A stretch of DNA of 64,000 bases, from NCBI RefSeq assembly GCF_004010195.1, contig NC_057719.1, positions 26,874,418-26,938,417 of the forward strand. Reading direction: 5' to 3'. Under the pieces are notes generated by a model. The model was not told the DNA's origin, did not search any database, and saw only the letters and a list, made by a program, of their open reading frames with translations. The number at the start of each line of letters is the position of its first letter. Position 1 is the first letter of the stretch. This stretch comes from Chiloscyllium plagiosum (Eukaryota). The translations under genes were made by a program, and so were the position numbers. This document shows, in pieces, positions 1-64,000 of the stretch.

Positions 1-190
1 GAAAGGTTTTAAACAGTAAGAGAGGAGTAACTGTTTCCAGTGGCAGTAATCAGAGGATTCAGGTTTAAGATAACTGACAAGAACCAGAGGAAAAGGTGAT
101 ATGCAATGAGTTAGCTGGAATACACAACTTGCAGGGCAATAGAAGCAGCATCTGTGATACCATTCAAAACAGATTTGGGTAAATACTTGA
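1..190 (+). mobile_element. CR1 LINE 3' fragment, decayed
   Basis: Resembles the CR1 ORF2 C-terminus/3' end seen in better copies in this window (e.g. 44950-45200). Confidence 0.5.
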
Positions 191-891
191 AAAAAATAAT
201 TCTTGACGTATGTACCTGACCTATTTCAGATCTGTATTAATTTATTTTGGTTATAACGTTGAAATAACATTTGCTTTCAGTAGTCCTACTCTTTTTTTTA
301 ATCAACTTTTGATTTAAAAATAAATTACTTTGCAATCTCATGCCTAGTTCCTTAATGCAATGATTTTAGGTTTGACCAGTTCATCAATTATCTCCTAACT
401 ATTTGTAATCTTAACTGCCTTGCTTTTTTTTAAAGCTCTTCTTCTGTTAGATCATCTTGTTAATCTACCTGGTAAAACAAAGACAAAATAATTCTTCAAC
501 GTTGCTGCTGTTTCACTGTTTGTTGTACTGTGAAAGATATTTCAAACATTGAAATGTATTTCTATGATTTTTACCATGTTCATGATGTAACATTTCTAAG
601 CTGTTTCTTGAAGGAATTAGCAACACGTTCTTTGAGTTAAATGTGAGTTTATGGTGAGAAGGCTCAGATTGACTAAAAAAGGAAAGCCAGAAATTGGTAG
701 GCAGCAGCCTCTGGGTCAAAGTGTTACACAAGTAAGGCATCAAAATATTTTTTGTACTTGTTTTAAAAGAAACCTATTTCAGAAGAGATCAGTGAGGCCA
801 CTTTAGCTCAATGGTGGCTTGCGATTGACAGGGTGTATGAATGGAGATGAAGAAATGGCAGATCCGTGTAAGAATATGTGCAGAATAAGCA

Positions 892-1098
892 TGATGTGGA
901 GGTGCCGATGTTGGACTGGGGTGTACAAAGTTAAAAATCACACAACACCAGGTTATAGTCCAGCAGGTTTATTTGGAAGCACTAGCTTTCAGAGCACTGC
1001 TCCTTCATCAGGTCCTGATAAAGGAGCAGTGCTTTGAAAGTTATTACTTCCAAATAAACCTGCTGGACTATAATTTGGTTTTGTGTGATTTTTAATTT
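892..1098. mobile_element. Penelope pLTR-derived fold-back insert, two HHR motifs head-to-head
   Basis: Inverted arms centred on 1013 (cagg-t-cctg). TSD agaataagca at 882-891 and 1099-1108. Same family as the pLTRs at 24543 and 27130-27330. Confidence 0.85.
980..1013 (-). ncRNA. Minimal type I hammerhead ribozyme motif (GGAGC family)
   Basis: Minus strand reads ac-CTGATGA-a-ggagc agt gctct-GAAA-gc-TA-gtg. The partner arm (1015-1045) is decayed (CTGATAA). Confidence 0.7.
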
Positions 1099-2679
1099 AG
1101 AATAAGCAAACCAATGTTTGTGTATATTATGGATAGTTTGAGAGAGTGGAATAGTCTGCAGGATAGAAATTCAAATTAAACATATAGATGCTTGATCTTC
1201 TACCAGTTACATGATTATCTTCCAGAAGGTGTGTGCCCTGTACAGAGTCTATTGCATCAGTGGGTGGGAGAGATGATCCTCACAGAACAGCACCAAGAGG
1301 CTCTTGTGGCATCTCTGATTCTTTTTTTTTTAAGAAGACATTTGCTCATGGAACCCAGATTTTGCTAGCTCGGCTAGCACTTGTTTCCCAGAGAGTAGTT
1401 TGCTATGGATATGGAGTCACAGATCAGACCAGGCTAGGACAGCAGATTTCCTTTCCTAAAGGATATCAGTGAACTAATAGATTTTTACAATAATTGACAG
1501 TGATTACATGGTTACCATTAGGCTGGCTTTGAAGTCCAGATTTTTCTTTAATTCAATTCACATTTCACTATCTGCTGCAGTGGAACTGAACCAATGTTCC
1601 CAGCACATTAGCCTGAGATTTTGGATTACTTACTCATCATTGTGATACCACCTCCATTTTATTCTGATAAGAATCAGACAAACAAACTATTTTAAGAAGA
1701 TAATTCAAATATTTTAATGTTTTTAACTCAATGTGTTGAGAGAAGCTGTTACACATCTCTTGAGCAGATAGGATGAACCCAGATCTCTTGGCTCAGAGGT
1801 AGAGTCACTGCTGCTATATTACAAGAGTCCCTGAGAATTCAACCTTTTTTAATGGTTGTTGCTGTCTTTCCTGCGTTACCCATTACCGATTACCACAATT
1901 CTGAGATGATTTAAAGTGCAGACTTTCTCCATTTCTCCTGTTATAGAAATTTCAATTGTCTCGTTCATTGTGATTGAAAGGACACATCTGTTGAGTGTTA
2001 TTCATTCAGGGTGACAATCAGATATTTGAAATTTGAAACATTGCCTATTTTAGATGATTTCTAATTGTTATGACATGGGTTAAACTCTCCTGTTTAATTT
2101 AGAACCAGCAGCACAGAAAATATTTATCCCATGCATTAATGTGTGAAACTTCAAGTGGCCAAGAACTATTTAAAGTAAAAATTAACACTTTATTTCTTAA
2201 AGTACAGCAGAGAATAATTAACTAACAACTATGTACAAGTCCTTTCTCGAACCTATCTTTTACCTTCCATTCTATAATACTAGTCCGATAAAACTCCCAA
2301 TTAAGACTTACAAAACAACACTAATTATCTCAAAACAAGGCAGCTTTTGTATTTTATATTTAGATCTTCCTCTGTTTTCTTCTTAGGAATTTTTGCGTCA
2401 TAGGTTATTGATTGAAAAGCTCCCTTTAAGGGAGCTATTTTTCAGGCAGCCTTTTATTCGCTGGGGCTTGGCTGTTCTCCTCCCAACTGTTCAATTTTCC
2501 CCTGGTCTTATACCCCAGAACATCGGATTGTGTCATTGGCTTTTAAGATTGTCAATACACTCTTTGGAAACTGGTATTTTTTCAGGGAATAACGTAACCT
2601 GATTGGCCTAATTTGAATCTGTTTTTTGTTGTTTCCAGGCAACCAGTTACTCCTGTAGCCTGAGCTCATGTTACATTGT

Positions 2680-2860
2680 CCAGATTAGAGTAGTGCTGGT
2701 CTCTCTACCCTGGAGGCTCCCTGCCTTCAGTCCTGATGAAGGGCTTTTGCCCGAAATGTCGATTTTCCCGCTCCTTGGATGCTGTCTGACCTGCTGTGCT
2801 TTTCCAGCACCACTCTAAACTAGACTCTGATTTCCAGCATCTGCAGTCCTCACTTTTGCC
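2680..2860 (+). mobile_element. Short HHR-bearing PLE-derived insert inside the solo LTR
   Basis: 13 bp TSD catgttacattgt at 2667-2679 and 2861-2873. First 20 bp are an inverted copy of an internal segment. Confidence 0.85.
2729..2764 (+). ncRNA. Minimal type I hammerhead ribozyme motif (GGGC family)
   Basis: agtc-CTGATGA-a-gggc tttt gccc-GAAA-tg-TC-gatt. Stem I agtc/gatt; predicted cleavage after 2760. Confidence 0.75.
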
Positions 2861-3530
2861 CATGTTACATTGTGTCTTATTGAGAACACTTGGTGCTATC
2901 ACTGCCAACTTTTAACTCTCTTAAAAGGTATAGTTCACCCTCAACTTCATAACACTAATCAACCCATAGAGAGATGTTACAGCATACCTCTGGAGCAGGT
3001 GAGACTTGACCCCAGGCCACCTGGCTCAGAGATAGGTACACTGCCACTGTGCCACAGGAGCTCCTGAGAATTCAGGTATTGACGGTGGAAAATAATCTCC
3101 ATCACGTGATGAAGAGTTAAATCACTTGTGCAACATGAACTCTCAAACATCTAATGCTCAGACCTAAAGGAGTGCAGGTGACAGCTTTACCAAGGGTAAT
3201 ATGGTGGAGAGAGGAAGAAATGGACTGAGGAAAAAGGCGTTATATTTGAAGGTGAGAGTGACAATGAGTAGGTCGGTTGATGTGAATTACCAGAAATGGA
3301 CGGCCCAGGATTGAAAGTGAAGAAATCATGGAAGTCATGTTGGAAATTATACTTTTTAGCATTTCTTGGGATGCAGGGGTCACTGGTTATGCCAGCATTT
3401 GCTTCCCATTCCTTAGAGCCCTTGAAATGAGTAACTTGCTTGGTCATTTCAGAGTCCGTTTAAAAGTCATCTACATTATTGTGCATCTTGAATCACGTGT
3501 AGTCATGACCAAGTAAAAACAGCTGGTTTC

Positions 3531-3800
3531 TTAGATTAGATTACTTACAGTGTGGAAACAGGCCCTTCGGCCCAACAAGTCCACACTCCGAAGAGCAACT
3601 CACCCAGATACAATCCCCTACATTTACCCCTTACCTAACACTACGGGCAATTTAGCATGGCCAATTCACCTAACCTGCACATCTTTGGACTGTGGGAGGA
3701 AACCGGAGCACCTGGAGGAAACCCACGCAGAGGCGGGAATTGAACCTGGGTCTTTGGCACTGTGAGGCAGCAGTGCTAACCACTGTGCCATCGTGCCGCC
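3531..3800 (-). mobile_element. HE1-type (V-SINE) tRNA-derived SINE
   Basis: Minus strand starts ggcggcacgatggcacagtggttagcactgctgcctcacag, has the central gtttcctcccacagtccaaagatgtgcagg block and an (aatct)n tail. Inserted in an older repeat (about 3370-3830). Confidence 0.9.
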
Positions 3801-4216
3801 CACCGTTTCCTTCCCTAAAGAAGGCTATTGGAACCGTGGATTGGTCTGAGAATTGATGATTTGAGGGGAGAGCTTTCCTTAGGGGTCGATGCAGAACAAA
3901 AGGGGAAACATGAACGTGTCTGTTCATGGATTGAAGGAAGTAATCGTTAATGACTTTGTGGTTGAGAGGAGTGCCCGTCAGTTTGGCATGATTGAATATG
4001 AAGAATAAGGCAAGGAAGCATAGGAGAGTAGTGAATTCAAAGGAACGAGGGGAAAATGAGCTACACTGGACAGGGACATGATTTTATCTTCAGTATTGTG
4101 ATTATCATGATGCTCTTGTTAAACCAAAAGGACATTCTGCCTGCAACATAAATGAGTAATATAGTGTATGAATTTCAGTGCCAGTGTGATGCTAGGTGGT
4201 AGGCGGTATATTCTGA

Positions 4217-4485
4217 TGGCAGGGACAGCTCAGTGGTTAGCACTGCTTCCTTACAACACTACGGACCTGGGTTTGAGTCTACCCTTGGGCGACTGTCTGT
4301 GTGGGTTTCCTCTGGGTGTTCCGGTTTCCTCCTCTCGTCCAAAGATGTGCAGGTCAGGTGAATTGGCCATGGGAAATGCAGGGTTACAGGGATAGTATAG
4401 GGGGGTGAGCTTGGGTGGGATGCTGTTCAGAGAGGCAGTGTGGACTCGATGGGCCGAATGGCATGTAGAGGTTCTGTGAATTCTA
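4217..4485 (+). mobile_element. HE1-type SINE, older
   Basis: ggcagggacagctcagtggttagcactgc head, conserved central block and CR1-like tail. Confidence 0.8.
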
Positions 4486-5355
4486 GATCAACTCAAATAA
4501 CAAATCTCTTTGCAACAAGCCAAGGTATTAACTGTGCTCGACTAGTCTGTGCCTTCAAATTTCACACCAATGTATCCAACATTAGTTGTACTGTGATTGG
4601 ACAACATCTGCTACAGAAACCTGAGTGCTTACAGAACCATGCTGACAGCCATTTGTCAGTCTGGCTGGTGCCTTGTGAAAGCTGCATATGTTAATACGGG
4701 AGTGTGTACTTTGCTGACAGAGCGTGTGCACACACTGCATCTGTTACAACCTGACATCTGTTTTCAGATTCACTTCACAGGCAATGTCTTCACTTGCCTT
4801 GGTTAAAATTTAAATAAAGCTAGTCAGATAATTGTTAGCCGTCATTAATTGGTGCAATCCCCATGGCTACAGTGCTACCAATCAGAGACTACTTGCCAAC
4901 CAATCAATACCCGCTTCTCATACAGTGTGAATGTTATTTTCCCATCAGTATTTCTGAAGAACTGTCCTTCTGAATGCAGGCTGTAAAGCTTAAACATAAT
5001 GTATCTCTTTTCAGCTGTACTTGAGCTCTCAACTATGAAATGAGTCTGTTATCTTCAGTTTTTCCTCATTGTATGTGGCCAGTTTCAGATCATGGGATAA
5101 GTTAGAACTAGATTAGATTAGATTATATTACAGTGTGGAAACAGGCCCTTCGGCCCAACAAGTCCACACCAACCCGCTGAAGCGCAACCCACCCATACCC
5201 CTACATTTACCCCTTACCTAACAATACGGGCAATTTAGCATGGCCAATTCACCTGACCTGCACATCTTTGGACTGTGGGAGGAAACCCACGCAGACACGG
5301 GGAGAAAGTGCAAACTCACACAGTCAGTCGCCTGAGGAGGGAATGGAACCTGGGT

Positions 5356-5576
5356 TGAAAATGTGTTGCTGGAACAGCGCAGCAGGTCAGGCAGCATCCA
5401 GGGAACAGGAGAATCGACGTTTCGGGCATAAGCCATTCTTCAGGAAGTCCTGAAGAAGGGCTTATGCCCGAAACGTCGATTCTCCTGTTCCCTGGATGCT
5501 GCCTGACCTGCTGCGCTGTTCCAGCAACACATTTTCAGCTCTGATCTCCAGCATCTGCAGTCCTCACTTTCTCCTC
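5356..5576. mobile_element. Young HHR fold-back element (90 bp arms, 2 nt loop)
   Basis: Arms 5356-5445 and 5448-5537 are reverse complements with one visible mismatch (5435). 14 bp TSD aatggaacctgggt at 5342-5355 and 5577-5590. Confidence 0.92.
5446..5481 (+). ncRNA. Minimal type I hammerhead ribozyme motif (GGGC family)
   Basis: agtc-CTGAAGA-a-gggc ttat gccc-GAAA-cg-TC-gatt. Palindromic ACGT at loop 3. Mirror copy on the minus strand at 5412-5447. Confidence 0.8.
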
Positions 5577-5861
5577 AATGGAACCTGGGTCTCTGGCGCT
5601 ATGAGGCAGCAGTGCTAACCACTGTGCCACCGTGCCGCCCACAATTAATATACAGAAATGAAATACTGAGGTTGGAAATCTGAAGTAAATAAATAAAAAA
5701 CCTGGAAAACGCTCGAAGTCTGGCAGCACGTGTGGAGCGAGAAATAAAGTTAACATTTTATGTCTGTGAACTTGTGTGAGAAGTGATTAAATATATGATG
5801 AAGATGAGAAACCTGAAACTTTTACTTTATTTCTCTTTCCTCAGCAGGTAGTCCTGCTCAG

Positions 5862-6704
5862 TGTTTCAAGGATTTTCTGATGCAATTAATATCTAAGAAA
5901 TTCAACTGAATTATTAAATAGAAACAGGAATTAAATGTACACATTTCAAAATGATTCAGAAGATTAAGGTTAATTAAAGAGAAGGATATGTGAGTGTTCA
6001 GAGCCTTTCTGGAATACGCTGTTTTGTTTTGAGCAATGAGCCTCAGGAATGATTTGGATACTATGGCTTTAAGTGGTGTAATTTGTCCTGGTTTTTGTTG
6101 AAGAGTGTTTTTGAGCCATAGGTGTAGAGCTGTCTGGTCCAAGCCGATAAAATAAACTGCTTGCGAGGCCTTAGGGATTTTTTTCTAGATTGGAATTATA
6201 GAAGCACACCAATGGGTGGAGTCATGATCCCACAGAATCAGAATTTTAGCTGAGCTTTCAGCGGTTATTGGAGTTTTGAAGTTGACTGTGGGGGCTCTCT
6301 CTTTTTCTCTCTCGCTTTACCCGGAGTTTCTTTCTATTATAGCTAAAAGCTTGGGTTCTCTTTGTGCTGCCAGAATTGCATGTGAGAAAATCTGTTTTAC
6401 TGACTTCGCCTTTGCCAAGGGTGTGTTTATGGGATGTCACTATATTGGAACAGTTGCTGTTTGGTATTTAAGTAATTTATTATTGTTAAGTTTTCAAATC
6501 AGGTTATGTTATTCAAATTTTTCATTCTTTTGTTTGTATTTTAATTGTGACTAAGAATAAAGTGTGTTTTGCTGAAAGCCGATTAGTATGAGTTATCAAA
6601 TTAAATCTGGAACACATCAACTTACACTTGTCTTTAAAAATGATAAACGTTAACCTAAAGCCTATCTCCTTGATATATTTGGGGGGATTGGTCTGATGAA
6701 CAGC
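5862..6704. mobile_element. Probable LTR relic
   Basis: LTR-like composition with an internal AATAAA. Boundaries approximate; no TSD found. Confidence 0.35.
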
Positions 6705-6709
6705 ACATC

Positions 6710-7010
6710 ATGTAGCACAGATCCATCAGAATGATACCAATTCTTGAAGGATTAAATTATGAGGATAGGTTGCTTAAATATGGCTTGTATTCTGCTAACC
6801 TTAGAAGGTTAGGAGGTGACCTAATTGAGGTATTTATAATAGAATTCTATAGGATAGACACAGCTGGGGAAACTGTTTCATCTGGTTGAGGAGTAAAAAA
6901 ACAAATTGACAGCCAATTTTAAGGTTATTTAAAAATGAAACTTGAAAGCAGCTTTTCATATAAAGAATAATAAAAATCTGAAACTCTCTTCTAAAGGTTT
7001 TGGATGCTGG
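6710..7010 (+). mobile_element. CR1 LINE 3' fragment, decayed
   Basis: agaaggttaggaggtgacctaattgaggta encodes RRLGGDLIEV, a CR1 ORF2 C-terminal motif. Confidence 0.7.
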
Positions 7011-7389
7011 ATGAATTTATAGAATCACAATTGTTATGGTGCAGGTGGGGTCCGTTCAGTCTGTTGTGTCCACACTGTCTCTCTGAGCATTTAAACTTGC
7101 CGTCAAACTACTGCCTTTGCCCTGTAACCTTGTACTTTGGACTGAGTCTCCTGTTTTGTTTGTGAAGTGCCAGTTGAGTCCAGGTTATGGAAGGAAATTC
7201 TCCACAAGCTCTGGCTACATTTCTCATCATATCTTACCAAATCTCATTAACTATCTATCTCACCTGTACAGACCCTCTTGTCTGATTCTGTCGCCACCTG
7301 ACCACTCACCACTCTCAGAACAACTGAATATTCAATGGATATCTATCGGAAGACTGGGTACAAGTTGCGCATGTGCCTTATTTTAAAAG

Positions 7390-8700
7390 GGCCATAAGAT
7401 GTAGGAGCAGAAGAAGGCCATTCAGCCCATTGAGTCTGCTTTGCCATTTAATGAGATCATGACTGATCTGATAATCCTCAATCCGACTTTCCTGCCTTTT
7501 CCTCATAACCCTTGATTTCCTTACTGATAAAAAAAAGTCTCTTTAAAGTTGAACATGCTTAATAACCCAGCCTCATTAGCCCTAAAGGTCAAGAATTCCA
7601 CAGATTTATAGCCTTCTGAGAGAAGACGTTCCTACTCCTTATCTCTGTCTTAAACATACCATCCCATATTCTGAGATTATGCCGTCTGGTCCTAGACTCT
7701 CCTACAAGAGGGGTCGGATTTTCTGCATCTGCCCTGTCAAGTTTGCTAAGAATCTTGATGTTTCAATAAAATAATCTATCATTTTTCTATATTCCAACGA
7801 ATACAGGTTCAAACTGCTAAATGTTATCGCATAAGAAAATCCATGCATAGCTGGGATAAACCTAGTGAACCTTCTTTGAACCGCCTCCAAAGCCAGAATA
7901 ACTTTCCTAAGATTAGGGTTCCAGAACTGTTCACAGTATTCCAGCTGTGATCTAATTTGTGCCTTGTATAATTTTAGCAAAATTATCTATTTTTATATTC
8001 GATTCCCTTTGAAATAAAGGCCAACATTCCATCCATCTTCCCTCTTGCCTTCTGAACATGCATGTGAGCTTTTTGAGATTTATGCACACAGATTCCCACT
8101 GGACTTCAACTTTCTACAGTCTTTCTCCATTTAACTGATATTCAATTCCTCTATTATTCCTGCCAAAATGTGTAAGCTTATATTTTCCCACATTATATTC
8201 CATTTGCCACATTTACGTCCTCCTCTGTAGACTGTCTATGTCCCTCTGCATCACCATCACCACTTGCCTTTTCTCACCTATTTTAGTGCTATCCACAAAC
8301 TTGGGGACCCTCCAACTCAGCACTGCCCTCTTGACCTGTCCTACCTGTCCATCTTCCTTCCCACCTATCGTTTCACCCTCCCCACCAATGTTGACTCTCC
8401 TGCTCCTCAGATGCTGCCTGACCTGCTGTGCTTTTCCAGTGCCCTACTTTTCGACTCCTTCCCTTTTTGAGTAAGGGTATTACATTGGCAGTTTTCAAAT
8501 CTCCTGGCATGTTTCCAGAATGTAAGCATTCTTGGAAGATAACTACCAGAGCACCCACTACCTCTGTGACTACTTTTTTATTATCCTAAAATGCATCCCA
8601 TTTGGTCAAAGACTTATCTGCTTTGCATCCAATTAGTTTCTTCTATTTTTTTTCTCTAGTGATAGCTATTGTATTTATTTCCTCTCCCCATTTTGCCCGA
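7390..8700 (-). mobile_element. CR1 LINE fragments, with a PLE 3' remnant at about 8320-8460
   Basis: ORF 7702-7980 LYKAQIRSQLEYCEQFWNPNLRK..LEAVQRRFTRFI, and ORF 8373-8558 PGDLKTANVIPLLKKG. Confidence 0.88.
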
Positions 8701-8842
8701 GAAGACCATTGACCATCTGCCATTGATTCTCACTGGCAACGTATAGTACCACTGCCACAAAGCAACCCTGCTGTATGCATGTAGCTGACACTCCCTGCCA
8801 CATACAATCTTATTCACTCACTGTAGTCACTGTTTTTAGTAT

Positions 8843-9168
8843 TTAGAATCCTTATAGTGTGGAAACAGGCCCTTTGGTCCAACAAGTCCACACCGACCCT
8901 CCGAAGAGTATCTCACGCAGACCCATTACCCTACATTTTCCCCTTACTAATGCACCTCGCCTATACATCCCTGAACACTATGGGCAATTTAGCATGGCCA
9001 ATTCACCTAACCTGCACATTTTTAGACTGTGGGAGGAAACCGGAGCACCCGGAGGAAACCTACGCAAGCACGGGGAGAATGTGCAAACTCCACACAGACA
9101 GTTGCCTGAGGCTGAAATAAAAGCCGGGTCCCTGGTGCTGTGAGGCAGCAGTGCTAACCACTGAACCA
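8843..9168 (-). mobile_element. HE1-type SINE
   Basis: Shared SINE head, core and tail. Confidence 0.88.
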
Positions 9169-9429
9169 CTGTTTTTGAATCACCATGCCACACAGTATAC
9201 CTGTCCTTAACCAAATCCTGTCTGAACATCCTGTCTAAGTCACTGCCACTTTGTCCCCACTACTCTCTGTGAATCTACATCTTGTCATTTTCTAGCAGAG
9301 GAACATACAGTGAAGCAATTGGATATTTTCAAACATGAGATTTTAATTATAGCCCACAAAAAATGAACACAAATGAAATAAATAGAGGTTGCAATTTGTA
9401 CACACAATGCAAAACAAATTGTGACTTAT

Positions 9430-9830
9430 GTCTATGTTACAGCCCATGGTCTGCTGCACATAACTCTTGTTTCTTGGAACAAGGTGTCAGTCAGGTTCTG
9501 TCTAGCTTGTAGCATCCAATGTAACTGAGCTATGTGATACACAGAGAGCTCTCTCTTCCCAGTGTTTGCATTCGCCTCCTCAGAAGACTGCTGTTGCTCT
9601 CCCAGTTCTGTAAAGTTTCTCACATTGTCTTGTCTGCTCCAATTATTGCAGAGCACGGCATCCAGGATGATGCAGCACACTCTGCCTGGATGACACTGGA
9701 GAGACCCCTAAATGTCCAAGCAGCAAGACTGTGTCTTCAGCTGCCCTACAGTCTGCTCCACCACGGTCCTGGTCACAGCATGTGCACCAACGTGGTGAAG
9801 GTGCTGCACCAGCTGAGTGACCAACACATT
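9430..9830 (-). mobile_element. Harbinger/PIF (HARBI1-like) transposase C-terminal relic
   Basis: Minus-strand translation HAVTRTVVEQTVGQLKTQSCCLDI*GSLQCHPGRVCCIILDAVLCNN resembles the DDE_Tnp_4 motif H...R..IE...G.LK.RF.CL....G.L...P......I..C..LHN. Confidence 0.7.
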
Positions 9831-11029
9831 ACAGCAAAACAAGGAGTGTTGCTGGGTTCTGACTCCCTTCCTATCCTAGACCCACAAATTCAGTACAATC
9901 CATTATCATACTTACATTGTCATATTTACATCACATACAATGTAATGATGTTCCCCTCGTCCCATAGCACTCTTGGAAGTTTCAGAAGTGATGGAATACT
10001 TGACCAATATTCATCTATTAACTCACTGACTCTAGCCTCTATTTCACTGAGATGCTAGTGTTAGATTTGCATCTCTACACATGCCTCTGCTTTTATCACA
10101 AACCTTGACTCCCTAACTACTTTTGGCAGGGATATTTCACTTTTCCCCTACACGTCTCTCTTTCCCCCATCCCATGTGTCTTTCCAGCGATGAACACATG
10201 GACCCCTAGGACTGTATTTGTCACAGGTCTCTGACCCATTTCAAACAGACCCTAGACATGACAGATCTGATATAGTTCCCCAGTGGATGATACACAGCTC
10301 AGCTGACTGCTAGTAGAGGCCCTGTTTGCTGATGACTAGACCACAGATTGTAGTCAGTCATATCTCCTGCCTGTGCCCAGTCTAGGTGGATGGCTGATTG
10401 ACTGTGGGCAAGCTCCTGGCCTGTGTGCAGACTGTGCCTGTGGCTGGCAGGAATTGCTGCTGAAACTGAGCAACTCTAGCAGCATCTGTGGGAAGAAAGC
10501 ACAGTTAACGTAGTTAACAGGTTGATTCAGTCACCAGACCTAATATGTGAACTCTGCTTTTTCTGCAAGGATAGCTGCGATATCTGCTGTGCTTCACCTG
10601 TAATTTGTTTTGTTTCAGATCTGCAATTCTTCATTTTAATGTTTGAAGTTCAGTATGACTCTTTTTCAGAACTATTTTATTGTCACTACCTGAATGGCAC
10701 CATTGGATTTTGGTTTTTCATATACTAAGAATTTTTAAGAAACATTCTTGTTAAATACTTAATCTTCTCTGCAATAAATATTTGTACAGTGAACAAATTA
10801 ATCTTCACATCAAACTAAACCTATTCTATTCTGTAGTTCAGTATTTTTGTAAACAAACATAGCTAAAATTGTCTCTAATTTTGATAGATTTTTCTCTAAA
10901 GTTTCATGTATACAAGATGGTTTTACAATTACACTGGTCCATAAAATTATGCACCGTAAACATTCATGAGGTTGGCACCACCTCGGACAAAGCAACCCAT
11001 TTTTGGCAATAGATCCACAAACATACATG

Positions 11030-11560
11030 CCTTTCACCACCAGCACACAGCAGCATAGTGGCAGTAGTGTGCATCATGCACAATGTGGAGGTGCCCGTGT
11101 TGGACCAGGGTGGACAAGATCAGAAGTCACATGGCCCCTGGTTATAGTCCAACAGGTTTCTTTGAAATCACAAGCTTTTGGAGAACTGCTCCTTTATTAG
11201 ATGATGTATGGCTTCTGAAAGATACACCTGCACAAGATACACAGTGGAAATTCACCATGGCTTTTCAGGCAGCATCTTCCAAACCCAGGACCACTATCAT
11301 TTAGATGGACAAGGTGAGCAGGTACATGGAAATGTTCCCTTTCAAAGCACAAACTATTCTGACTTGGAAAGATATTGCCATTCCTTTAGGGCTGCTGGGA
11401 AAAGATCCTAGAACTCGCTCCTAAACAGCAGTGTGAAGCTCCCTATACCAAATGGACTGCAGAGGTTCAAGAAGGCAGCTCATCAAAGCCTCCTCTTGGG
11501 CATCTAAGGATGGGGATTAAGCACTGGCCAAGCCTGCAAAGCCCACATTCCTTGTGAAAA
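11030..11560 (+). mobile_element. 3' fragment of a CR1/L2-group LINE with an embedded decayed Penelope pLTR (about 11083-11205)
   Basis: Similar to 39430-39846. The embedded part matches the 892-1012 pLTR with a decayed HHR. Confidence 0.7.
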
Positions 11561-11821
11561 AAAAACTGATACTACAGTGAAATGGAGTAATACTCCTCTC
11601 TCCTTCTCTGCATCAACACTACAGTTCTGGTATAAATACAACCTAATGCTATTTTCACAATGTAAATTATTCTTTAAGCAGTGAGTTATGCTGTGAATTA
11701 TTTAGTTGCTTTGACGGTGTTGTTTTCAGACAGTTGCATACAAAGAAGATTGTCTATAGACAGTAGTTACTGCACTTAGAATGATGGAAGAAAGATAAAT
11801 AAGTCTCCAGAATTCAATCAT

Positions 11822-12187
11822 AGCATAGAATTTCATAGAATAGAATCCCTACATTGTGGAAGCAAGCCATTCAGCCCATCAAGTTCACATCGACCCTCCA
11901 ACAAGCATCCCACCCAGACCCACACCCCCTACTCTATCCCTGTAACTCTGCATTTCCCATAACTAACCCACCTAGCTGCATATTTCTGGACACTATGGAC
12001 AATTTAACAGAGTTAATCCACCTAACCTGCATATCTTTGGACTGTGGAAGGAAACTGGAGCATTCAGAGGAAACCCAAGCAGCCATGGGGAGAATGTGCA
12101 AACTCCACACAGACAGTTGCTCGAGGGTGAAATTGAACCTGGGAGCGTGGTGCTTTGAGGCAGCAGTGCTAACCACTGAGCCACTGT
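11822..12187 (-). mobile_element. HE1-type SINE
   Basis: Shared SINE head, core and tail. Confidence 0.85.
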
Positions 12188-12212
12188 GTAGAGAAAATGC
12201 AAAACATTAAAT

Positions 12213-12980
12213 GATGGCTCAGTGGTTAGCACTGCTGCCTCACAGCACCACTGACCAGATTCCAACCTTGGTTACCTGGTATATAGGGAAAGTCTTACCA
12301 GAAAAGTTAGAGGGATTTGAGGCTGTTTTCGTTAGAGAGAAGAAGGTTGAAAGGTGACTTAATTGAGACATACAAGATAATCAGAGGGTTAGGTCGGGTG
12401 GACAGTGAAAGCCCTTTTCCAAGGATGGTGTTAGTTAGCACAAGGGGACATAGCTTTAATTTGAGGCGTGATAGATATAGACAGATATCAGAGGTAGTTT
12501 CTTTACTCAGAGTAGTAGGGATGTGGAACGCACTGCCTACAACAGTTGTAGACTCACCAACTTTATGGGCATTTAAGTGGTCATTGGATAGGTATATGGA
12601 TGAGAATAGAATAGTGGAGGTTAGATGGGCTTCGGATTGGTTTCATAGGTCGGCACAACATCGAGCGCCAAAAGACCTGTACTGCGCTGTAATGTTCTAT
12701 GTTCTTGGGTGACTGTCTGTGTGAAGTTAACACATTCTCCCTGCACCTGCTTGGGTTTCCTCTGGGTGCTCTGGTTTCCTTCCACATTTCAAAGATGTGC
12801 AGGTCAGGTAGATTGGCCAGGCTAAATTGCTCCGTGGTCTTCAGGGATGTGCAGATTGGGTGGATTAGCCATGTGGCATTATGGGGATAGGATGAGGAAC
12901 AGAGTCTGTGTGGGATACTCTTTGGTGCAGACTTGATGGGCTGAATGGTCTCTTCCCACACTGTAGGGATTCTATGATTC
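12213..12980 (+). mobile_element. HE1-type SINE interrupted by a CR1 3' end (about 12276-12703)
   Basis: SINE head 12213-12275 resumes at 12704. The insert encodes LFSLERRRLKGDLIETYKIIRGL and ends in (tgttcta) repeats. Confidence 0.85.
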
Positions 12981-14593
12981 AATAATTTTCAATTTATTCC
13001 TTGTTCCCAAAAAGGTTATGAATAAAATGATACTGAAGTACAGTGCCCATATTGTGCTAGTTTTCCTGCAGTAGGAAAGTGAATATGTGAAGCAAGCATC
13101 GAACGTGACAGTTCTATTTCTGTTACATCCACAGTCTCAGGATTCTTAAGAATCTCATGTACCTTTGATTAGAGATCTAGCCTAGTTATGGCACCAGTTT
13201 GAATCATTGTAATGTGTATTCTATTTTACATCACCATTAAATCAGTGATATGATTCAGGCAACATTTGATGTATAATTTGCACATTTTTGCATAGAAGTG
13301 AAATTGTTTCAGCAGGTAGTTTCAATTCTGTCTGGTTCTGCACGGAATGACTTATGACTTAAATTTATTGCAAAATCACAAAACAAATGACCATCTAGCC
13401 TGGTGAACAGTCTGGATATATGCTGAGATTAAGATTTGGAAAATTACTTCAGTGCAAAAAAAGAAAAAAGCATTTTTAACATTTGTCATTCAGTTATGAA
13501 TTGCTGGGTGTTGATAGAAAGATGCATCTTCTCCAGACCTATTATGAATATTATATCTTACATACAGTCAAACAGAAGTCAGGTATATTGCCTTCCTAAA
13601 GAAGGTTTATTAGTAAATCATTTTGGATTTTACAACAGTTACAAAGCCACTAACTTTTAGAAGCGTCTTTTATTTTGAAACTTTTTAACAGTAATTCAAA
13701 TTCTCAAATTGCAAAGGTGGATTAATAATTCATATGTCTGGATTACTAACCAACTAACTGAACTAGGATGTTTTGTGGTTCCAGCAGTGAGCTTCTTTCC
13801 CATAAGCCAGATAAGTCAGGAGAGCAGCAAGCCCACTACCTTCCACTCACTCCTATGTTCGCACCCGTAATGGGCCTCTGCTCAAATTCGCAGGATTAAA
13901 ATAAATCATTAAATAACCCTGTATTCTCATTTTAAACAAATGTTTTTTTTTGATTATACAGCATTTTGCACGTCCGTTTTGAAATAGCTTTAAATTTGTT
14001 AATGAAAATGAGTATTAATGGATAATATCAGCTGAGATAGATGTGCTACTTTAGTTTGCCAGTGAAAGCACTTTTATAATGTATTTGCAGAAAATGAATT
14101 TAGCCTTACTTAGCAAAACTCTAAAATTAAGAGCTCACATGTTTCATTACCAAAGTAAGGGCAAGGGTACTTAAATATTGAGCCAAATGTAAAGTATAAT
14201 GATTTCAATGTGAAATCTCCTGAAACACTGAATACGGCAAATGTTAGATGGAATTGGTGGAGCTGAGCCCATGATGATCATGCAGTTTTAAAAAATTAAA
14301 ATAATACTTTGAGCTTTGTGTCAAAGTGAGTACTTTAATAGAAGTTACCATCTATTTTTAAACTATCAAGTACATGTCTGTCTTTACTCATTATGTGGCA
14401 AACAAAGGAGAAGATTTGAGGTTGATTATGTGTTAAAGTTTAATGTTGTGCTATATTTTGTTTTACAATCCATGGCTTGCCATGATTTGTAGAGATGTAG
14501 TGCATAAAGAGAGGAGAATTATTGCAAAATCACCCTTATCTTGATGACCATCTTTGTGTGCTGTTGCATAAATCTTTGCCAAGTTCCTTAGTA

Positions 14594-14811
14594 CAGTGGG
14601 TTCCCAGTTTGTGAGCATCCAACTTATGAATACTCATACTTGTGAATGAAGTCCCATACATAGGTATAATTTTAGAAATCTGGTATGCAACTGTTTCTTG
14701 TACTTACAAACAGGTATTTCACGTTATTATGCATTGTCTTCCGTATTGCCTCCAAATTGACTTATGAACGGATTTGAGGATGGAATCCATTTGCAATCCA
14801 GGGACTGCCTG
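14594..14811. mobile_element. Old Tigger/pogo-like MITE
   Basis: TA|cagtgggttccc ... gggactgcctg|TA; imperfect TIRs and TA TSD. Confidence 0.55.
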
Positions 14812-14829
14812 TATATGAACATTGAGTGT

Positions 14830-15490
14830 CAGAATGTGCTGAAGTTCTGTCTGTTCTGTTGTTTCAAAAGAAGGGTCTGGTCATGTAGGACAATGATGTA
14901 TCTGTGTCCAGTGGAGATGGTTTTGTGGGAAAATACCTTTTGACCAACATCCATTGGGCAGTGTAACTTCCTTGGTATCACGTGAGAAAAGGAGATGGTG
15001 GATCCTTTCAGATCATTCTCTGAGTAGATTAGTACCAAGACAAAACCTGGCTGTTGCTGAAAGTTTCCTCCCAGTTAGATCCTTCTCGCAAACTAGGGTC
15101 TCATTGCCTCTGTATACTGTCCTTCAGATGGCTGCAGTGGGTAGACATCATTGCTCACCTCTTTCTTGAAAGTATCTTTGCGAGGTAGGTCTGAAAAGAG
15201 ATGCAGTGGCTTTTGCGTCATTTCATTCCAAGCAGTTTCGTAACACAGCTCTATGCACTGTTGTCTGGGACATACACAAAGATTTAAAAAAAGAACTGTT
15301 GCTGGAGGAACATCAACTCAGTGAAAACAGTCTTCAGTTTGCCTGCAACTTATTAGTCTTCCTGTGCAGACAGCTGTCTAAGTGTTGCAGGTTCGCACAT
15401 TTCAATGTTCAGTAATGCCTGCTGAGGGACACAATAAAGCCTTGGGCAGCTGCTGCAAAGACTCACTGGGAAAAGAGCATAGTCTAAGGC
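14830..15490 (+). mobile_element. Tx1/L1-like LINE ORF2 C-terminal relic
   Basis: LPVRSF...AHLFLESIFAR*V*KEMQWLLRHFIPSSFVTQ...ACNLLVF..KCCRFAHFNVQ*CLLRD..AAAAKTHWEK resembles the zinc-binding C-terminus of Tx1-type ORF2. Multiple stops. Confidence 0.65.
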
Positions 15491-15568
15491 TGTCCTATTA
15501 CAGTACATTTCAAGGCTGGAACCTACGTAAAATTGCTCAGGCAATATTCAACCACAAATACTTCACCT

Positions 15569-16472
15569 TAGAACATAGAACATAGAACAATACAGCACTG
15601 AACAGGCCCTTCGGCCCACAATGTTATGCCGAACATTTGTCCTAGCTTAAGCACCTATCCATGTACCTATGGCTACCAGGCTAAGAACTTCTCATTATTA
15701 AAGAAGTATATGAAATTGGGAAGTTACCAAATGCTGTCTCTTGTGTGGACTTGTAGGCACCACTTCTTTTAGTTGGTCTATCTCAGATCTCATAAAGGTC
15801 TGTATTTGTTAGTGAAATCTGTGGGTTAATCAATTTGAGAAGAAATTTAAAGTATTCAAATGATTTAACTGAGCTTTCATGATTTTTTTTTTAATATAGT
15901 GAAGACTATAGAGCTTTATTTCATCCTTAATAACCTTTCACTTCATTGCTTATTCTTAAATCTATCCTTAAAAATATTCAAGGAGCTGCTTCCCCACAAG
16001 AACATTTCAAAGACTCACTTTGAAATGTGAAATGTGAACTGAGAAAAAGAATTTTCCTCATCTGTCTTAAATTTATATCCCCTTATTTTTAAACAGTGAC
16101 CCCTCCTTCTACGTTCACCACATACAACCTGCGAAGGCCCTTCAGGATTTTATATGCTTCAGTTGAGTCACCTGTGATTTTTTGAAACTCCAACACATGC
16201 AAGGCTGGCCTGTCCAGCATTTCACCATAAGACAATCCATCCATTTTAAACAATACTCTCACAAGCCTGCTTCAAACACATTTCCATTCTTCCTTAAATA
16301 AGATCAGTGCTGTGCACAATACTCCATATGTAGTCTTACCGATTCCCTGAATAATTGAAGCATAACCTCCCTGCTTTTATTCCATTATAAATTCTTTCCA
16401 AAATGGACAACCTCACACTTGACAGGGTTGAACTCCATCTGCCACTCCTCAGCCCAGCTCTGCATCATATCT
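15569..16472 (-). mobile_element. CR1 3' end whose interior is replaced by a duplicated segment
   Basis: (tagaaca)n tail and 3' UTR at 15569-15670. CR1 ORF2 piece (WQMEFNPVKCEVVHFG on minus strand) at 16396-16472. Confidence 0.75.
15669..16395 (+). repeat. Copy A of a 0.7 kb local direct duplication
   Basis: Near-identical to 22583-23296, from atggctaccaggctaag to ttccattataaattct. Confidence 0.95.
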
Positions 16473-16501
16473 AAAATGCAATTGTACCTGAAATGTAATT
16501 G

Positions 16502-16703
16502 GGGAGAAAGTGAGGTCTGCAGATGCTGGAGATCAGAGCTGGAAATGTGTTGCTGGAAAAGCGCAGCAGGTCAGGCAGCATCCAGGGAACAGGAGAATCG
16601 ACGTTTCGGGCATAAGCCCTGAAGAAGGGCTTATGCCCGAAACGTCGATTCTCCTGTTCCCTGGATGCTGCCTGACCTGCTGCACTTTTCCAGCAACACA
16701 TTT
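16502..16703. mobile_element. Young HHR fold-back element (about 80 bp arms)
   Basis: Arms 16541-16620 and 16626-16705. 15 bp TSD cctgaaatgtaattg at 16487-16501 and 16704-16718. Plus-strand core CTGAAGA-a-gggc ttat gccc-GAAA-cg-TC at 16619-16646. Confidence 0.9.
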
Positions 16704-17019
16704 CCTGAAATGTAATTGTAGATTTGACCTGTAAGGCTAAGTGCTGTGAGGCAGTTTACTGAAATCAGTTGATTTCTATAACACCAAATGTAACTATCAA
16801 ATTTGAAATGCTGTGTAATGTTGCCTTTACATGTTTCATGATGAAAGTATATTTTAAAAAAGTTTTAATTATAACGAATATAACAATCATGTACTGTACT
16901 AGAACCTGGGAATACTTGTGCATGGATCATTAAAGGTGGCAGGACCTTTGCTTTATAAATAGAGATATAGAGTACATGAAGAAGAAGGTGTACATTTGTG
17001 TCCTGGCAATTGTGTACAG

Positions 17020-17145
17020 TTCTCAGTGCTACATTGTAGGATGGATATGAACACATGGGGAAGAGTGCAGAAATTCTTTACAAGAATGGTTCCAGAGATG
17101 AGGAACTTCACTTGTGTGGACAGATTGAAGATGATGGGACTGCAC
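17020..17145 (+). mobile_element. CR1 fragment
   Basis: CVQFS..RVQKFFTRMVPEMRNFTCVDRL motif. Confidence 0.7.
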
Positions 17146-17615
17146 TCTGCGATGACTCGGAGTAACTTCATCCTACTAGTTGGTCTCTTTAGCATTCTTC
17201 TCGGGAAATTGTGTGACAAGAGAGGCAGAAGTGCTTGCCGATGTCAGGACCTTCCAGCGTTCACACTGCTGAACACAAGGCTGCTCACTCATTTGGAGGA
17301 GAAAATGCTCGATTTGGCCAGAAAAGGCCATGACGGCTCAAGAAAGAACAGAGAAATATCAATGACAAACTGCCCACTAAGCATTGTTTATGTTATTCTG
17401 TTCTGCTCTTCAAGTAATGTCACTGCTAACTCCATTCTGAATCTGCACAAGCTTTTATCCCTCTTCCACAATGAATTCCGTCTCTTATGCAGGTACTAGC
17501 AGCTCCTAGCAAACTGCTGCCACAAAAGGCCAACACCAGAGACCCTCAGCTCCTTGACGAAGCCAGTAAACCCTCAGAGGATGGATGTGTTTCACCTGCA
17601 TATGTGCAGAGAGAA

Positions 17616-17709
17616 GCTGAAAATGTGTTGCTGGAAAAGCGCAGCAGGTCAGGCAGCATCCAGGGAACAGGAGAATCGACGTTTCGGGCATAAGCCCTTC
17701 TTCAGGAAT
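17616..17709 (-). mobile_element. Single-arm HHR-bearing insert (GGGC family), nested in an older related repeat
   Basis: Minus strand 17673-17710 reads gattc-CTGAAGA-a-gggc ttat gccc-GAAA-cg-TC-gattc. Near-TSD cagagagaa (17607-17615) and cagcgagaa (17710-17718). Confidence 0.8.
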
Positions 17710-17900
17710 CAGCGAGAAACAGAGTTAATATTTTGAGCCCAATATGACTCTTGCTCAGAACTGGTATCTATTCTGACTTACATGTTGGGAATTTGTATCA
17801 TTGAGTTTCTTGGGAAAGAGAGAAGAATTTTAAGTGAAGTGGGAATAAGATGAGTTGGGCTCATAATGAATTGCAAATATATGGAAATAAAATTACTGCT

Positions 17901-18258
17901 GAGAACATAGAACAGTACAGCACAGTACAGACCTTTGGCCCTCGATGTTATGCTGACCTCTTATCCTGCTCTAAGATCAAACTAATCTACATACCCTACA
18001 TTTTACTATCATCCATCTGCCTATCCAAGAGTCGCTTAAATGTCCCGAAATGTCTCTGACTCTACTACCACCACTGGCAATGTATTCTATGCACCCACTG
18101 CTCTCTGTGTAAAGAACCTACCTCTGACACTTCCCCTAAACCTTCCACCAATCACCTTCAAGTTATGCCCCCTTGTGATAGCCATTTTTTGCCCTGGGAA
18201 AAATGTCTCTGGCTATCCATTCTATCTATGCCTCTCACCATCTTGTACACTTGATCAG
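17901..18258 (-). mobile_element. CR1 LINE 3' end
   Basis: gaacatagaaca tail; minus strand encodes a GHNLKVIGGRFRG-type C-terminus. Confidence 0.85.
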
Positions 18259-20699
18259 TAGTGATATTCTGAACTTACCATTTAGAGCTCAAGGAGAACA
18301 TTACAAAACATTTCCTTGGTGTCTAGATTCTGATTTTTAGAAAATTCTTGTGATTTTCTTCAAATTTTCTTGCCATTGTCCATGTCATGCCTGAGAGGGG
18401 AAACATTTGCACTGTTTGTAATTTCTTGATCATGCACATCATTAATTGTTAAATTATGTTCAGTTTTAGTGATAGAATAGTTATTACAAGGGAAGATCTA
18501 ACATCTAAAGCATTTTGCAGATCTACATATCTTTGATGAAAGAATGGTGATGTTTGTGGGGAATAGTTTAGTATGTAAAGGCTTAGGTACTTATTTGAAG
18601 AACTAATTGATTCCACTTTGTATTCTGGAAAAGTCATTTTTGTTCATTGAAAATTGCTTTGTGTCACAAACTATAGTGCAGTGTTTACATTGCGGTTTTT
18701 GGTTTGGTTTTGTTCAGATCTCCAGCATCCTCAGTTTTATTTTACTTTATCTATTTATATTTTTTTCTTTAAGTTGCTCTTATTCTTTAGAGACATTTCA
18801 AGTGCTAATCAAATTTAAACCCAGTCTTTGCTTTCGGGACTCCAGCTGTTGTCCCATTCAGTGTAAGAGCTTTACCTTCAATAGTATGGCACTTAGTCTT
18901 TGTGTCATGTACAACTTTGTTAAATCTATTCTAAACTTTGAAAAATCCACACCAAGTGCAATCCCTTAGTCTTGCTAATTTCAGGCCCTTGTATTACGAT
19001 CACCCTCGTTCCCTTTTCGTCAACAGCATGCCTGTTTATTTAACGTACTGACTTCACTATATAAGAAAACAATGAAATGAAACATTATTTAAAAAGTAAA
19101 CCAAAATATGAAAGAGTAGTGAATGCATCAAAACATTAAAGCCTTGTAGTTCTGTGAGTAGGACACATTGTGACATGACTGAATTGATGTGTTGCAAATT
19201 GCTGTCCATCATGTGGTAGCTATCCAGTAGTTGGTCAAGAATTAGTGGTTGAATATTTGATCTTTTATAAAGGTTTTATATAATATATTGCTCCTTCTAC
19301 ATTTTTGGACTGTTGTACACTCTAGAAAACTCTACACTAAAAAATTGCTACTTCTGCTTTCCTTAGGTAGATGTTGGAAAGATTTTGAATTTAGTTTCCT
19401 CATTTTTGAAATGTTACTGAGGCCAGTTATCACTGAAAATTTAATGCCAGATAGATTCCTGATTTGAGAAAAATATGATGGCTATAATCTATCTCTAATA
19501 GGCTTATCTTTTACAAAGGAAACTTACGTCATTTCTTGCTTGTGACTGTGAAGCTACACAGTATGTGTACAGGAATGGAAATATACTTCACATGATCACT
19601 GATGATCTTTTCAAAAAAAGTGAATGGTTTGCATGAATAAAGTACTTCTCAGTAATATCTCAAATACATTTTGCACAATTACTTACTACTTATTTTATGT
19701 AGGAAAAACCTTACAGCTCTTTCAATGTCAGTGAGATAACAGAGATACAATATTTCATATTTTATGAACATAGCAGAAATGTTAAACATTTCACAGTAGG
19801 ATTTTCTGTTAGTGTTTCCTGGCTCTTTGCTAAGTGACTGCCTTCAGTCTGTCTTTCACAATGGAGCCGATATTGGCATCAAATTTTGAGTTTATTGATC
19901 AATCTAAGGTGAAGAAATAAAAAAGATCACTTTGTATTTCCATATTCTGACAGGATAGAGTTGCCTATCAAAATATAGTTACATCTAGAGGAGATGTTTA
20001 GGATCCCAGCTGATGTTATTACTGGAGCAAGTTGGATCTCAAACTTAAATCTGGCTTGATGAATTTTTTTCATCAGTTTAACAAAGTGATCTGCAACATA
20101 AAATGTTGTAGATTCAGGTGTAACATATTACCCAGAAAAATATCAAGATTAAAATACAATAAACTAAACTACTTGCAGGTAATACGAATGTGAAGGCTTT
20201 GAAATACCTGGTAAAATAGAATCTTATTAATCCCAGAAAACCTTCCTCTGCAGTACCCACACCACAGACAATTCCCTTCTGTTTCTCATCTAAAAGGCCT
20301 AATTTAAATGTGGTTTCAATGACCCATTTTTGAGAATGTGATATCCTCTTCCTCCAGCCTTCATACAATTGAGCTTAGAATTTCTCAGGTTCAAATAACT
20401 CTTTCAAAGTTTTAACTGAAAACATCTGGTCTGAAAATTTTAAACTAAACTCCTTAGGCTGAGGTAATCTCTTTCTTAATGCTCCGAAAACTAACCCCTT
20501 TCTCAGAAGAAACGGTTTTACACATCCAGCTTCAGCCAAGATTACTTCAAACTACCCCATACTTCATCTATAAAGCTTCCCCCTCCCACCCCCCAAACTA
20601 TCAGTGATATCCCTAAGCTCAAAAAATTTCCAGAAAGTTTAATTTGAAAACCTAATGCACTACACTGTTTATTTTGATTACTGGTAAATGTAAGCTAAT

Positions 20700-21045
20700 A
20701 GATAGAATCCCTATAGTGTGGAAACAGGCCATTCAGCCCAACAAGTCCACACCGACTCTCTGGAGAGCAGCACACCCAGACTTACCCCCCACTACCCTAT
20801 CCCCATAACTCTGCATTTCCCGCGGCTAATATACCTAACTACAAAACCCTGCACACTACGAGCAACTTAGAATGGCCAATCCAACTAATCTGCACATTTT
20901 TAGACTGTGGGTGGAAACTAGGGAAACCCATACAGACATGGGGAGAATGTGCAAACTCCACATATACAATTGCCCGAAGGTGGAATTGAAGCTAGGTCCC
21001 TGCTGTGAGGCAGCAGTACTAACCACTAAGCCACTGTGCCATCCC
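20700..21045 (-). mobile_element. HE1-type SINE, older
   Basis: Shared SINE head, core and tail. Confidence 0.82.
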
Positions 21046-22582
21046 AAATCACCATTGTTCTTCAGGAAGTTTCTCCCTAATACTGTGGTTTAAAATGAAT
21101 CACCATGGCTGCAGAAATAATTATAAGTTGAACCTTACATCCCTTCAGACACACAGAAAACCTATATGCCACTAGTTCCAAATTTAAAAATCTAAAATAT
21201 ATAAATCACATGCCTTACATCACAAACTGTACACTGCATAGCAGTTAGGTAAAATATCTCCAGGGAGGATGTTAGAAATACCTTTGAATGATCAATATTG
21301 CCTGACAGATCAATAGTTAGTGCATCATTTTGAGAATAGCCATCTTTTGCAGTCCACATGCACTTTTGCCAAAGTATGATACCTCTAACCCTCTTTACCA
21401 GCTGGGAGATCTGTGAGAACATTTTTGCATTACATCAGCTTCTAATAGTTGTCTTCCAGCACTGCCAGTTCTATTTGCAATCCCCACAGTATGCAAAAAA
21501 ATACATCAAGTTTGAGTTGAAACTTATGGCAACCGAGTTTAAACAGAAGATTCTATGTCAGAGTATGTAGCTTTGTACACTGGCTTTGAGAAAGGGCTAG
21601 CAATGAATACATCACCAATGTGACTCAGTACGTGGTACTCGGAATTAAATTTGACTTAATAGAAATTTCACAGTTTAGAAATGATGCTAAGTGGGGGCTA
21701 ACTGATATTCATAACATTGATAATTAGTGATCCCCAACTACCATTGAGACCAGGAGAAGCAATTTCTATACTAGAAATGAATGCTATTAACACGTCAGTG
21801 CGCATATACTGAAACTGGATTTCTGCCAAGTATGTTGCAGGGCAACATTTATGTTTATAAAGTAGAAGAAGATAAATGTTGAAACCAACACTGTCCATTT
21901 TCTATAGGAAATCATGCCAAACTGTACATTATTCAGTCATAACCAGTGCCACTAATTGATTGTTTGTTGTTTCAATAACTGAAGGAATGTTAATAAAACT
22001 GAAAGGACTGATTACAAAAGAAATGATGCTGTTGTTATTAAGCTAACAGATTTGTTAGACAAACAATTCAATCCTTGTCAGTAACATAAGTATTGGCGGA
22101 GGGTATTGGAATAGTTGTATTTGGGTCAGTTCATGGATGCATAGGAAGAACCTTTGTGTGTTGTCATATTTGTGGTTCGAATGCAAAAGTAGCTCAGAAG
22201 AGTCCACAGCCCAAATGAAGAGAAGTGGTAAGAATGAAGAGGGGAGAGATTCTTACATCTATTTGGCTCCTTGGAACAGTGCAGAGAAGGTGGAGATGTT
22301 AGCAATTGTTGAGAATGGATGATGGAAAGGTAAGAATGTAATATAACATTTGAACATGCCACCAGTGGCCTTGAAATCTCATGTTCTTCTATGCTACCCA
22401 ATTTTAATGGAAGCAATCTCAGATAAGTTGCATTATTGCCTCATAATCCTCCCTGCTAAGGTTTCCTTATTGTTTTCTGTTTAACTAGTGCTTAATGCCC
22501 TGCAAATAAAGATGAAAATCTTTTGAGGACGAGTAAGGGGAAATCCCATACAATTTTCTCACATGTATTTTCTGTTTCTGAG

Positions 22583-23296
22583 ATGGCTACCAGGCTAAGA
22601 ACTTCTCATTATTAAAGAAGTATATGAAATTGGGAAGTTACCAAATGCTGTCTCTTGTGTGGACTTGTAGGCACCACTTCTTTTAGTTGGTCTATCTCAG
22701 ATCTCATAAAGGTCTGTATTTGTTAGTGAAATCTGTGGGTTAATCAATTTGAGAAAAAATTTAAAGTATTCAAATGATTTAACTGAGCTTTCATGATTTT
22801 CTTTAATATGGTGAAGACTATAGAGCTTTATTTCATCCTTAATAACCTTTCACTTAATTGCTTATTCTTAAATCTATCCTTAAAAATATTCAAGGAGCTG
22901 CTTCCCTACAAGAACATTTCAAAGACTCACTACCCTTTGTGTGTAAAAAGAATTTTTCTCATCTGTCTTAAATTTATATCCCCTTATTTTTAAACAGTGA
23001 CCCCTCCTTCTACGTTCACCACATACAACCTGCGAAGGCCCTTCAGGATTTTATATGCTTCAGTTGAGTCACCTGTGATTTTTTGAAACTCCAACACATG
23101 CAAGGCTGGCCTGTCCAGCATTTCACCATAAGACAATCCATCCATTTTAAACAATACTCTCACAAGCCTGCTTCAAACACATTTCCATTCTTCCTTAAAT
23201 AAGATCAGTGCTGTGCACAATACTCCATATGTAGTCTTACCGATTCCCTGAATAATTGAAGCATAACCTCCCTGCTTTTATTCCATTATAAATTCT
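22583..23296 (+). repeat. Copy B (probable donor) of the 0.7 kb duplication; right part is an old minus-strand CR1 fragment
   Basis: Near-identical to 15669-16395. Confidence 0.95.
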
Positions 23297-23619
23297 CCAA
23301 GCTCTCTTTCTATAAGACTGATGCCTACTTAGTTAAGTCTTTTCTTCATTTTTAATTATCTACAGAAATTCTTACAGATCATTTTTATATTTCTGGCTAG
23401 TTTTCTCTGTTACTTTAAGATTTCCCTTCTTAGAGGATGTATGGGTAAAGGGTGGTGGGTGGGTTGGCATAAGTTGGTGATAGGGGGACATTGGAGTTGG
23501 GTGCTATGGATTGTTAGGTATAAAGCATGGGGAATGGGTGAGTGGTTGTGAGGGGAGAGGGCTAAAGGATATATTTACCAAAAGAACTGGGACTGTCAGT
23601 TGTCATTCTCAAGTCTCAG

Positions 23620-23775
23620 AGTGTGGAGGTGCTGGTGTTGGACTGGAGTGGACAAAGATACAAATCACACAATGCAAGGTTATAGTCCAACAGGTTTATT
23701 TGGAAGGATAAACTTTTGTTCATTGCTCCTTCATCAGGTAGCTAGTGGGGCAGGATGATAGGACACAGAATAGTC
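23620..23775 (-). mobile_element. Decayed Penelope pLTR
   Basis: Matches 892-1012. The CTGATGA box is retained (tcatcag on + strand); the rest of the HHR is decayed. Confidence 0.7.
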
Positions 23776-24542
23776 CCATAGAACACAGGAAAACCTTTTA
23801 AAAACCTTACTTCGACACTCGGCATTCGCTGTGGCAAACTTCAGTTTGAGTACTTGGGCGGTGGGCCCAACTGCATCTGGACACTTCACCTGAACAAAGA
23901 TTTGGCAGTTTAGGAGACTTTTTATTTTAAGGTTGTCTTGGTTTGCAGGGAGAATTCCTGACTTCTGCTGTCTGACTTGGGGAGTGAAAACCCAGATAGT
24001 TATGCAGCTGAACAGTGGCTTATAAGTTGGTGTCAAGATCAAAGTGAGGCCAATAGAGATCCCTATTATTTCTGAGCAAAGGCCGGCAGGCACACAATTA
24101 AATGCAGAAATACAGAAGTTGCTGTTGGAGTTATACTGCTCTGCAGTTAGCATTCTGAAAATGGCGTTTTTCTGTATGTCACCATTAAAATTCATTGGGT
24201 GGCATAAAGCTGCTGTCTCTGCACATTGGCTATGAACTGAATTTGACCAATTAATTAACTAATTAAATTCTCATTAGACCTGGCCTGAAGTAACGCAAGG
24301 AGCTATTATGGAGCCACACAGAGTTAATTAAAGTTGTGTTGCCTGTCAAAAATCCTTTCAATTAAGTGCTAATTGTTGATTATTGTCAACTAACCCTTTT
24401 TAAAATGTTAACTTTGTTTTACTTTTCTAACTTTTTTTCTCTCTCAATTTCTCACTTTCTTTCCCTCCTTTTAATTTTTTTTCTGTACCTCATTGGCTAT
24501 TAGTTTCACCTATTCTAATTTATACTTCCTTCTTGGTCCTGG

Positions 24543-25654
24543 GTTAAAAATCACACGACACCAGGTTGTAGTCCAATAGAGTTTAATTGGAAGCACACTA
24601 GCTTTCGGAGCGACGCTCCTTCATCAGGTGGTTGTGGAAGGCATAATTGTAAGGCACAGAATTTATATCCAAAGTTTACAGTATGATGTAACTGAAATTA
24701 TACATCGAAAAATACCTCAATTGTCTGTGGCGTCTTTCATCTGTTCGAATACCATGATAGTTTCACTTCTTTCATGTGTAAATCACAAAACCTTTTTTTA
24801 AAAGTTGCATTCTTAGGTTAACTAACAATTGGTGTTAGCTAGACAATATGTTGAAGGTGTTAGCCCCCTGTGTTCTCTGTGTATGCAATGATGTTTAGAT
24901 TGATTCTAATCTAACAAGTGAGATAACACAGTTTCACATGAATTCATGCAGTTTTTGAGCAAAGTACAATGTAACTCTGCAAGTACAAATTCATCCCACA
25001 AAATATATGTATAAGTGTGCATGTGAGTCTTTGTGTCTGTGTGTGTGTGTGTGTCTGTCTGGGTTGGGGGGGGTTGCAAGTGTGAGAGAGAGGGTATATG
25101 TGTGTGTAGTGAGTGTAGCGTGGTCTAAGTCTTTGAGAGGATGCATGTGTGAGTGTGGAAGTGTGTGTGTGTCTGTAAGGTTGTGTGCAAGTGTCTGCAT
25201 GCATGTCTGTGTAAATGTGTGTCTGTGTGTATGTGCATGTATAGTGCGATGGTGGTCACCTGTAATGTGACATGAACCCATGTCCCAGTTGAGGCCCTCC
25301 CTATGAGTATGGGACTTAGCTGTCAGCCTCTGCTCGGCCACTTTTCTCTGCTGCCTGTCCTGAAGTCCGCCTTGGAGTATGGCCACCCGAAGGTCCGAGG
25401 TCGAATGTCCTGGACCGCTGAAGTGTTCCCCAACTGGGAGGGAACACTCCTGTCTGTTGATTGTTGTGCAGTGCCCATTCATCCGTTGCCGTAGCCTTTG
25501 CTCGGTTTCCCCGATGTACCATGCCTCAGGGCATCCTTGCCTGCAACGTATAAGATAGACAATGTTGGCTGAGTCACATGAGTACCTACCACATACATGG
25601 TGGGAGATGTCCCCACGTGTAATGATGGTATCCATATCCACACTCTGACGCGTC
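24543..25654 (-). mobile_element. Penelope-like element 3' part (GIY-YIG endonuclease + CA-rich UTR + pLTR), left inverted arm
   Basis: ORF 24991-25641: YSCDSANIVYLIRCRQGCPEAWYIGETEQRLRQRMNGH..LPVGEHFSGPGH..RKVAEQRL..GLN, a PLE-type GIY-YIG domain. Confidence 0.92.
24596..24630 (-). ncRNA. Minimal type I hammerhead ribozyme in a PLE pLTR
   Basis: Minus strand reads cac-CTGATGA-a-ggagc gtc gctcc-GAAA-gc-TA-gtg. Sense to the GIY-YIG ORF. Confidence 0.85.
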
Positions 25655-25889
25655 CATACAACCCTGTCATGGTAGGCGCTGCAAGACGTGTCAGAGTGTG
25701 GATACCACTATTACGCATGGGGACACCTCCCACCATGTGCATAGCAGGTACTCATGTGACTCAGCCAACGTTGTCTATCTTATACATTGCAGGCAAGGGA
25801 TGCCCTGAGGCAAGGTACATTGGGGAAACTGAGCAAAGGCTACAGCAATGGATGAATGGGCACCGCACAACAATCAACAGACAAAAGTG

Positions 25890-26226
25890 GCACGGTGGCA
25901 CAGTGGTTGGCACGGTGGCACAGTGGTTAGCACCGCTGCCTCGCAGCGCCTGAGACCCGGGTTCAATTCCCGCCTCAGGCGACTGACTGTGTGGAGTTTG
26001 CACGTTCTCCCCGTGTCTGCGTGGGTTTCCTCCGGGTGCTCCGGTTTCCTCCCACAGTCCAAAAGATGTGCAGGGTCAGGTGAATTGGCCATGCTAAATT
26101 GCCCGTAGTGTTAGGTAATGGGTAAATGTAGGGGTATGGGTGGGTTTCGCTTCGGCGGGTCGGTGTGGACTTGTTGGGCCGAAGGGCCTGTTTCCACACT
26201 ATAATGTAATCTAATCTAATCTAAAA
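25890..26226 (+). mobile_element. Young HE1-type SINE inserted in the PLE endonuclease ORF
   Basis: CpG-rich full copy with (aatct)n tail. TSD aaaagtg at 25883-25889 and 26227-26233. 20 bp head is duplicated. Confidence 0.93.
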
Positions 26227-26358
26227 AAAAGTGTTCCCTCCCAGTTGGGGAACACTTCAGCGGTCCAGGACATTTGACCTTGGACCTTCGGGTGGCCATC
26301 CTCCAAGGCGGACTTCAGGACAGACAGCAGCGAAAAGTGGCTGAGCAGAGGCTGATAG

Positions 26359-26483
26359 GAGAAAGTGAGGACTGCAGAAGCTGGAGATCAGAGCTGAAAA
26401 ATGTGTTGCTGGAAAAGCACAGCAGGTCAGGCGGCATCCCAGGAGCAGGAGAAACGATGTTTCGGACATAAGCCCTTCTTCAG
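26359..26483 (-). mobile_element. Single-arm HHR-bearing insert (GGGC family) inside the PLE ORF
   Basis: 16 bp TSD gagcagaggctgatag at 26343-26358 and 26484-26499. Minus strand reads CTGAAGA-a-gggc ttat gtcc-GAAA-ca-TC. Confidence 0.88.
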
Positions 26484-27761
26484 GAGCAGAGGCTGATAGC
26501 TAAGTTCGGTACCCATAGGGAGGGCCTCAACCGGGACCTTGGGTCCATCTCACACTACAGGTGATCACATTGCACTATACACATACACCGACACACACAC
26601 AGCCACTCCTATACACACACATACACATGGACACACATATACACAGATACACACACACACACCCTTACAGGCACACACAATCTCACCCTCACACATGCAC
26701 CCCCTCAAAGACTTGAGACACTCTACACACATATATACACTCTCTCTCACACTCACAATCCCCCCAACCCAGACAGACAGACACACACACAGACAGACAC
26801 AAAGACCCATATGCACACATATACATATGTTTTGTGGGGTGAATTTGTACTTGCAGGGTTACATTGTACTTTGCTCAAAAACTGCATGAATTCATGTAAA
26901 ACTCTGTTATCTCACTTTTTAGATTAGAATCAATCTCAACATCATGGCATAGTCAGAGAACACAGGGGGCCAACACCTCCAACATATTGTCGAGCTAACA
27001 CCCATTGTTACAGCTAACCTGAGAATGTAACTTTTAAAAAAAAGGTTTTGTGATTTACACATGAAAGAAGTGTGGTATCATGGTATTCGAACAGATGAAA
27101 GACTCAACAAACAATCAAGGTATTTCTCAATGTATAATTTCAGTTACATCACACTGTAAACTTTTGCTATAAATTCTCTCTGTTAGGATTAAGCCCTCCA
27201 CTATCACCTGATGAAGGAGCGGCGCTCCGAGAGCTAGTGTACTTCCAATTAAACCTGTTGGACTATAACCTGGTGTTGTGTGATTTTTAACTTTGTACAC
27301 CCCAGTCCAACACCGGCATCTCCAAATCATGACGTCAACCTTATTCACCATTGTTTCTCATCACGCCACAAGTCATTAATAAAGATATAAAATATTTGAA
27401 TTCCAGCATTAATTCTTGTGGAACAGTAATAGTTGCTTTGTCTAGACATTACACCTTTTCAATTAAAGAAAAATTTAGGGGATACTGTTCCTTTGTGCAT
27501 TCTCTGATGCACAGCTTTACCAATCAGATTTGACTTGCCTTTTCTTGAATTTAAACAAAAGATTTGTGATCACTTCACTGGTGCATTTGCCATGGCAACA
27601 TTTTTACCAATCAGAGTCCTCTGTGAACCAATCAGCTCGTTTCCTTGCATTTGTCCTGATGAGTGCAAGATCTAAAGCTTCAACAACCTGCCTCTTTTTT
27701 CAGAAATACTCACAACATCAAACCGGAATTGGAACTGCAATCTATGCTGCATCAGCATTCT

Positions 27762-28035
27762 ATACCGGTACCACTCCCCAACACTTCCTCCGCTACATTG
27801 ATAACTGCATCGGTGCCACCTCGTGCTCCTGCGAGGAGGTTGAGCAATTCATCAACTTCACCAACACATTCCACCCTGACCTTAAATTCACCTGGACCAT
27901 CTCTATCACCTCCCTCCCCTTCCTGGACCTCTCCATCTCCATTAATGATGACCGACTTGACACTGACATTTTCTACAAACCCACCGACTCCCACAGCTAC
28001 CTGGATTACACCTCTTCTCACCATACCTCCTGCAA
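27762..28035 (+). mobile_element. Penelope-like reverse transcriptase fragment
   Basis: FLRYIDNCIGA..FINFTNTFHPDLKFTWTIS..LPFLDLSISI..TDIFYKPTDSHSYLDYTSSH, PLE RT motifs around (R)YIDD and the thumb. Confidence 0.9.
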
Positions 28036-28265
28036 AAGTGGAACAGATGAAAGACTCAACAGACAATCAAGGTATTTTTCAATGTATAATTTCAGTTACA
28101 TCACACTAAATTTTTGATATAAATTCTGTGCCTTACAATTGTGTCCTCCACAACCACCTGATGAAGGAGCGACGCTCCGAAAGCTAGTGTGCTTCCAATT
28201 AAATCTGTTGGACTATAACCTGGTGTTTAACTTTGTATACCCCAGTCCAACACCGGCATCTCCAA
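28036..28265 (+). mobile_element. Third Penelope pLTR
   Basis: Reverse complement of about 24543-24750. Followed by the TSD copy at 28266-28278. Confidence 0.88.
28155..28189 (+). ncRNA. Minimal type I hammerhead ribozyme, intact, sense to KCNH5
   Basis: cac-CTGATGA-a-ggagc gac gctcc-GAAA-gc-TA-gtg. Palindromic AGCT at loop 3; predicted cleavage after 28186. Confidence 0.85.
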
Positions 28266-29392
28266 TTCTTGGTCCTGGTGCAGTTTATTTCACAGTCCTT
28301 CAATCAGTTTAAGGAAGTATACGCAGTTGGCTGCCCTGTTTACTCGGGTCTCAGATGTTCAGTTGCTGTAGTGCTTTCAACTTCCAGCAATTTGCGATGC
28401 AAAACATCAGCAAGGTTGAATGGGCCAGGGAAGGTCCAATTATATCTGATGTTGTTAGATTCACTCCTAAGGTTAGCTATTGTCCAAATTGCAATTATTT
28501 CCAAACATGCTATTTGTGATTAGTTTTGATACACTGCAGAAAAATTTGACCAATGTCTTTGTCAATATTTATCTCTGAACCAATGTAACTGAACGTATTA
28601 CCTGATCATTATCATATTTTATTTTGTGGCGCCATTCAAATTGGCTGATGTGTTTCTGACATTACCTCAGGGACTGCTGTAAATTATTTCATTGTCTGTA
28701 AAGGGTTTTGGGCGACCTGAAATTGTTAACAATCCTATATAAATGGTAGTCCTTTCTGGGTATTGTCAATGAGTTCTTGAATGAAAGAATAACACCGAAG
28801 ATAATATCAAAGATTCTATGGAATCTCTTGATTTTTTAGGAACCAGTTTACACCATGTTGTTACTAAATTATCCTGCTCTTAGGGAGGATCCTATCATTA
28901 GCTCTTAAACATTCTAGAGCATATTCCTGCTAATCAGGACTCGTTCACATGCTGTTTGTGTGGCAGAGATCTTTGTGGGCTGTGTTTTGCATACCAGGAG
29001 CAAAATCCTCTTGCTGCAATATAATGTCACACTAACTATTCCTTTCTGTACATGGTTTATTGTTCATGAAGGGAAGTCATATAGCAAGAATTAGTTTTAA
29101 CTCATTACTGTCAATTTAGCAAAACACTGTTGTCTCATTTGACTCTACATAATGTTGAATGTACATTCTTTGAATGCAGTGAATTTAATTATGTAGAGTG
29201 TGGATTTGTATTAAGTAGAAAGTGTGTTGGTCAGATTATAAATTAACCTGATGATATTGTGGATTTTGTTTTGCACATATGAATAGTAATTATACTATGT
29301 GGAGATCAATATCCGCAATACACGTACTTCCAAATCTAGTCCAACAAATGCATTATTGAATGGCATGCTATTACCAAACTGTACTGTTTTAA

Positions 29393-29545
<153 letters not shown>

Positions 29546-30539
29546 TAAATGGAATGTTTTATTCTTTATTTGTAACATGGTTACACAGGCATAACTAATG
29601 AAGTGCTGCTTACTTGTTTGACTTGGATTGTATTTTTCTTTAATGGAAGGAAGCTGTTGAGGTCATCCATAAGATATTTTACAGTTGGTGGAATTGAAAG
29701 CAATCCTTCAGGATCACCAGCAAACGATACATGGTACCAATGGAAGCAAAACCATGGCTTGGATGTATTCTCAAATCAATGATACAGGTCTATTTGCCTT
29801 GGTATTGCTCGGATGCTATTATTATAGCACTGCCGCAGAGGTGCTTTACTATAGCAGTTTAAGAAGGGAAACCATCCTTTGGTATTTTTCATTTGACAAA
29901 TCAGTGATGAAGCATTAATGGGTAACAACGTTCTGGAGTTATTACTGGACTTAAGAACAGTTCGGCACTGGAGGGTATTATCTTCTGTATCTTGCTAAGT
30001 GATTGAAATTTATCACAACATGTTATTGTTGAGTGCCATTTATTTAGTCTTGAACACACCAATGCACTTGAACATTATCATGTCATAACGTTCATAAAAC
30101 TCTGTGAGACCTTAACTAAATGCTTGCCTAAAATTCTGAGTAAAATTCTGCAGCCTTTTTACTGCTGCAAATGACGTCCTGTAAGCGCAAGGCTACAAAA
30201 ACCTTAATACGAGTTTGTTTTATGTTCTCAAAATTAGTTTACAGGCTGACTATTAGTAGGCATCAGCTAAGTGGCATTTTGCCTTGTTTTGTGGAGGGTT
30301 TCTCTGTGCAAGGCTGAGCAAATTTTCTTGAGGTGGCTTTACAAACTTTCTCCATTGACTATACATCGTGCTCTTATAGTATCCTGCTTGTCTATTCTCC
30401 CATTTGTCGTAGGTGCGAATTCTCATCACTGCCAGGCTATCTTGGGATCCATCTTGGAAGCTTAACTGTGCATTTGGTCAAACATTGGCAATTTTGAGTA
30501 GTCCTACACTATGTATGTGATGTTCCTGTGCACGACAGG

Positions 30540-30700
30540 GCAACTTTGTTTAGTATGGCCAATTCACCTAAACTGTGCATCTTTCAACTGTGGGAGAAAA
30601 CTGGAGCACCCAGAGGAAACCTGTGTAGACACAGGGAAAAAGTGCAAACTCCATACAGACGGTCACCCAAGACTTCAGTCAAACCCAGGTCCCTGGTGCT
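30540..30700 (-). mobile_element. HE1-type SINE fragment
   Basis: Central SINE block only. Confidence 0.75.
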
Positions 30701-30707
30701 TCACATC

Positions 30708-31575
30708 ATCTCAGACAAAGCAGCCCACTTGATTAGCATCACATCCGCAATCATCCATTCTCTGATGCTCAGAAGCAGCAGTGTGTACCATCTACAAGAT
30801 GCACTGCAGAAATTCACCAAAGATCTTTGACAGCACCTTGCAAACCCATGAGTAATTCCATCTCAAAGGACAAGGGCAGCAGATACATGGGAACACCACC
30901 ATCTGCAAGTTCTCCTCCAAGCCACCAACGATCCTGACTTGGAAGTATATCATTGTTCCTTCACTTTAGCTGTGTCAAAATCATGGAATTGCCTCCCTCA
31001 GGGCATTGTGGGTCAAACTACGGTACGTGGACAGCAGCGGCTCAAGAAAGCAGCTCACTATTATCTTCTCAAGTGCAACTAGAGACGGACAATATATACT
31101 GGTCCTGCCAGCAATGCCATCTCCCATGAATTAATAAAAAAAAACATGAGGCTCGTGCCAAAACTAGAACTGTCTCACAGTCTAGCCAGGCAACAGCGTG
31201 ACATAGTCATACTCACAGAATCATACCTTGCAGATAATGTCCCAGATGCTGTCTTCACCATTTCTTGATGTGACCAGTCCCACCCGCAGGAGACACTCAG
31301 CAGAGGTGGCAGCAGATATATGGGAACACCACCCCCTGCAAGTTCCCTCAAAGCCATTCACCATCCTGACTTGGAAATATATTGCCATTCTTTCACTGTC
31401 GCTGGCTCAAAATCTGGGAATTATCTCACTGAGGGCATTGTGGGTCAATTTACAGCAAGCAGACTGGAGTGATTCAAGAAGGCAGCTCACCGCCACTTTC
31501 TCCAGGGCAATTAGGGACAGACAATAAATGACACCCAGCCAGTGACACCCATGTCCCATGAATGAATAAAGAAAA
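30708..31575 (+). mobile_element. Two tandem 3' fragments of a CR1/L2-group LINE
   Basis: Both resemble 39360-39846 and end in catgaat..aataaa. 31150-31290 resembles the endonuclease start at 37060-37170. Confidence 0.78.
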
Positions 31576-34377
31576 ACTCCTTCATTCCCTGCCTACCAAG
31601 AATCTATCTACCTCTATCGCCAAGCAAGACTTATTGTAAACATTATTGGAAGGATAAAAGGAACTTGGTTTGTACCTTGAGAGATAATGCGTTCTAAATT
31701 GGAAGAAATTGATTTTGTTTAATCTGTGCTAAGTTTCTTTTAACAATCAATTTAGTTGCTGACGATATTCATTGATTTACCCTGGTAAGCTTGTAAATAT
31801 AAAATGACCAAAATGAGACAAATAATTTGAATCAACATGGTACTTCTGTAATGCTTTCAGAGAGACTAAAATAAACTGAAATGAAAAGAAGAAAAGCAAT
31901 AATCCATTGCATGCTCACTATACATGATTCTGGAATTAATTTAGAGACAATTATAAAATACACTGCTTTTGCTGAAAGAAATTTAGGGTAGAACTCAAAG
32001 AAGCACCTTGGTTCACTGCTCTCACTGAAGCATAATGAGGCAAATTTATTTTGCTGGTATGGCTGAGTGACTCTGTGATTAAGCAACAGGGTCACTCCTT
32101 TCTGATTGCAGAGTGTGATAATGGAACAGAGGTCTACAGGGAATGTGGTGAATTGTTGTTCTGTAACTGTACGTCCAAGTTAGGAACATAGCATTGTAAA
32201 TTCAGTACCAATATTATAACACAGATTGCTGCAAAATGTGGGACTTGAGTTTGTTCATGCTTTAGTAGACATTAGATTTAATTATGTGAAAACTCTTGTC
32301 CATATTGTCAACAGCATGTTGACTCAATGCACTGGAGGGCATAGGTAGTGTCCCTTCGTCTCTTTGCAGGACAAAGTGGGTGACCCCCTGACTGATGTCT
32401 CAGTAGCACCCTGGCTGACCGACCTGAAGTGTCTGGACTGGTTGCAACTGACCTGCAGAATTTACTGTGGTCAACATCCTGTAATTAGGTGAGTCCCTTG
32501 AATGACTTTCGTCTCCCTTCACCCTGCCAAAGATCCTTCCCCTTGAGGTATTGTCCTGGTTTGCGCTGCAGACATTGCGCCACACTGCGCCATCCACTCC
32601 CTGTCTGGCTGAAACATTTACTCCAGTGTTATCCACTGTCACAAGCTGCTCGCTTCTCGCTTGTGTTGAAAAGTAAGATAAGTCACAGAGGCTTTCTTTT
32701 GCGTTAAGAAAGAAAGGTGACCCACTCAGCCTGTACCTAAAGTGAGTGCGTGCTAACAAACAAAGAACCGTAAGATGTCAGCACAAAAGCATGGTACCGA
32801 TGCGTGGCTGTCCCTGCATGCAAAGTGACTTGGCAGACGAAAGTAAGTTGTAGGTATCCAACATCTTCAAAGTCAAGTGTTGAAAGGCTAAAGTGGTGTC
32901 TGAGTTGATCCAAGAGTAGGCATGATGATGTGGTGAGGCTGGTGGTTTGTCAATGCCAACTTGCCAACTTTTAGAAGATGGTAATCAAAGGCCTGCAGAG
33001 ATATTGTTCTATAAAAGCAGTTGCTTGATAGTTGGGGCAGGCATTCAGCAAGCTTTGGCCACCAGATAGCCACTTTAATTTATATGGCAGGAATTTGTAC
33101 CATCCAGTTCCTCAGTGGAACAGTGAAGTGGGATGTAAATAGGTTGAGCTAAGGCTTTAAATTAGATGAATGAAATAAGATTGTCTACACTCAAGGGCAG
33201 TTTCAGCAGGGGAATTTAAGGTTTGAAGGGGAAATAAGGTAAATTTTTCTTGAGGTCAAGAATCTGTTTTTTTTACATTCTCACCTTCTTTATCATGATG
33301 TCGACCTTTGCTCTTGCCACATCATTAAGGAGAAGCATCTGCCCACTGTGTCTATCTCCACTTCAGATATTCAGTTATCTTTGTAAAAGCTTAACCTCAG
33401 CAATCCTAATATCATAATTCTTACAGGAAAGGACATTTAGAGAATGATTCATCTGATACCTTGGCTCCAACACGAGAGCTAGCTGCCAAAGATGGAAAGT
33501 CACCTCGGTCAACCTCAGTTCTATTGTCGAAAAAGAACACCAAATTGCCTCTCAAAATAGTGTCCTTGGTTTGTAACTACAATAAAGTCTAGAGTAGGAA
33601 AAAGAAAGGCCGATTTCGATACCCAGGGAAAGCACTGGCTCAACAGAAACCTCAATGAATTCTTTTTACTTTGGAGTTTGATGTATAAAAGGAGATAATT
33701 CATTTGTGTTATGCTCCATTATTCATGGGGATTACAGTCACCAGGAAAGGATTCACTTCAAAAGATTAATCAATTTGGGATAATTTATGCAATTGGGTGA
33801 TCATATTAGTGTGTTGAAAGTCTAACACATTATAATATTCTAGGATGGACACTGGATTAAGGATTAGTCCTTATTTGAAGGTAAGAAGTGAAAAAAAGAG
33901 TTAAGTAGATTGTAGCTAACCTTTTTAACCAACCTCAATGTCATGGATTGAGAATGTTCTTTACAATGGAAAATTCATTGACTGTTAGTTGGAATTGTGT
34001 TATGGTTGAATCAAATGCCCACAAAAAGCATTAGGAAATTGATAACTTACTTGTAAAAGGTAACGTGAACTGTGAACAATTATCTCACACTATGAAGTGC
34101 AGAGTCAGGTGACTTCTTTTGTGGTTTCTGTACAGACATGAATTAAATCATGTCTGATTAGAGAAAAATACTGTGGATGCTAAATATCTGCAGATAAAAG
34201 GAAAATGAAAATGCTGGAGAAACTCAGCAGGTTTTGCAACATCTGTGGACAGAGAAACAGATTCTTCTGCAGAACTAAACAGGGCTGGAAAATTATTATT
34301 TATGTTCCTGATGAAGGGGGAGGTGGGGTGAATGAAGATAGTGAGGGTGCCCTGAGCAAAACACAAAGGGATTGCTA

Positions 34378-34650
34378 ATAAGAACATAAGAGCTAGGAGC
34401 AGGAATAAACAATTCAGCCCCTTGAATCTGTTCCACCATTTGAGGTGATCATGGCTGATCAACTTTTCTGTCACTTTCCATAACCTTTCAACCAGTTACC
34501 AATTAAAAATCAGCCAATCTCTCCTTGTATTTATACAATATTCCAGCATCCACCATGCTCTGGGGAAGTGATTTCCACCGATTGATGACCCTTTGGGAGA
34601 AATAATTTCTTTTCATCTCTGTTTTAAACCTGCTACCCCTTATCCTAAAT
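34378..34650 (-). mobile_element. CR1 3' end, preceded by a decayed pLTR-like repeat (34165-34290)
   Basis: ataagaacataag tail; same type as 7390-7700. Confidence 0.7.
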
Positions 34651-34999
34651 CTGATCTTCATGCGAAAAAGCTATTAAGGATTGCTTTAGATAATCATAAA
34701 TATATTGGCTTTGCTAAAAGAAAATTGATACAAACAAGGCATTTATGAGGAGAGGGGTGCAGGTGCGTGGAGAGAAATGGTGTCATCTGATTGTAGAGCA
34801 GTGTTCATGATGTCAAGTGGTTCAACTCAATGTTGAGTTCTGATAGCTGTAAAGTGTTCATTGGAAAATTAAGTGTTATTTCTGCCAGCTTCCTTTGGCC
34901 TTCACTGACAAGCAAGCCTGTGATGGAACTATTAGTGTGGGAGCAAGAAGGTATACTGAGTTGACAAGCAACTAGAAGTTTAGGGTCATTCTTATAGAC

Positions 35000-35165
35000 A
35001 AAGGAGACATGTTTTACAACATGGTCAATCTGCGTTTGATCTTGCCATTGTGAGCAGTGAATACAGTAAATTAGATTGAAAGAAGTATATGTAGATCATT
35101 CCTTCACCTATAAGGTGTTTTTGGGCCCAGGATAGTGAGGAATGGAGAGGTGAAAAGGCAAGTGT
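35000..35165 (-). mobile_element. Old Penelope GIY-YIG relic
   Basis: Minus strand reads GPKNTL*VKE*STYTSFNLIYCIHCSQ..GKIKRRL. Confidence 0.55.
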
Positions 35166-37055
35166 CTGACTCTGTATACCATTAAAATGTTCATATTTGT
35201 GTGCAGACCTTTCATTGAAGAGTATTAAGGAGCAATAAGGTGACTCGGGGAATTTTATGGGTCCTGTTGTCGGTTATTTACAGAATCTCAGATATAACCT
35301 TGATTTCTGTTTGAAATCTAACAAGTGCCATGAGAAGCCATCTTAGCGCAGGAAGATGTGAATGACCAACATTCAGTCCCTGTCACGTGACATTGGCTTA
35401 TGACATCAGACCTTGTGTGGACAATGGAAATCCTGATTCTGTGGCAATATGATTGAAATTAACTTGAGATGGAAGGTACTTTGAGAACAGCCCAGTCTGG
35501 TCAGTCTGGGAGAAGATGAGATCTGAAGACAATAAGGAAGCCATCTATCCCTGAGAAATGGGTGGAGCCTGTCTCAAAATTTATCCTTGGGAGAAGATTG
35601 CATCATTTAAGCTGTAAAATTATAAATCTTCACTTCAGGGGCTCAACAACTTTGGCTGGGCAACCAAAATTTCTTTTTGTTTGGGGTGAATCATCGTGAA
35701 TGTGTCACCACCAATATTCAGAGCATTAAGAGGGAATCCTTCAGGCCTGCAATGTTTTACCTACCATCGTGTGAACTCGTGAGAATTATTTTCTTTTTCT
35801 TTTGTTCTTTGAGAGTAAACTTTAGATGTCATCATTTCTTGTGGTGTGTATTTGGTGTGGAAAAGCAATGGGCGTTTGTTGTGCTTGCATGTTGTGTGCT
35901 GTGAAACATAAGCATTTATCCTTTCATTTGGTTTAAGTGTAAAAGAAAGCCTGTCTTTCTGAAAAATCATAGCATGTAAGGGCTTAAAATACTTCTTCTC
36001 TAAAATATTATTAGGCTCAGCTGAGAAGTGAGAAAAGAAGGAAATTTTCTCATCCATGTGTAAAATCCATAACAATTTTAATGTCATTATGGGTTCAGAG
36101 GTTGATGCAAATTGAAAGCCCATTGTAAAGAAGCAGAGAGACAAGAACCAACACTCCAGAAGCCTGGCTAAATCCTAGGTTGGGTTTTGAGAACTTAGAC
36201 TCAGATTTATATATCTAGAAATAAAAGATATTGGCATCAGTAAAGGTAGTCATAAAACTGTTGGATTGTTATAAGAACCAAATTGGTTCCCTAATTGGTT
36301 TAGGAGGTAAAAAAAACAACTATCCTTATCTATTCTGGCTTATAAGTGATTCAAAACTGCACTAACAAAAACAGAAATTGCTGGAGAAATTCAGCAGGTC
36401 TGGTGGCATCAGCTAACAGAAAGCAATGTTAAAATTTCAAGTTCAGTGACTTTTCTTCAGAACAAGGCTGCACCACAGTGGATGAATCTTAATGTAGCCT
36501 AGCAAGTTTCAAACTTCCGAATAAGAAATAACAGTGACACCCTCATACTGTGAAACAATATAAATTATGAACTTTGGTCACATTGTAATTTGTACCAGAC
36601 TGGGGAAGCAGCTTTCACACTGCATCAGCATTTATTGGGACACTGAAAATGCTCTTCAAGGTAAATGGAAAATGGGGTTAGGAAGATAAATGAATGCCAC
36701 ACACTCCTTCCTTCTTGCCCATGGTCCTGCTGAGGTTGTCTCTCTGAGTCTTGTTGCTAGCTGCTGAATGTTTCTCTCCTGCTGTCTGGTTGTTTCTGGC
36801 CACTCAGACTGCTGCTGCCTCCCACTAACCAGCTCTGCTTCCTAATCACTTCCCACAGACAGACAGCTGACTGGCAGCTTGCAGAGGAAGTCTGGGAATT
36901 AAAATATCTCATGCCTGAAAACAATCATTTTATATTGCTGCCCTCTCCTCCACATATTTTAAGACTGTTCGATGTTAAAATTGGCTCCTGTGTTAAACAC
37001 ACAAGAGGGCTTTGTATTCTGATTCTGTCAGTCATTCTTCCTCTCTCCGTGCAGG

Positions 37056-39846
37056 ACCACAGCATCAGCCTGACATTGTCATTTTTACAGAATCATACCT
37101 TACAGATAACACCCCAGACACCACTATTACCATCCCTGGATATGTCCTGTCCCACCGGCAGGACAGACACAGTACAGGTTGCGGCACGTTGGTACATAGT
37201 TGGGAGGGAGTTGCCCTGGGAGACCTTGACACCGACTCCAGACCCCATGAAGTCTCATGACTTTAGGTTAAACATGTGCAAGGAAACCTCTTACTGGGTA
37301 CCATGTAGTGTCCTCCTTCGGCGAATGAATTAGTACCTCTCCATGTTGAACAACACTTGGAGGAAGCACTGAGGGGGGCAAGGGTGCAAAATGTACTCTG
37401 GGTGGGGGATTTCAATGTCCACCACCAAATGTGGCTCAGCGGAAGCATTACTAATCAAGCTGGTTGGGTCCTAAAGGATATAACTGCTAGAGTGGGTCTG
37501 CGATGGGTGGTGAAGGAACCAACAAGACGAAAAAACATACTTGACCTCAGATGCAGACGTATCTGTCTATGACAGTATAGTAAAAGTGACCGCCGCACTG
37601 TCCTTGTGGCGATGAAGTCCTGCCTTCACATCGTGAATTACCTCCATCGTGTTGTGTGGCACTATCACTGTGCTAAATGGGACAAACTTCTAACCGATAC
37701 AGCAGCTCAAGACTGGGCATCCATGAAGTGCTGTGGGCTATCAACAGCAGCTGAACTGTATTCCAGCACAATCTATACTCTCATGGCCTGGCACATCCCC
37801 CACTCAACCATTGCCATCAAGTGTGGGGATGAACCCCGGTTCAATGGAGAGTGCAGGAGAGTATGCCAGGTGCAGCATCAGGCATACCTAAATATGAGGT
37901 GTCAACTTGGTGAAGCTACTGAACAGGGCTACTTGTGTGCCAAACGGCATAAACAGCTAGTGATAGACAGAGCTAAGCGATTCCATCACCAACGGAGCAG
38001 ATCTAAGCTCTGCAGTCCTTTCACATCCGTTCATGAATGGTGGTGGACAATTGAACAACTCACTGGAGGAGGAGACTCCACAAATGTCCCCATCCTCAGT
38101 GATGGATCAGTGCAAAAGATAAGGCTGATGCATTCACAACAATTTTCAATCAGACGTGCTGAGTGGATGAAGAATCCTGAGCTCCTCCTGTGGTTCCCAG
38201 GATCACAGATACCAGTCTCCAGCCAATTCGATTCCACGCTATATCAAGAAACAGCTGGAGGCACTGGATGCTGCGAAGGCAATGGCCCTTGATAACATTC
38301 TGGCATTGGTACTGAGGACGTGTGCTCCACATCTTGCTCCTCCCCTAGCCAAGCTGTTCCAGTATAGTTACAACGCTAGCATCTACCCGACAATGTGGAA
38401 AATTGCCCAGATATGTCCTGAACACAAAAAGCAGGACAAATCAAACCCGGCCAATTACTGCCCAATCAGTCTACTCTCCATCATCAGTAAAGGGATGGAA
38501 GGTGTCATCAACAGTGCTATCAAGTGGCACCTGCTCAGCAATAACCTGCTCAGTGACACCAAATTTGAGTTTCGCCAAGGTCACTCGCTCCTGACCTCAT
38601 TATAGTCTTGGTTCAAACATGGACAAAAGAGCTGAGTTCCAGAGGTGAGGTGAGAGTGATAGCCCTTGACATCAAGGCCGCATTTGACCAAGTATGACGT
38701 CAAGAAACCCTGCCAAAACTGGAATCAATGGGTATTGAGGGCAAACATCCACTGGTTAGAGTCATACCTGGCACAAAGGAAGATGGTTGTAGTTGTGCAG
38801 AGTCAGTCATCTCAGCTCCAGGCCATCTCTTCAGGAGTCCCTCAGGGTCGTGTTCCAGGCCCAACAATCTTCAGCTGTTCAATCAATGACCTTCCCCCTG
38901 TCATAAGGTAAAAAGTGAGGATGTTTGCACAGTGTCGCCAATGATTGCATAGTGTTCAGCACCATTCACAACTCCTCAGGTACTGAAGCAGTCTGTGCTG
39001 AAATTCAACAAGATCTGGACAATATCCAGGCTTGGACTGATAAGTGGCAAGTAACATTCGGACCACACAAATGTCAGACAGTAACCATCATCGATAAGAG
39101 ACACTCAAACCACCACCGCTTGCCATTCAACAGTGTTGCCATCACTGAATCCCCCACTGTCAACATCCTTGGGGTTACCATTGACCAGAAACTCAGCTGG
39201 ACTCACCACATAAACACAGTGACTACAAGAGCATGTCAGAGACTAGAGATACTCCTCAAAGCCTGTCCATCACCTACAAGGCACAAGTCAGGAGTGTGAT
39301 GGAAACACCCTACTTGCCTGGGTGTGTGCATCTCCAACAACACTCAAGAAGCGTGACACTATCCAGGACAAAGCATCCCGCTTGATTAGCACCATATCAA
39401 CAAACATTCAAACCCACTACCACTGGCACGCTCAGTAGCAGCAGTGTGTACTATTTACAAGATACACTGCAGAAATTCACCAAAGATCCTCAGACAGCAT
39501 CTTCCAAACCCACAACCACTTCCACCTAAAAGGACAAGGACTCAGGTACTTGGGAACACCACCACCTGCAAGTTCCTCCAAGCCACGCACCACTCTGACT
39601 TGGAAATATACCACCGTTCCTTCACAGTCGTTGGGTCAAAATCATGGAATTCCCTCCCTACCAGCATTGTGGGTCAACCTTCTTGGACCTGTTACATTGA
39701 ACCTCGGATTAAGGATATGGAAGATAAATTATAGATACCTGAGCTAATTATAGAAGGCAGCTCACCACCACCTTCTCAAGGGCAAGTAAGGATGGGTTAT
39801 CAATGCTGGCCAGCCAGTGATGCCCAAGTCCTACAAATGAATAAAA
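37056..39846 (+). mobile_element. CR1/L2-group LINE, about 2.8 kb, AP endonuclease + RT, frameshifted
   Basis: QPDIVIFTESYL, LWVGDFNVHH, KQDKSNPANYCPISLLSIISKGME, SGVPQG.VPGPTIFS..INDLP, NILGVTIDQKLSWTHHI; ends aatgaataaaaa. Confidence 0.92.
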
Positions 39847-42800
39847 AGTGAGAAGTCATTTGTCTTATTGTGTCTGTGGCAGTTCTTTAAAAATACAATC
39901 ACTGCTCTTTCCCCATAGCAAAGAAGTATTTCCATTTCAAATATTTGTGCATTTTCAGTTTTGTTTCCAAGCAAAAGGGCCACTAAACTGATAGTATCTA
40001 CAGCCATCCTTTGTGTTTGGTGAGGCTGTGCAGGCTAAACTAAGCTACGTCAATGCAGAACATATGATTAGGAGCAGACTGCAAACACTGGCCAATGAAT
40101 CAAGACAAGACTTAAGATTCCTTTTGATGATCGCCCTATTGAACAGTTGCATTGCTGACTATAGAACTTTTTTGCTCTTGTTCTCAGTGGGATCATCATC
40201 CATGGGAGCTGATGACATATTGTTACTTAGAAACCATCTGTTGATATTACTTTGAGCTCCTCAAGGAACAATGATATCTCATTTGCAAACGATGAATGCA
40301 TTGTGACAACTGTCGGCAAATTTCAAATAAAAACGGAAAATTCTTGAAATGCTCAGCATGTCAGGCAGCACCTGTGGAGAGAAGATGGTTAGGATTAATA
40401 TTTCAAATATTTAACCAGATCTCTGAGTGTTCAGAGCTTTCTTTGTTTTAATTTAATTTAATTTTTTCCAGCGTTGCTTTTTGTCTGGTTGTTACTAGTG
40501 ATTTAATTGGATGCCATACACTGCATTTTCATTCTTTTCCGTCATTGTTCATCAGTTATCTGAATTGTTGATAATAAGAACATGAATTGCAGTTCATGAA
40601 TACTGACATTTTGGTATATAGGTAAAGCTTTTTCTATAATTATGCTCATAATCTTAATGTGTTGACATGCTGAATTTTTCACCTTGTCACAGACACTGCA
40701 CATTCAGACAGTTGAGTGCACCTCTGTTGTGGCAATTGATGGAATTCATTTCAGCAGGAAACAAAACAAATAGAGAAGAACAAGTAGGAAAGGGAAGCTC
40801 AGAAGACTGAAACAGGTAGAAGAGTTAGAGGATTATCAAAAAATCATGGAGCAGACTTGATGGGTTGAATGGAACAGAGATATAAATAGACTTTTGAATT
40901 CATGGAAAATGGGATCTGTAATCTCTTTACATCTATATTACCATCCAGGAAAGTGTGAAGTGCCATGACTATAACATTCCTCACGTAAGCTTGCCACAGG
41001 GCATTGCAAGGGGGGAGACTTGGAAGCCAAGAAGGTAGCAAAGGACTTGAGGGTCGGAGGGGGGGGGGGGGGGGTGTTTGTTTGGGAAGAGATGAAGCTT
41101 GAGAGGGTTGAAAGGTGAAGCAATCTTGGAAATGTTAAAAAGGACATTGGCAGAATGCCTGAGAAAACATAGAAGTGATCTCTGGCAGGAGGGAAGTTAG
41201 TCAACAGGTACTGTGGCACTGTTTTGGAGATCAGAACATAAAGATAAGGACTCTGGAGTCATATGTAACTTTGTTTTGTGAATGAGAATACAGCAGAAAG
41301 CTTTTTAATCTTTCCTAACTAGGTGAGCACATTTGTTTATATTTAAACTTGTGAAAAACCAGTTTCACAAACACTGAACAATTGCTCTGTAACCTGTAGT
41401 TTGCAAATGCTGACAATATTAATAATGCATGTAAAATTGAACAAAGCTACAAAAAATAGGCCAATGTTATAATAACCTTTTCTTTTACAAAATGAATAAA
41501 TTACATCTGTAACCGATGAAGTATTATAATTACTTGCAAAGAATAGATAATGATGGCTAATAATTTGAAATCACTGAAACAAATGGAATCACTTCCCTTT
41601 TCTATCTGATACATTCCTGAATAACACATTGTTGGTAGGCAAAGTTCTAATCACGTTAGAATTCACAAAGAAACAGCAGCAGAACAGTGACGGGAAAAAT
41701 TGTTTGAACAGTTTAAATGTAAAAATATTTCCGAGGTGGACAATCATACTTAGCAAATGATTGTCGATGATGATGACGATGCAAAAAGATTCAAGCTAAT
41801 AAAATCAGTGTGTTGGAATCTTGGTGCTACAGTATTTAATATTGTTTTAAAAAACATTAGGACGAAATAACTTGGTCTAATGGAAATGATTTACTGGTGA
41901 TTTAGTTGGTTTCCATATATTTCATTTCAATATTTTTTACTTTATTGGTCATTGGTTCAACTAGAAATAAGAAAATGAAGTTACAATTTCTGTATATTGG
42001 TATTTCTCTATATGACTGAAACGTTGTCATAATTAAACTGGGATTTTGTCTGAGAAGCATTTCGTATATTTATGGTAGAATTGAAATAATTTACTCTCAT
42101 TTCAATAGAACAATGTGACAGTATCTCCAAATGCTTACATCTTATTATGATTTTCTTTTTTTTATTGCTACTCCCTTAGGCTTAATAGCTTCAAGTCATT
42201 AATTTTGATTTCTGCAGATAATGTTTTTACTGCATTCTCTGGTCTGTGTAAATCATCTATTTCTCAGTTGTTTTATCATACAGTTATATCATTTACATAA
42301 ACCCAGTAACATTCCAATGTGCTTTTCTCAATGATGGAATATTACAAATATTGCTTGACTTGCCTCAAGTTTCCTGGCACTGACTGTAATTGCAGACTTT
42401 CTGTTGGTAATGGTCTGTATAATGCAATCAGTTGGCATTTTCAGTTTTGTGAGCATAAATTGTTTTCTTTATCATATTTTGTAAATATGTCACTTAATGC
42501 AGTGTTGAAAGGAAATGAGTCGTGAAATCTCACAAAATGTTCCACTCTCTGGCAGAATTAAAACGTAATACATTTGCAATATCAGAAATTGCCACCAAAC
42601 AGTAATCATCACCTCTATTGTTTATTTTGTCCTCATTTTTTGTCATTTAATTTTTCTTTTGCACCTCCTCTATGGTAGCTATAAAAGGAGAATTGTGTTA
42701 CATTTTATACCTGTCACCCCATTTATTTGTAATTTACCAGCACCAATCAGGCACAGTATCCAGCCTGTTGATTGCTATCCTGTCAGGTGGATAGCAATAA

Positions 42801-43247
42801 TTTAGATACACTGTACAGACATTTCCTCATATTAAGTGAGAATGATTAATGCTGTGACATTCACATTCCTTTTTCACTGTGTTATTTAAACTTTTTAAAA
42901 AGCAAATTCAAAGAAAAAAAATTGCCATCTTATTAACTAGTCTAGTTTGGGGAAAATGGAAGGTTTGAATTACTTTTGAAACAAATTAATGCTGAGATGT
43001 ATTGGAGTACATTTTGGAATAGAATGCGCTATGAAGGATATCAATTGTGCTTAACTTCTGAGATAAGAACTCTAGGTATAGCTAACTGGTAAAAATAAAA
43101 TAATACCTGTCTCCATAAAATAGGACAGAAGTATCCTAAATGCTTTTTTAAAAAAGGTACTGGAGTTATAATTTGCTTGCCCAATCCAGGAAAGTAGCAA
43201 AAGCTGACCAATAATTTCAAAAACTCTGCACAAATCAAATTACCATG

Positions 43248-45258
43248 AATACCAGTCTTCACCATTTTAAAACAAGAGTTCAGGGACAGTATGTTTCTGT
43301 CAGTGTGAAGGGCAAGGCTGGTAGGTGTAGGGAATGTTGGATGACTAAAGTAACTGAGGCTCTGGTTAAGAAACAGAAGGAGGCACATATCAGGTATATT
43401 CGGCTGGGATCGAGTGAATCCCCTGAGGAGAATAAGGGCAGTAGGAATATACTTAAGAGGGAAATCAGGAGGGTAAAAAGGGGACATGAGATAGCTTTGG
43501 CAAATCAAGTTAAGAAAAATCCAAGAGATTATATAATTACATTAAGAGCAAAGAAAAAATTAGGGAGAGAATAGGGCCCTTTGAAGATCAACATGGCTGT
43601 CTATGTGTGGAACCACAGGAGATGGGTGAGCTACTAAACAAATATTTTGTATCAGTATTTACTGTTGAGAAGGACATGGAAGCTAGGGAACTTGGGGAAA
43701 TAAATAGTGATTCTTGAAAAGAGTTCATATGATAGAAGAGGAGGTGCTGGAGTCCTTAAAATGTATAAAGGTAGATAAATCCCAAGGACCTGATCAGGTG
43801 TTTCCCACATCTTTGTGCGATGCGAGGGAAAAGATTGCTGGGCCCCTTGCTGAGATATTTGTATCATCGACAACCATGGGTGAGGTGCTGGAAGATTGGA
43901 GGTTGGCTAATGCGGTGCCATTATTTTAAGAAAGGCTGTAAGGAAAAGCCAGAGAACAATAGACTGATGAGCCTTAAGTCAGTGGTGGATAAGTTGTTGG
44001 AGGGAGTTCTGAGGAACAAAATTTACATGCATTTGGAAAGGCAAGGACTGACTAGGGATAGTCAACATGGGTCAGTGGTGGGAAATCATGTCTCACTAAC
44101 TTGAGTTTTTTAAAGAGGCGACAAAGAAAATTGAAGGCAGAGTGGTAGATGTTGACTATATGGACTTCAGTAAAGTGTTGAACAAGATTCCGCATGGTAG
44201 GCTTGTTAGTAAGTTTAGGTCACATGGGATCCAGGGAGAGCTAGCAAATTGGCTACAAAATTGGCTTGAAGGTGGGAGACAGAAGGTGGTCTCAGACTGG
44301 AGACCTATGACCAGCAGTGTGCTGCAACGATCGGTGCAGGTCCACTGCTTTTCATCATTTATATTAATTATTTGTATATGAATGTAAGAGGTATGGTTAG
44401 TAAGTTTGTAGATGACATCAAATCAGTGTGTAGTGGACATGATCTCAGAGTACAATGGGACTTTGATCAGATGGGCCAATGGGACAAGGAGTGGCAGACG
44501 TTTAATTTGGATAAATGTGGGCTGTTGCATTTTGGCAAGGCCAACCAGGGCAGGGCATACACGGTTAATGGTAGAGCCCTGGGGAATATTGCTAAACAAA
44601 GAGATCTAGGCCTACAGGTGCACAGTGCCTTGAAAGTGATGTCAAAGGTAGACAGGGTGGTGAAGAAGACGTTTAGCAAGGTTGCCTTCATTGATCAGAA
44701 CATTGAGTATAGGAGTTGGGATGTCATGTTGCAGCTGTACAGGACATTGGTGAGGCCACTTTTAGAGTTTTGCATACAATTCTGGTCACCCTTCTATAGG
44801 AGAGATGTTGTTAAACGTGAGATGGTGCAGAAAGAATTTGCAAGCATGTTGCTGGTACTGGAGGGTTTGAGTTATAGGGAGAGGCTGGGGCTTTTCTCCC
44901 TGGAATGTCAGAGGCTAAGAGGAGACTTCATCGAAGTTTATATAATCATGAGGGACATGAATAGGGTGAATAGTCAATGTCTTTTCCCCAGTGTAGGGGA
45001 ATCCAAAATTAGGGGGCACAGGTTGAAGGTGAGAAGGGAAAGATTTAAAAGGGACCTAAGGGGCAACTTTTTCATGCAGAGGGTGGTGCATGCATGGAAT
45101 GAGCTGAAGAGGAAGTGCTGGTACAATTACAATGTTTAAAAGGCATCTGGATGGGTAATGAATAGAAAAGGTTTAAAGGGATATTGGCTAAATGCTGGCA
45201 AATGGGACAAGGTCAGATTGGGAAGTCTGTTTCTGGACTGTATGATTCTATGACTCTA
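43248..45258 (+). mobile_element. CR1 LINE, about 2 kb 5'-truncated ORF2 (RT)
   Basis: DKSQGPDQ, EDWRLANAVPLFKKG, DYMDFSKVLNKIPHGRL, LYRTLVRPLLEFCIQFWSP, RLRGDFIEVY; tatgattc tail. Confidence 0.95.
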
Positions 45259-45692
45259 AATGATTACTTTGAAACTACTGTGGGAAATGCTCTTCTTTCA
45301 AATGAAGCTGCAATTCTGTCCAACATTTGTTCATTGATATAGACAGAAACAAAAGCAAGTATGCAAAGGTTGATAAGGTGTATAATTGTGATTTTGCAAG
45401 ACTCCACTGGCAAAAAGACATCTACTAGTGCAGTTTGAAAGTCGAGTTTTAGACATTACATAGCATGCTTAATTTTCTGATCCATGATTTTGGTTGAAGT
45501 AAAGGTCTAGCACTCCTGCCAAGATAAACCCCATTTCCATTGGTAAATTATTGAAATTGAGACCCATAATGAATTGTTCTAGTTCAATTAAGACAAAACT
45601 CTCTACATGCACATTAGTCATTGCGCAGCAGAGGAATTAATTTGGATTATTTTGAAGTGTCCCCTAAATTCCAGATATTTATTGAATTCAAT

Positions 45693-45693
<1 letters not shown>

Positions 45694-45734
<41 letters not shown>
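45694..45734. repeat. (GT)20 microsatellite
   Basis: Perfect GT run. Confidence 0.97.
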
Positions 45735-45737
<3 letters not shown>

Positions 45738-45822
45738 TTAATTTGGACTGACTTGTTCTTGATACTGAGCTATATAGTCTAAAATCTGGCACTATTTCCA
45801 TTCTTCTGAATTCAAACTTTAT

Positions 45823-46392
45823 TGTGGTTCCAGGCCAGGCACTTTTAAAATATTTTAAGAAGGTAGCCTAGACTCTAACTTTTTCTTATTTATAGGCAGA
45901 TGAGAAGTGGGTGTGCCAGGTGTGACGTAGCTAGTCAAACCACTCAGCTTTAAGCAAAACAGAGTTTATTTAAACACTACAGTTGAAACATAAACAAAGG
46001 AAAGCGGAATTTAGATCAAAACTTAACTGTTGGAAAACGTAACCAACCCGATGCAGCAACTATTACTAATTAACTGTTCCAATACAGTAACATATCATAA
46101 CCATACCACTGGGCAAAAAAGCATAAATGCAAACACAGATTCGTATGGCTGAAGGGAACAACATGCAGAGAGATATTTCAGAGAAATCCTTTACTGAAGC
46201 TTGCAACACTTCTGGATTCCAACATCTTGTGACTGCTACAGCCAAAACCAAAACTAGAAAAAATCTGAACTGGGGGAACTGGCCAATCCCCTTCCATGAT
46301 TAAAGTCCCTGGATGCTTCGGCATCTCTGCCTTTACGATTTCTTTTAAAAAAAAGGACAAAATAACCTTTTAAAAGTGACAGCATCATCACA
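45823..46392. mobile_element. Probable solo LTR
   Basis: TGTG...CACA termini and LTR-like composition. TSD not convincing. Confidence 0.45.
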
Positions 46393-46729
46393 CAATAGAG
46401 GCATAAACCAATGTAGATTGTAGGAAAGCGAAATCAATGCTCTGTACAACTTTCGTGGCTTAACTACCTGAGCAGAAGCAGAAAAACAATTGTATCTTAG
46501 AACTACACGCATTCTGTTATTTCAAAGATTTATACACTTAGTTTGCCATTTGTCTAGGACTAACAAACCTTTGCTCACATATATGACAAACCTCAGAGAC
46601 TGCATTCATTTGGTCATGAATCTTTTCTTGTTTCTACAGTTCCCAAATGTTTACTGAAAATGCTGCATTCATCATGTGCACCGTGCTGTTAAATCTTTTG
46701 CTCCCTTCAATGGAACATTTGCAGGAAAA

Positions 46730-48170
46730 AAAAGTCTTAAAGATGTGTAGCAGCCACTTGAGAGTTGTATATTCAATATTCTGATTTTCTACCAAACAGC
46801 TTTCAAAACTGCTCTTTTTCCATGTGTGAAGAGTCTTATCTGATCATTGCAAGGAGTGGGTGATGGACTTCAGTGCAGTTCTTTGATGCTCAATTCAGAA
46901 TACCTTGAACATGGTTTATTTCGGAGCCAGACTATTGGATATGTATGGCGGCACAAACATGCATTTCATGTGAGTGTTGATGTGGCTTCAGAGCCAGCAG
47001 ATCAAAAGCAAACTTGATTTTCTCATTTCAGCAGTTACAAAACTGCTGTGAGCAGTGTAGACTATTCCATATTGCCTTCATAGACCTCGGCAAGGCCTTC
47101 AACAGCAATAGAGATGGAGTCCTAGACTCTTGCCATCATTTTTTCTTTCCATCAGGATATGTGTATTTATGTTAGATTCAGTCAAGTATGTCATCAAAGG
47201 CTTTTAACGTCAGCAATAGAGTTCAGCAGGACTGGTGCTCTCTCTTGGCATATTTTTCTGTACACTGCTATTGTATGCCTTCTGCAACTGAAACAAAGGT
47301 GTGTAGCTGCAGGCCGGAGCTGATGCCAAGTTTTTCAACTTGTAAAAGTTTAGGCTAACAACAAAGTCTTTACTGACTTGACAACCTGTACTGAAGCTGA
47401 CTGACAGCAGCTTATAGCCCTGATCATCAGCATCTGAAAGACCAAAGTTATGGGGCTAGGATGTATAGATTCTACCTTCCATCAATGTTGATACCCTCCC
47501 TCTGAAGGATCGACAATTACCAGCAATTTGTCCCTTGAAGCAAAACAACCAAAATTTCTAAGCACTGTGTTTATTAGGCTTATGTTCTCTGCACCCTCCT
47601 TAGAGCAGCGAGGCTTGGACAACTTCTGTCAGCCAAGAAAAGCAGCGGAACAACGTCCAACTCTACTGCCTGTCCTGAATTTTATGATCTCCTGGCAAAA
47701 GAGAGCTTTGACAAAGGGTCAGTTAGACTCGAAATGTCAGCTCTTTTCTCTCCTTACAGATGTTGCCAGACCTGCTAAGATTTTCCAGCATTTTCTCTTT
47801 TGGTGGCAAAAGAGAGTGCTGGGCATGGAAGGCCACCAGTGTGCAGGGATCCATGGCATTTCTGCGCAGGTATTAGCTAGGCCATGTGAGCCAAATTGAT
47901 GGTGGTCACATCCCCAAAGACATTCTGTATGGCGGGCTTTACCCAGCTCACCCCCAACTGTTTTACAAGGATGTCTGCAAGCTAGACCTCAAATTGTCTG
48001 GGTCGGGAATGCCTGAAAGCAAAGGACAAAAAATAAAAGACCTGATGCTAGAAATTGAGAACCCGTTGGAAGGAGGAAATTTCAGTTACCTTGGGTCAAT
48101 GCAATTCACCTGTACTGACTATGGAAGGGATTGGCACTCTTGAATTGGCCCAAGCAGCCACAACAAACCA
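46730..48170 (+). mobile_element. RTE-clade LINE relic
   Basis: 46981-47118 encodes CGFRASRSKANLIFSFQQLQNCCEQCRLFHIAFIDLGKAFNSNRDG; about 47880 encodes GHVSQIDGGHIPKDILYG. Both are typical RTE/BovB motifs. Confidence 0.8.
47706..47803 (+). mobile_element. Short HHR-like insert (GGGTC family, variant core)
   Basis: 13 bp TSD tggcaaaagagag at 47693-47705 and 47804-47816. Reads agagct-TTGACAA-a-gggtc agtta gactc-GAAA-tg-TC-agctct. Confidence 0.75.
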
Positions 48171-49165
48171 AGTTCAAAGCAAAGTGATAGATTCAACCCT
48201 AGATAGAGATCATCTCCCAAGATAGCTGGATGCAACTGCAAATGATATCCAGATTGTTCTCCTTTTTCCAGATGGGAATCCTATTCTTTTTATCATGAAT
48301 ACTTGTCAATAATGATTTAACATTCCAAGAAAAAAGACATTTAGAATATTAGAAGTAGTTGTAAAGTCTAGGTAATCTATCTATTTATCATAAAATGAAA
48401 TGAGCTTTTAAATTTGAATGTTGTTACTTGTCATCATTCATTACTCTTAGTAGCTGAGTCTCGTGTCAAATTCAATAGAGCACATGGTCCAGTACCATCA
48501 TTCTATCTAGAGGCCCTGAAATGCTGCAGAAGCCAAATCCTTTCTTGTTTCAATGTGTCCTGCTAAATGCAGGAGCCACAGGAAGTGGCTTTATGATTCA
48601 GTGTTTTATGATTTTTGTGCTGTATGTGATGACCTTTGCAGAGCTCAGGACCTTTGAATCTCCAACTGAACTTCATCAGTAAGGGGATGAACAATAAGTC
48701 TGAATGGCTGACTGTGTATAACACACACACTGGCATCAAAATGTACAGCAGCCTGAAGCTCTTATTTCACAATTTGTTTTGTTTCGAATAGACATTTTTA
48801 AACAAAACCTGTAGGGTCACATTTGTAAATATATTCTGATTTTCTTCTATTGTTATTACATAAGCTCTGACTAAATTACAAATGTTTCATTCATTTCTGC
48901 CTTTCTGTACTGTCCTGGCTTTTTCCAGCTGCAGCTCTGGGATTTCTCTCATCCTCCTTGCAACCAGTTCCATCTTTAAGTTTCCAACTTTATCTTAAGC
49001 AGCACACCTCGGAGTACTCTACTCCAATGTGTGGCTGTAGTGTCCTGAAGTAATTGTGTTTCCTCGGACTTGTTGCCCTGTGATGAGTGACTTTTGCTCG
49101 TCGCATGAGTAGCACCACTGAGCTGAAGTGGCTCTTAGGCTAACCTTGGAGGAGACTGGGAAATT

Positions 49166-49294
49166 CCTGATGAAGGGCTTTTGCCCGAAACGTTGATTTT
49201 CCTGCTCCTCGGATGCTGCCTGAACTGCTGTGCTTTTCCAGCACCACTCTAATCTAGAATCTGGTTTCCAGCATCTGCAGTCCTTGTTTTTACC
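49166..49294 (+). mobile_element. Single-arm HHR-bearing insert (GGGC family), sense to KCNH5
   Basis: 10 bp TSD ctgggaaatt at 49156-49165 and 49295-49304. CTGATGA(49167)-a-gggc tttt gccc-GAAA-cg-TT-gatt. Confidence 0.85.
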
Positions 49295-49386
49295 CTGGGA
49301 AATTTGCATGACTATTGAGTTCCAATGAGCACAATAGCCCAAATGCTCATTGTGAACACAAATGCGGATGGTTGCCAATGATTATG

Positions 49387-49715
49387 GGGCAGCACAATGG
49401 CTCAGTGGTTAGCATTACTGCCTTACAGCACCAGGGATCTGTCTGTGTGGAGTTTGCACATTCTTCCCATGTTAACATGAGTTTCCTCCAGGTGCTCCAG
49501 TTTCCTCCCACAGTCCAAAGATGTGTCCGTTATGTGGATTGGCCATGCTAAATTGCCCATAGTGTTCAGGGTTGTGCAGGCTAGGTGGATTAATCATGGG
49601 AAATGCAGGATTGCGGGAATAGAGTGGAGGGTGGATCTGGGCGGGATGGTCTTTGGAGAGTCAGTGTGGACTCGATGGGCAGAATGGCCTGCTTACACAC
49701 TGTAGGGATTCTATA
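49387..49715 (+). mobile_element. HE1-type SINE
   Basis: Shared SINE head, core and tail. Confidence 0.85.
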
Positions 49716-49950
49716 ATCATCATATAACAGTTCTGCAATGCACACTTACGACCATATTACATGTAGCATGAGCAGGTAAGGTGCATAAAATATTCCCGTA
49801 ATGATTTACATATAAATATCTTTATTGAATAAATCTGTAAGATACTTACACGATGATGCAACTGTTTCTAAATGTCATTTTCCCTCCTGTTTCCTGTTGA
49901 TTACAATTCTAAGATTAGAGCACATCATCAACAAAAGCAGGAATAGGTGA

Positions 49951-50100
<150 letters not shown>

Positions 50101-51509
50101 TAATTGCAATACAATTAAAAATTCAAATAATTTGTGATTTTCCTTGGAATAAATTGAAAGTATTAGCGTTTAAAATATTTTTTAAAGTAGTTCCTTTTTT
50201 TGCATTCTCTAGTTACTGAATTGTGCATTTTCTAATGTATCAGTTGCTTTAGACTATATTTGTTATTGTGACATTGCAATCAGAATGGCTGTTTTTAATT
50301 TATTAAAAGCCATTTGTTTCTTGCTGAGATTTAATTCCAATCCAATCTGCATTTTCATGGATCCGTTTGAATAAGTGAGATACCCTCATCATTCCTTTAG
50401 CAGCGTTTCATAAATGACTTATTGCATAAACTCTGCTGAGCAAATCCCCAGCAAGTCTTTTGGTTCATCTATGTTTTCCCATCTAGGTGCCTACCATTGC
50501 CAAGGAAGACCCTGCACCTAACCACCCTCAGTTTCATTAAAATGTAGAATATGCATTAGTTGAAGATGTATAAATACTATTGAATGTAGTGTATTCTGTT
50601 AAAAAGACCCTCTTTAAAAAAAAAACTTCATCATTTATAAAGTGGATGAGATACCAAAGTTTGAACCACATCATCTTGGCTTTGTGTTTGTATGCTTGAC
50701 GTTAATTTTACTATTTGGTTGTTCAGCCTGTTTGTTTTACTGCAGTACCATAAATGGCTCTCCTTATGGATAATTTCAGAAATATTTTTGAATGGTCCGT
50801 CATGAAAATGCTTTTAAAATCAGAAGTATATAATGGCTTTGTATCTTTAAAAAGTAACATTTTAGTTAAAGAGCAATGATCAAAATATGAGCGAGATATT
50901 TTGATCTGTATCACAATGTGGAAAATGCATCCATAACACTGCATCCCATAGATATGGAATGCAGACTCTGCAACATCGTTGTTAACAATCTTATCTGTAA
51001 AATGCACTAGCACGATACAACAAATAATATTGCCATTGTAAGCGCTAGTCTGTCTTGTTTTGAAGTTGAGTAATGTATTGGATGGTAACAATGCCTGTTC
51101 TATTTTAGACTTGCAGTGATATTCTTAAACCTGCTGTATTTATTCTTAGTAAGTTATTTGGGTCAGATTATATCTATGTTGAAGATTTATTATAAAACCT
51201 CCTTCAATAGTCTTTTATGATTTTTTTGTCAAAGTACACAAAATGTAACTCATCAGTACAGTAAGATACAAAACACAATGACACACATGCAAGATAATGA
51301 AATACAATGATAATTAGGAACTCTATTATCAGTGATCTTATGATAATGTCAGAACAAGTTGTAACCACTTCCTGAGTATGTTGGGTCTCACAAATGTCTG
51401 TTCCCCCTTACCTTTTCTAGTTAAACATTATGTTTGATAAAGCCTGTTAATATTTACTTAGCTGAGTGCAAACCTGATTGTACTGTAACACAACCTAAAC
51501 TTTATCATA

Positions 51510-51647
51510 ATAAAACCCGAAAGAATTGTGAATGCTGTAAATCAGAAACAAAAAACAGAAATTGCTGGAAAATCTCAGCAGGACTGGCAGCATCTGTGGA
51601 GAGAAAGCAGAGTTAATGTTTCGGGTCAAGTGGCCCTTCCTCAGATG
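51510..51647 (-). mobile_element. HHR-bearing pLTR-like repeat (GGGTC family)
   Basis: Minus strand 51612-51647 reads CTGAGGA-a-gggcc actt gaccc-GAAA-ca-TT-aac. Confidence 0.7.
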
Positions 51648-51659
51648 AATAAAATCTTT

Positions 51660-53260
51660 TGGGCATTTTGATTACTCATTCAAAGCTATCTCATTAATCC
51701 ATGGGCATCACATCACTCCATGTCCTTCATACATGTTCTCAATAAAACATCCAGTATCATATTCTCTTTTCCAGACATATGAACAATTTTCAAACTGTAT
51801 GATTGGAGAATTAAACTCCACCTAACTAATTGTAATTTCTTCTCCCAATATTTGTCTCGGAAAATCGAAGGATTGTGTGTCAATACAGTTTACTCCGTGT
51901 TTTGATTTTACATCAGCAGCAATGATATAGAACTATCACAATGCTCAATGTCTTCTTTTCCACTATAGGATATTATGGCTAATATGTGGTCAGTTTCTTT
52001 GTAAAATAACTGATAGGTCCTTTGATCCCAGTCCCACCTACTTGCATTAAAACAGTTCCCAAACTAATCTCACAGGCATCAATGATAGTTTGAGTGTCTT
52101 ATGATAAATTGGTGCTGTAAAACTGGTGTGGTTATCAGCATGGCTTTCATATTGTCAAAGTCACTTTGATGCTCTTGTGTCTATTCAAATTTTCTGCCTT
52201 CAAGAAATTTGTTAAAGGTTCAATGACAGTGTTGAGGTTCACGACAAATAGTCAGCAAAATGTACAATTTCATGTTTTCTTCAAGGGAAAATCCAAAATA
52301 GCCCATACCTTCACTTCTCTGGGTGCCATTTAGGTTTGTCCCACACTGTGGCCTAAATATGTCACCTGCACATTGGCAAATTCCCAGTCTGATTTATAAC
52401 CAAATTGGCTTTTTGTGGTTGATCATTTAAATAGTGTATATGTTCTTCGTAAATTGGTTAAAACAATCAAGTTGTCAATGTAAACAACACAATTACGACA
52501 ACGTATTTTCATTCGTTAATCATTAAAATGTTGATGGTGCATTTTCATTCCAAACAACATGACTTTGAATCGTTAAAGTCCGTCTGGTATTATAAAAGCC
52601 CATATTTATTTGGCTTTGTCAGTAACCAGAACTGGCCAAAATTTCTTTAGAAAGTCAATTTTATGACAAATCATGCCTGTCCAATTCATTGTAGTCTTCC
52701 AGTGTTGAAATAGAGTAGGAGTCTGCTTTTATTACCATGTTGACTTTATGATAATACAATCTGTGTGACCTATCTAGTTTCAGCACCATCATGATAGGTG
52801 AGCTCATGTTACCATTACTCAGTTCATTAATGTCATTGTCCATCATTAGCTTAATGTCTTCCCTCACTAGAACTGATCTCTCTGGACTGAGTCTGAAGGG
52901 AGGTTGGTTTTTAGGTAACATCATGTTCATCCTGACTTATTCTCATAATTGACATATCTTCCAGTGATAGCCATTTTAAGTCACTTTAATAGCTTTCTAG
53001 AAGATAATACCTGATGTTTTCTAACTTTTAAAGTACCTTCATGTTTTTCAATTGATTGTTGGATGGGCAAATTTGAATTTTCAATTTCTGATTCATTTCC
53101 AGATAGCTCTGATTTTCAGTTTCATTCCCTACTTCTTTCATGACTACGTGTTCATGTTCCATGAATATTATCCCTTTATAATGCCTTTTCAACATATTAA
53201 CTTGACACACTTGCTGATTGATTCTTTCTCCTGTCTGGAGTACTCACCACATAATTCACA
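51660..53260 (-). mobile_element. Gypsy LTR-retrotransposon pol relic
   Basis: ORF 52661-52930 PKNQPPFRLSPE..VREDIKLMMDNDI..SSPIMMVLKLD..HKVNMVIKADSYSISTLED, followed by IDFLKKFWPVL-like RT motifs. Confidence 0.8.
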
Positions 53261-53269
53261 ACATTGAGG

Positions 53270-54300
53270 CTAGAAGACCTGTTGGCAAAATGCCACACAG
53301 GAGGCTGCTAAATAAGGTCAGAGCCCATGGCGTGAGGGACAAAGGACAAGGTACTGGGATGAATAGAGGATTGGCTGACTGGCAAAGGCAGAGAGTGGGT
53401 ATAAAGGGGTCTTTTTCAGGAAGGTAGCCAGTGACTAGTGGAGTTTCGCAGGGGCCAGTGTTGGTCTATAACTACTCATGTTATACATTAATAATCTGGA
53501 TGAAGGAGCTGAGAGCATTGTTGCTCAGATTGAGATGACACAAAGATGGGTGGGGTGGCGGGGGGTGGAGGTAGTGTTGAGAAAGTGGGGATACTGCAAA
53601 AGGACTTGGATAGGCTAGGAGAGTGGGCAAAGAAGTCACAGATGGAATACAATTTGGAAAATTGAGGTTTTGCAGTTTGATAGGAGGAATAGAGATGTAG
53701 ACTGTTTTCTAAATAGGTAAACGGTTCAGAAATCTGAAGTGCAACAAGACTAAGGAGTCCTAGTTCAGGATTCTCCAAAGTTAACATACAGGTTCAATTG
53801 GCAGTAAGGAAGGCAAATGCAGTGTTAGCAAAGACTAGAATACAAGAGCAGACATGTACTGAGGCTGTACAAAACTTTGGTCAGACCGCATTTGGAATAT
53901 TGTGAGCACTTTGGGCCCAATATCTAATGAAGGAGGGTGCCCGGAGGAAGTTCACAAGAATAATGGCAAGAATTCAGGGATTGTCATATGGGGAGCGTTT
54001 GAGGACTTATGGTCTATACTCCAAGGAGGTTAGAAGGATGTGGGGGGGGGGGGGGTGTCTCATTGAAACTTATAGAATATTGAGGGGCCTGGATAGAGTG
54101 GTCTTGGAGAGATGTTTTAAGCAGTAGGAGAGACTAGGACCCGAGGACACAAGCTTCAGAGTGAAAGAGTGACTCTTTAGAACTGAGTTGAGGATGAATT
54201 TCTTTAGCCAGAAGGTTGTGAATCTATGGAAATCATTGCCACAGAATCCCTGGGAGGTCAAGTCATTGTATGTAAGACAGAGATAGCTATGTTCTTGTTT
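53270..54300 (+). mobile_element. CR1 LINE ORF2 fragment
   Basis: KMPHRRLLNKVRAHGVR, RRKFTRIMARIQGLSYGERL, LIETYRILRGLDRV. Confidence 0.88.
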
Positions 54301-54302
54301 TA

Positions 54303-54445
54303 ATAAAAACTGGATAGAACTGCAGGTGCTGGAAATCAGAAACAAAAACAGAAATTGTTGGAAAAACTCAGCAGATCTGACAGCATCTATGGAGACAAAG
54401 CAGAGTTAATGTTTCGGGTCCAGTGACCTTTCTTCAGAACTGTTC
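54303..54445 (-). mobile_element. HHR-bearing pLTR-like repeat (GGGTC family)
   Basis: Minus strand 54405-54440 reads gtt-CTGAAGA-a-aggtc actg gaccc-GAAA-ca-TT-aac. Ends in the mini-palindrome agaac-t-gttct. Confidence 0.75.
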
Positions 54446-55399
54446 TAAAATTGAGAAACAGTTCTTCAGGCAAAATACAGTAGAAATTTAGAACTCTTGT
54501 TCCACAAATGATATTTGATGCTAGATTAATTGTAATACTAAATTTGGTGTTGATAGATTGTTATTCATCAAAGGTGGGATATGGGACAAAGAGTGATATA
54601 GGTTGCAGATTAGCCTTGAGGAGTTGATTGGCTTTTACCTGTTCTTGTGTTTGTGTCTCCTTTTAGGTATGTTTTAGTACTGGCCTAAAACAGCTTGCGC
54701 ATGTAGTCAGTACTTTATTCCAGTTGTTGAGTACACATTGGTGGAGATTGATCTGTGAAAACTCTACCTAGTCGTATCAGATCTGAACCAATGAACTTTA
54801 TAGAATCGCTAGAAGCCATGTAATTATGTGTGCAAAAAAAAAATTGATCTTTTGCTATCTTTTGCAGCTTAAGTGCTCCTCTTGGCTGCATAAAAATGCC
54901 ACAAGTATCTGGTGGCTCACTCATCCCTTTCCACGAACCAACTTGTGGACTGCCACAGCACCATGCTGTTCCGCAGTGCCCCACTCCCTCAATGACAATC
55001 TGCTTCAGGACACCTGATTGATACTGGAAGCTGCTGGTCTCATTCGGATGAGACCTGAGTCAAATGGAACTGTAAGAAATCAGCTGATTTATTTGTTGGG
55101 ACACACATCCAATCTCTCCGGAAGAATCTTCTGAGGTTAAAAACAAACTGCCTTAATTGCCAAAACCCTCAGATAATTGATAATTATAAGAGAAACAGAA
55201 ATAGAAACAAAAATTGTCTTTCACCTTTTCCATTTCTAGTCATGTAGCTCCAAACACTTGATTCTGGCTTGATTGATGAGAGAGCAGATGCAGACTTCAT
55301 TGCTTCCGGTGCTAAAGCTACTCCATGGCTTGCTCAGTGTGGGTACTCTTCCATCGAGCCAGATGGTTCTGTTTCAAACCAGTGAGCTTGAACCAAGGA

Positions 55400-55900
55400 A
55401 TTGTCCAACCACTGTGCTAATGTTGTGGAAATAATGGAGCTTTTCCTAAATTCGACAAAATGTATGGGAGGACCAGATGAGGAGCTTTGCAGGCAGTGAG
55501 AATCTCGATAAGATGTAAGATTTGAAACATTTGAGTGACTATTTATGAAGTTGAGAACTGAGCGAATTGAGAAATGGTCTCTGAATTTCAGTGGACCTTG
55601 ACAAGTGCAGTGTTGGTGTAAGTCTACCTGCAACACAGCAGAAATTGGGCCAGAAACCAGGTAACAAATTGCAGTACCTGCTTCAAGTTCATGGCAGGGC
55701 CTTTTTGGGGTGAAACTTCCATTGATACCAAAATAGCCTCTGAAGTTGGAATGGTGTGGACATTGCCAGGCTGGCTCACATGAGAAGCAAGAATTACCAC
55801 ACAATCTGCCATGCAAGTAGGACTTGTGTGGGGTCTTTCAAGCCTTTGTCTCAGCCTGGACTCCGCTCCCCCCAACAAAAAATATTGTAGCACCTGTGGA
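55400..55900 (-). mobile_element. Possible Harbinger transposase core relic
   Basis: ADCVVILASHVSQPG / NFRGYFGING / QVLQFVTWF across frames loosely resemble IDCTHV.I.AP..P / NRKG.HSINVQ / V.ARFPG. Confidence 0.4.
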
Positions 55901-57878
55901 GCACAATTGCCTCACTTTAGAATAAAGTTGATGAGCAAATCAGAACCTAGCCTTCCACTGGTGTTCTGGGTATAAAATATACATCTACCCAGTGTGAGGT
56001 TACATACCTTTTGCTCTGTAGGTTGCATGTGATATGGTGGTACAGCCACTTTCCAATTTTCTGCTAATTAAGAACACCTTTCCAAATTCACATATTCTAG
56101 TGAGTGCATCATACACTGATAGAAGATCTCTGGATTTTCGAGCCCTTGTTTGTCAAAGTGTGAAATGCTTTCTTCTGCAATTAATATGTCCAAGTGGCAT
56201 TGTGTTACAATTCACTCAGAAAGTCAATGTGACTAAGGCAACATGAACTTTTACATGCATATCGTAGTTTGGCAGCAGCAATAGTGATGGTAGGGACTCC
56301 AACAGCTTTCCCATTACAGAAATCTCTCTTGCTGTCAGTGCCTGCCAGTGGTTGGAAGGACTTGTAAATTGATACTCAACGTGTTTGGTTAAGGTATGAA
56401 CACACCTTTCTGAACTATCAAGTCCTGGGGTGGGACTTAAATCTAGAGTTTTCTGGCCAGGAAGCAGGGATACTATTAATTATACACAAGACCTCTTTAG
56501 AAGTAGACCACATAAGTGCACATATTTAATTAATTACCGTGACTCAAAAATACCTTGGGGTGCTATCATGAGCAGATCAGGAAGTTGCTATGACTGCATC
56601 AGGAATAAAGAGAGAAACAAGGGACTCAAAATGCAGTGCAAACATTTAATAATCATCTGAAATTACACTACTTTAAATAATTTCTGCACCACGTTTAAAA
56701 GTTTACATTGTTACATTTGAGAGCTGTACACTTTGAAAAGAAAATGGACAGACTAAACCACAGTTAATGTACCTCTAGCATTTTCTCTTCCTTGCACCAC
56801 ATCATTAACTCTTATTGCCCAGTATTCTATTTTTGCTGTTTGTGATGTTGTCCACAGGAGTAGAAACAGCTTCCATCAGTGTGCTGAGGTCATTCTGTTC
56901 TGTACCATTTCCTCTTTTTTGGACCCGACAATCACTCTATGCTTTCAGACTGCCTGACTCTCTGGCATCAAGTTGTGGCTTATTTATAACTTTCTCCAGT
57001 TTCATATCAGGCAAACTGAGACCACTGGTCACAGCTCCAATTATGAATGCTGTTTCCACCTAGTGAAACCTTCTTTTGACCTCTCCTTTCCCTTCAAAGC
57101 CTGATCCCTTCGGCTTCAATTCCTGGCACTGGCCACTCACACTACAGGAGAACATGTAAAATCTTTGCAACCTGCACCATGCAATACCCAGTCCGATTGT
57201 CCATTACTGTCTTTGGTGGCCTGCACTATTTATCTAGCAGATTAAATTTGAACTCCCCCACTCCATGTTTGATTCACTGCAGAGTATTAGCCCACCCTGT
57301 ACCTGCAATTTCCAATAACCTGATGTTTCCTGAAGCTTTTGATTCTGTGGTTTTGACCTTTGTGTTGTCCCTGTCATTGGCTCACGACATGTAACAATGT
57401 AAACTTTTAAATGTTGACAATGGTGCAGAAAAACAGAAAATTATTAAAGCCTTAAGCTGCCCTAGCCTAGCCTCCTCTCCATAAAACCCATCACCACACC
57501 TTGTATTTCTCCTTGTTTAAAACTCTTCTCAAAATTGATTTTTTGCAGCAGATTTTTCAGTCATTCTGCAGATCTGTTGAGAAAGAGCCTGGGAGAACAA
57601 CCAAGTGGGTAGCTTTTTCAATGAAAGTGCACAGACACAATGGAATAAATTGCTTCCTTCTGTGCTAAATAGTCCTCCTAAACTGTGACTACATAGCTTG
57701 CTATTCTGTTCCCTATTTCCCATTGTGAAGCAATTTGGAACTTTTCTTCTTACCTGAATGGCATTATATAAATCTTATTTTCTGCTTTTGTTCAGCACAT
57801 CCATATTTATCTTTTGGAGTGGCTTGGTAGTGATATTCAGAAAATTGGAGACCCCAAAATAGAATTAAGGGTGTGATA

Positions 57879-58760
57879 GAGAGGAACCTTGATTATCTGA
57901 ATATCAGTTATGCGAATTTCGGATTTTCCAAAGAAGATCTCAAGGTCCCAATAAAAGCATTACATCAGAGAGGTGTTTCCAACACTGATCGCATCTTTTG
58001 TTTACAATGATTAAAACTGAATTCAGCTTACTGAAATGCTGCCGAGAACAGTCCTGGACATTGATGGGAGCCCAGTCACCGTCTTCAAATGACAGACCTC
58101 TCGCCCTTTTTCTCTGTCCCCACACTTTCTTTGGAGTTCTACCCTAGACTCCCACTTCCCCAGATAATCTCTCCAACATTGTCCTGTACAGGGCAGAGTG
58201 GGAACTTGTCAAAAAGTTGCAGTATAAGGTGTGTGTGTGTTTGTGTGTGTGTGCGTGCATGCGCGCTATTTTGAGACTCGCCCCCCCCCCCCCAAAGACA
58301 GCAACAGTCTTGCTGTTGGTGTCCAGTCCAGCTTCCCCCGTTGGGGATTGGGAGTTTTTGGAATGTGGTTGGGGTTGGTGGGGGCAGATGGGGTTGGGGG
58401 GGTGGATGGGGACAGATGGGGATGTGGGGATAGGGGCAGATGGAGGAGTGGAGGCTCGCACGTAGTGTTGCTGCCTAGTCTCCTGAACAGGGAGTGGACA
58501 TGCTAAGTGCTCGCTGTGTCAATCCCATTGAACTAATGGGGAGTGCACGGGAGGCTTCAGCAATGCTGCAGGTCCCTTACACACAAGTATGAGTCTGCTC
58601 AGAAACAAATCCTGAGACAGAGAGAGGGAGCAAGGCAGACAGAGCAAGGAAAAAGGAAACTTCAGAAAATACCGAGTCCCAGAGGAGAGGCATTGAATCT
58701 GTTATCTGAATAATCAATTATCTGAATGAAATACTTGTTCAGATAATCGAGGTTCCTCTG
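57879..58760. mobile_element. Non-autonomous Tigger/pogo-like DNA transposon
   Basis: TA|gagaggaaccttgattatctgaa ... ttcagataatcgaggttcctctg|TA; about 23 bp TIRs. Internal GT microsatellite and G-rich tract. Confidence 0.85.
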
Positions 58761-58779
58761 TATTTGTTTATCGATACAG

Positions 58780-60030
58780 TTGTTTCGACCCACGATGTCC
58801 TTACAGAAGGAATTCTAGGAATTTGACCCAATAAAACTCAAGGAACGGCAATTGTTTTCCAAGTCAGAATAGTGAATGGTTTGAAGAAGAACTTCCGATT
58901 CGGGTATTTCCATATGCCTGCTGCACTTGTCCTTCTAGATGAAGCGGTCGTGGGTTTGGATGTACTGTCTAAGGAGCCTTGGTGAATATCTGCAGTGCAT
59001 CTTGAAATAATATACAGGTAGACAAATCTTTATCCGAAATCCTGAAATCCAAAACGCTCCAAAATCCGAAGGTTTTTTTTGTGAAGTTGTTTTCTCATTA
59101 ACAAGGTTGTTTGGCGTGCAGTTAACCCAACCTCACACCCGCTTGATGTGTGTCCCTCAGATGGTGTGGCCCAGCACTTGCAGGCCTCAATTCTGTCTCA
59201 GGGCCTGTTTTACTCACAGTGAGTCTGCTGTTTGGTAAGATTTTTTAAAAAATTCACCAACAAACTGTCACTTATTCCGAAATTCGAAAAATTCTGAATT
59301 CTGAAAACCAGCTGGTCCCGAGCGTTTCAGATTAAGGATTGTGTACCTGTACTACTGCTACTGATTGCCGATGGTGGAGGGAGTGGATGTTTCTGGAAGT
59401 GGCGCCAATGAAGCCAGCTGCTTTGTCCCGTACAGTGATAAGTTTCTTGATTTGTTGGAGCTGCACTCATGGGATCAAGTGGGGAATATTCTAACGGACT
59501 CTTTGCTTGTGCCTTATAGATGGAGGGGAGGCTTTGGGGAGTCAGGAAGTGAGTTACTGGCTGCAGTATCTCTAGCCTCCGATAATATAGCCACTGTGTT
59601 TATATGGCTAGTCCAGTTCAGTTTCGGCTCAATAGTAGCACCCAGGATATTAATAGTGGGTGATTCATTGGCGGTAACACCTTTGAATATCAAGGGGCAG
59701 TGATTATCTGTTATTGGTGATGGTAATTACCTGGCACAAATGTGTCTTGCTACTTCTCAGCCCAAGCCTGGATATTGTCCTGTTCCTGCTACATTTGGCT
59801 ATGGACTGCTTCAGGACCTAAGACTCAGAAATAGCGTTGAACATTGTGCAATCATGAGTGAGCAGCCCTATTTTTGACCTTAAGATGGAGGGAAGGTCAT
59901 AGGCGAAGCATCTGAAGATGGTTGAACCTAGGACATTACCCAGAGGAACTCCTGCAGAGATGTCGTGGAGCTGTCATGACTGACCTCCAACAACATGACC
60001 ATCATCCGATGTGCCAGGTATCAATCCAAT
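58780..60030 (-). mobile_element. CR1/L2-group LINE fragment
   Basis: Reverse-complement similarity to 38800-39680 (QGSSSG, NIQAW, ESPTINILG). Confidence 0.78.
59015..59349. mobile_element. Tigger4/Zombi-like MITE inserted in the LINE
   Basis: TA|caggtagacaaatctttatccgaaa ... tttcagattaaggattgtgtacctg|TA; subterminal tccgaaa repeats. Confidence 0.82.
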
Positions 60031-60829
60031 AGGGCTCATTAATGCCACATTTGGTAAAATTTTGGATCCAACAATACAGGAGTTATAGGCTCCAGAAAAA
60101 GCTATGTCTACAAACAATCTTAGCTGTCAATCACACTGAAACATTTTGATGGTCAGGCAGCCAGGAAATAACATTGTTTCTATTTGCCTTACCATTTTGC
60201 AGTGAGAAAAATACAAATTGGGTCATACACATGGGGTTGAAGTACAGAAATAAAGTACCAAGTTTTAAGAAAATAATTCATTTTTATTATATTAAAATTT
60301 ATCAGTGTTGGATTATGTTGAAGAAGTTTGGCATTGCAGAAATATAAAATTAGGTCTTTTTGGCCAGACAGGCAGATCAAAACTATTTGTGACTTAATTA
60401 ACATACTAATGTACATCAGCTAATATCCTAGTTAAAGCTCTTCAACAAGGTGTCCTCTACAGGAAAAGAAGATGGTAATGTTGGAAACTCATATCAAAGG
60501 AGATCACAGTTATTCTCAATGGTCTCACTAATTCCCAGTTTGGTTGTGTAGGGACTCCTCTCTTTATTTTTATACTCTATTTTCCTTGCAATAGATCCTA
60601 AACCATTTGCCTTTCTAATTTTTTGCTATACCTCGTAGCAGTCATGAATATGAAAGCATATGCTTTTTGTTTTCTGATTATTTAACTGGAAAATTACACT
60701 AAATTCTGGTGACATTGCCTTTTCATGAGCATACATGGCATGCAAATGTATGAAAAAGAGGCTCCTGACATTTGACATTTGCTGTTAGTTCATTGCCAAC
60801 TTAGTTCTATAGTTTCATCCTGCTGTAGA

Positions 60830-63235
60830 TAGAGTCATAGAGTAATAGAGTCCAACAGAATGGAGACAGGCCCTTTGTCTCAAAATGGTCCATGCTGATC
60901 AAAATATTCATCCACGCTAACCCCATTTCCCTGCACTTGGTCCACATCGTTCTAAACCTTTCCTATCTATGTATTTGTCCTAATGCCTTTTAAATGTTGT
61001 TAATGTACCTGCCTCAACCACTTCCACTGATGCTCATTCCATATGTGTACCACCCCCTCTGTGTAAATATTTTACCCCTTGGGCTCCCTTTTATTCTTTC
61101 TCCTCTAACCTTAAACTGATGAACTTTAGTCCTTGATTCTCCAACCCAGGGAAAAAGACTGAGTGCATTCACCTATCCATTCCTCTCATGATTTTATACA
61201 TTTCTATAAGATCCCCCTCAATCTCCTATATTCTAAGGAAAAAAGTTCTGGCTTTTCCGATCTCTGCCGATAACTCAGACCCTTGAGTCCTGGCAACATC
61301 CTTGTAAAGTTCTTCTGCACTCTTTCCAGTTTAATAACATCCTTCCTATAGCAAGGTGACCAAAATTGAACACAATGCTCCAAGTGCAGCCTCACCAACA
61401 TCCTGTACAACTGCAACATAACTTCCCAGCTTCTGTACTCAATGTCCTGACTGATAAATGCCAGTGGCCAAAAGCTGCCTTCGTTGCCCTGACTACCTGT
61501 GACCCCACTTCCAGAGAACCGTGCATCTGAACTCTAAGGTTTCTCTGTTCCACTACACTTCTTAGGGTGCTACCATTCACCATGAAACTCCAACCTTGGT
61601 TTGACTTTCCAAAATGCTGGACCTCACACTTATCTATAGTAAATTCCAGTTGTCGTTTCTCAGCCTAATTCCCCAATTGATCAAGGTCTTGCTGAAATTT
61701 CTGATAACCTTCCTTGCTGTCCATAATACCACCTATTTTAGTGTCATGTGCAAACTTAGTAATCGTTGCCTTGTACATTCTCATCCAAATCATTGATATA
61801 GATAACAAATAGTAATGGACCCAGCTCGTATCCCTGAGGCATTCCACTAGTTACAGGCCTTCAGTCTGACAAGCATCCTTCCACTATTACTCTCTGCTTC
61901 CTACCGTCAAGCCAATTGTGTATCCAATTTGCCAGCTCCCCCTGGATTCCATGCGATCTTACCTTCCAGAGCAGCCTACCATGTGGAACCTAACAAAAGC
62001 CTTACTGAAATGCACATAGGCTACGTCTGTCACCCTGCCTTGTCAACTTTCTTGGTCACTTCATCAAAGAACTCTAACAAATTTGTGAGGCATGATCTCC
62101 AATGCACAAAGCCGTGCTGACTATTCCTAATCAAACCCTGTCTTTCCAATTGCATGTATGTCTTATTCTCAGAATCTTCTCAAGTAACTTACCTACCACA
62201 GCTGTTAGGCTTCCTGATTTATAGTTCCCAGGTTTTTTATTTTGGCAACCCTTCTTGAATAATGCCACAACATTCGCTAACCTCCAATGTTCCAGGACCT
62301 CACCCACGGCTAACGATGTTGCAAAAATATCACCCAGAGCCCCTGCAATTTCTTCTCAAGCCTCTTGCAGTGTTCTTGGATATATCTGATCAGGTCCATG
62401 AGATTTATCCACCTTCATACATTCTAATACATCCAACACTTCCTCTACTGTGATATGGACTATCCCCAAGATATGACCACTAACTTCCCCAGTTTCCAAG
62501 CCTTCATGTTTTTCTCCATGGTAAACACAAAGAGAAGTATTCATTTGAGGACCTCGCCCACATCCTGGCATTCTACACACACATGTCCACTTTAGTCCTT
62601 GAGGGGACCTATTCTCTTTTTAGCTATTCTTTTTCCTTTAATATACTTAAAGACTGTCTTTGGATTCACCCTAACCTTCTCAGCCGAGACTATCTTCTGC
62701 CCCCTTTTCACCCTCCTGATTTTGTTCTCCTGTAAACTCCTGTATTCCCTAGATACCTTCAGGGATTCCCTTGATCTAAACTGCCGACATCTGAGCCATA
62801 CCTCCTTTTTTATGGTCAAAGCCTCAATTTTTCTTGTCATCCAGGGTTCCCTATTCTTGCCAACCTTGGCCCTTCACCCCCACAGGAACATATAGAGCTT
62901 GAACTCTAGCTAACTCACTTTTAAAGGCCTTTCACTTCCTCCCACTCCCAAACTAGTCAACCCCTGCAAGCTCTTGTCTAATTCCATCAAAATTTGCTTT
63001 GCCCTAATTTAGAGCATGAACCTGTGGACCAGTTTTGTTCCTTCCCATAGCATTTAAAATTAATAGAATGATGGTCACTAGTCTCAAAGTGCTCCCCATT
63101 GTCACCTGTCCTGCCCTGTTTCCCAAGAGTAGGTCGAGTTTTGCCCCTTCCCGAGTAGGACCCTACTTGAGGAAACTTGAGGAAACTGCTTGAGGAAACT
63201 TTCCTGAACACACTTAACAAATTCCACCCCATTTC
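60830..63235 (-). mobile_element. CR1 LINE, about 2.4 kb
   Basis: LYRMLVRLHLEHCVQFWSPCYRKDVIKLERVQKNFTRMLPG, KFAHDTKIGG, VDKSHGPDQIYPR; (tagagtca) tail. Confidence 0.95.
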
Positions 63236-63249
63236 TTACTCTTTAGATT

Positions 63250-63810
63250 CAAGCAGATCTAAGCCTTGCCTGTTCACCCTTTCCTCTTAAAATGGCATGC
63301 CGATTCCATGTATTCGTCAGGTAAACCTTCTCTGAACTATTTTTAACAACTTTACATTATTCCTTAAATGAGGAGACTCCCACCATTGTACGCAGGACAA
63401 CAGATATGGTCTTGTTAACAAACTGTATCACCTCCCTACTTTTGTTTTCTATTCCCCTTGCAGTGAGTAATAATTTTTTTTAACTTTCCTAATTACTTGC
63501 TGTGCCAACACAGTAACCTTTTGCAATTCATGTGTTAGCAAACACATATCCCACTGTATTTCAGACATTCAAAATCTTTCACAATTTACATAATATGCTT
63601 CTACACGCCTAAGTGGACAATTTCACATTTTCCTATATTATAAGCCATTTGTCAGATCTTTGTCCATTCATTTAATCTATCTGTATCCCCTTGTAGCTTT
63701 CTTCTGTCCTCTTCATAAATCACTTTCCTAACTGTCATTGCAACATCAGCATATTTAATAACTGTCTTTTTAGTCCCTTCATCCACGTCATGCAAATAAA
63801 TTGTATAAAG
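63250..63810 (-). mobile_element. Older CR1 fragment
   Basis: Similar to 7800-8300. Confidence 0.6.
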
Positions 63811-64000
63811 TGATTAGTACTGATTACCACTCATTGCCTCTTCCAATGAGAAAATAACTGTTTTGAAGATGAGTGTGTACTGTACCTTGAAGAGAGTTAA
63901 AAGCCAGCAGAACGACCTGACAGCACCAAGTGTTCTGAATAAGATACAATGTAACATGTGGTCCAGCTACGGGGATAGCTGGGATAGCCGGTTGCCTGGA

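Follow-up and report, generated by a model that had tools for sequence, protein, structure and literature searches.

Background

Single minimal hammerhead ribozymes (HHRs), dispersed and originating from truncated Penelope-like elements (PLEs), have been described as massive in metazoan genomes (PMC4209133). Among PLEs, a CX2-5CxxC linker ahead of the C-terminal GIY-YIG domain is given as the criterion for the Neptune clade (PMC8557442); Nematis has the same linker as Neptune. How PLEs transpose is still poorly known; an in vitro precedent has been reported, in which two internal priming sites were used, both strands were cut and extended, and uncleaved RNA was the main template, the HHR being protein-assisted (PMC11167929).

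The window considered here is a stretch of 64,000 nucleotides from Chiloscyllium plagiosum (contig NC_057719.1, positions 26,874,418 to 26,938,417), in which an initial annotation had listed twelve hammerhead-like motifs. The observation as a whole is confirmed: the recurring motifs are real minimal hammerhead sequences. The motif class and its spread as single truncated copies are already known, and the kind was described in 2014; the shark genome offers, in addition, hundreds of thousands of insertion records of such elements.

Hammerhead Motifs and Their Inserts in KCNH5

All twelve listed motifs were found, each with CUGANGA, GAAA and UH in the type I order. C3 is at 2733, 5450, 16619, 28158 and 49167 on the forward strand, and at 1011, 5443, 17705, 24627, 26483, 51644 and 54437 on the reverse strand; all twelve lie in KCNH5 introns, as claimed, namely in introns 1-3. 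The coordinates originally assigned to them were the low ends of the motifs. The cut positions 2760, 5477 and 28186 are correct as positions, cleavage itself being a prediction. The cores had been called intact, which holds for CUGANGA, GAAA and UH in 12/12, but only six motifs keep both the stems and a palindromic loop 3 (C3 1011, 5450, 17705, 24627, 28158 and 49167); in the other six, loop 3 has decayed, stem I is lost or the 10.1-11.1 pair is broken. A strict descriptor matched eight times in the window, while 50 dinucleotide-frequency resamples averaged 0.04 matches, and the motifs are therefore not due to chance; seven of the eight belong to the original list, from which the eighth, at 36460 on the reverse strand, was absent.

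The identity of the host gene was upheld: KCNH5 gave the best score for a downstream exon, and the KCNH1-type exon was found at a second locus. Exons 2 and 3 of KCNH5 are on the forward strand at 29420..29542 and 49989..50095, both with approximate bounds.

The motifs were said to lie in inserts with their own target-site duplications (TSDs), and TSDs of 10-16 bp were indeed recognized in 7/12 tested inserts, with an eighth, of 13 bp, around a composite insertion. Several inserts belong to family A and carry, or lack, a 3' tail. An older-subfamily A cassette at 2680..2860 (+, C3 2733, loop 3 decayed, 13-bp TSD) has the tail and a short inverted 5' piece, while a young head-to-head cassette is placed within a SINE-like repeat at 5356..5576 (14-bp TSD), with an intact plus arm bearing the tail (C3 5450) and a tailless minus arm in which G10.1 is mutated (C3 5443). 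Another head-to-head cassette, at 16502..16703 (15-bp TSD), combines a tailless plus arm that has lost stem I (C3 16619) with a tailed minus arm. The solo cassette at 17618..17709 (-, C3 17705) is without tail and its 5' end lies 4-7 nt before the core; a TSD of at least 7 bp was looked for around it, and none was found. An older tailed cassette at 49166..49294 (+, C3 49167, 10-bp TSD) has U at position 17.

Family B is represented by a head-to-head cassette at 892..1098, with the HHR on the minus strand (C3 1011, H17 983) and a 10-bp TSD, and by a composite PLE insertion of 3.7 kb at 24543..28265, flanked by its 13-bp TSD at 24530-24542 and 28266-28278. The left end of the composite has no tail and the right end has one; its family B HHRs are at 24627 (-), 27208 (+, core broken) and 28158 (+). 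It includes a family B GIY-YIG endonuclease fragment at 24994..25707 (-), with a mirror arm at 25699-25889 (+), and a family A-type RT fragment at 27740..28039 (+) fused to a family B 3' end, and a tailed family A cassette is nested in it at 26359..26483 (-, C3 26483, stem I broken, 16-bp TSD). The statement that the inserts have no ORF is valid for the short ones; the HHRs at 24627 and 28158, by contrast, share this single insert with GIY-YIG and RT pieces. Family C is represented by three decayed minus-strand cassettes, at 36367..36464 (C3 36460, the one missing from the original list), 51505..51646 (C3 51644) and 54300..54441 (C3 54437), the left bounds of the last two being approximate. 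A family U cassette with a U3-A8 core variant, for which no coordinate had been given, is at 47706..47803 (+, core from 47708, 13-bp TSD).

Sequence Features and Abundance

Families differ in their stems and pairing is kept: stem I is ATTC/GAAT, AGCT/AGCT or CAC/GTG, and stem II is GGGC/GCCC, GGAGC/GCTCC or GGGTC/GACTC. The stem I proposed earlier as AGTC/GATT was an error arising from a junction, as the family strands are ATTC/GATT or ATTC/GAAT. In motif sets pre-selected for a paired stem II, an unpaired A precedes this stem in 67/67 motifs of A1, 18/18 of A2, 75/75 of A3, 88/89 of B and 42/42 of U, and the commonest form of stem II starts with G10.1-C11.1. In 206 motifs collected with a descriptor that did not require a palindrome, loop 3 is ACGT in 96, AGCT in 83 and ACAT or ATGT, read as CpG decay, in 22; there is no helix III. 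These features agree with the proposal of PLE-type minimal type I HHRs with covarying stems and palindromic loop 3, carried by TSD-flanked mobile inserts; a formal count of pairs on a MAFFT alignment of 10 sequences, which had family B out of register, was not above shuffles (61/500 for covariation). In family U the U3-A8 variant is family-wide, a swap which shows that the catalytic core is under selection in the source elements.

A comparison with Rfam had also been suggested, and none of the 14 matches obtained at E up to 5 was to a hammerhead family. Since Rfam overlooks these motifs altogether, ribozyme censuses count too few of them. One 36-mer has 28,555 exact copies genome-wide, with none for the reversed control, and a 574-kb sample, extrapolated to the whole genome, predicts about 75,000 motifs by the strict descriptor and 200,000 by the loose one. 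The population is therefore very large, as had been surmised, but at one per 5 kb the window is locally enriched: the loose descriptor found 10 motifs in the 64 kb of the window and 36 in 574,084 sampled bases.

Relationship to Neptune-Type Elements

The inserts had been interpreted as separate, non-autonomous, retrozyme-like elements; this part of the interpretation is not supported, as ORF-bearing Neptune-type PLEs have these very sequences for their terminal repeats. In families A and B, the HHR is found 300-760 nt downstream of ORFs of the Neptune type, with RT, zinc-finger and GIY-YIG regions. For family A the distance is about 300 nt, the ORFs contain CX4CxxC and GIY-YIG, and Pfam matches were obtained to RVT_1 and GIY-YIG; for family B it is 600-760 nt from the element ORF. 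The CX2-5CxxC linker lies ahead of the C-terminal GIY-YIG in the ORFs of both families. A Pfam search of the window's own PLE fragments gave no match, and the matches came from longer copies. The cassette sequence occurs both behind the RT-GIY-YIG ORF and ahead of the ORF start; in L274/L279 the HHR is followed by tail, leader and ORF start, and the sequence sets in 7 nt before the core.

Longer, ORF-linked copies exist for every well-sampled short subfamily. The best candidate for a short-only subfamily (7 short and 0 long copies) was rejected: it has 5,683 upstream-bearing matches, and endonuclease ORF remains are present upstream in 12/20 opened loci. We consider it probable that the motifs are minimal HHRs in the pLTRs of Neptune-type PLEs and that the cassettes arose by abortive cDNA synthesis on the initial 95-130 nt of uncleaved element RNA; at their present sites they are likely inert.

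Ends of the Inserts

The 5' and 3' ends were mapped on sampled copies. The 3' ends form two peaks about 35 nt apart, and in head-to-head inserts the resulting 35-nt tail is present on exactly one arm in 122/130 classified pairs. A first set gave 78/82 classified pairs, with 8/90 unclassified and with solo arms at 85:85 and 54:56 (p=8e-19); the rule was repeated on previously unused loci, with 44/48 and 8/56 unclassified.

In an evenly spaced sample of 91 family A copies, 40 5' ends fall at -8..0, 4 at -59..-9 and 16 beyond -60, with a single one (1/91) at the cut site, +26..+30. Considering all loci, no peak of 5' ends was found at the cut site (5/287, fewer than at +9 or +45); three of these five ends sit at self-complementary junctions. 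In paired arms the near-palindrome can shift the mapped 5' ends, so that solo arms are the cleaner set, and solo arms on their own peak at -4. In family U 14/23 ends are at -8..-1, again with a peak at -4, and position -4 is an A following a pyrimidine in families A, C and U; the boundary of family B is blurred, from -12 to -1. Loose ends at the same base were seen in an independent DNA run and in an RNA run.

The -4 pile-up is absent from 30 copies for which the ORF start served as anchor: four pass the core, one ending at -3 and three extending to -33..-51, which indicates that some templates start further upstream. A cap-derived extra G at the 5' junction is unsupported, with 8 G among 17 non-C bases and several G coming from target DNA. 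From about 2% of a single-cell RNA run, a type of data unsuited to test cleavage, 1,929 reads were obtained; they fall on both strands, 94% continue into unlike sequence, and there is no pile of read starts or ends. These reads fit passive transcription within host RNAs. A second run yielded no reads.

Probable Copying Mechanism and Alternative Explanations

From the position of the ends, many element RNAs probably have their 5' end about 4 nt ahead of C3, which is most likely a transcription start; stem I would then be made with the first four bases of the RNA. The element protein, probably a dimer, would nick both target strands, and one strand would be synthesized by internal priming from each of two RNA sites. 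Priming near the RNA 5' end would run off after 95-130 nt and leave a cassette, while priming in the 3' pLTR would produce the longer 5'-truncated copies; the hammerhead, like those reported for other PLEs, would need dimer formation or the help of a protein to cut. A more far-reaching version of this model is tentative, and we regard it as possible rather than probable: the Neptune-type mRNA would start four bases before the core and have the ribozyme as its very 5' end, nearby internal priming would account for several hundred thousand strong-stop-like inserts of 95-130 nt, the near-absolute one-tail rule would record how, in vivo, a PLE dimer primes the two target strands from two different RNA sites, and cassettes that keep the promoter could spread as the smallest HHR-bearing SINE-like elements. 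Against a start at -4, Penelope transcription in D. virilis begins far upstream of the HHR, 46 nt ahead of a 75-nt intron (PMC2377424, PMC4209133).

The short cassettes might instead be self-propagating, SINE-like mini-elements having an internal promoter, an HHR and priming sites, and re-mobilised in trans by PLE protein. Their fixed 5' end and own TSDs would be in keeping with this, as would the excess of short over long copies in the sample (40 against 16), the internal promoter of Penelope (PMC2377424) and the report that in a rotifer the pLTR sequence is enough for mobilisation in trans (PMC3846280); however, all common short haplotypes have long counterparts, a coarse comparison made over 90 nt in about 200 copies with long copies over-sampled, and we consider this explanation unlikely. 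Marginally less likely still is that the fixed 5' end reflects a trimmed or protected RNA end, left by a 5'-3' exonuclease halted by an HHR-protein complex, or a preferred junction formed by microhomology at an endonuclease-favoured ATT, the cassettes being ordinary 5'-truncated copies of the 3' pLTR. The unsupported cap-G and the lack of a pile-up in ORF-start copies speak for it, together with the 1-5 bases common to the target at many junctions and the preference of PAc for ATT (PMC11167929); yet ATT is absent at this position in families U and C, of which U nevertheless peaks at -4, and a bound protein or a fold would be expected to halt RT 3' of the HHR, not 5' of it.

Two further explanations are far weaker. 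Non-LTR retrozymes, that is, HHR-flanked units which are cut, circularised and reinserted, share with these inserts the type I HHR and a short, ORF-less body, and a PLE ancestry has been proposed for them, the positive genomes including that of a chondrichthyan (bioRxiv 10.64898/2026.07.22.740005). But the window holds no HHR-bearing tandem array, among 308 motifs just 6 pairs of neighbours within 1 kb share strand and family, with irregular spacing, the ends are at -4 and at two priming sites and not at the cut site, and the HHRs are minimal and not canonical; this reading is already largely refuted and is very improbable. Hardly credible at all is that sense-strand copies pair with each other and cut the KCNH5 pre-mRNA: the intact sense copies at 5450 and 49167 do share an ACGU loop, with an AGCU copy at 28158, but the window motifs have no strand bias (5 sense, 5 antisense), compatible partners are kilobases apart, the inserts are young and of a polymorphic type, and in vitro minimal HHR monomers are inactive and dimers weak (PMC4209133), 8/9 Xenopus dimers being inactive. 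Internal priming on Neptune-type RNA is the reading retained here; the insertion records fit the sole in vitro study and sharpen it into numbers, with a single tail in each inverted pair, 5' ends at a fixed place and no cleaved templates. The core is selected, although cleaved RNA seemingly does not serve as the template for insertion.

Comparison with Known Systems

Neither a count of the tail rule or of the -4 end nor a shark-specific report was found in the literature searched, which comprised few subscription papers and no supplements; likewise, no shark was found among the genomes in the accessible part of PMC4209133. The PLE minimal HHRs of that study (Cervera and De la Pena 2014) resemble those of the shark in the core, including a U3-A8 variant, in the extra base after position 9, in G10.1-C11.1, in the short helix I and in the palindromic 15-16 positions without helix III. 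They also form many families per genome, mostly as single motifs from truncated PLEs, with opposite-strand pairs. Stem II is of 4-5 bp here and of 7-8 bp in Schistosoma, and copy numbers are about 10-fold above the 4,000 of coelacanth and 9,000 of Xenopus (PMC4209133), counts made with different descriptors.

Neptune-clade EN+ PLEs (PMC8557442, PMC3846280) have in common with the shark elements the C-terminal GIY-YIG with its upstream CX2-5CxxC linker, 5' truncation, an inverted 5' copy, solo pLTRs, an initiator-like pLTR motif and a tail of 30-40 bp that is frequently confined to one end; the one-tail rule and the fixed -4 end are counted here, whereas no quantification was found in the accessible text of those reports. 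Non-LTR retrozymes (PMC7229834, bioRxiv 10.64898/2026.07.22.740005) are similar in the type I HHR, the lack of an ORF, the likely PLE origin and the very high numbers, up to 120,000 in axolotl; however, they are head-to-tail units of 150-450 bp with mostly canonical HHRs and circular RNAs, whereas the motifs described here occur singly or head-to-head, have the minimal form and match PLE ends identically. In Anolis Poseidon PAc (PMC11167929), as in the reading given here for the shark, two internal RT start sites set the tail, about 90-130 nt after the HHR core, both strands are cut, uncleaved RNA is used and RNA-seq ends are absent at the cut site; PAc belongs to another clade, and its ORF starts inside stem II, while in the shark elements it starts about 160 nt after the core.

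Hammerhead Motifs in the Window and Their Host Gene

A scan of the window for CUGANGA...GAAA recovered all 12 minimal hammerhead ribozyme (HHR) motifs listed in the initial annotation: the motifs are real and belong to an already known class. Intact cores and pairing, ascribed to the whole list, were retained by six of the 12 in a motif-by-motif audit; in the other six, loop 3, stem I or the 10.1-11.1 pair is damaged. With a strict descriptor that required UH, at least 4 bp in stem II and 3 bp or 4/5 in stem I, the window gave 8 matches vs 0.04 in resamples (50 resamples); in the Rfam comparison, a hammerhead match was absent. Own target-site duplications (TSDs) of 10-16 bp, also proposed earlier, were found for 7/12 inserts tested; the motifs at 24627 and 28158 (C3 of the core) share one 3.7-kb insertion, with a 13-bp TSD at its borders.

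In the TSD-bounded insertion at 24543-28265, a family B head-to-head unit (two inverted arms) is joined to roughly 400 nt of different sequence, an RT fragment of the family A type and another family B end, a structure that points to template switching between families. The window also contains a direct duplicate of 727 nt without ORF (15669-16395 and 22583-23296; 96.7% identical, 6.9 kb apart), which is either a local duplication or an assembly effect, and abundant SINE-like repeats (3530-3803, 5100-5642, 8837-9181, 25890-26225 and others), which we take to be HE1-like; a cassette, that is a short HHR-bearing insert, lies within one such repeat, and another repeat lies inside the composite insertion.

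Exon comparisons agreed with the assignment of the host gene to KCNH5 (+ strand). Exons 2 and 3 lie within the window and exon 1 upstream of it, and a later exon has KCNH5 as its top score. Exon 2 by itself scores slightly higher for KCNH1 than for KCNH5, and a KCNH1-type exon sits on a different contig. Intron 3 past the window (L212:8079 onward) carries a reading frame that resembles the integrase of LTR elements or retroviruses.

Abundance in the Genome

Exact or one-mismatch patterns matched the genome 28,555 times for family A and 6,900 times for family B, and the family U pattern 1,473 times at one mismatch, each with a control of 0. A genome sample of 574,084 bases without N, drawn from the eight largest contigs as 60 stretches of 10 kb at even spacing, contained 12 strict motifs, vs 0-1 in resamples, corresponding to ~74,000 genome-wide (95% range 38,000-130,000), 36 loose motifs, corresponding to about 200,000 when extrapolated from the 34 left after de-duplication, and 106 family A fragments, decayed copies included. 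The window is therefore enriched over the genome average about 2.5-fold (loose) to 6-fold (strict), and the earlier density of about one per 5 kb holds solely for fragments of any state. The window flanks (L207-L218; 118,617 bases) held 4 loose motifs vs 10 in the window; all four are on the + strand, too few to count as strand bias.

Parent Elements

The cassette is both the front end and the back end of a Penelope-like element (PLE). In the window, GIY-YIG and RT pieces adjoin family B motifs; outside it, RT-CxxC-GIY-YIG ORFs are followed by family B HHRs at a distance of 600-760 nt, and a second ORF type of this architecture is followed by family A HHRs after about 300 nt. Pfam identified RVT_1 and GIY-YIG in these ORFs, which also contain the CX4CxxC linker that marks Neptune/Nematis in the accessible text of PMC8557442. 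The front position follows from loci L274/L279, where HHR, tail (a 3′ extension of ~35 nt), leader and ORF start are contiguous in this order. Long counterparts were found for all common short haplotypes; one apparently short-only haplotype was rejected, as it turned out to be ORF-linked. HHR tandem arrays were not seen, and for family C a tie to any ORF was not found; family U may have one.

In many copies (L280-L309) the ORF start is joined directly to the 3′ UTR and terminal repeat (pLTR); these are internally deleted elements, and the joins look as if the RT had skipped from the 3′ portion of the RNA to its 5′ portion. An additional HHR family, whose stem II is longer, occurs at L096:6950 and L199 (- strand), at the latter downstream of a YVDD-bearing RT fragment, possibly of Poseidon type.

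Ribozyme Character and RNA Reads

Of 206 motifs collected with a descriptor that imposed no palindrome, 179 have a palindromic loop 3 and 22 others are CpG-decay forms; stem sequences vary among families with pairing retained. The family U core (window 47706-47803, + strand; also L219-L248) is fixed for U3-A8 instead of C3-G8, a swap already published for Schistosoma (PMC4209133). A natural copy of subfamily A2 is predicted to form stems I and II with an open core; for the other three copies tested and for dimers, predicted folds differ in part. According to the available sections of the published work, minimal HHR monomers are inactive and dimers weak (PMC4209133), and the anole HHR requires protein (PMC11167929).

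In A1, A3, B, C and U the core is preceded, at 4-25 nt, by pyrimidine-rich, splice-acceptor-like tracts ending in AG (examples read at L022, L186, L051, L076, L221); A2 is without one. The tracts resemble the D. virilis intron, which ends at helix I.

A single-cell RNA run yielded 1,929 reads from both strands, 94% of which extend into dissimilar sequence, and the read ends do not pile up; a second run yielded 0. The reads fit passive transcription and are not a test of cleavage.

Insertion Ends and Cassette Origin

The 3′ ends of families A, B and U cluster in two peaks separated by ~35 nt, corresponding to the PLE tail. The tail is on one arm only in 78 of 82 classified head-to-head pairs (8/90 unclassified), and solo arms are evenly divided between those with and without it. 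The one-tail pattern was repeated on previously unused loci, with pairing distance raised to 300 nt (44/48 pairs; 8/56 unclassified). A tail at one end only is known as a verbal description from the accessible parts of PMC8557442 and PMC3846280.

After removal of copies beside N gaps or locus edges and of duplicate contexts, 91 family A 5′ ends were sampled: 40 fall at -8..0 relative to the core, 4 in the 51 bases upstream of these, 16 beyond -60 and 1 at the cut site (+26..+30). The peak at -4 was reproduced in solo arms and in family U, and raw data of other runs contain loose ends at the same base. Insertion templates are uncleaved RNA, since inserts retain the core and few begin at the cut site.

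These ends suggest that the element RNA has its 5′ end at -4, most probably where transcription starts; internal priming, as demonstrated in vitro for PAc, the Poseidon PLE of Anolis (PMC11167929, accessible text), followed by run-off at this RNA end, would then generate a cassette. Against a start at -4 count the cap-derived G, which was looked for at the 5′ junction and not supported, the 30 ORF-start copies, in which no pile-up at -4 was seen, the blurred 5′ boundary of family B, and D. virilis, where the start lies upstream (PMC2377424).

Comparison with Known Systems

A shark-specific report was not found in the literature searched, nor a count of the one-tail rule or the -4 end; supplements of known work may list these families. 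The count is large, and the two measured insertion patterns bear on the PLE mechanism. The motif, its families and a wide single-copy dispersal from truncated PLEs were described by Cervera and De la Pena 2014 (PMC4209133, available sections; see also the review PMC6155905). Unlike the cassettes described here, retrozymes, in the accessible portions of PMC7229834 and bioRxiv 10.64898/2026.07.22.740005, are tandem and carry mostly canonical HHRs.

Follow-up and report, generated by a model that had tools for sequence, protein, structure and literature searches.

We found that the insert at 5356–5576 of the window (the whole 64-kb stretch of shark DNA analysed here) is one recent, 5'-truncated and dead-on-arrival retrotransposition event that has been well preserved, and that it is very probably the end fragment of a Penelope-like element (PLE). 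We give good probability to the full explanation, in which the machinery of an endonuclease-bearing PLE produced the insert in that one event. This architecture is already published and not new, the locus being a further example of a described kind; taken by itself, it is an ordinary dead retroelement stub. As a class, young hairpins bounded by TSDs offer clean junctions for the unsolved question of the inverted ends and tails of PLEs, and counting arm ends across such hairpins can tell priming from two target nicks apart from snap-back.

Architecture of the insert and its host SINE

The insert and its surroundings are made up as follows:

5356–5445, minus strand: inverted pLTR arm of 90 nt, without tail, its outer end at the pLTR/tail boundary
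5446–5447, plus strand: spacer of 2 nt between the arms
5448–5537, plus strand: direct pLTR arm of 90 nt
5538–5576, plus strand: tail of 39 nt, adjoining the direct arm only
5342–5355: left copy of the TSD, 14 bp, overlapping the B box of the host SINE
5577–5590: right copy of the TSD, 14 bp
5101–5645, minus strand: tRNA-type SINE, multi-copy, split by the insert, with its A box near 5629–5619

The 90-bp arms, 2-nt loop, single mismatch, kept CpGs and perfect 14-bp TSD that an earlier note had described from the sequence were all confirmed. The arms are 99% complementary, with the lone mismatch at 5435, and each keeps 4 CpGs against a CpG observed/expected ratio of 0.24 in the window. Both TSD copies (5342–5355 and 5577–5590, 14 nt) are 100% identical, and in a chance control the best flanking repeat reached at least 10 nt in 6 of 3000 random position pairs; besides the TSD, there are no direct repeats inside the insert region. 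The RNA of the insert is predicted to fold at -186.9 kcal/mol (z -23.8), a value that none of 200 shuffles equalled.

The insertion into a SINE, also proposed previously, holds as well, with the precision that the SINE reads on the minus strand and was cut inside its B box. This SINE is 87.9% identical to an unsplit copy at 25903–26223, where the target sequence occurs once. Its classing rests on the A box, the B box and its multi-copy status, and it is putatively an HE1 / V-SINE element. A literature search gave HE1 as a SINE that derives from tRNA and occurs in sharks and rays. Pol III transcription of the split SINE could run on into the hairpin on the minus strand, where the first T4 lies at 5361, but the B box of the SINE is mutated and split.

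A search of sequencing runs with 3800–7800 listed 24 matches, none of which was an RNA dataset. Eight of them, from two studies of one organism and possibly including the source sample, hold 0.68–0.82 of the words, and six from a second organism hold 0.29–0.30, these values being word shares over 4 kb and not specific to the insertion; matches with a small share were left aside.

A Penelope-like family in the window

The window holds seven insertions of the same family: the insert itself (copy A), copies B–F and a decayed copy at about 8.4 kb. They are listed here together with a fold-back of a second family:

16502–16703, minus strand: copy B, fold-back, its direct arm beginning inside the hammerhead core; 15-bp TSD
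26357–26485, minus strand: copy C, single arm with tail; TSD of up to 16 bp
2680–2861, plus strand: copy D, with an inverted stub of ~20 nt (by eye), ~33 nt of upstream sequence, direct arm, tail and 13-bp TSD
49166–49295, plus strand: copy E, single arm with tail; 10-bp TSD
17612–17713, minus strand: copy F, one arm that lacks a tail; its TSD is no longer than expected by chance
8387–8439: decayed copy of a diverged subfamily, with upstream sequence present and the core deleted
892–1098, minus strand: fold-back of a second hammerhead-bearing PLE family with the same layout; 1-nt spacer, 10-bp TSD

At the insert, an inverted 5'-truncated pLTR stands beside a direct pLTR, a minimal hammerhead lies inside the pLTR and the family's TSDs vary in length, as in PLE insertions. 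One TSD encloses the inverted arm, the direct arm and the tail, which is the published PLE pattern; this bears out the PLE origin by a single retrotransposition that had been proposed, together with the long TSD and the asymmetric tail (39 nt, on the direct arm only) named in its favour. In published insertion units of endonuclease-positive PLEs, a direct pLTR is preceded by an inverted, 5'-truncated one, and one end carries a tail of 30–40 bp (PMC8557442); rotifer PLEs have TSDs of 8–10 bp and palindromic head-to-head junctions (PMC3846280). As far as the available text of these two sources goes, their units and the shark insert have in common the head-to-head inverted 5' copy, the one-ended tail (39 nt here) and the hammerhead in the pLTR, whereas the TSDs measure 8–10 bp in the published units and 10–16 bp in the shark copies. 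Also unlike them, the shark insert comprises the last 90–130 nt only, with abutting arms, no ORF and truncation at the front edge of the hammerhead.

No full-length element of this family is present in the window. The read-through end of P0015, a shark protein of RT and GIY-YIG type, finds its best match in the window just upstream of the 8387–8439 copy (10 of 16 residues, E 8e-4), a single short match made through a diverged subfamily copy. A 41-residue frame runs open across arm and tail in the insert and is closed early by a stop in copies D and E; a homology search with it gave no true homologue, its lone match being a repetitive unrelated protein. These results give no support for arm plus tail as the start of an ORF. 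Searches for the family motifs in metagenome contigs and viral contigs returned 0 loci.

The note had argued that the structure only resembles a MITE, and our tabulation of the window agrees. Long fold-backs make up two of the seven insertions (A and B), with different apices, and the other five have no long inverted arm. A tail of 30–40 bp at one end is found in five of seven. The TSDs of the six copies tested (A–F) measure 14, 15, 16, 13, 10 and 5 bp, that is 10–16 bp in five of six, the 5-bp TSD and the 5-nt stub of copy F being at chance level and given no weight. Terminal inversions at both ends, a short TSD of fixed length and a constant structure, which would mark a MITE, are thus absent. 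A hairpin mobilised whole as a 221-bp unit, MITE-like or retrozyme-like, would account for a compact, near-perfect terminal inversion that is young and bounded by a TSD. However, apices, arms and TSDs vary, the tail lies outside the inversion and a second PLE family folds back alike, which makes transposition of the hairpin as a unit highly improbable. Non-LTR retrozymes, in the available part of bioRxiv 10.64898/2026.07.22.740005, are like the insert in being non-coding and PLE-derived and in bearing a type I hammerhead; they are head-to-tail tandems, with a hammerhead in each unit, whereas the shark insert is a single head-to-head unit with no tandem units.

A private G at 5518 is mirrored at 5375 and is missing from copies B (both arms), C, D, E and F. 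Both arms thus go back to a single source, which speaks against two successive single-arm insertions, the later one having hit the front of the earlier one in head-to-head orientation. Single-arm copies do exist (C, E and F), and the Anolis PLE cuts within its own pLTR in vitro (PMC11167929), but a single TSD surrounds the whole unit and no inner duplication is seen; two separate events are therefore most improbable. A fold-back chimera produced by assembly or library preparation would be another source of inverted arms, and assemblies are known to have difficulty with inverted structures of PLEs (PMC8557442). Against this stand the mismatch between the arms, the 14-bp TSD, the outer end at a boundary common to other copies, and the same layout at 16502–16703 and 892–1098 with different apices. 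On these sequence features, an artefact behind the inversion appears very unlikely.

Several TSDs have ATT or AAT at or near one end, in too few cases to claim a target preference; a preference for ATT has been reported for the PLE of Anolis carolinensis (PMC11167929). An apparent shared variant at the outer end of copy B was dropped because it overlaps the TSD. Copies B (16618–16703) and F (17621–17706) are separate young copies in opposite orientation, 0.9 kb apart and 99% complementary, and could form a long-range duplex in what is probably the same intron.

Origin of the mirror arm

We favour, with moderate confidence, an origin of the mirror arm by two-nick priming, a mechanism of which we infer every step. 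Two start sites would bracket the tail, and each target nick would prime reverse transcription from one of them. The mirror arm would be newly made at every insertion, and the hammerhead would be a passenger (cargo) of the pLTR.

First, the inverted arms of copies A and B and the stub of copy D have their outer start within ~5 nt of the pLTR/tail boundary and differ in their inner ends, while the direct arms of A–E finish at the end of the tail. Outer ends that stay fixed whatever the arm length favour two-nick priming over snap-back, being where such priming would place them. The previous suggestion of fold-back or twin priming as the source of the structure is supported. Second, the stub of copy D adjoins no apex and yet begins at the pLTR/tail boundary, which is hard to obtain by snap-back. 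Third, of 11 inner arm ends (including the stubs of D and F and the 8.4 kb copy), 6 fall upstream of the CUGA box by 1–4 nt and 0 at the predicted hammerhead cut, 28 nt downstream. Cleavage by the ribozyme therefore does not set the arm end, and we rejected it as the cause of truncation. The spacer at 5446–5447 was probably templated, as the same letters stand in front of the core in the native sequence of copy D (2733).

PAc, the Poseidon PLE of Anolis carolinensis, has been studied in vitro: it cuts both strands and extends them, its two reverse transcription starts bracket the tail and match the shark boundaries, and hammerhead cleavage is dispensable (PMC11167929). Unlike the shark copies, PAc was observed in vitro and comes from another species; in the available part of PMC11167929 the formation of inversions was not reconstituted, and the clade of the shark family may differ.

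In the snap-back alternative, the element is likewise a PLE, and the cDNA (or an antisense template, as proposed for rotifer PLEs) folds at the hammerhead and copies itself. In the literature, the palindromes formed by head-to-head PLE copies are explained by such self-priming (PMC3846280). The junction of copy B, with a 3-nt overlap and a 5-nt loop, can form a 3-bp stem at the apex, and it fits snap-back equally well as the annealing of two cDNAs, which counts against the two-nick reading. Also, the private base common to both arms of the insert is expected if one arm was copied from the other. However, the 2-nt spacer of the insert leaves no paired primer, and snap-back alone leaves unexplained not only the apex-less stub of copy D but also the fixed outer end and the tail on one arm. 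The sample bearing on the mechanism is small, with two long fold-backs of the insert's family, and we consider snap-back improbable.

In L1 twin priming, the second nick primes an inverted cDNA, and the junction may use microhomology. Two-nick priming in the shark family would be like it in that the inverted cDNA starts from the second nick. Unlike the shark arms, which copy the same segment, L1 arms are adjacent, non-overlapping parts of the RNA and form no palindrome. A literature search on twin priming and Penelope, with coverage mostly of papers outside subscription, gave nothing on PLEs by title or abstract.

Hammerheads, probable host gene and other fold-backs

The hammerhead motifs of the insert are:

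5450–5477, plus strand: minimal type I hammerhead with CUGA box, an extra nucleotide before a 4-bp Helix II, GAAA and palindromic 15/16 positions, without Helix III; predicted from hammerhead numbering to cut after 5477
5419–5443, minus strand: minimal hammerhead core in which G10.1 is changed to U through the 5435 mismatch

The window contains 10 matches to CTGANGA..GAAAC against 1.25 expected, among them those at 5450–5474 (plus strand) and 5443–5419 (minus strand). A hammerhead on each strand had been claimed: motifs do lie on both, and they are minimal, without Helix III, the minus-strand copy having its closing pair G10.1-C11.1 broken by the U at 10.1. The Rfam hammerhead models gave 0 matches at the gathering score across the window; on the insert, below that score, Rfam gave only generic microRNA-hairpin and snoRNA matches and no hammerhead, the microRNA matches reflecting the perfect stem. 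The motifs are like the minimal hammerheads of metazoan PLEs (PMC4209133) in the absence of Helix III, the extra nucleotide before Helix II, G10.1-C11.1 and the palindromic 15.2-16.2 positions. As in that source, they occur mostly as solo copies from truncated PLEs, and opposite-strand pairs are already recorded there, at distances of ~100–700 bp compared with 6 nt between the cores of the insert. Sharks are absent from the examples in the results and discussion of PMC4209133, whose supplement may list shark motifs, and a search of mostly open-access papers for shark Penelope hammerhead ribozymes gave only a review.

By computed folding, a hammerhead-compatible fold would cost 48 kcal/mol in the whole insert and 1.5 kcal/mol in a single arm, in agreement with the earlier expectation that the long hairpin out-competes the hammerhead. 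The idea that the hairpin thereby silences its own ribozyme carries little weight. A relaxed pattern, which misses the damaged minus-strand core of the insert, lists 12 cores in the window. Relative to the probable host transcript, 6 are sense and 6 antisense, and the sense cores at 2733, 28158 and 49167 have no long antisense arm alongside. Minimal hammerheads are inactive as monomers (PMC4209133), inverted copies give no tandem partner, and unpaired sense copies persist in the same gene; silencing is therefore unneeded and a by-product, and we rejected it as an adaptation. In a single arm, 5495–5501 pairs with 5549–5555, enclosing the pLTR/tail boundary; both segments are kept in most aligned copies, and this pairing is a candidate protein-binding or initiation structure.

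Two exons of a potassium channel gene lie in the window:

29421–29544, plus strand: Eag-type potassium channel exon covering residues ~27–65, the first coding exon found in the window
49989–50095, plus strand: next exon, residues 67–101, best match KCNH5 (34 of 35 residues)

Both exons encode a KCNH5-like PAS domain, the 29421–29544 exon scoring slightly higher with KCNH1 than with KCNH5; a motif search did not reveal the first exon of the gene in the window. The whole window seems to consist of introns of this KCNH5-like gene. Intron 1 is the probable site of the insert, which would be transcribed antisense arm first. If the locus is intronic, the pre-mRNA would bear the 90-bp duplex as a by-product, and the hammerhead would be buried in the hairpin without a tandem partner. 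The duplex, of 182 nt, contains 44 adenosines. A 90-bp duplex with that many would be a fair ADAR substrate, and the suggestion that the hairpin could serve ADAR or Dicer is plausible by analogy. For PLEs, siRNAs matching Penelope inverted repeats were reported in transgenic flies (PMC3681739); a literature search on PLE inverted repeats and A-to-I editing, with most subscription papers outside its coverage, found only a human-focused review.

Three recent short hairpins, from two families, lie in the 64-kb window. If transcribed within introns, such hairpins would offer ADAR or Dicer ready-made substrates, something that the searchable literature has not examined in this lineage, and as a class they may supply intronic dsRNA in sharks. 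As a tentative joint reading, which we hold as possible and not as probable, the stubs would record PLE integration directly: a dimeric protein would prime from both target nicks at two starts bracketing the tail, on RNAs with their 5' end just before the hammerhead. Nearly every insertion would then be a stub of 90–130 nt and a good share of them perfect hairpins. Shark pre-mRNA could owe its long, near-perfect dsRNA mainly to these dense and often intronic stubs, which would serve ADAR as inverted Alu pairs do and give siRNAs against their own family.

A large fold-back of the second PLE family is also present:

24543–27331: inverted arm of ~1.1 kb, with an ORF fragment of the endonuclease region at the apex

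The counterpart of this ORF fragment in RT-bearing shark proteins is their C-terminal endonuclease region. The fold-back was later invaded by the SINE at 25903–26223 and by copy C, and no TSD was seen around it by eye. At 27653–28042 (plus strand), a PLE reverse-transcriptase fragment, 82–87% identical to Chiloscyllium proteins, runs straight into the second family's 3' end, the junction being either a chimera or a nested insertion. Retroelement fragments of the window have matches of 82–95% among proteins named from Chiloscyllium punctatum, and a Pfam search with six ORF fragments from the window gave 0 families.

A third, related family left old decayed fold-backs at 5696–5880, 10450–10620 and 40325–40480, the arms of the first (5731–5773 and 5801–5843) being 72% complementary; judging from this decay, the fold-back habit is old in the shark lineage. 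An old-family single arm without tail at 47700–47810 (plus strand) begins at the hammerhead front and is flanked by 12-bp direct repeats (by eye). Stretches resembling a splice acceptor (pyrimidine tract and AG), followed by ATG, occur after the hammerhead at 51594–51620 and 54394–54420 (minus strand) and at 47735–47760 and 8387–8410 (plus strand). The last of these is in the 8.4 kb copy and the others are in the older family; copies A–F carry GG at that place. The stretches may correspond to the pLTR intron known from PLEs. Finally, a 727-nt direct repeat links 15669–16395 and 22583–23296 at 96.6% identity.
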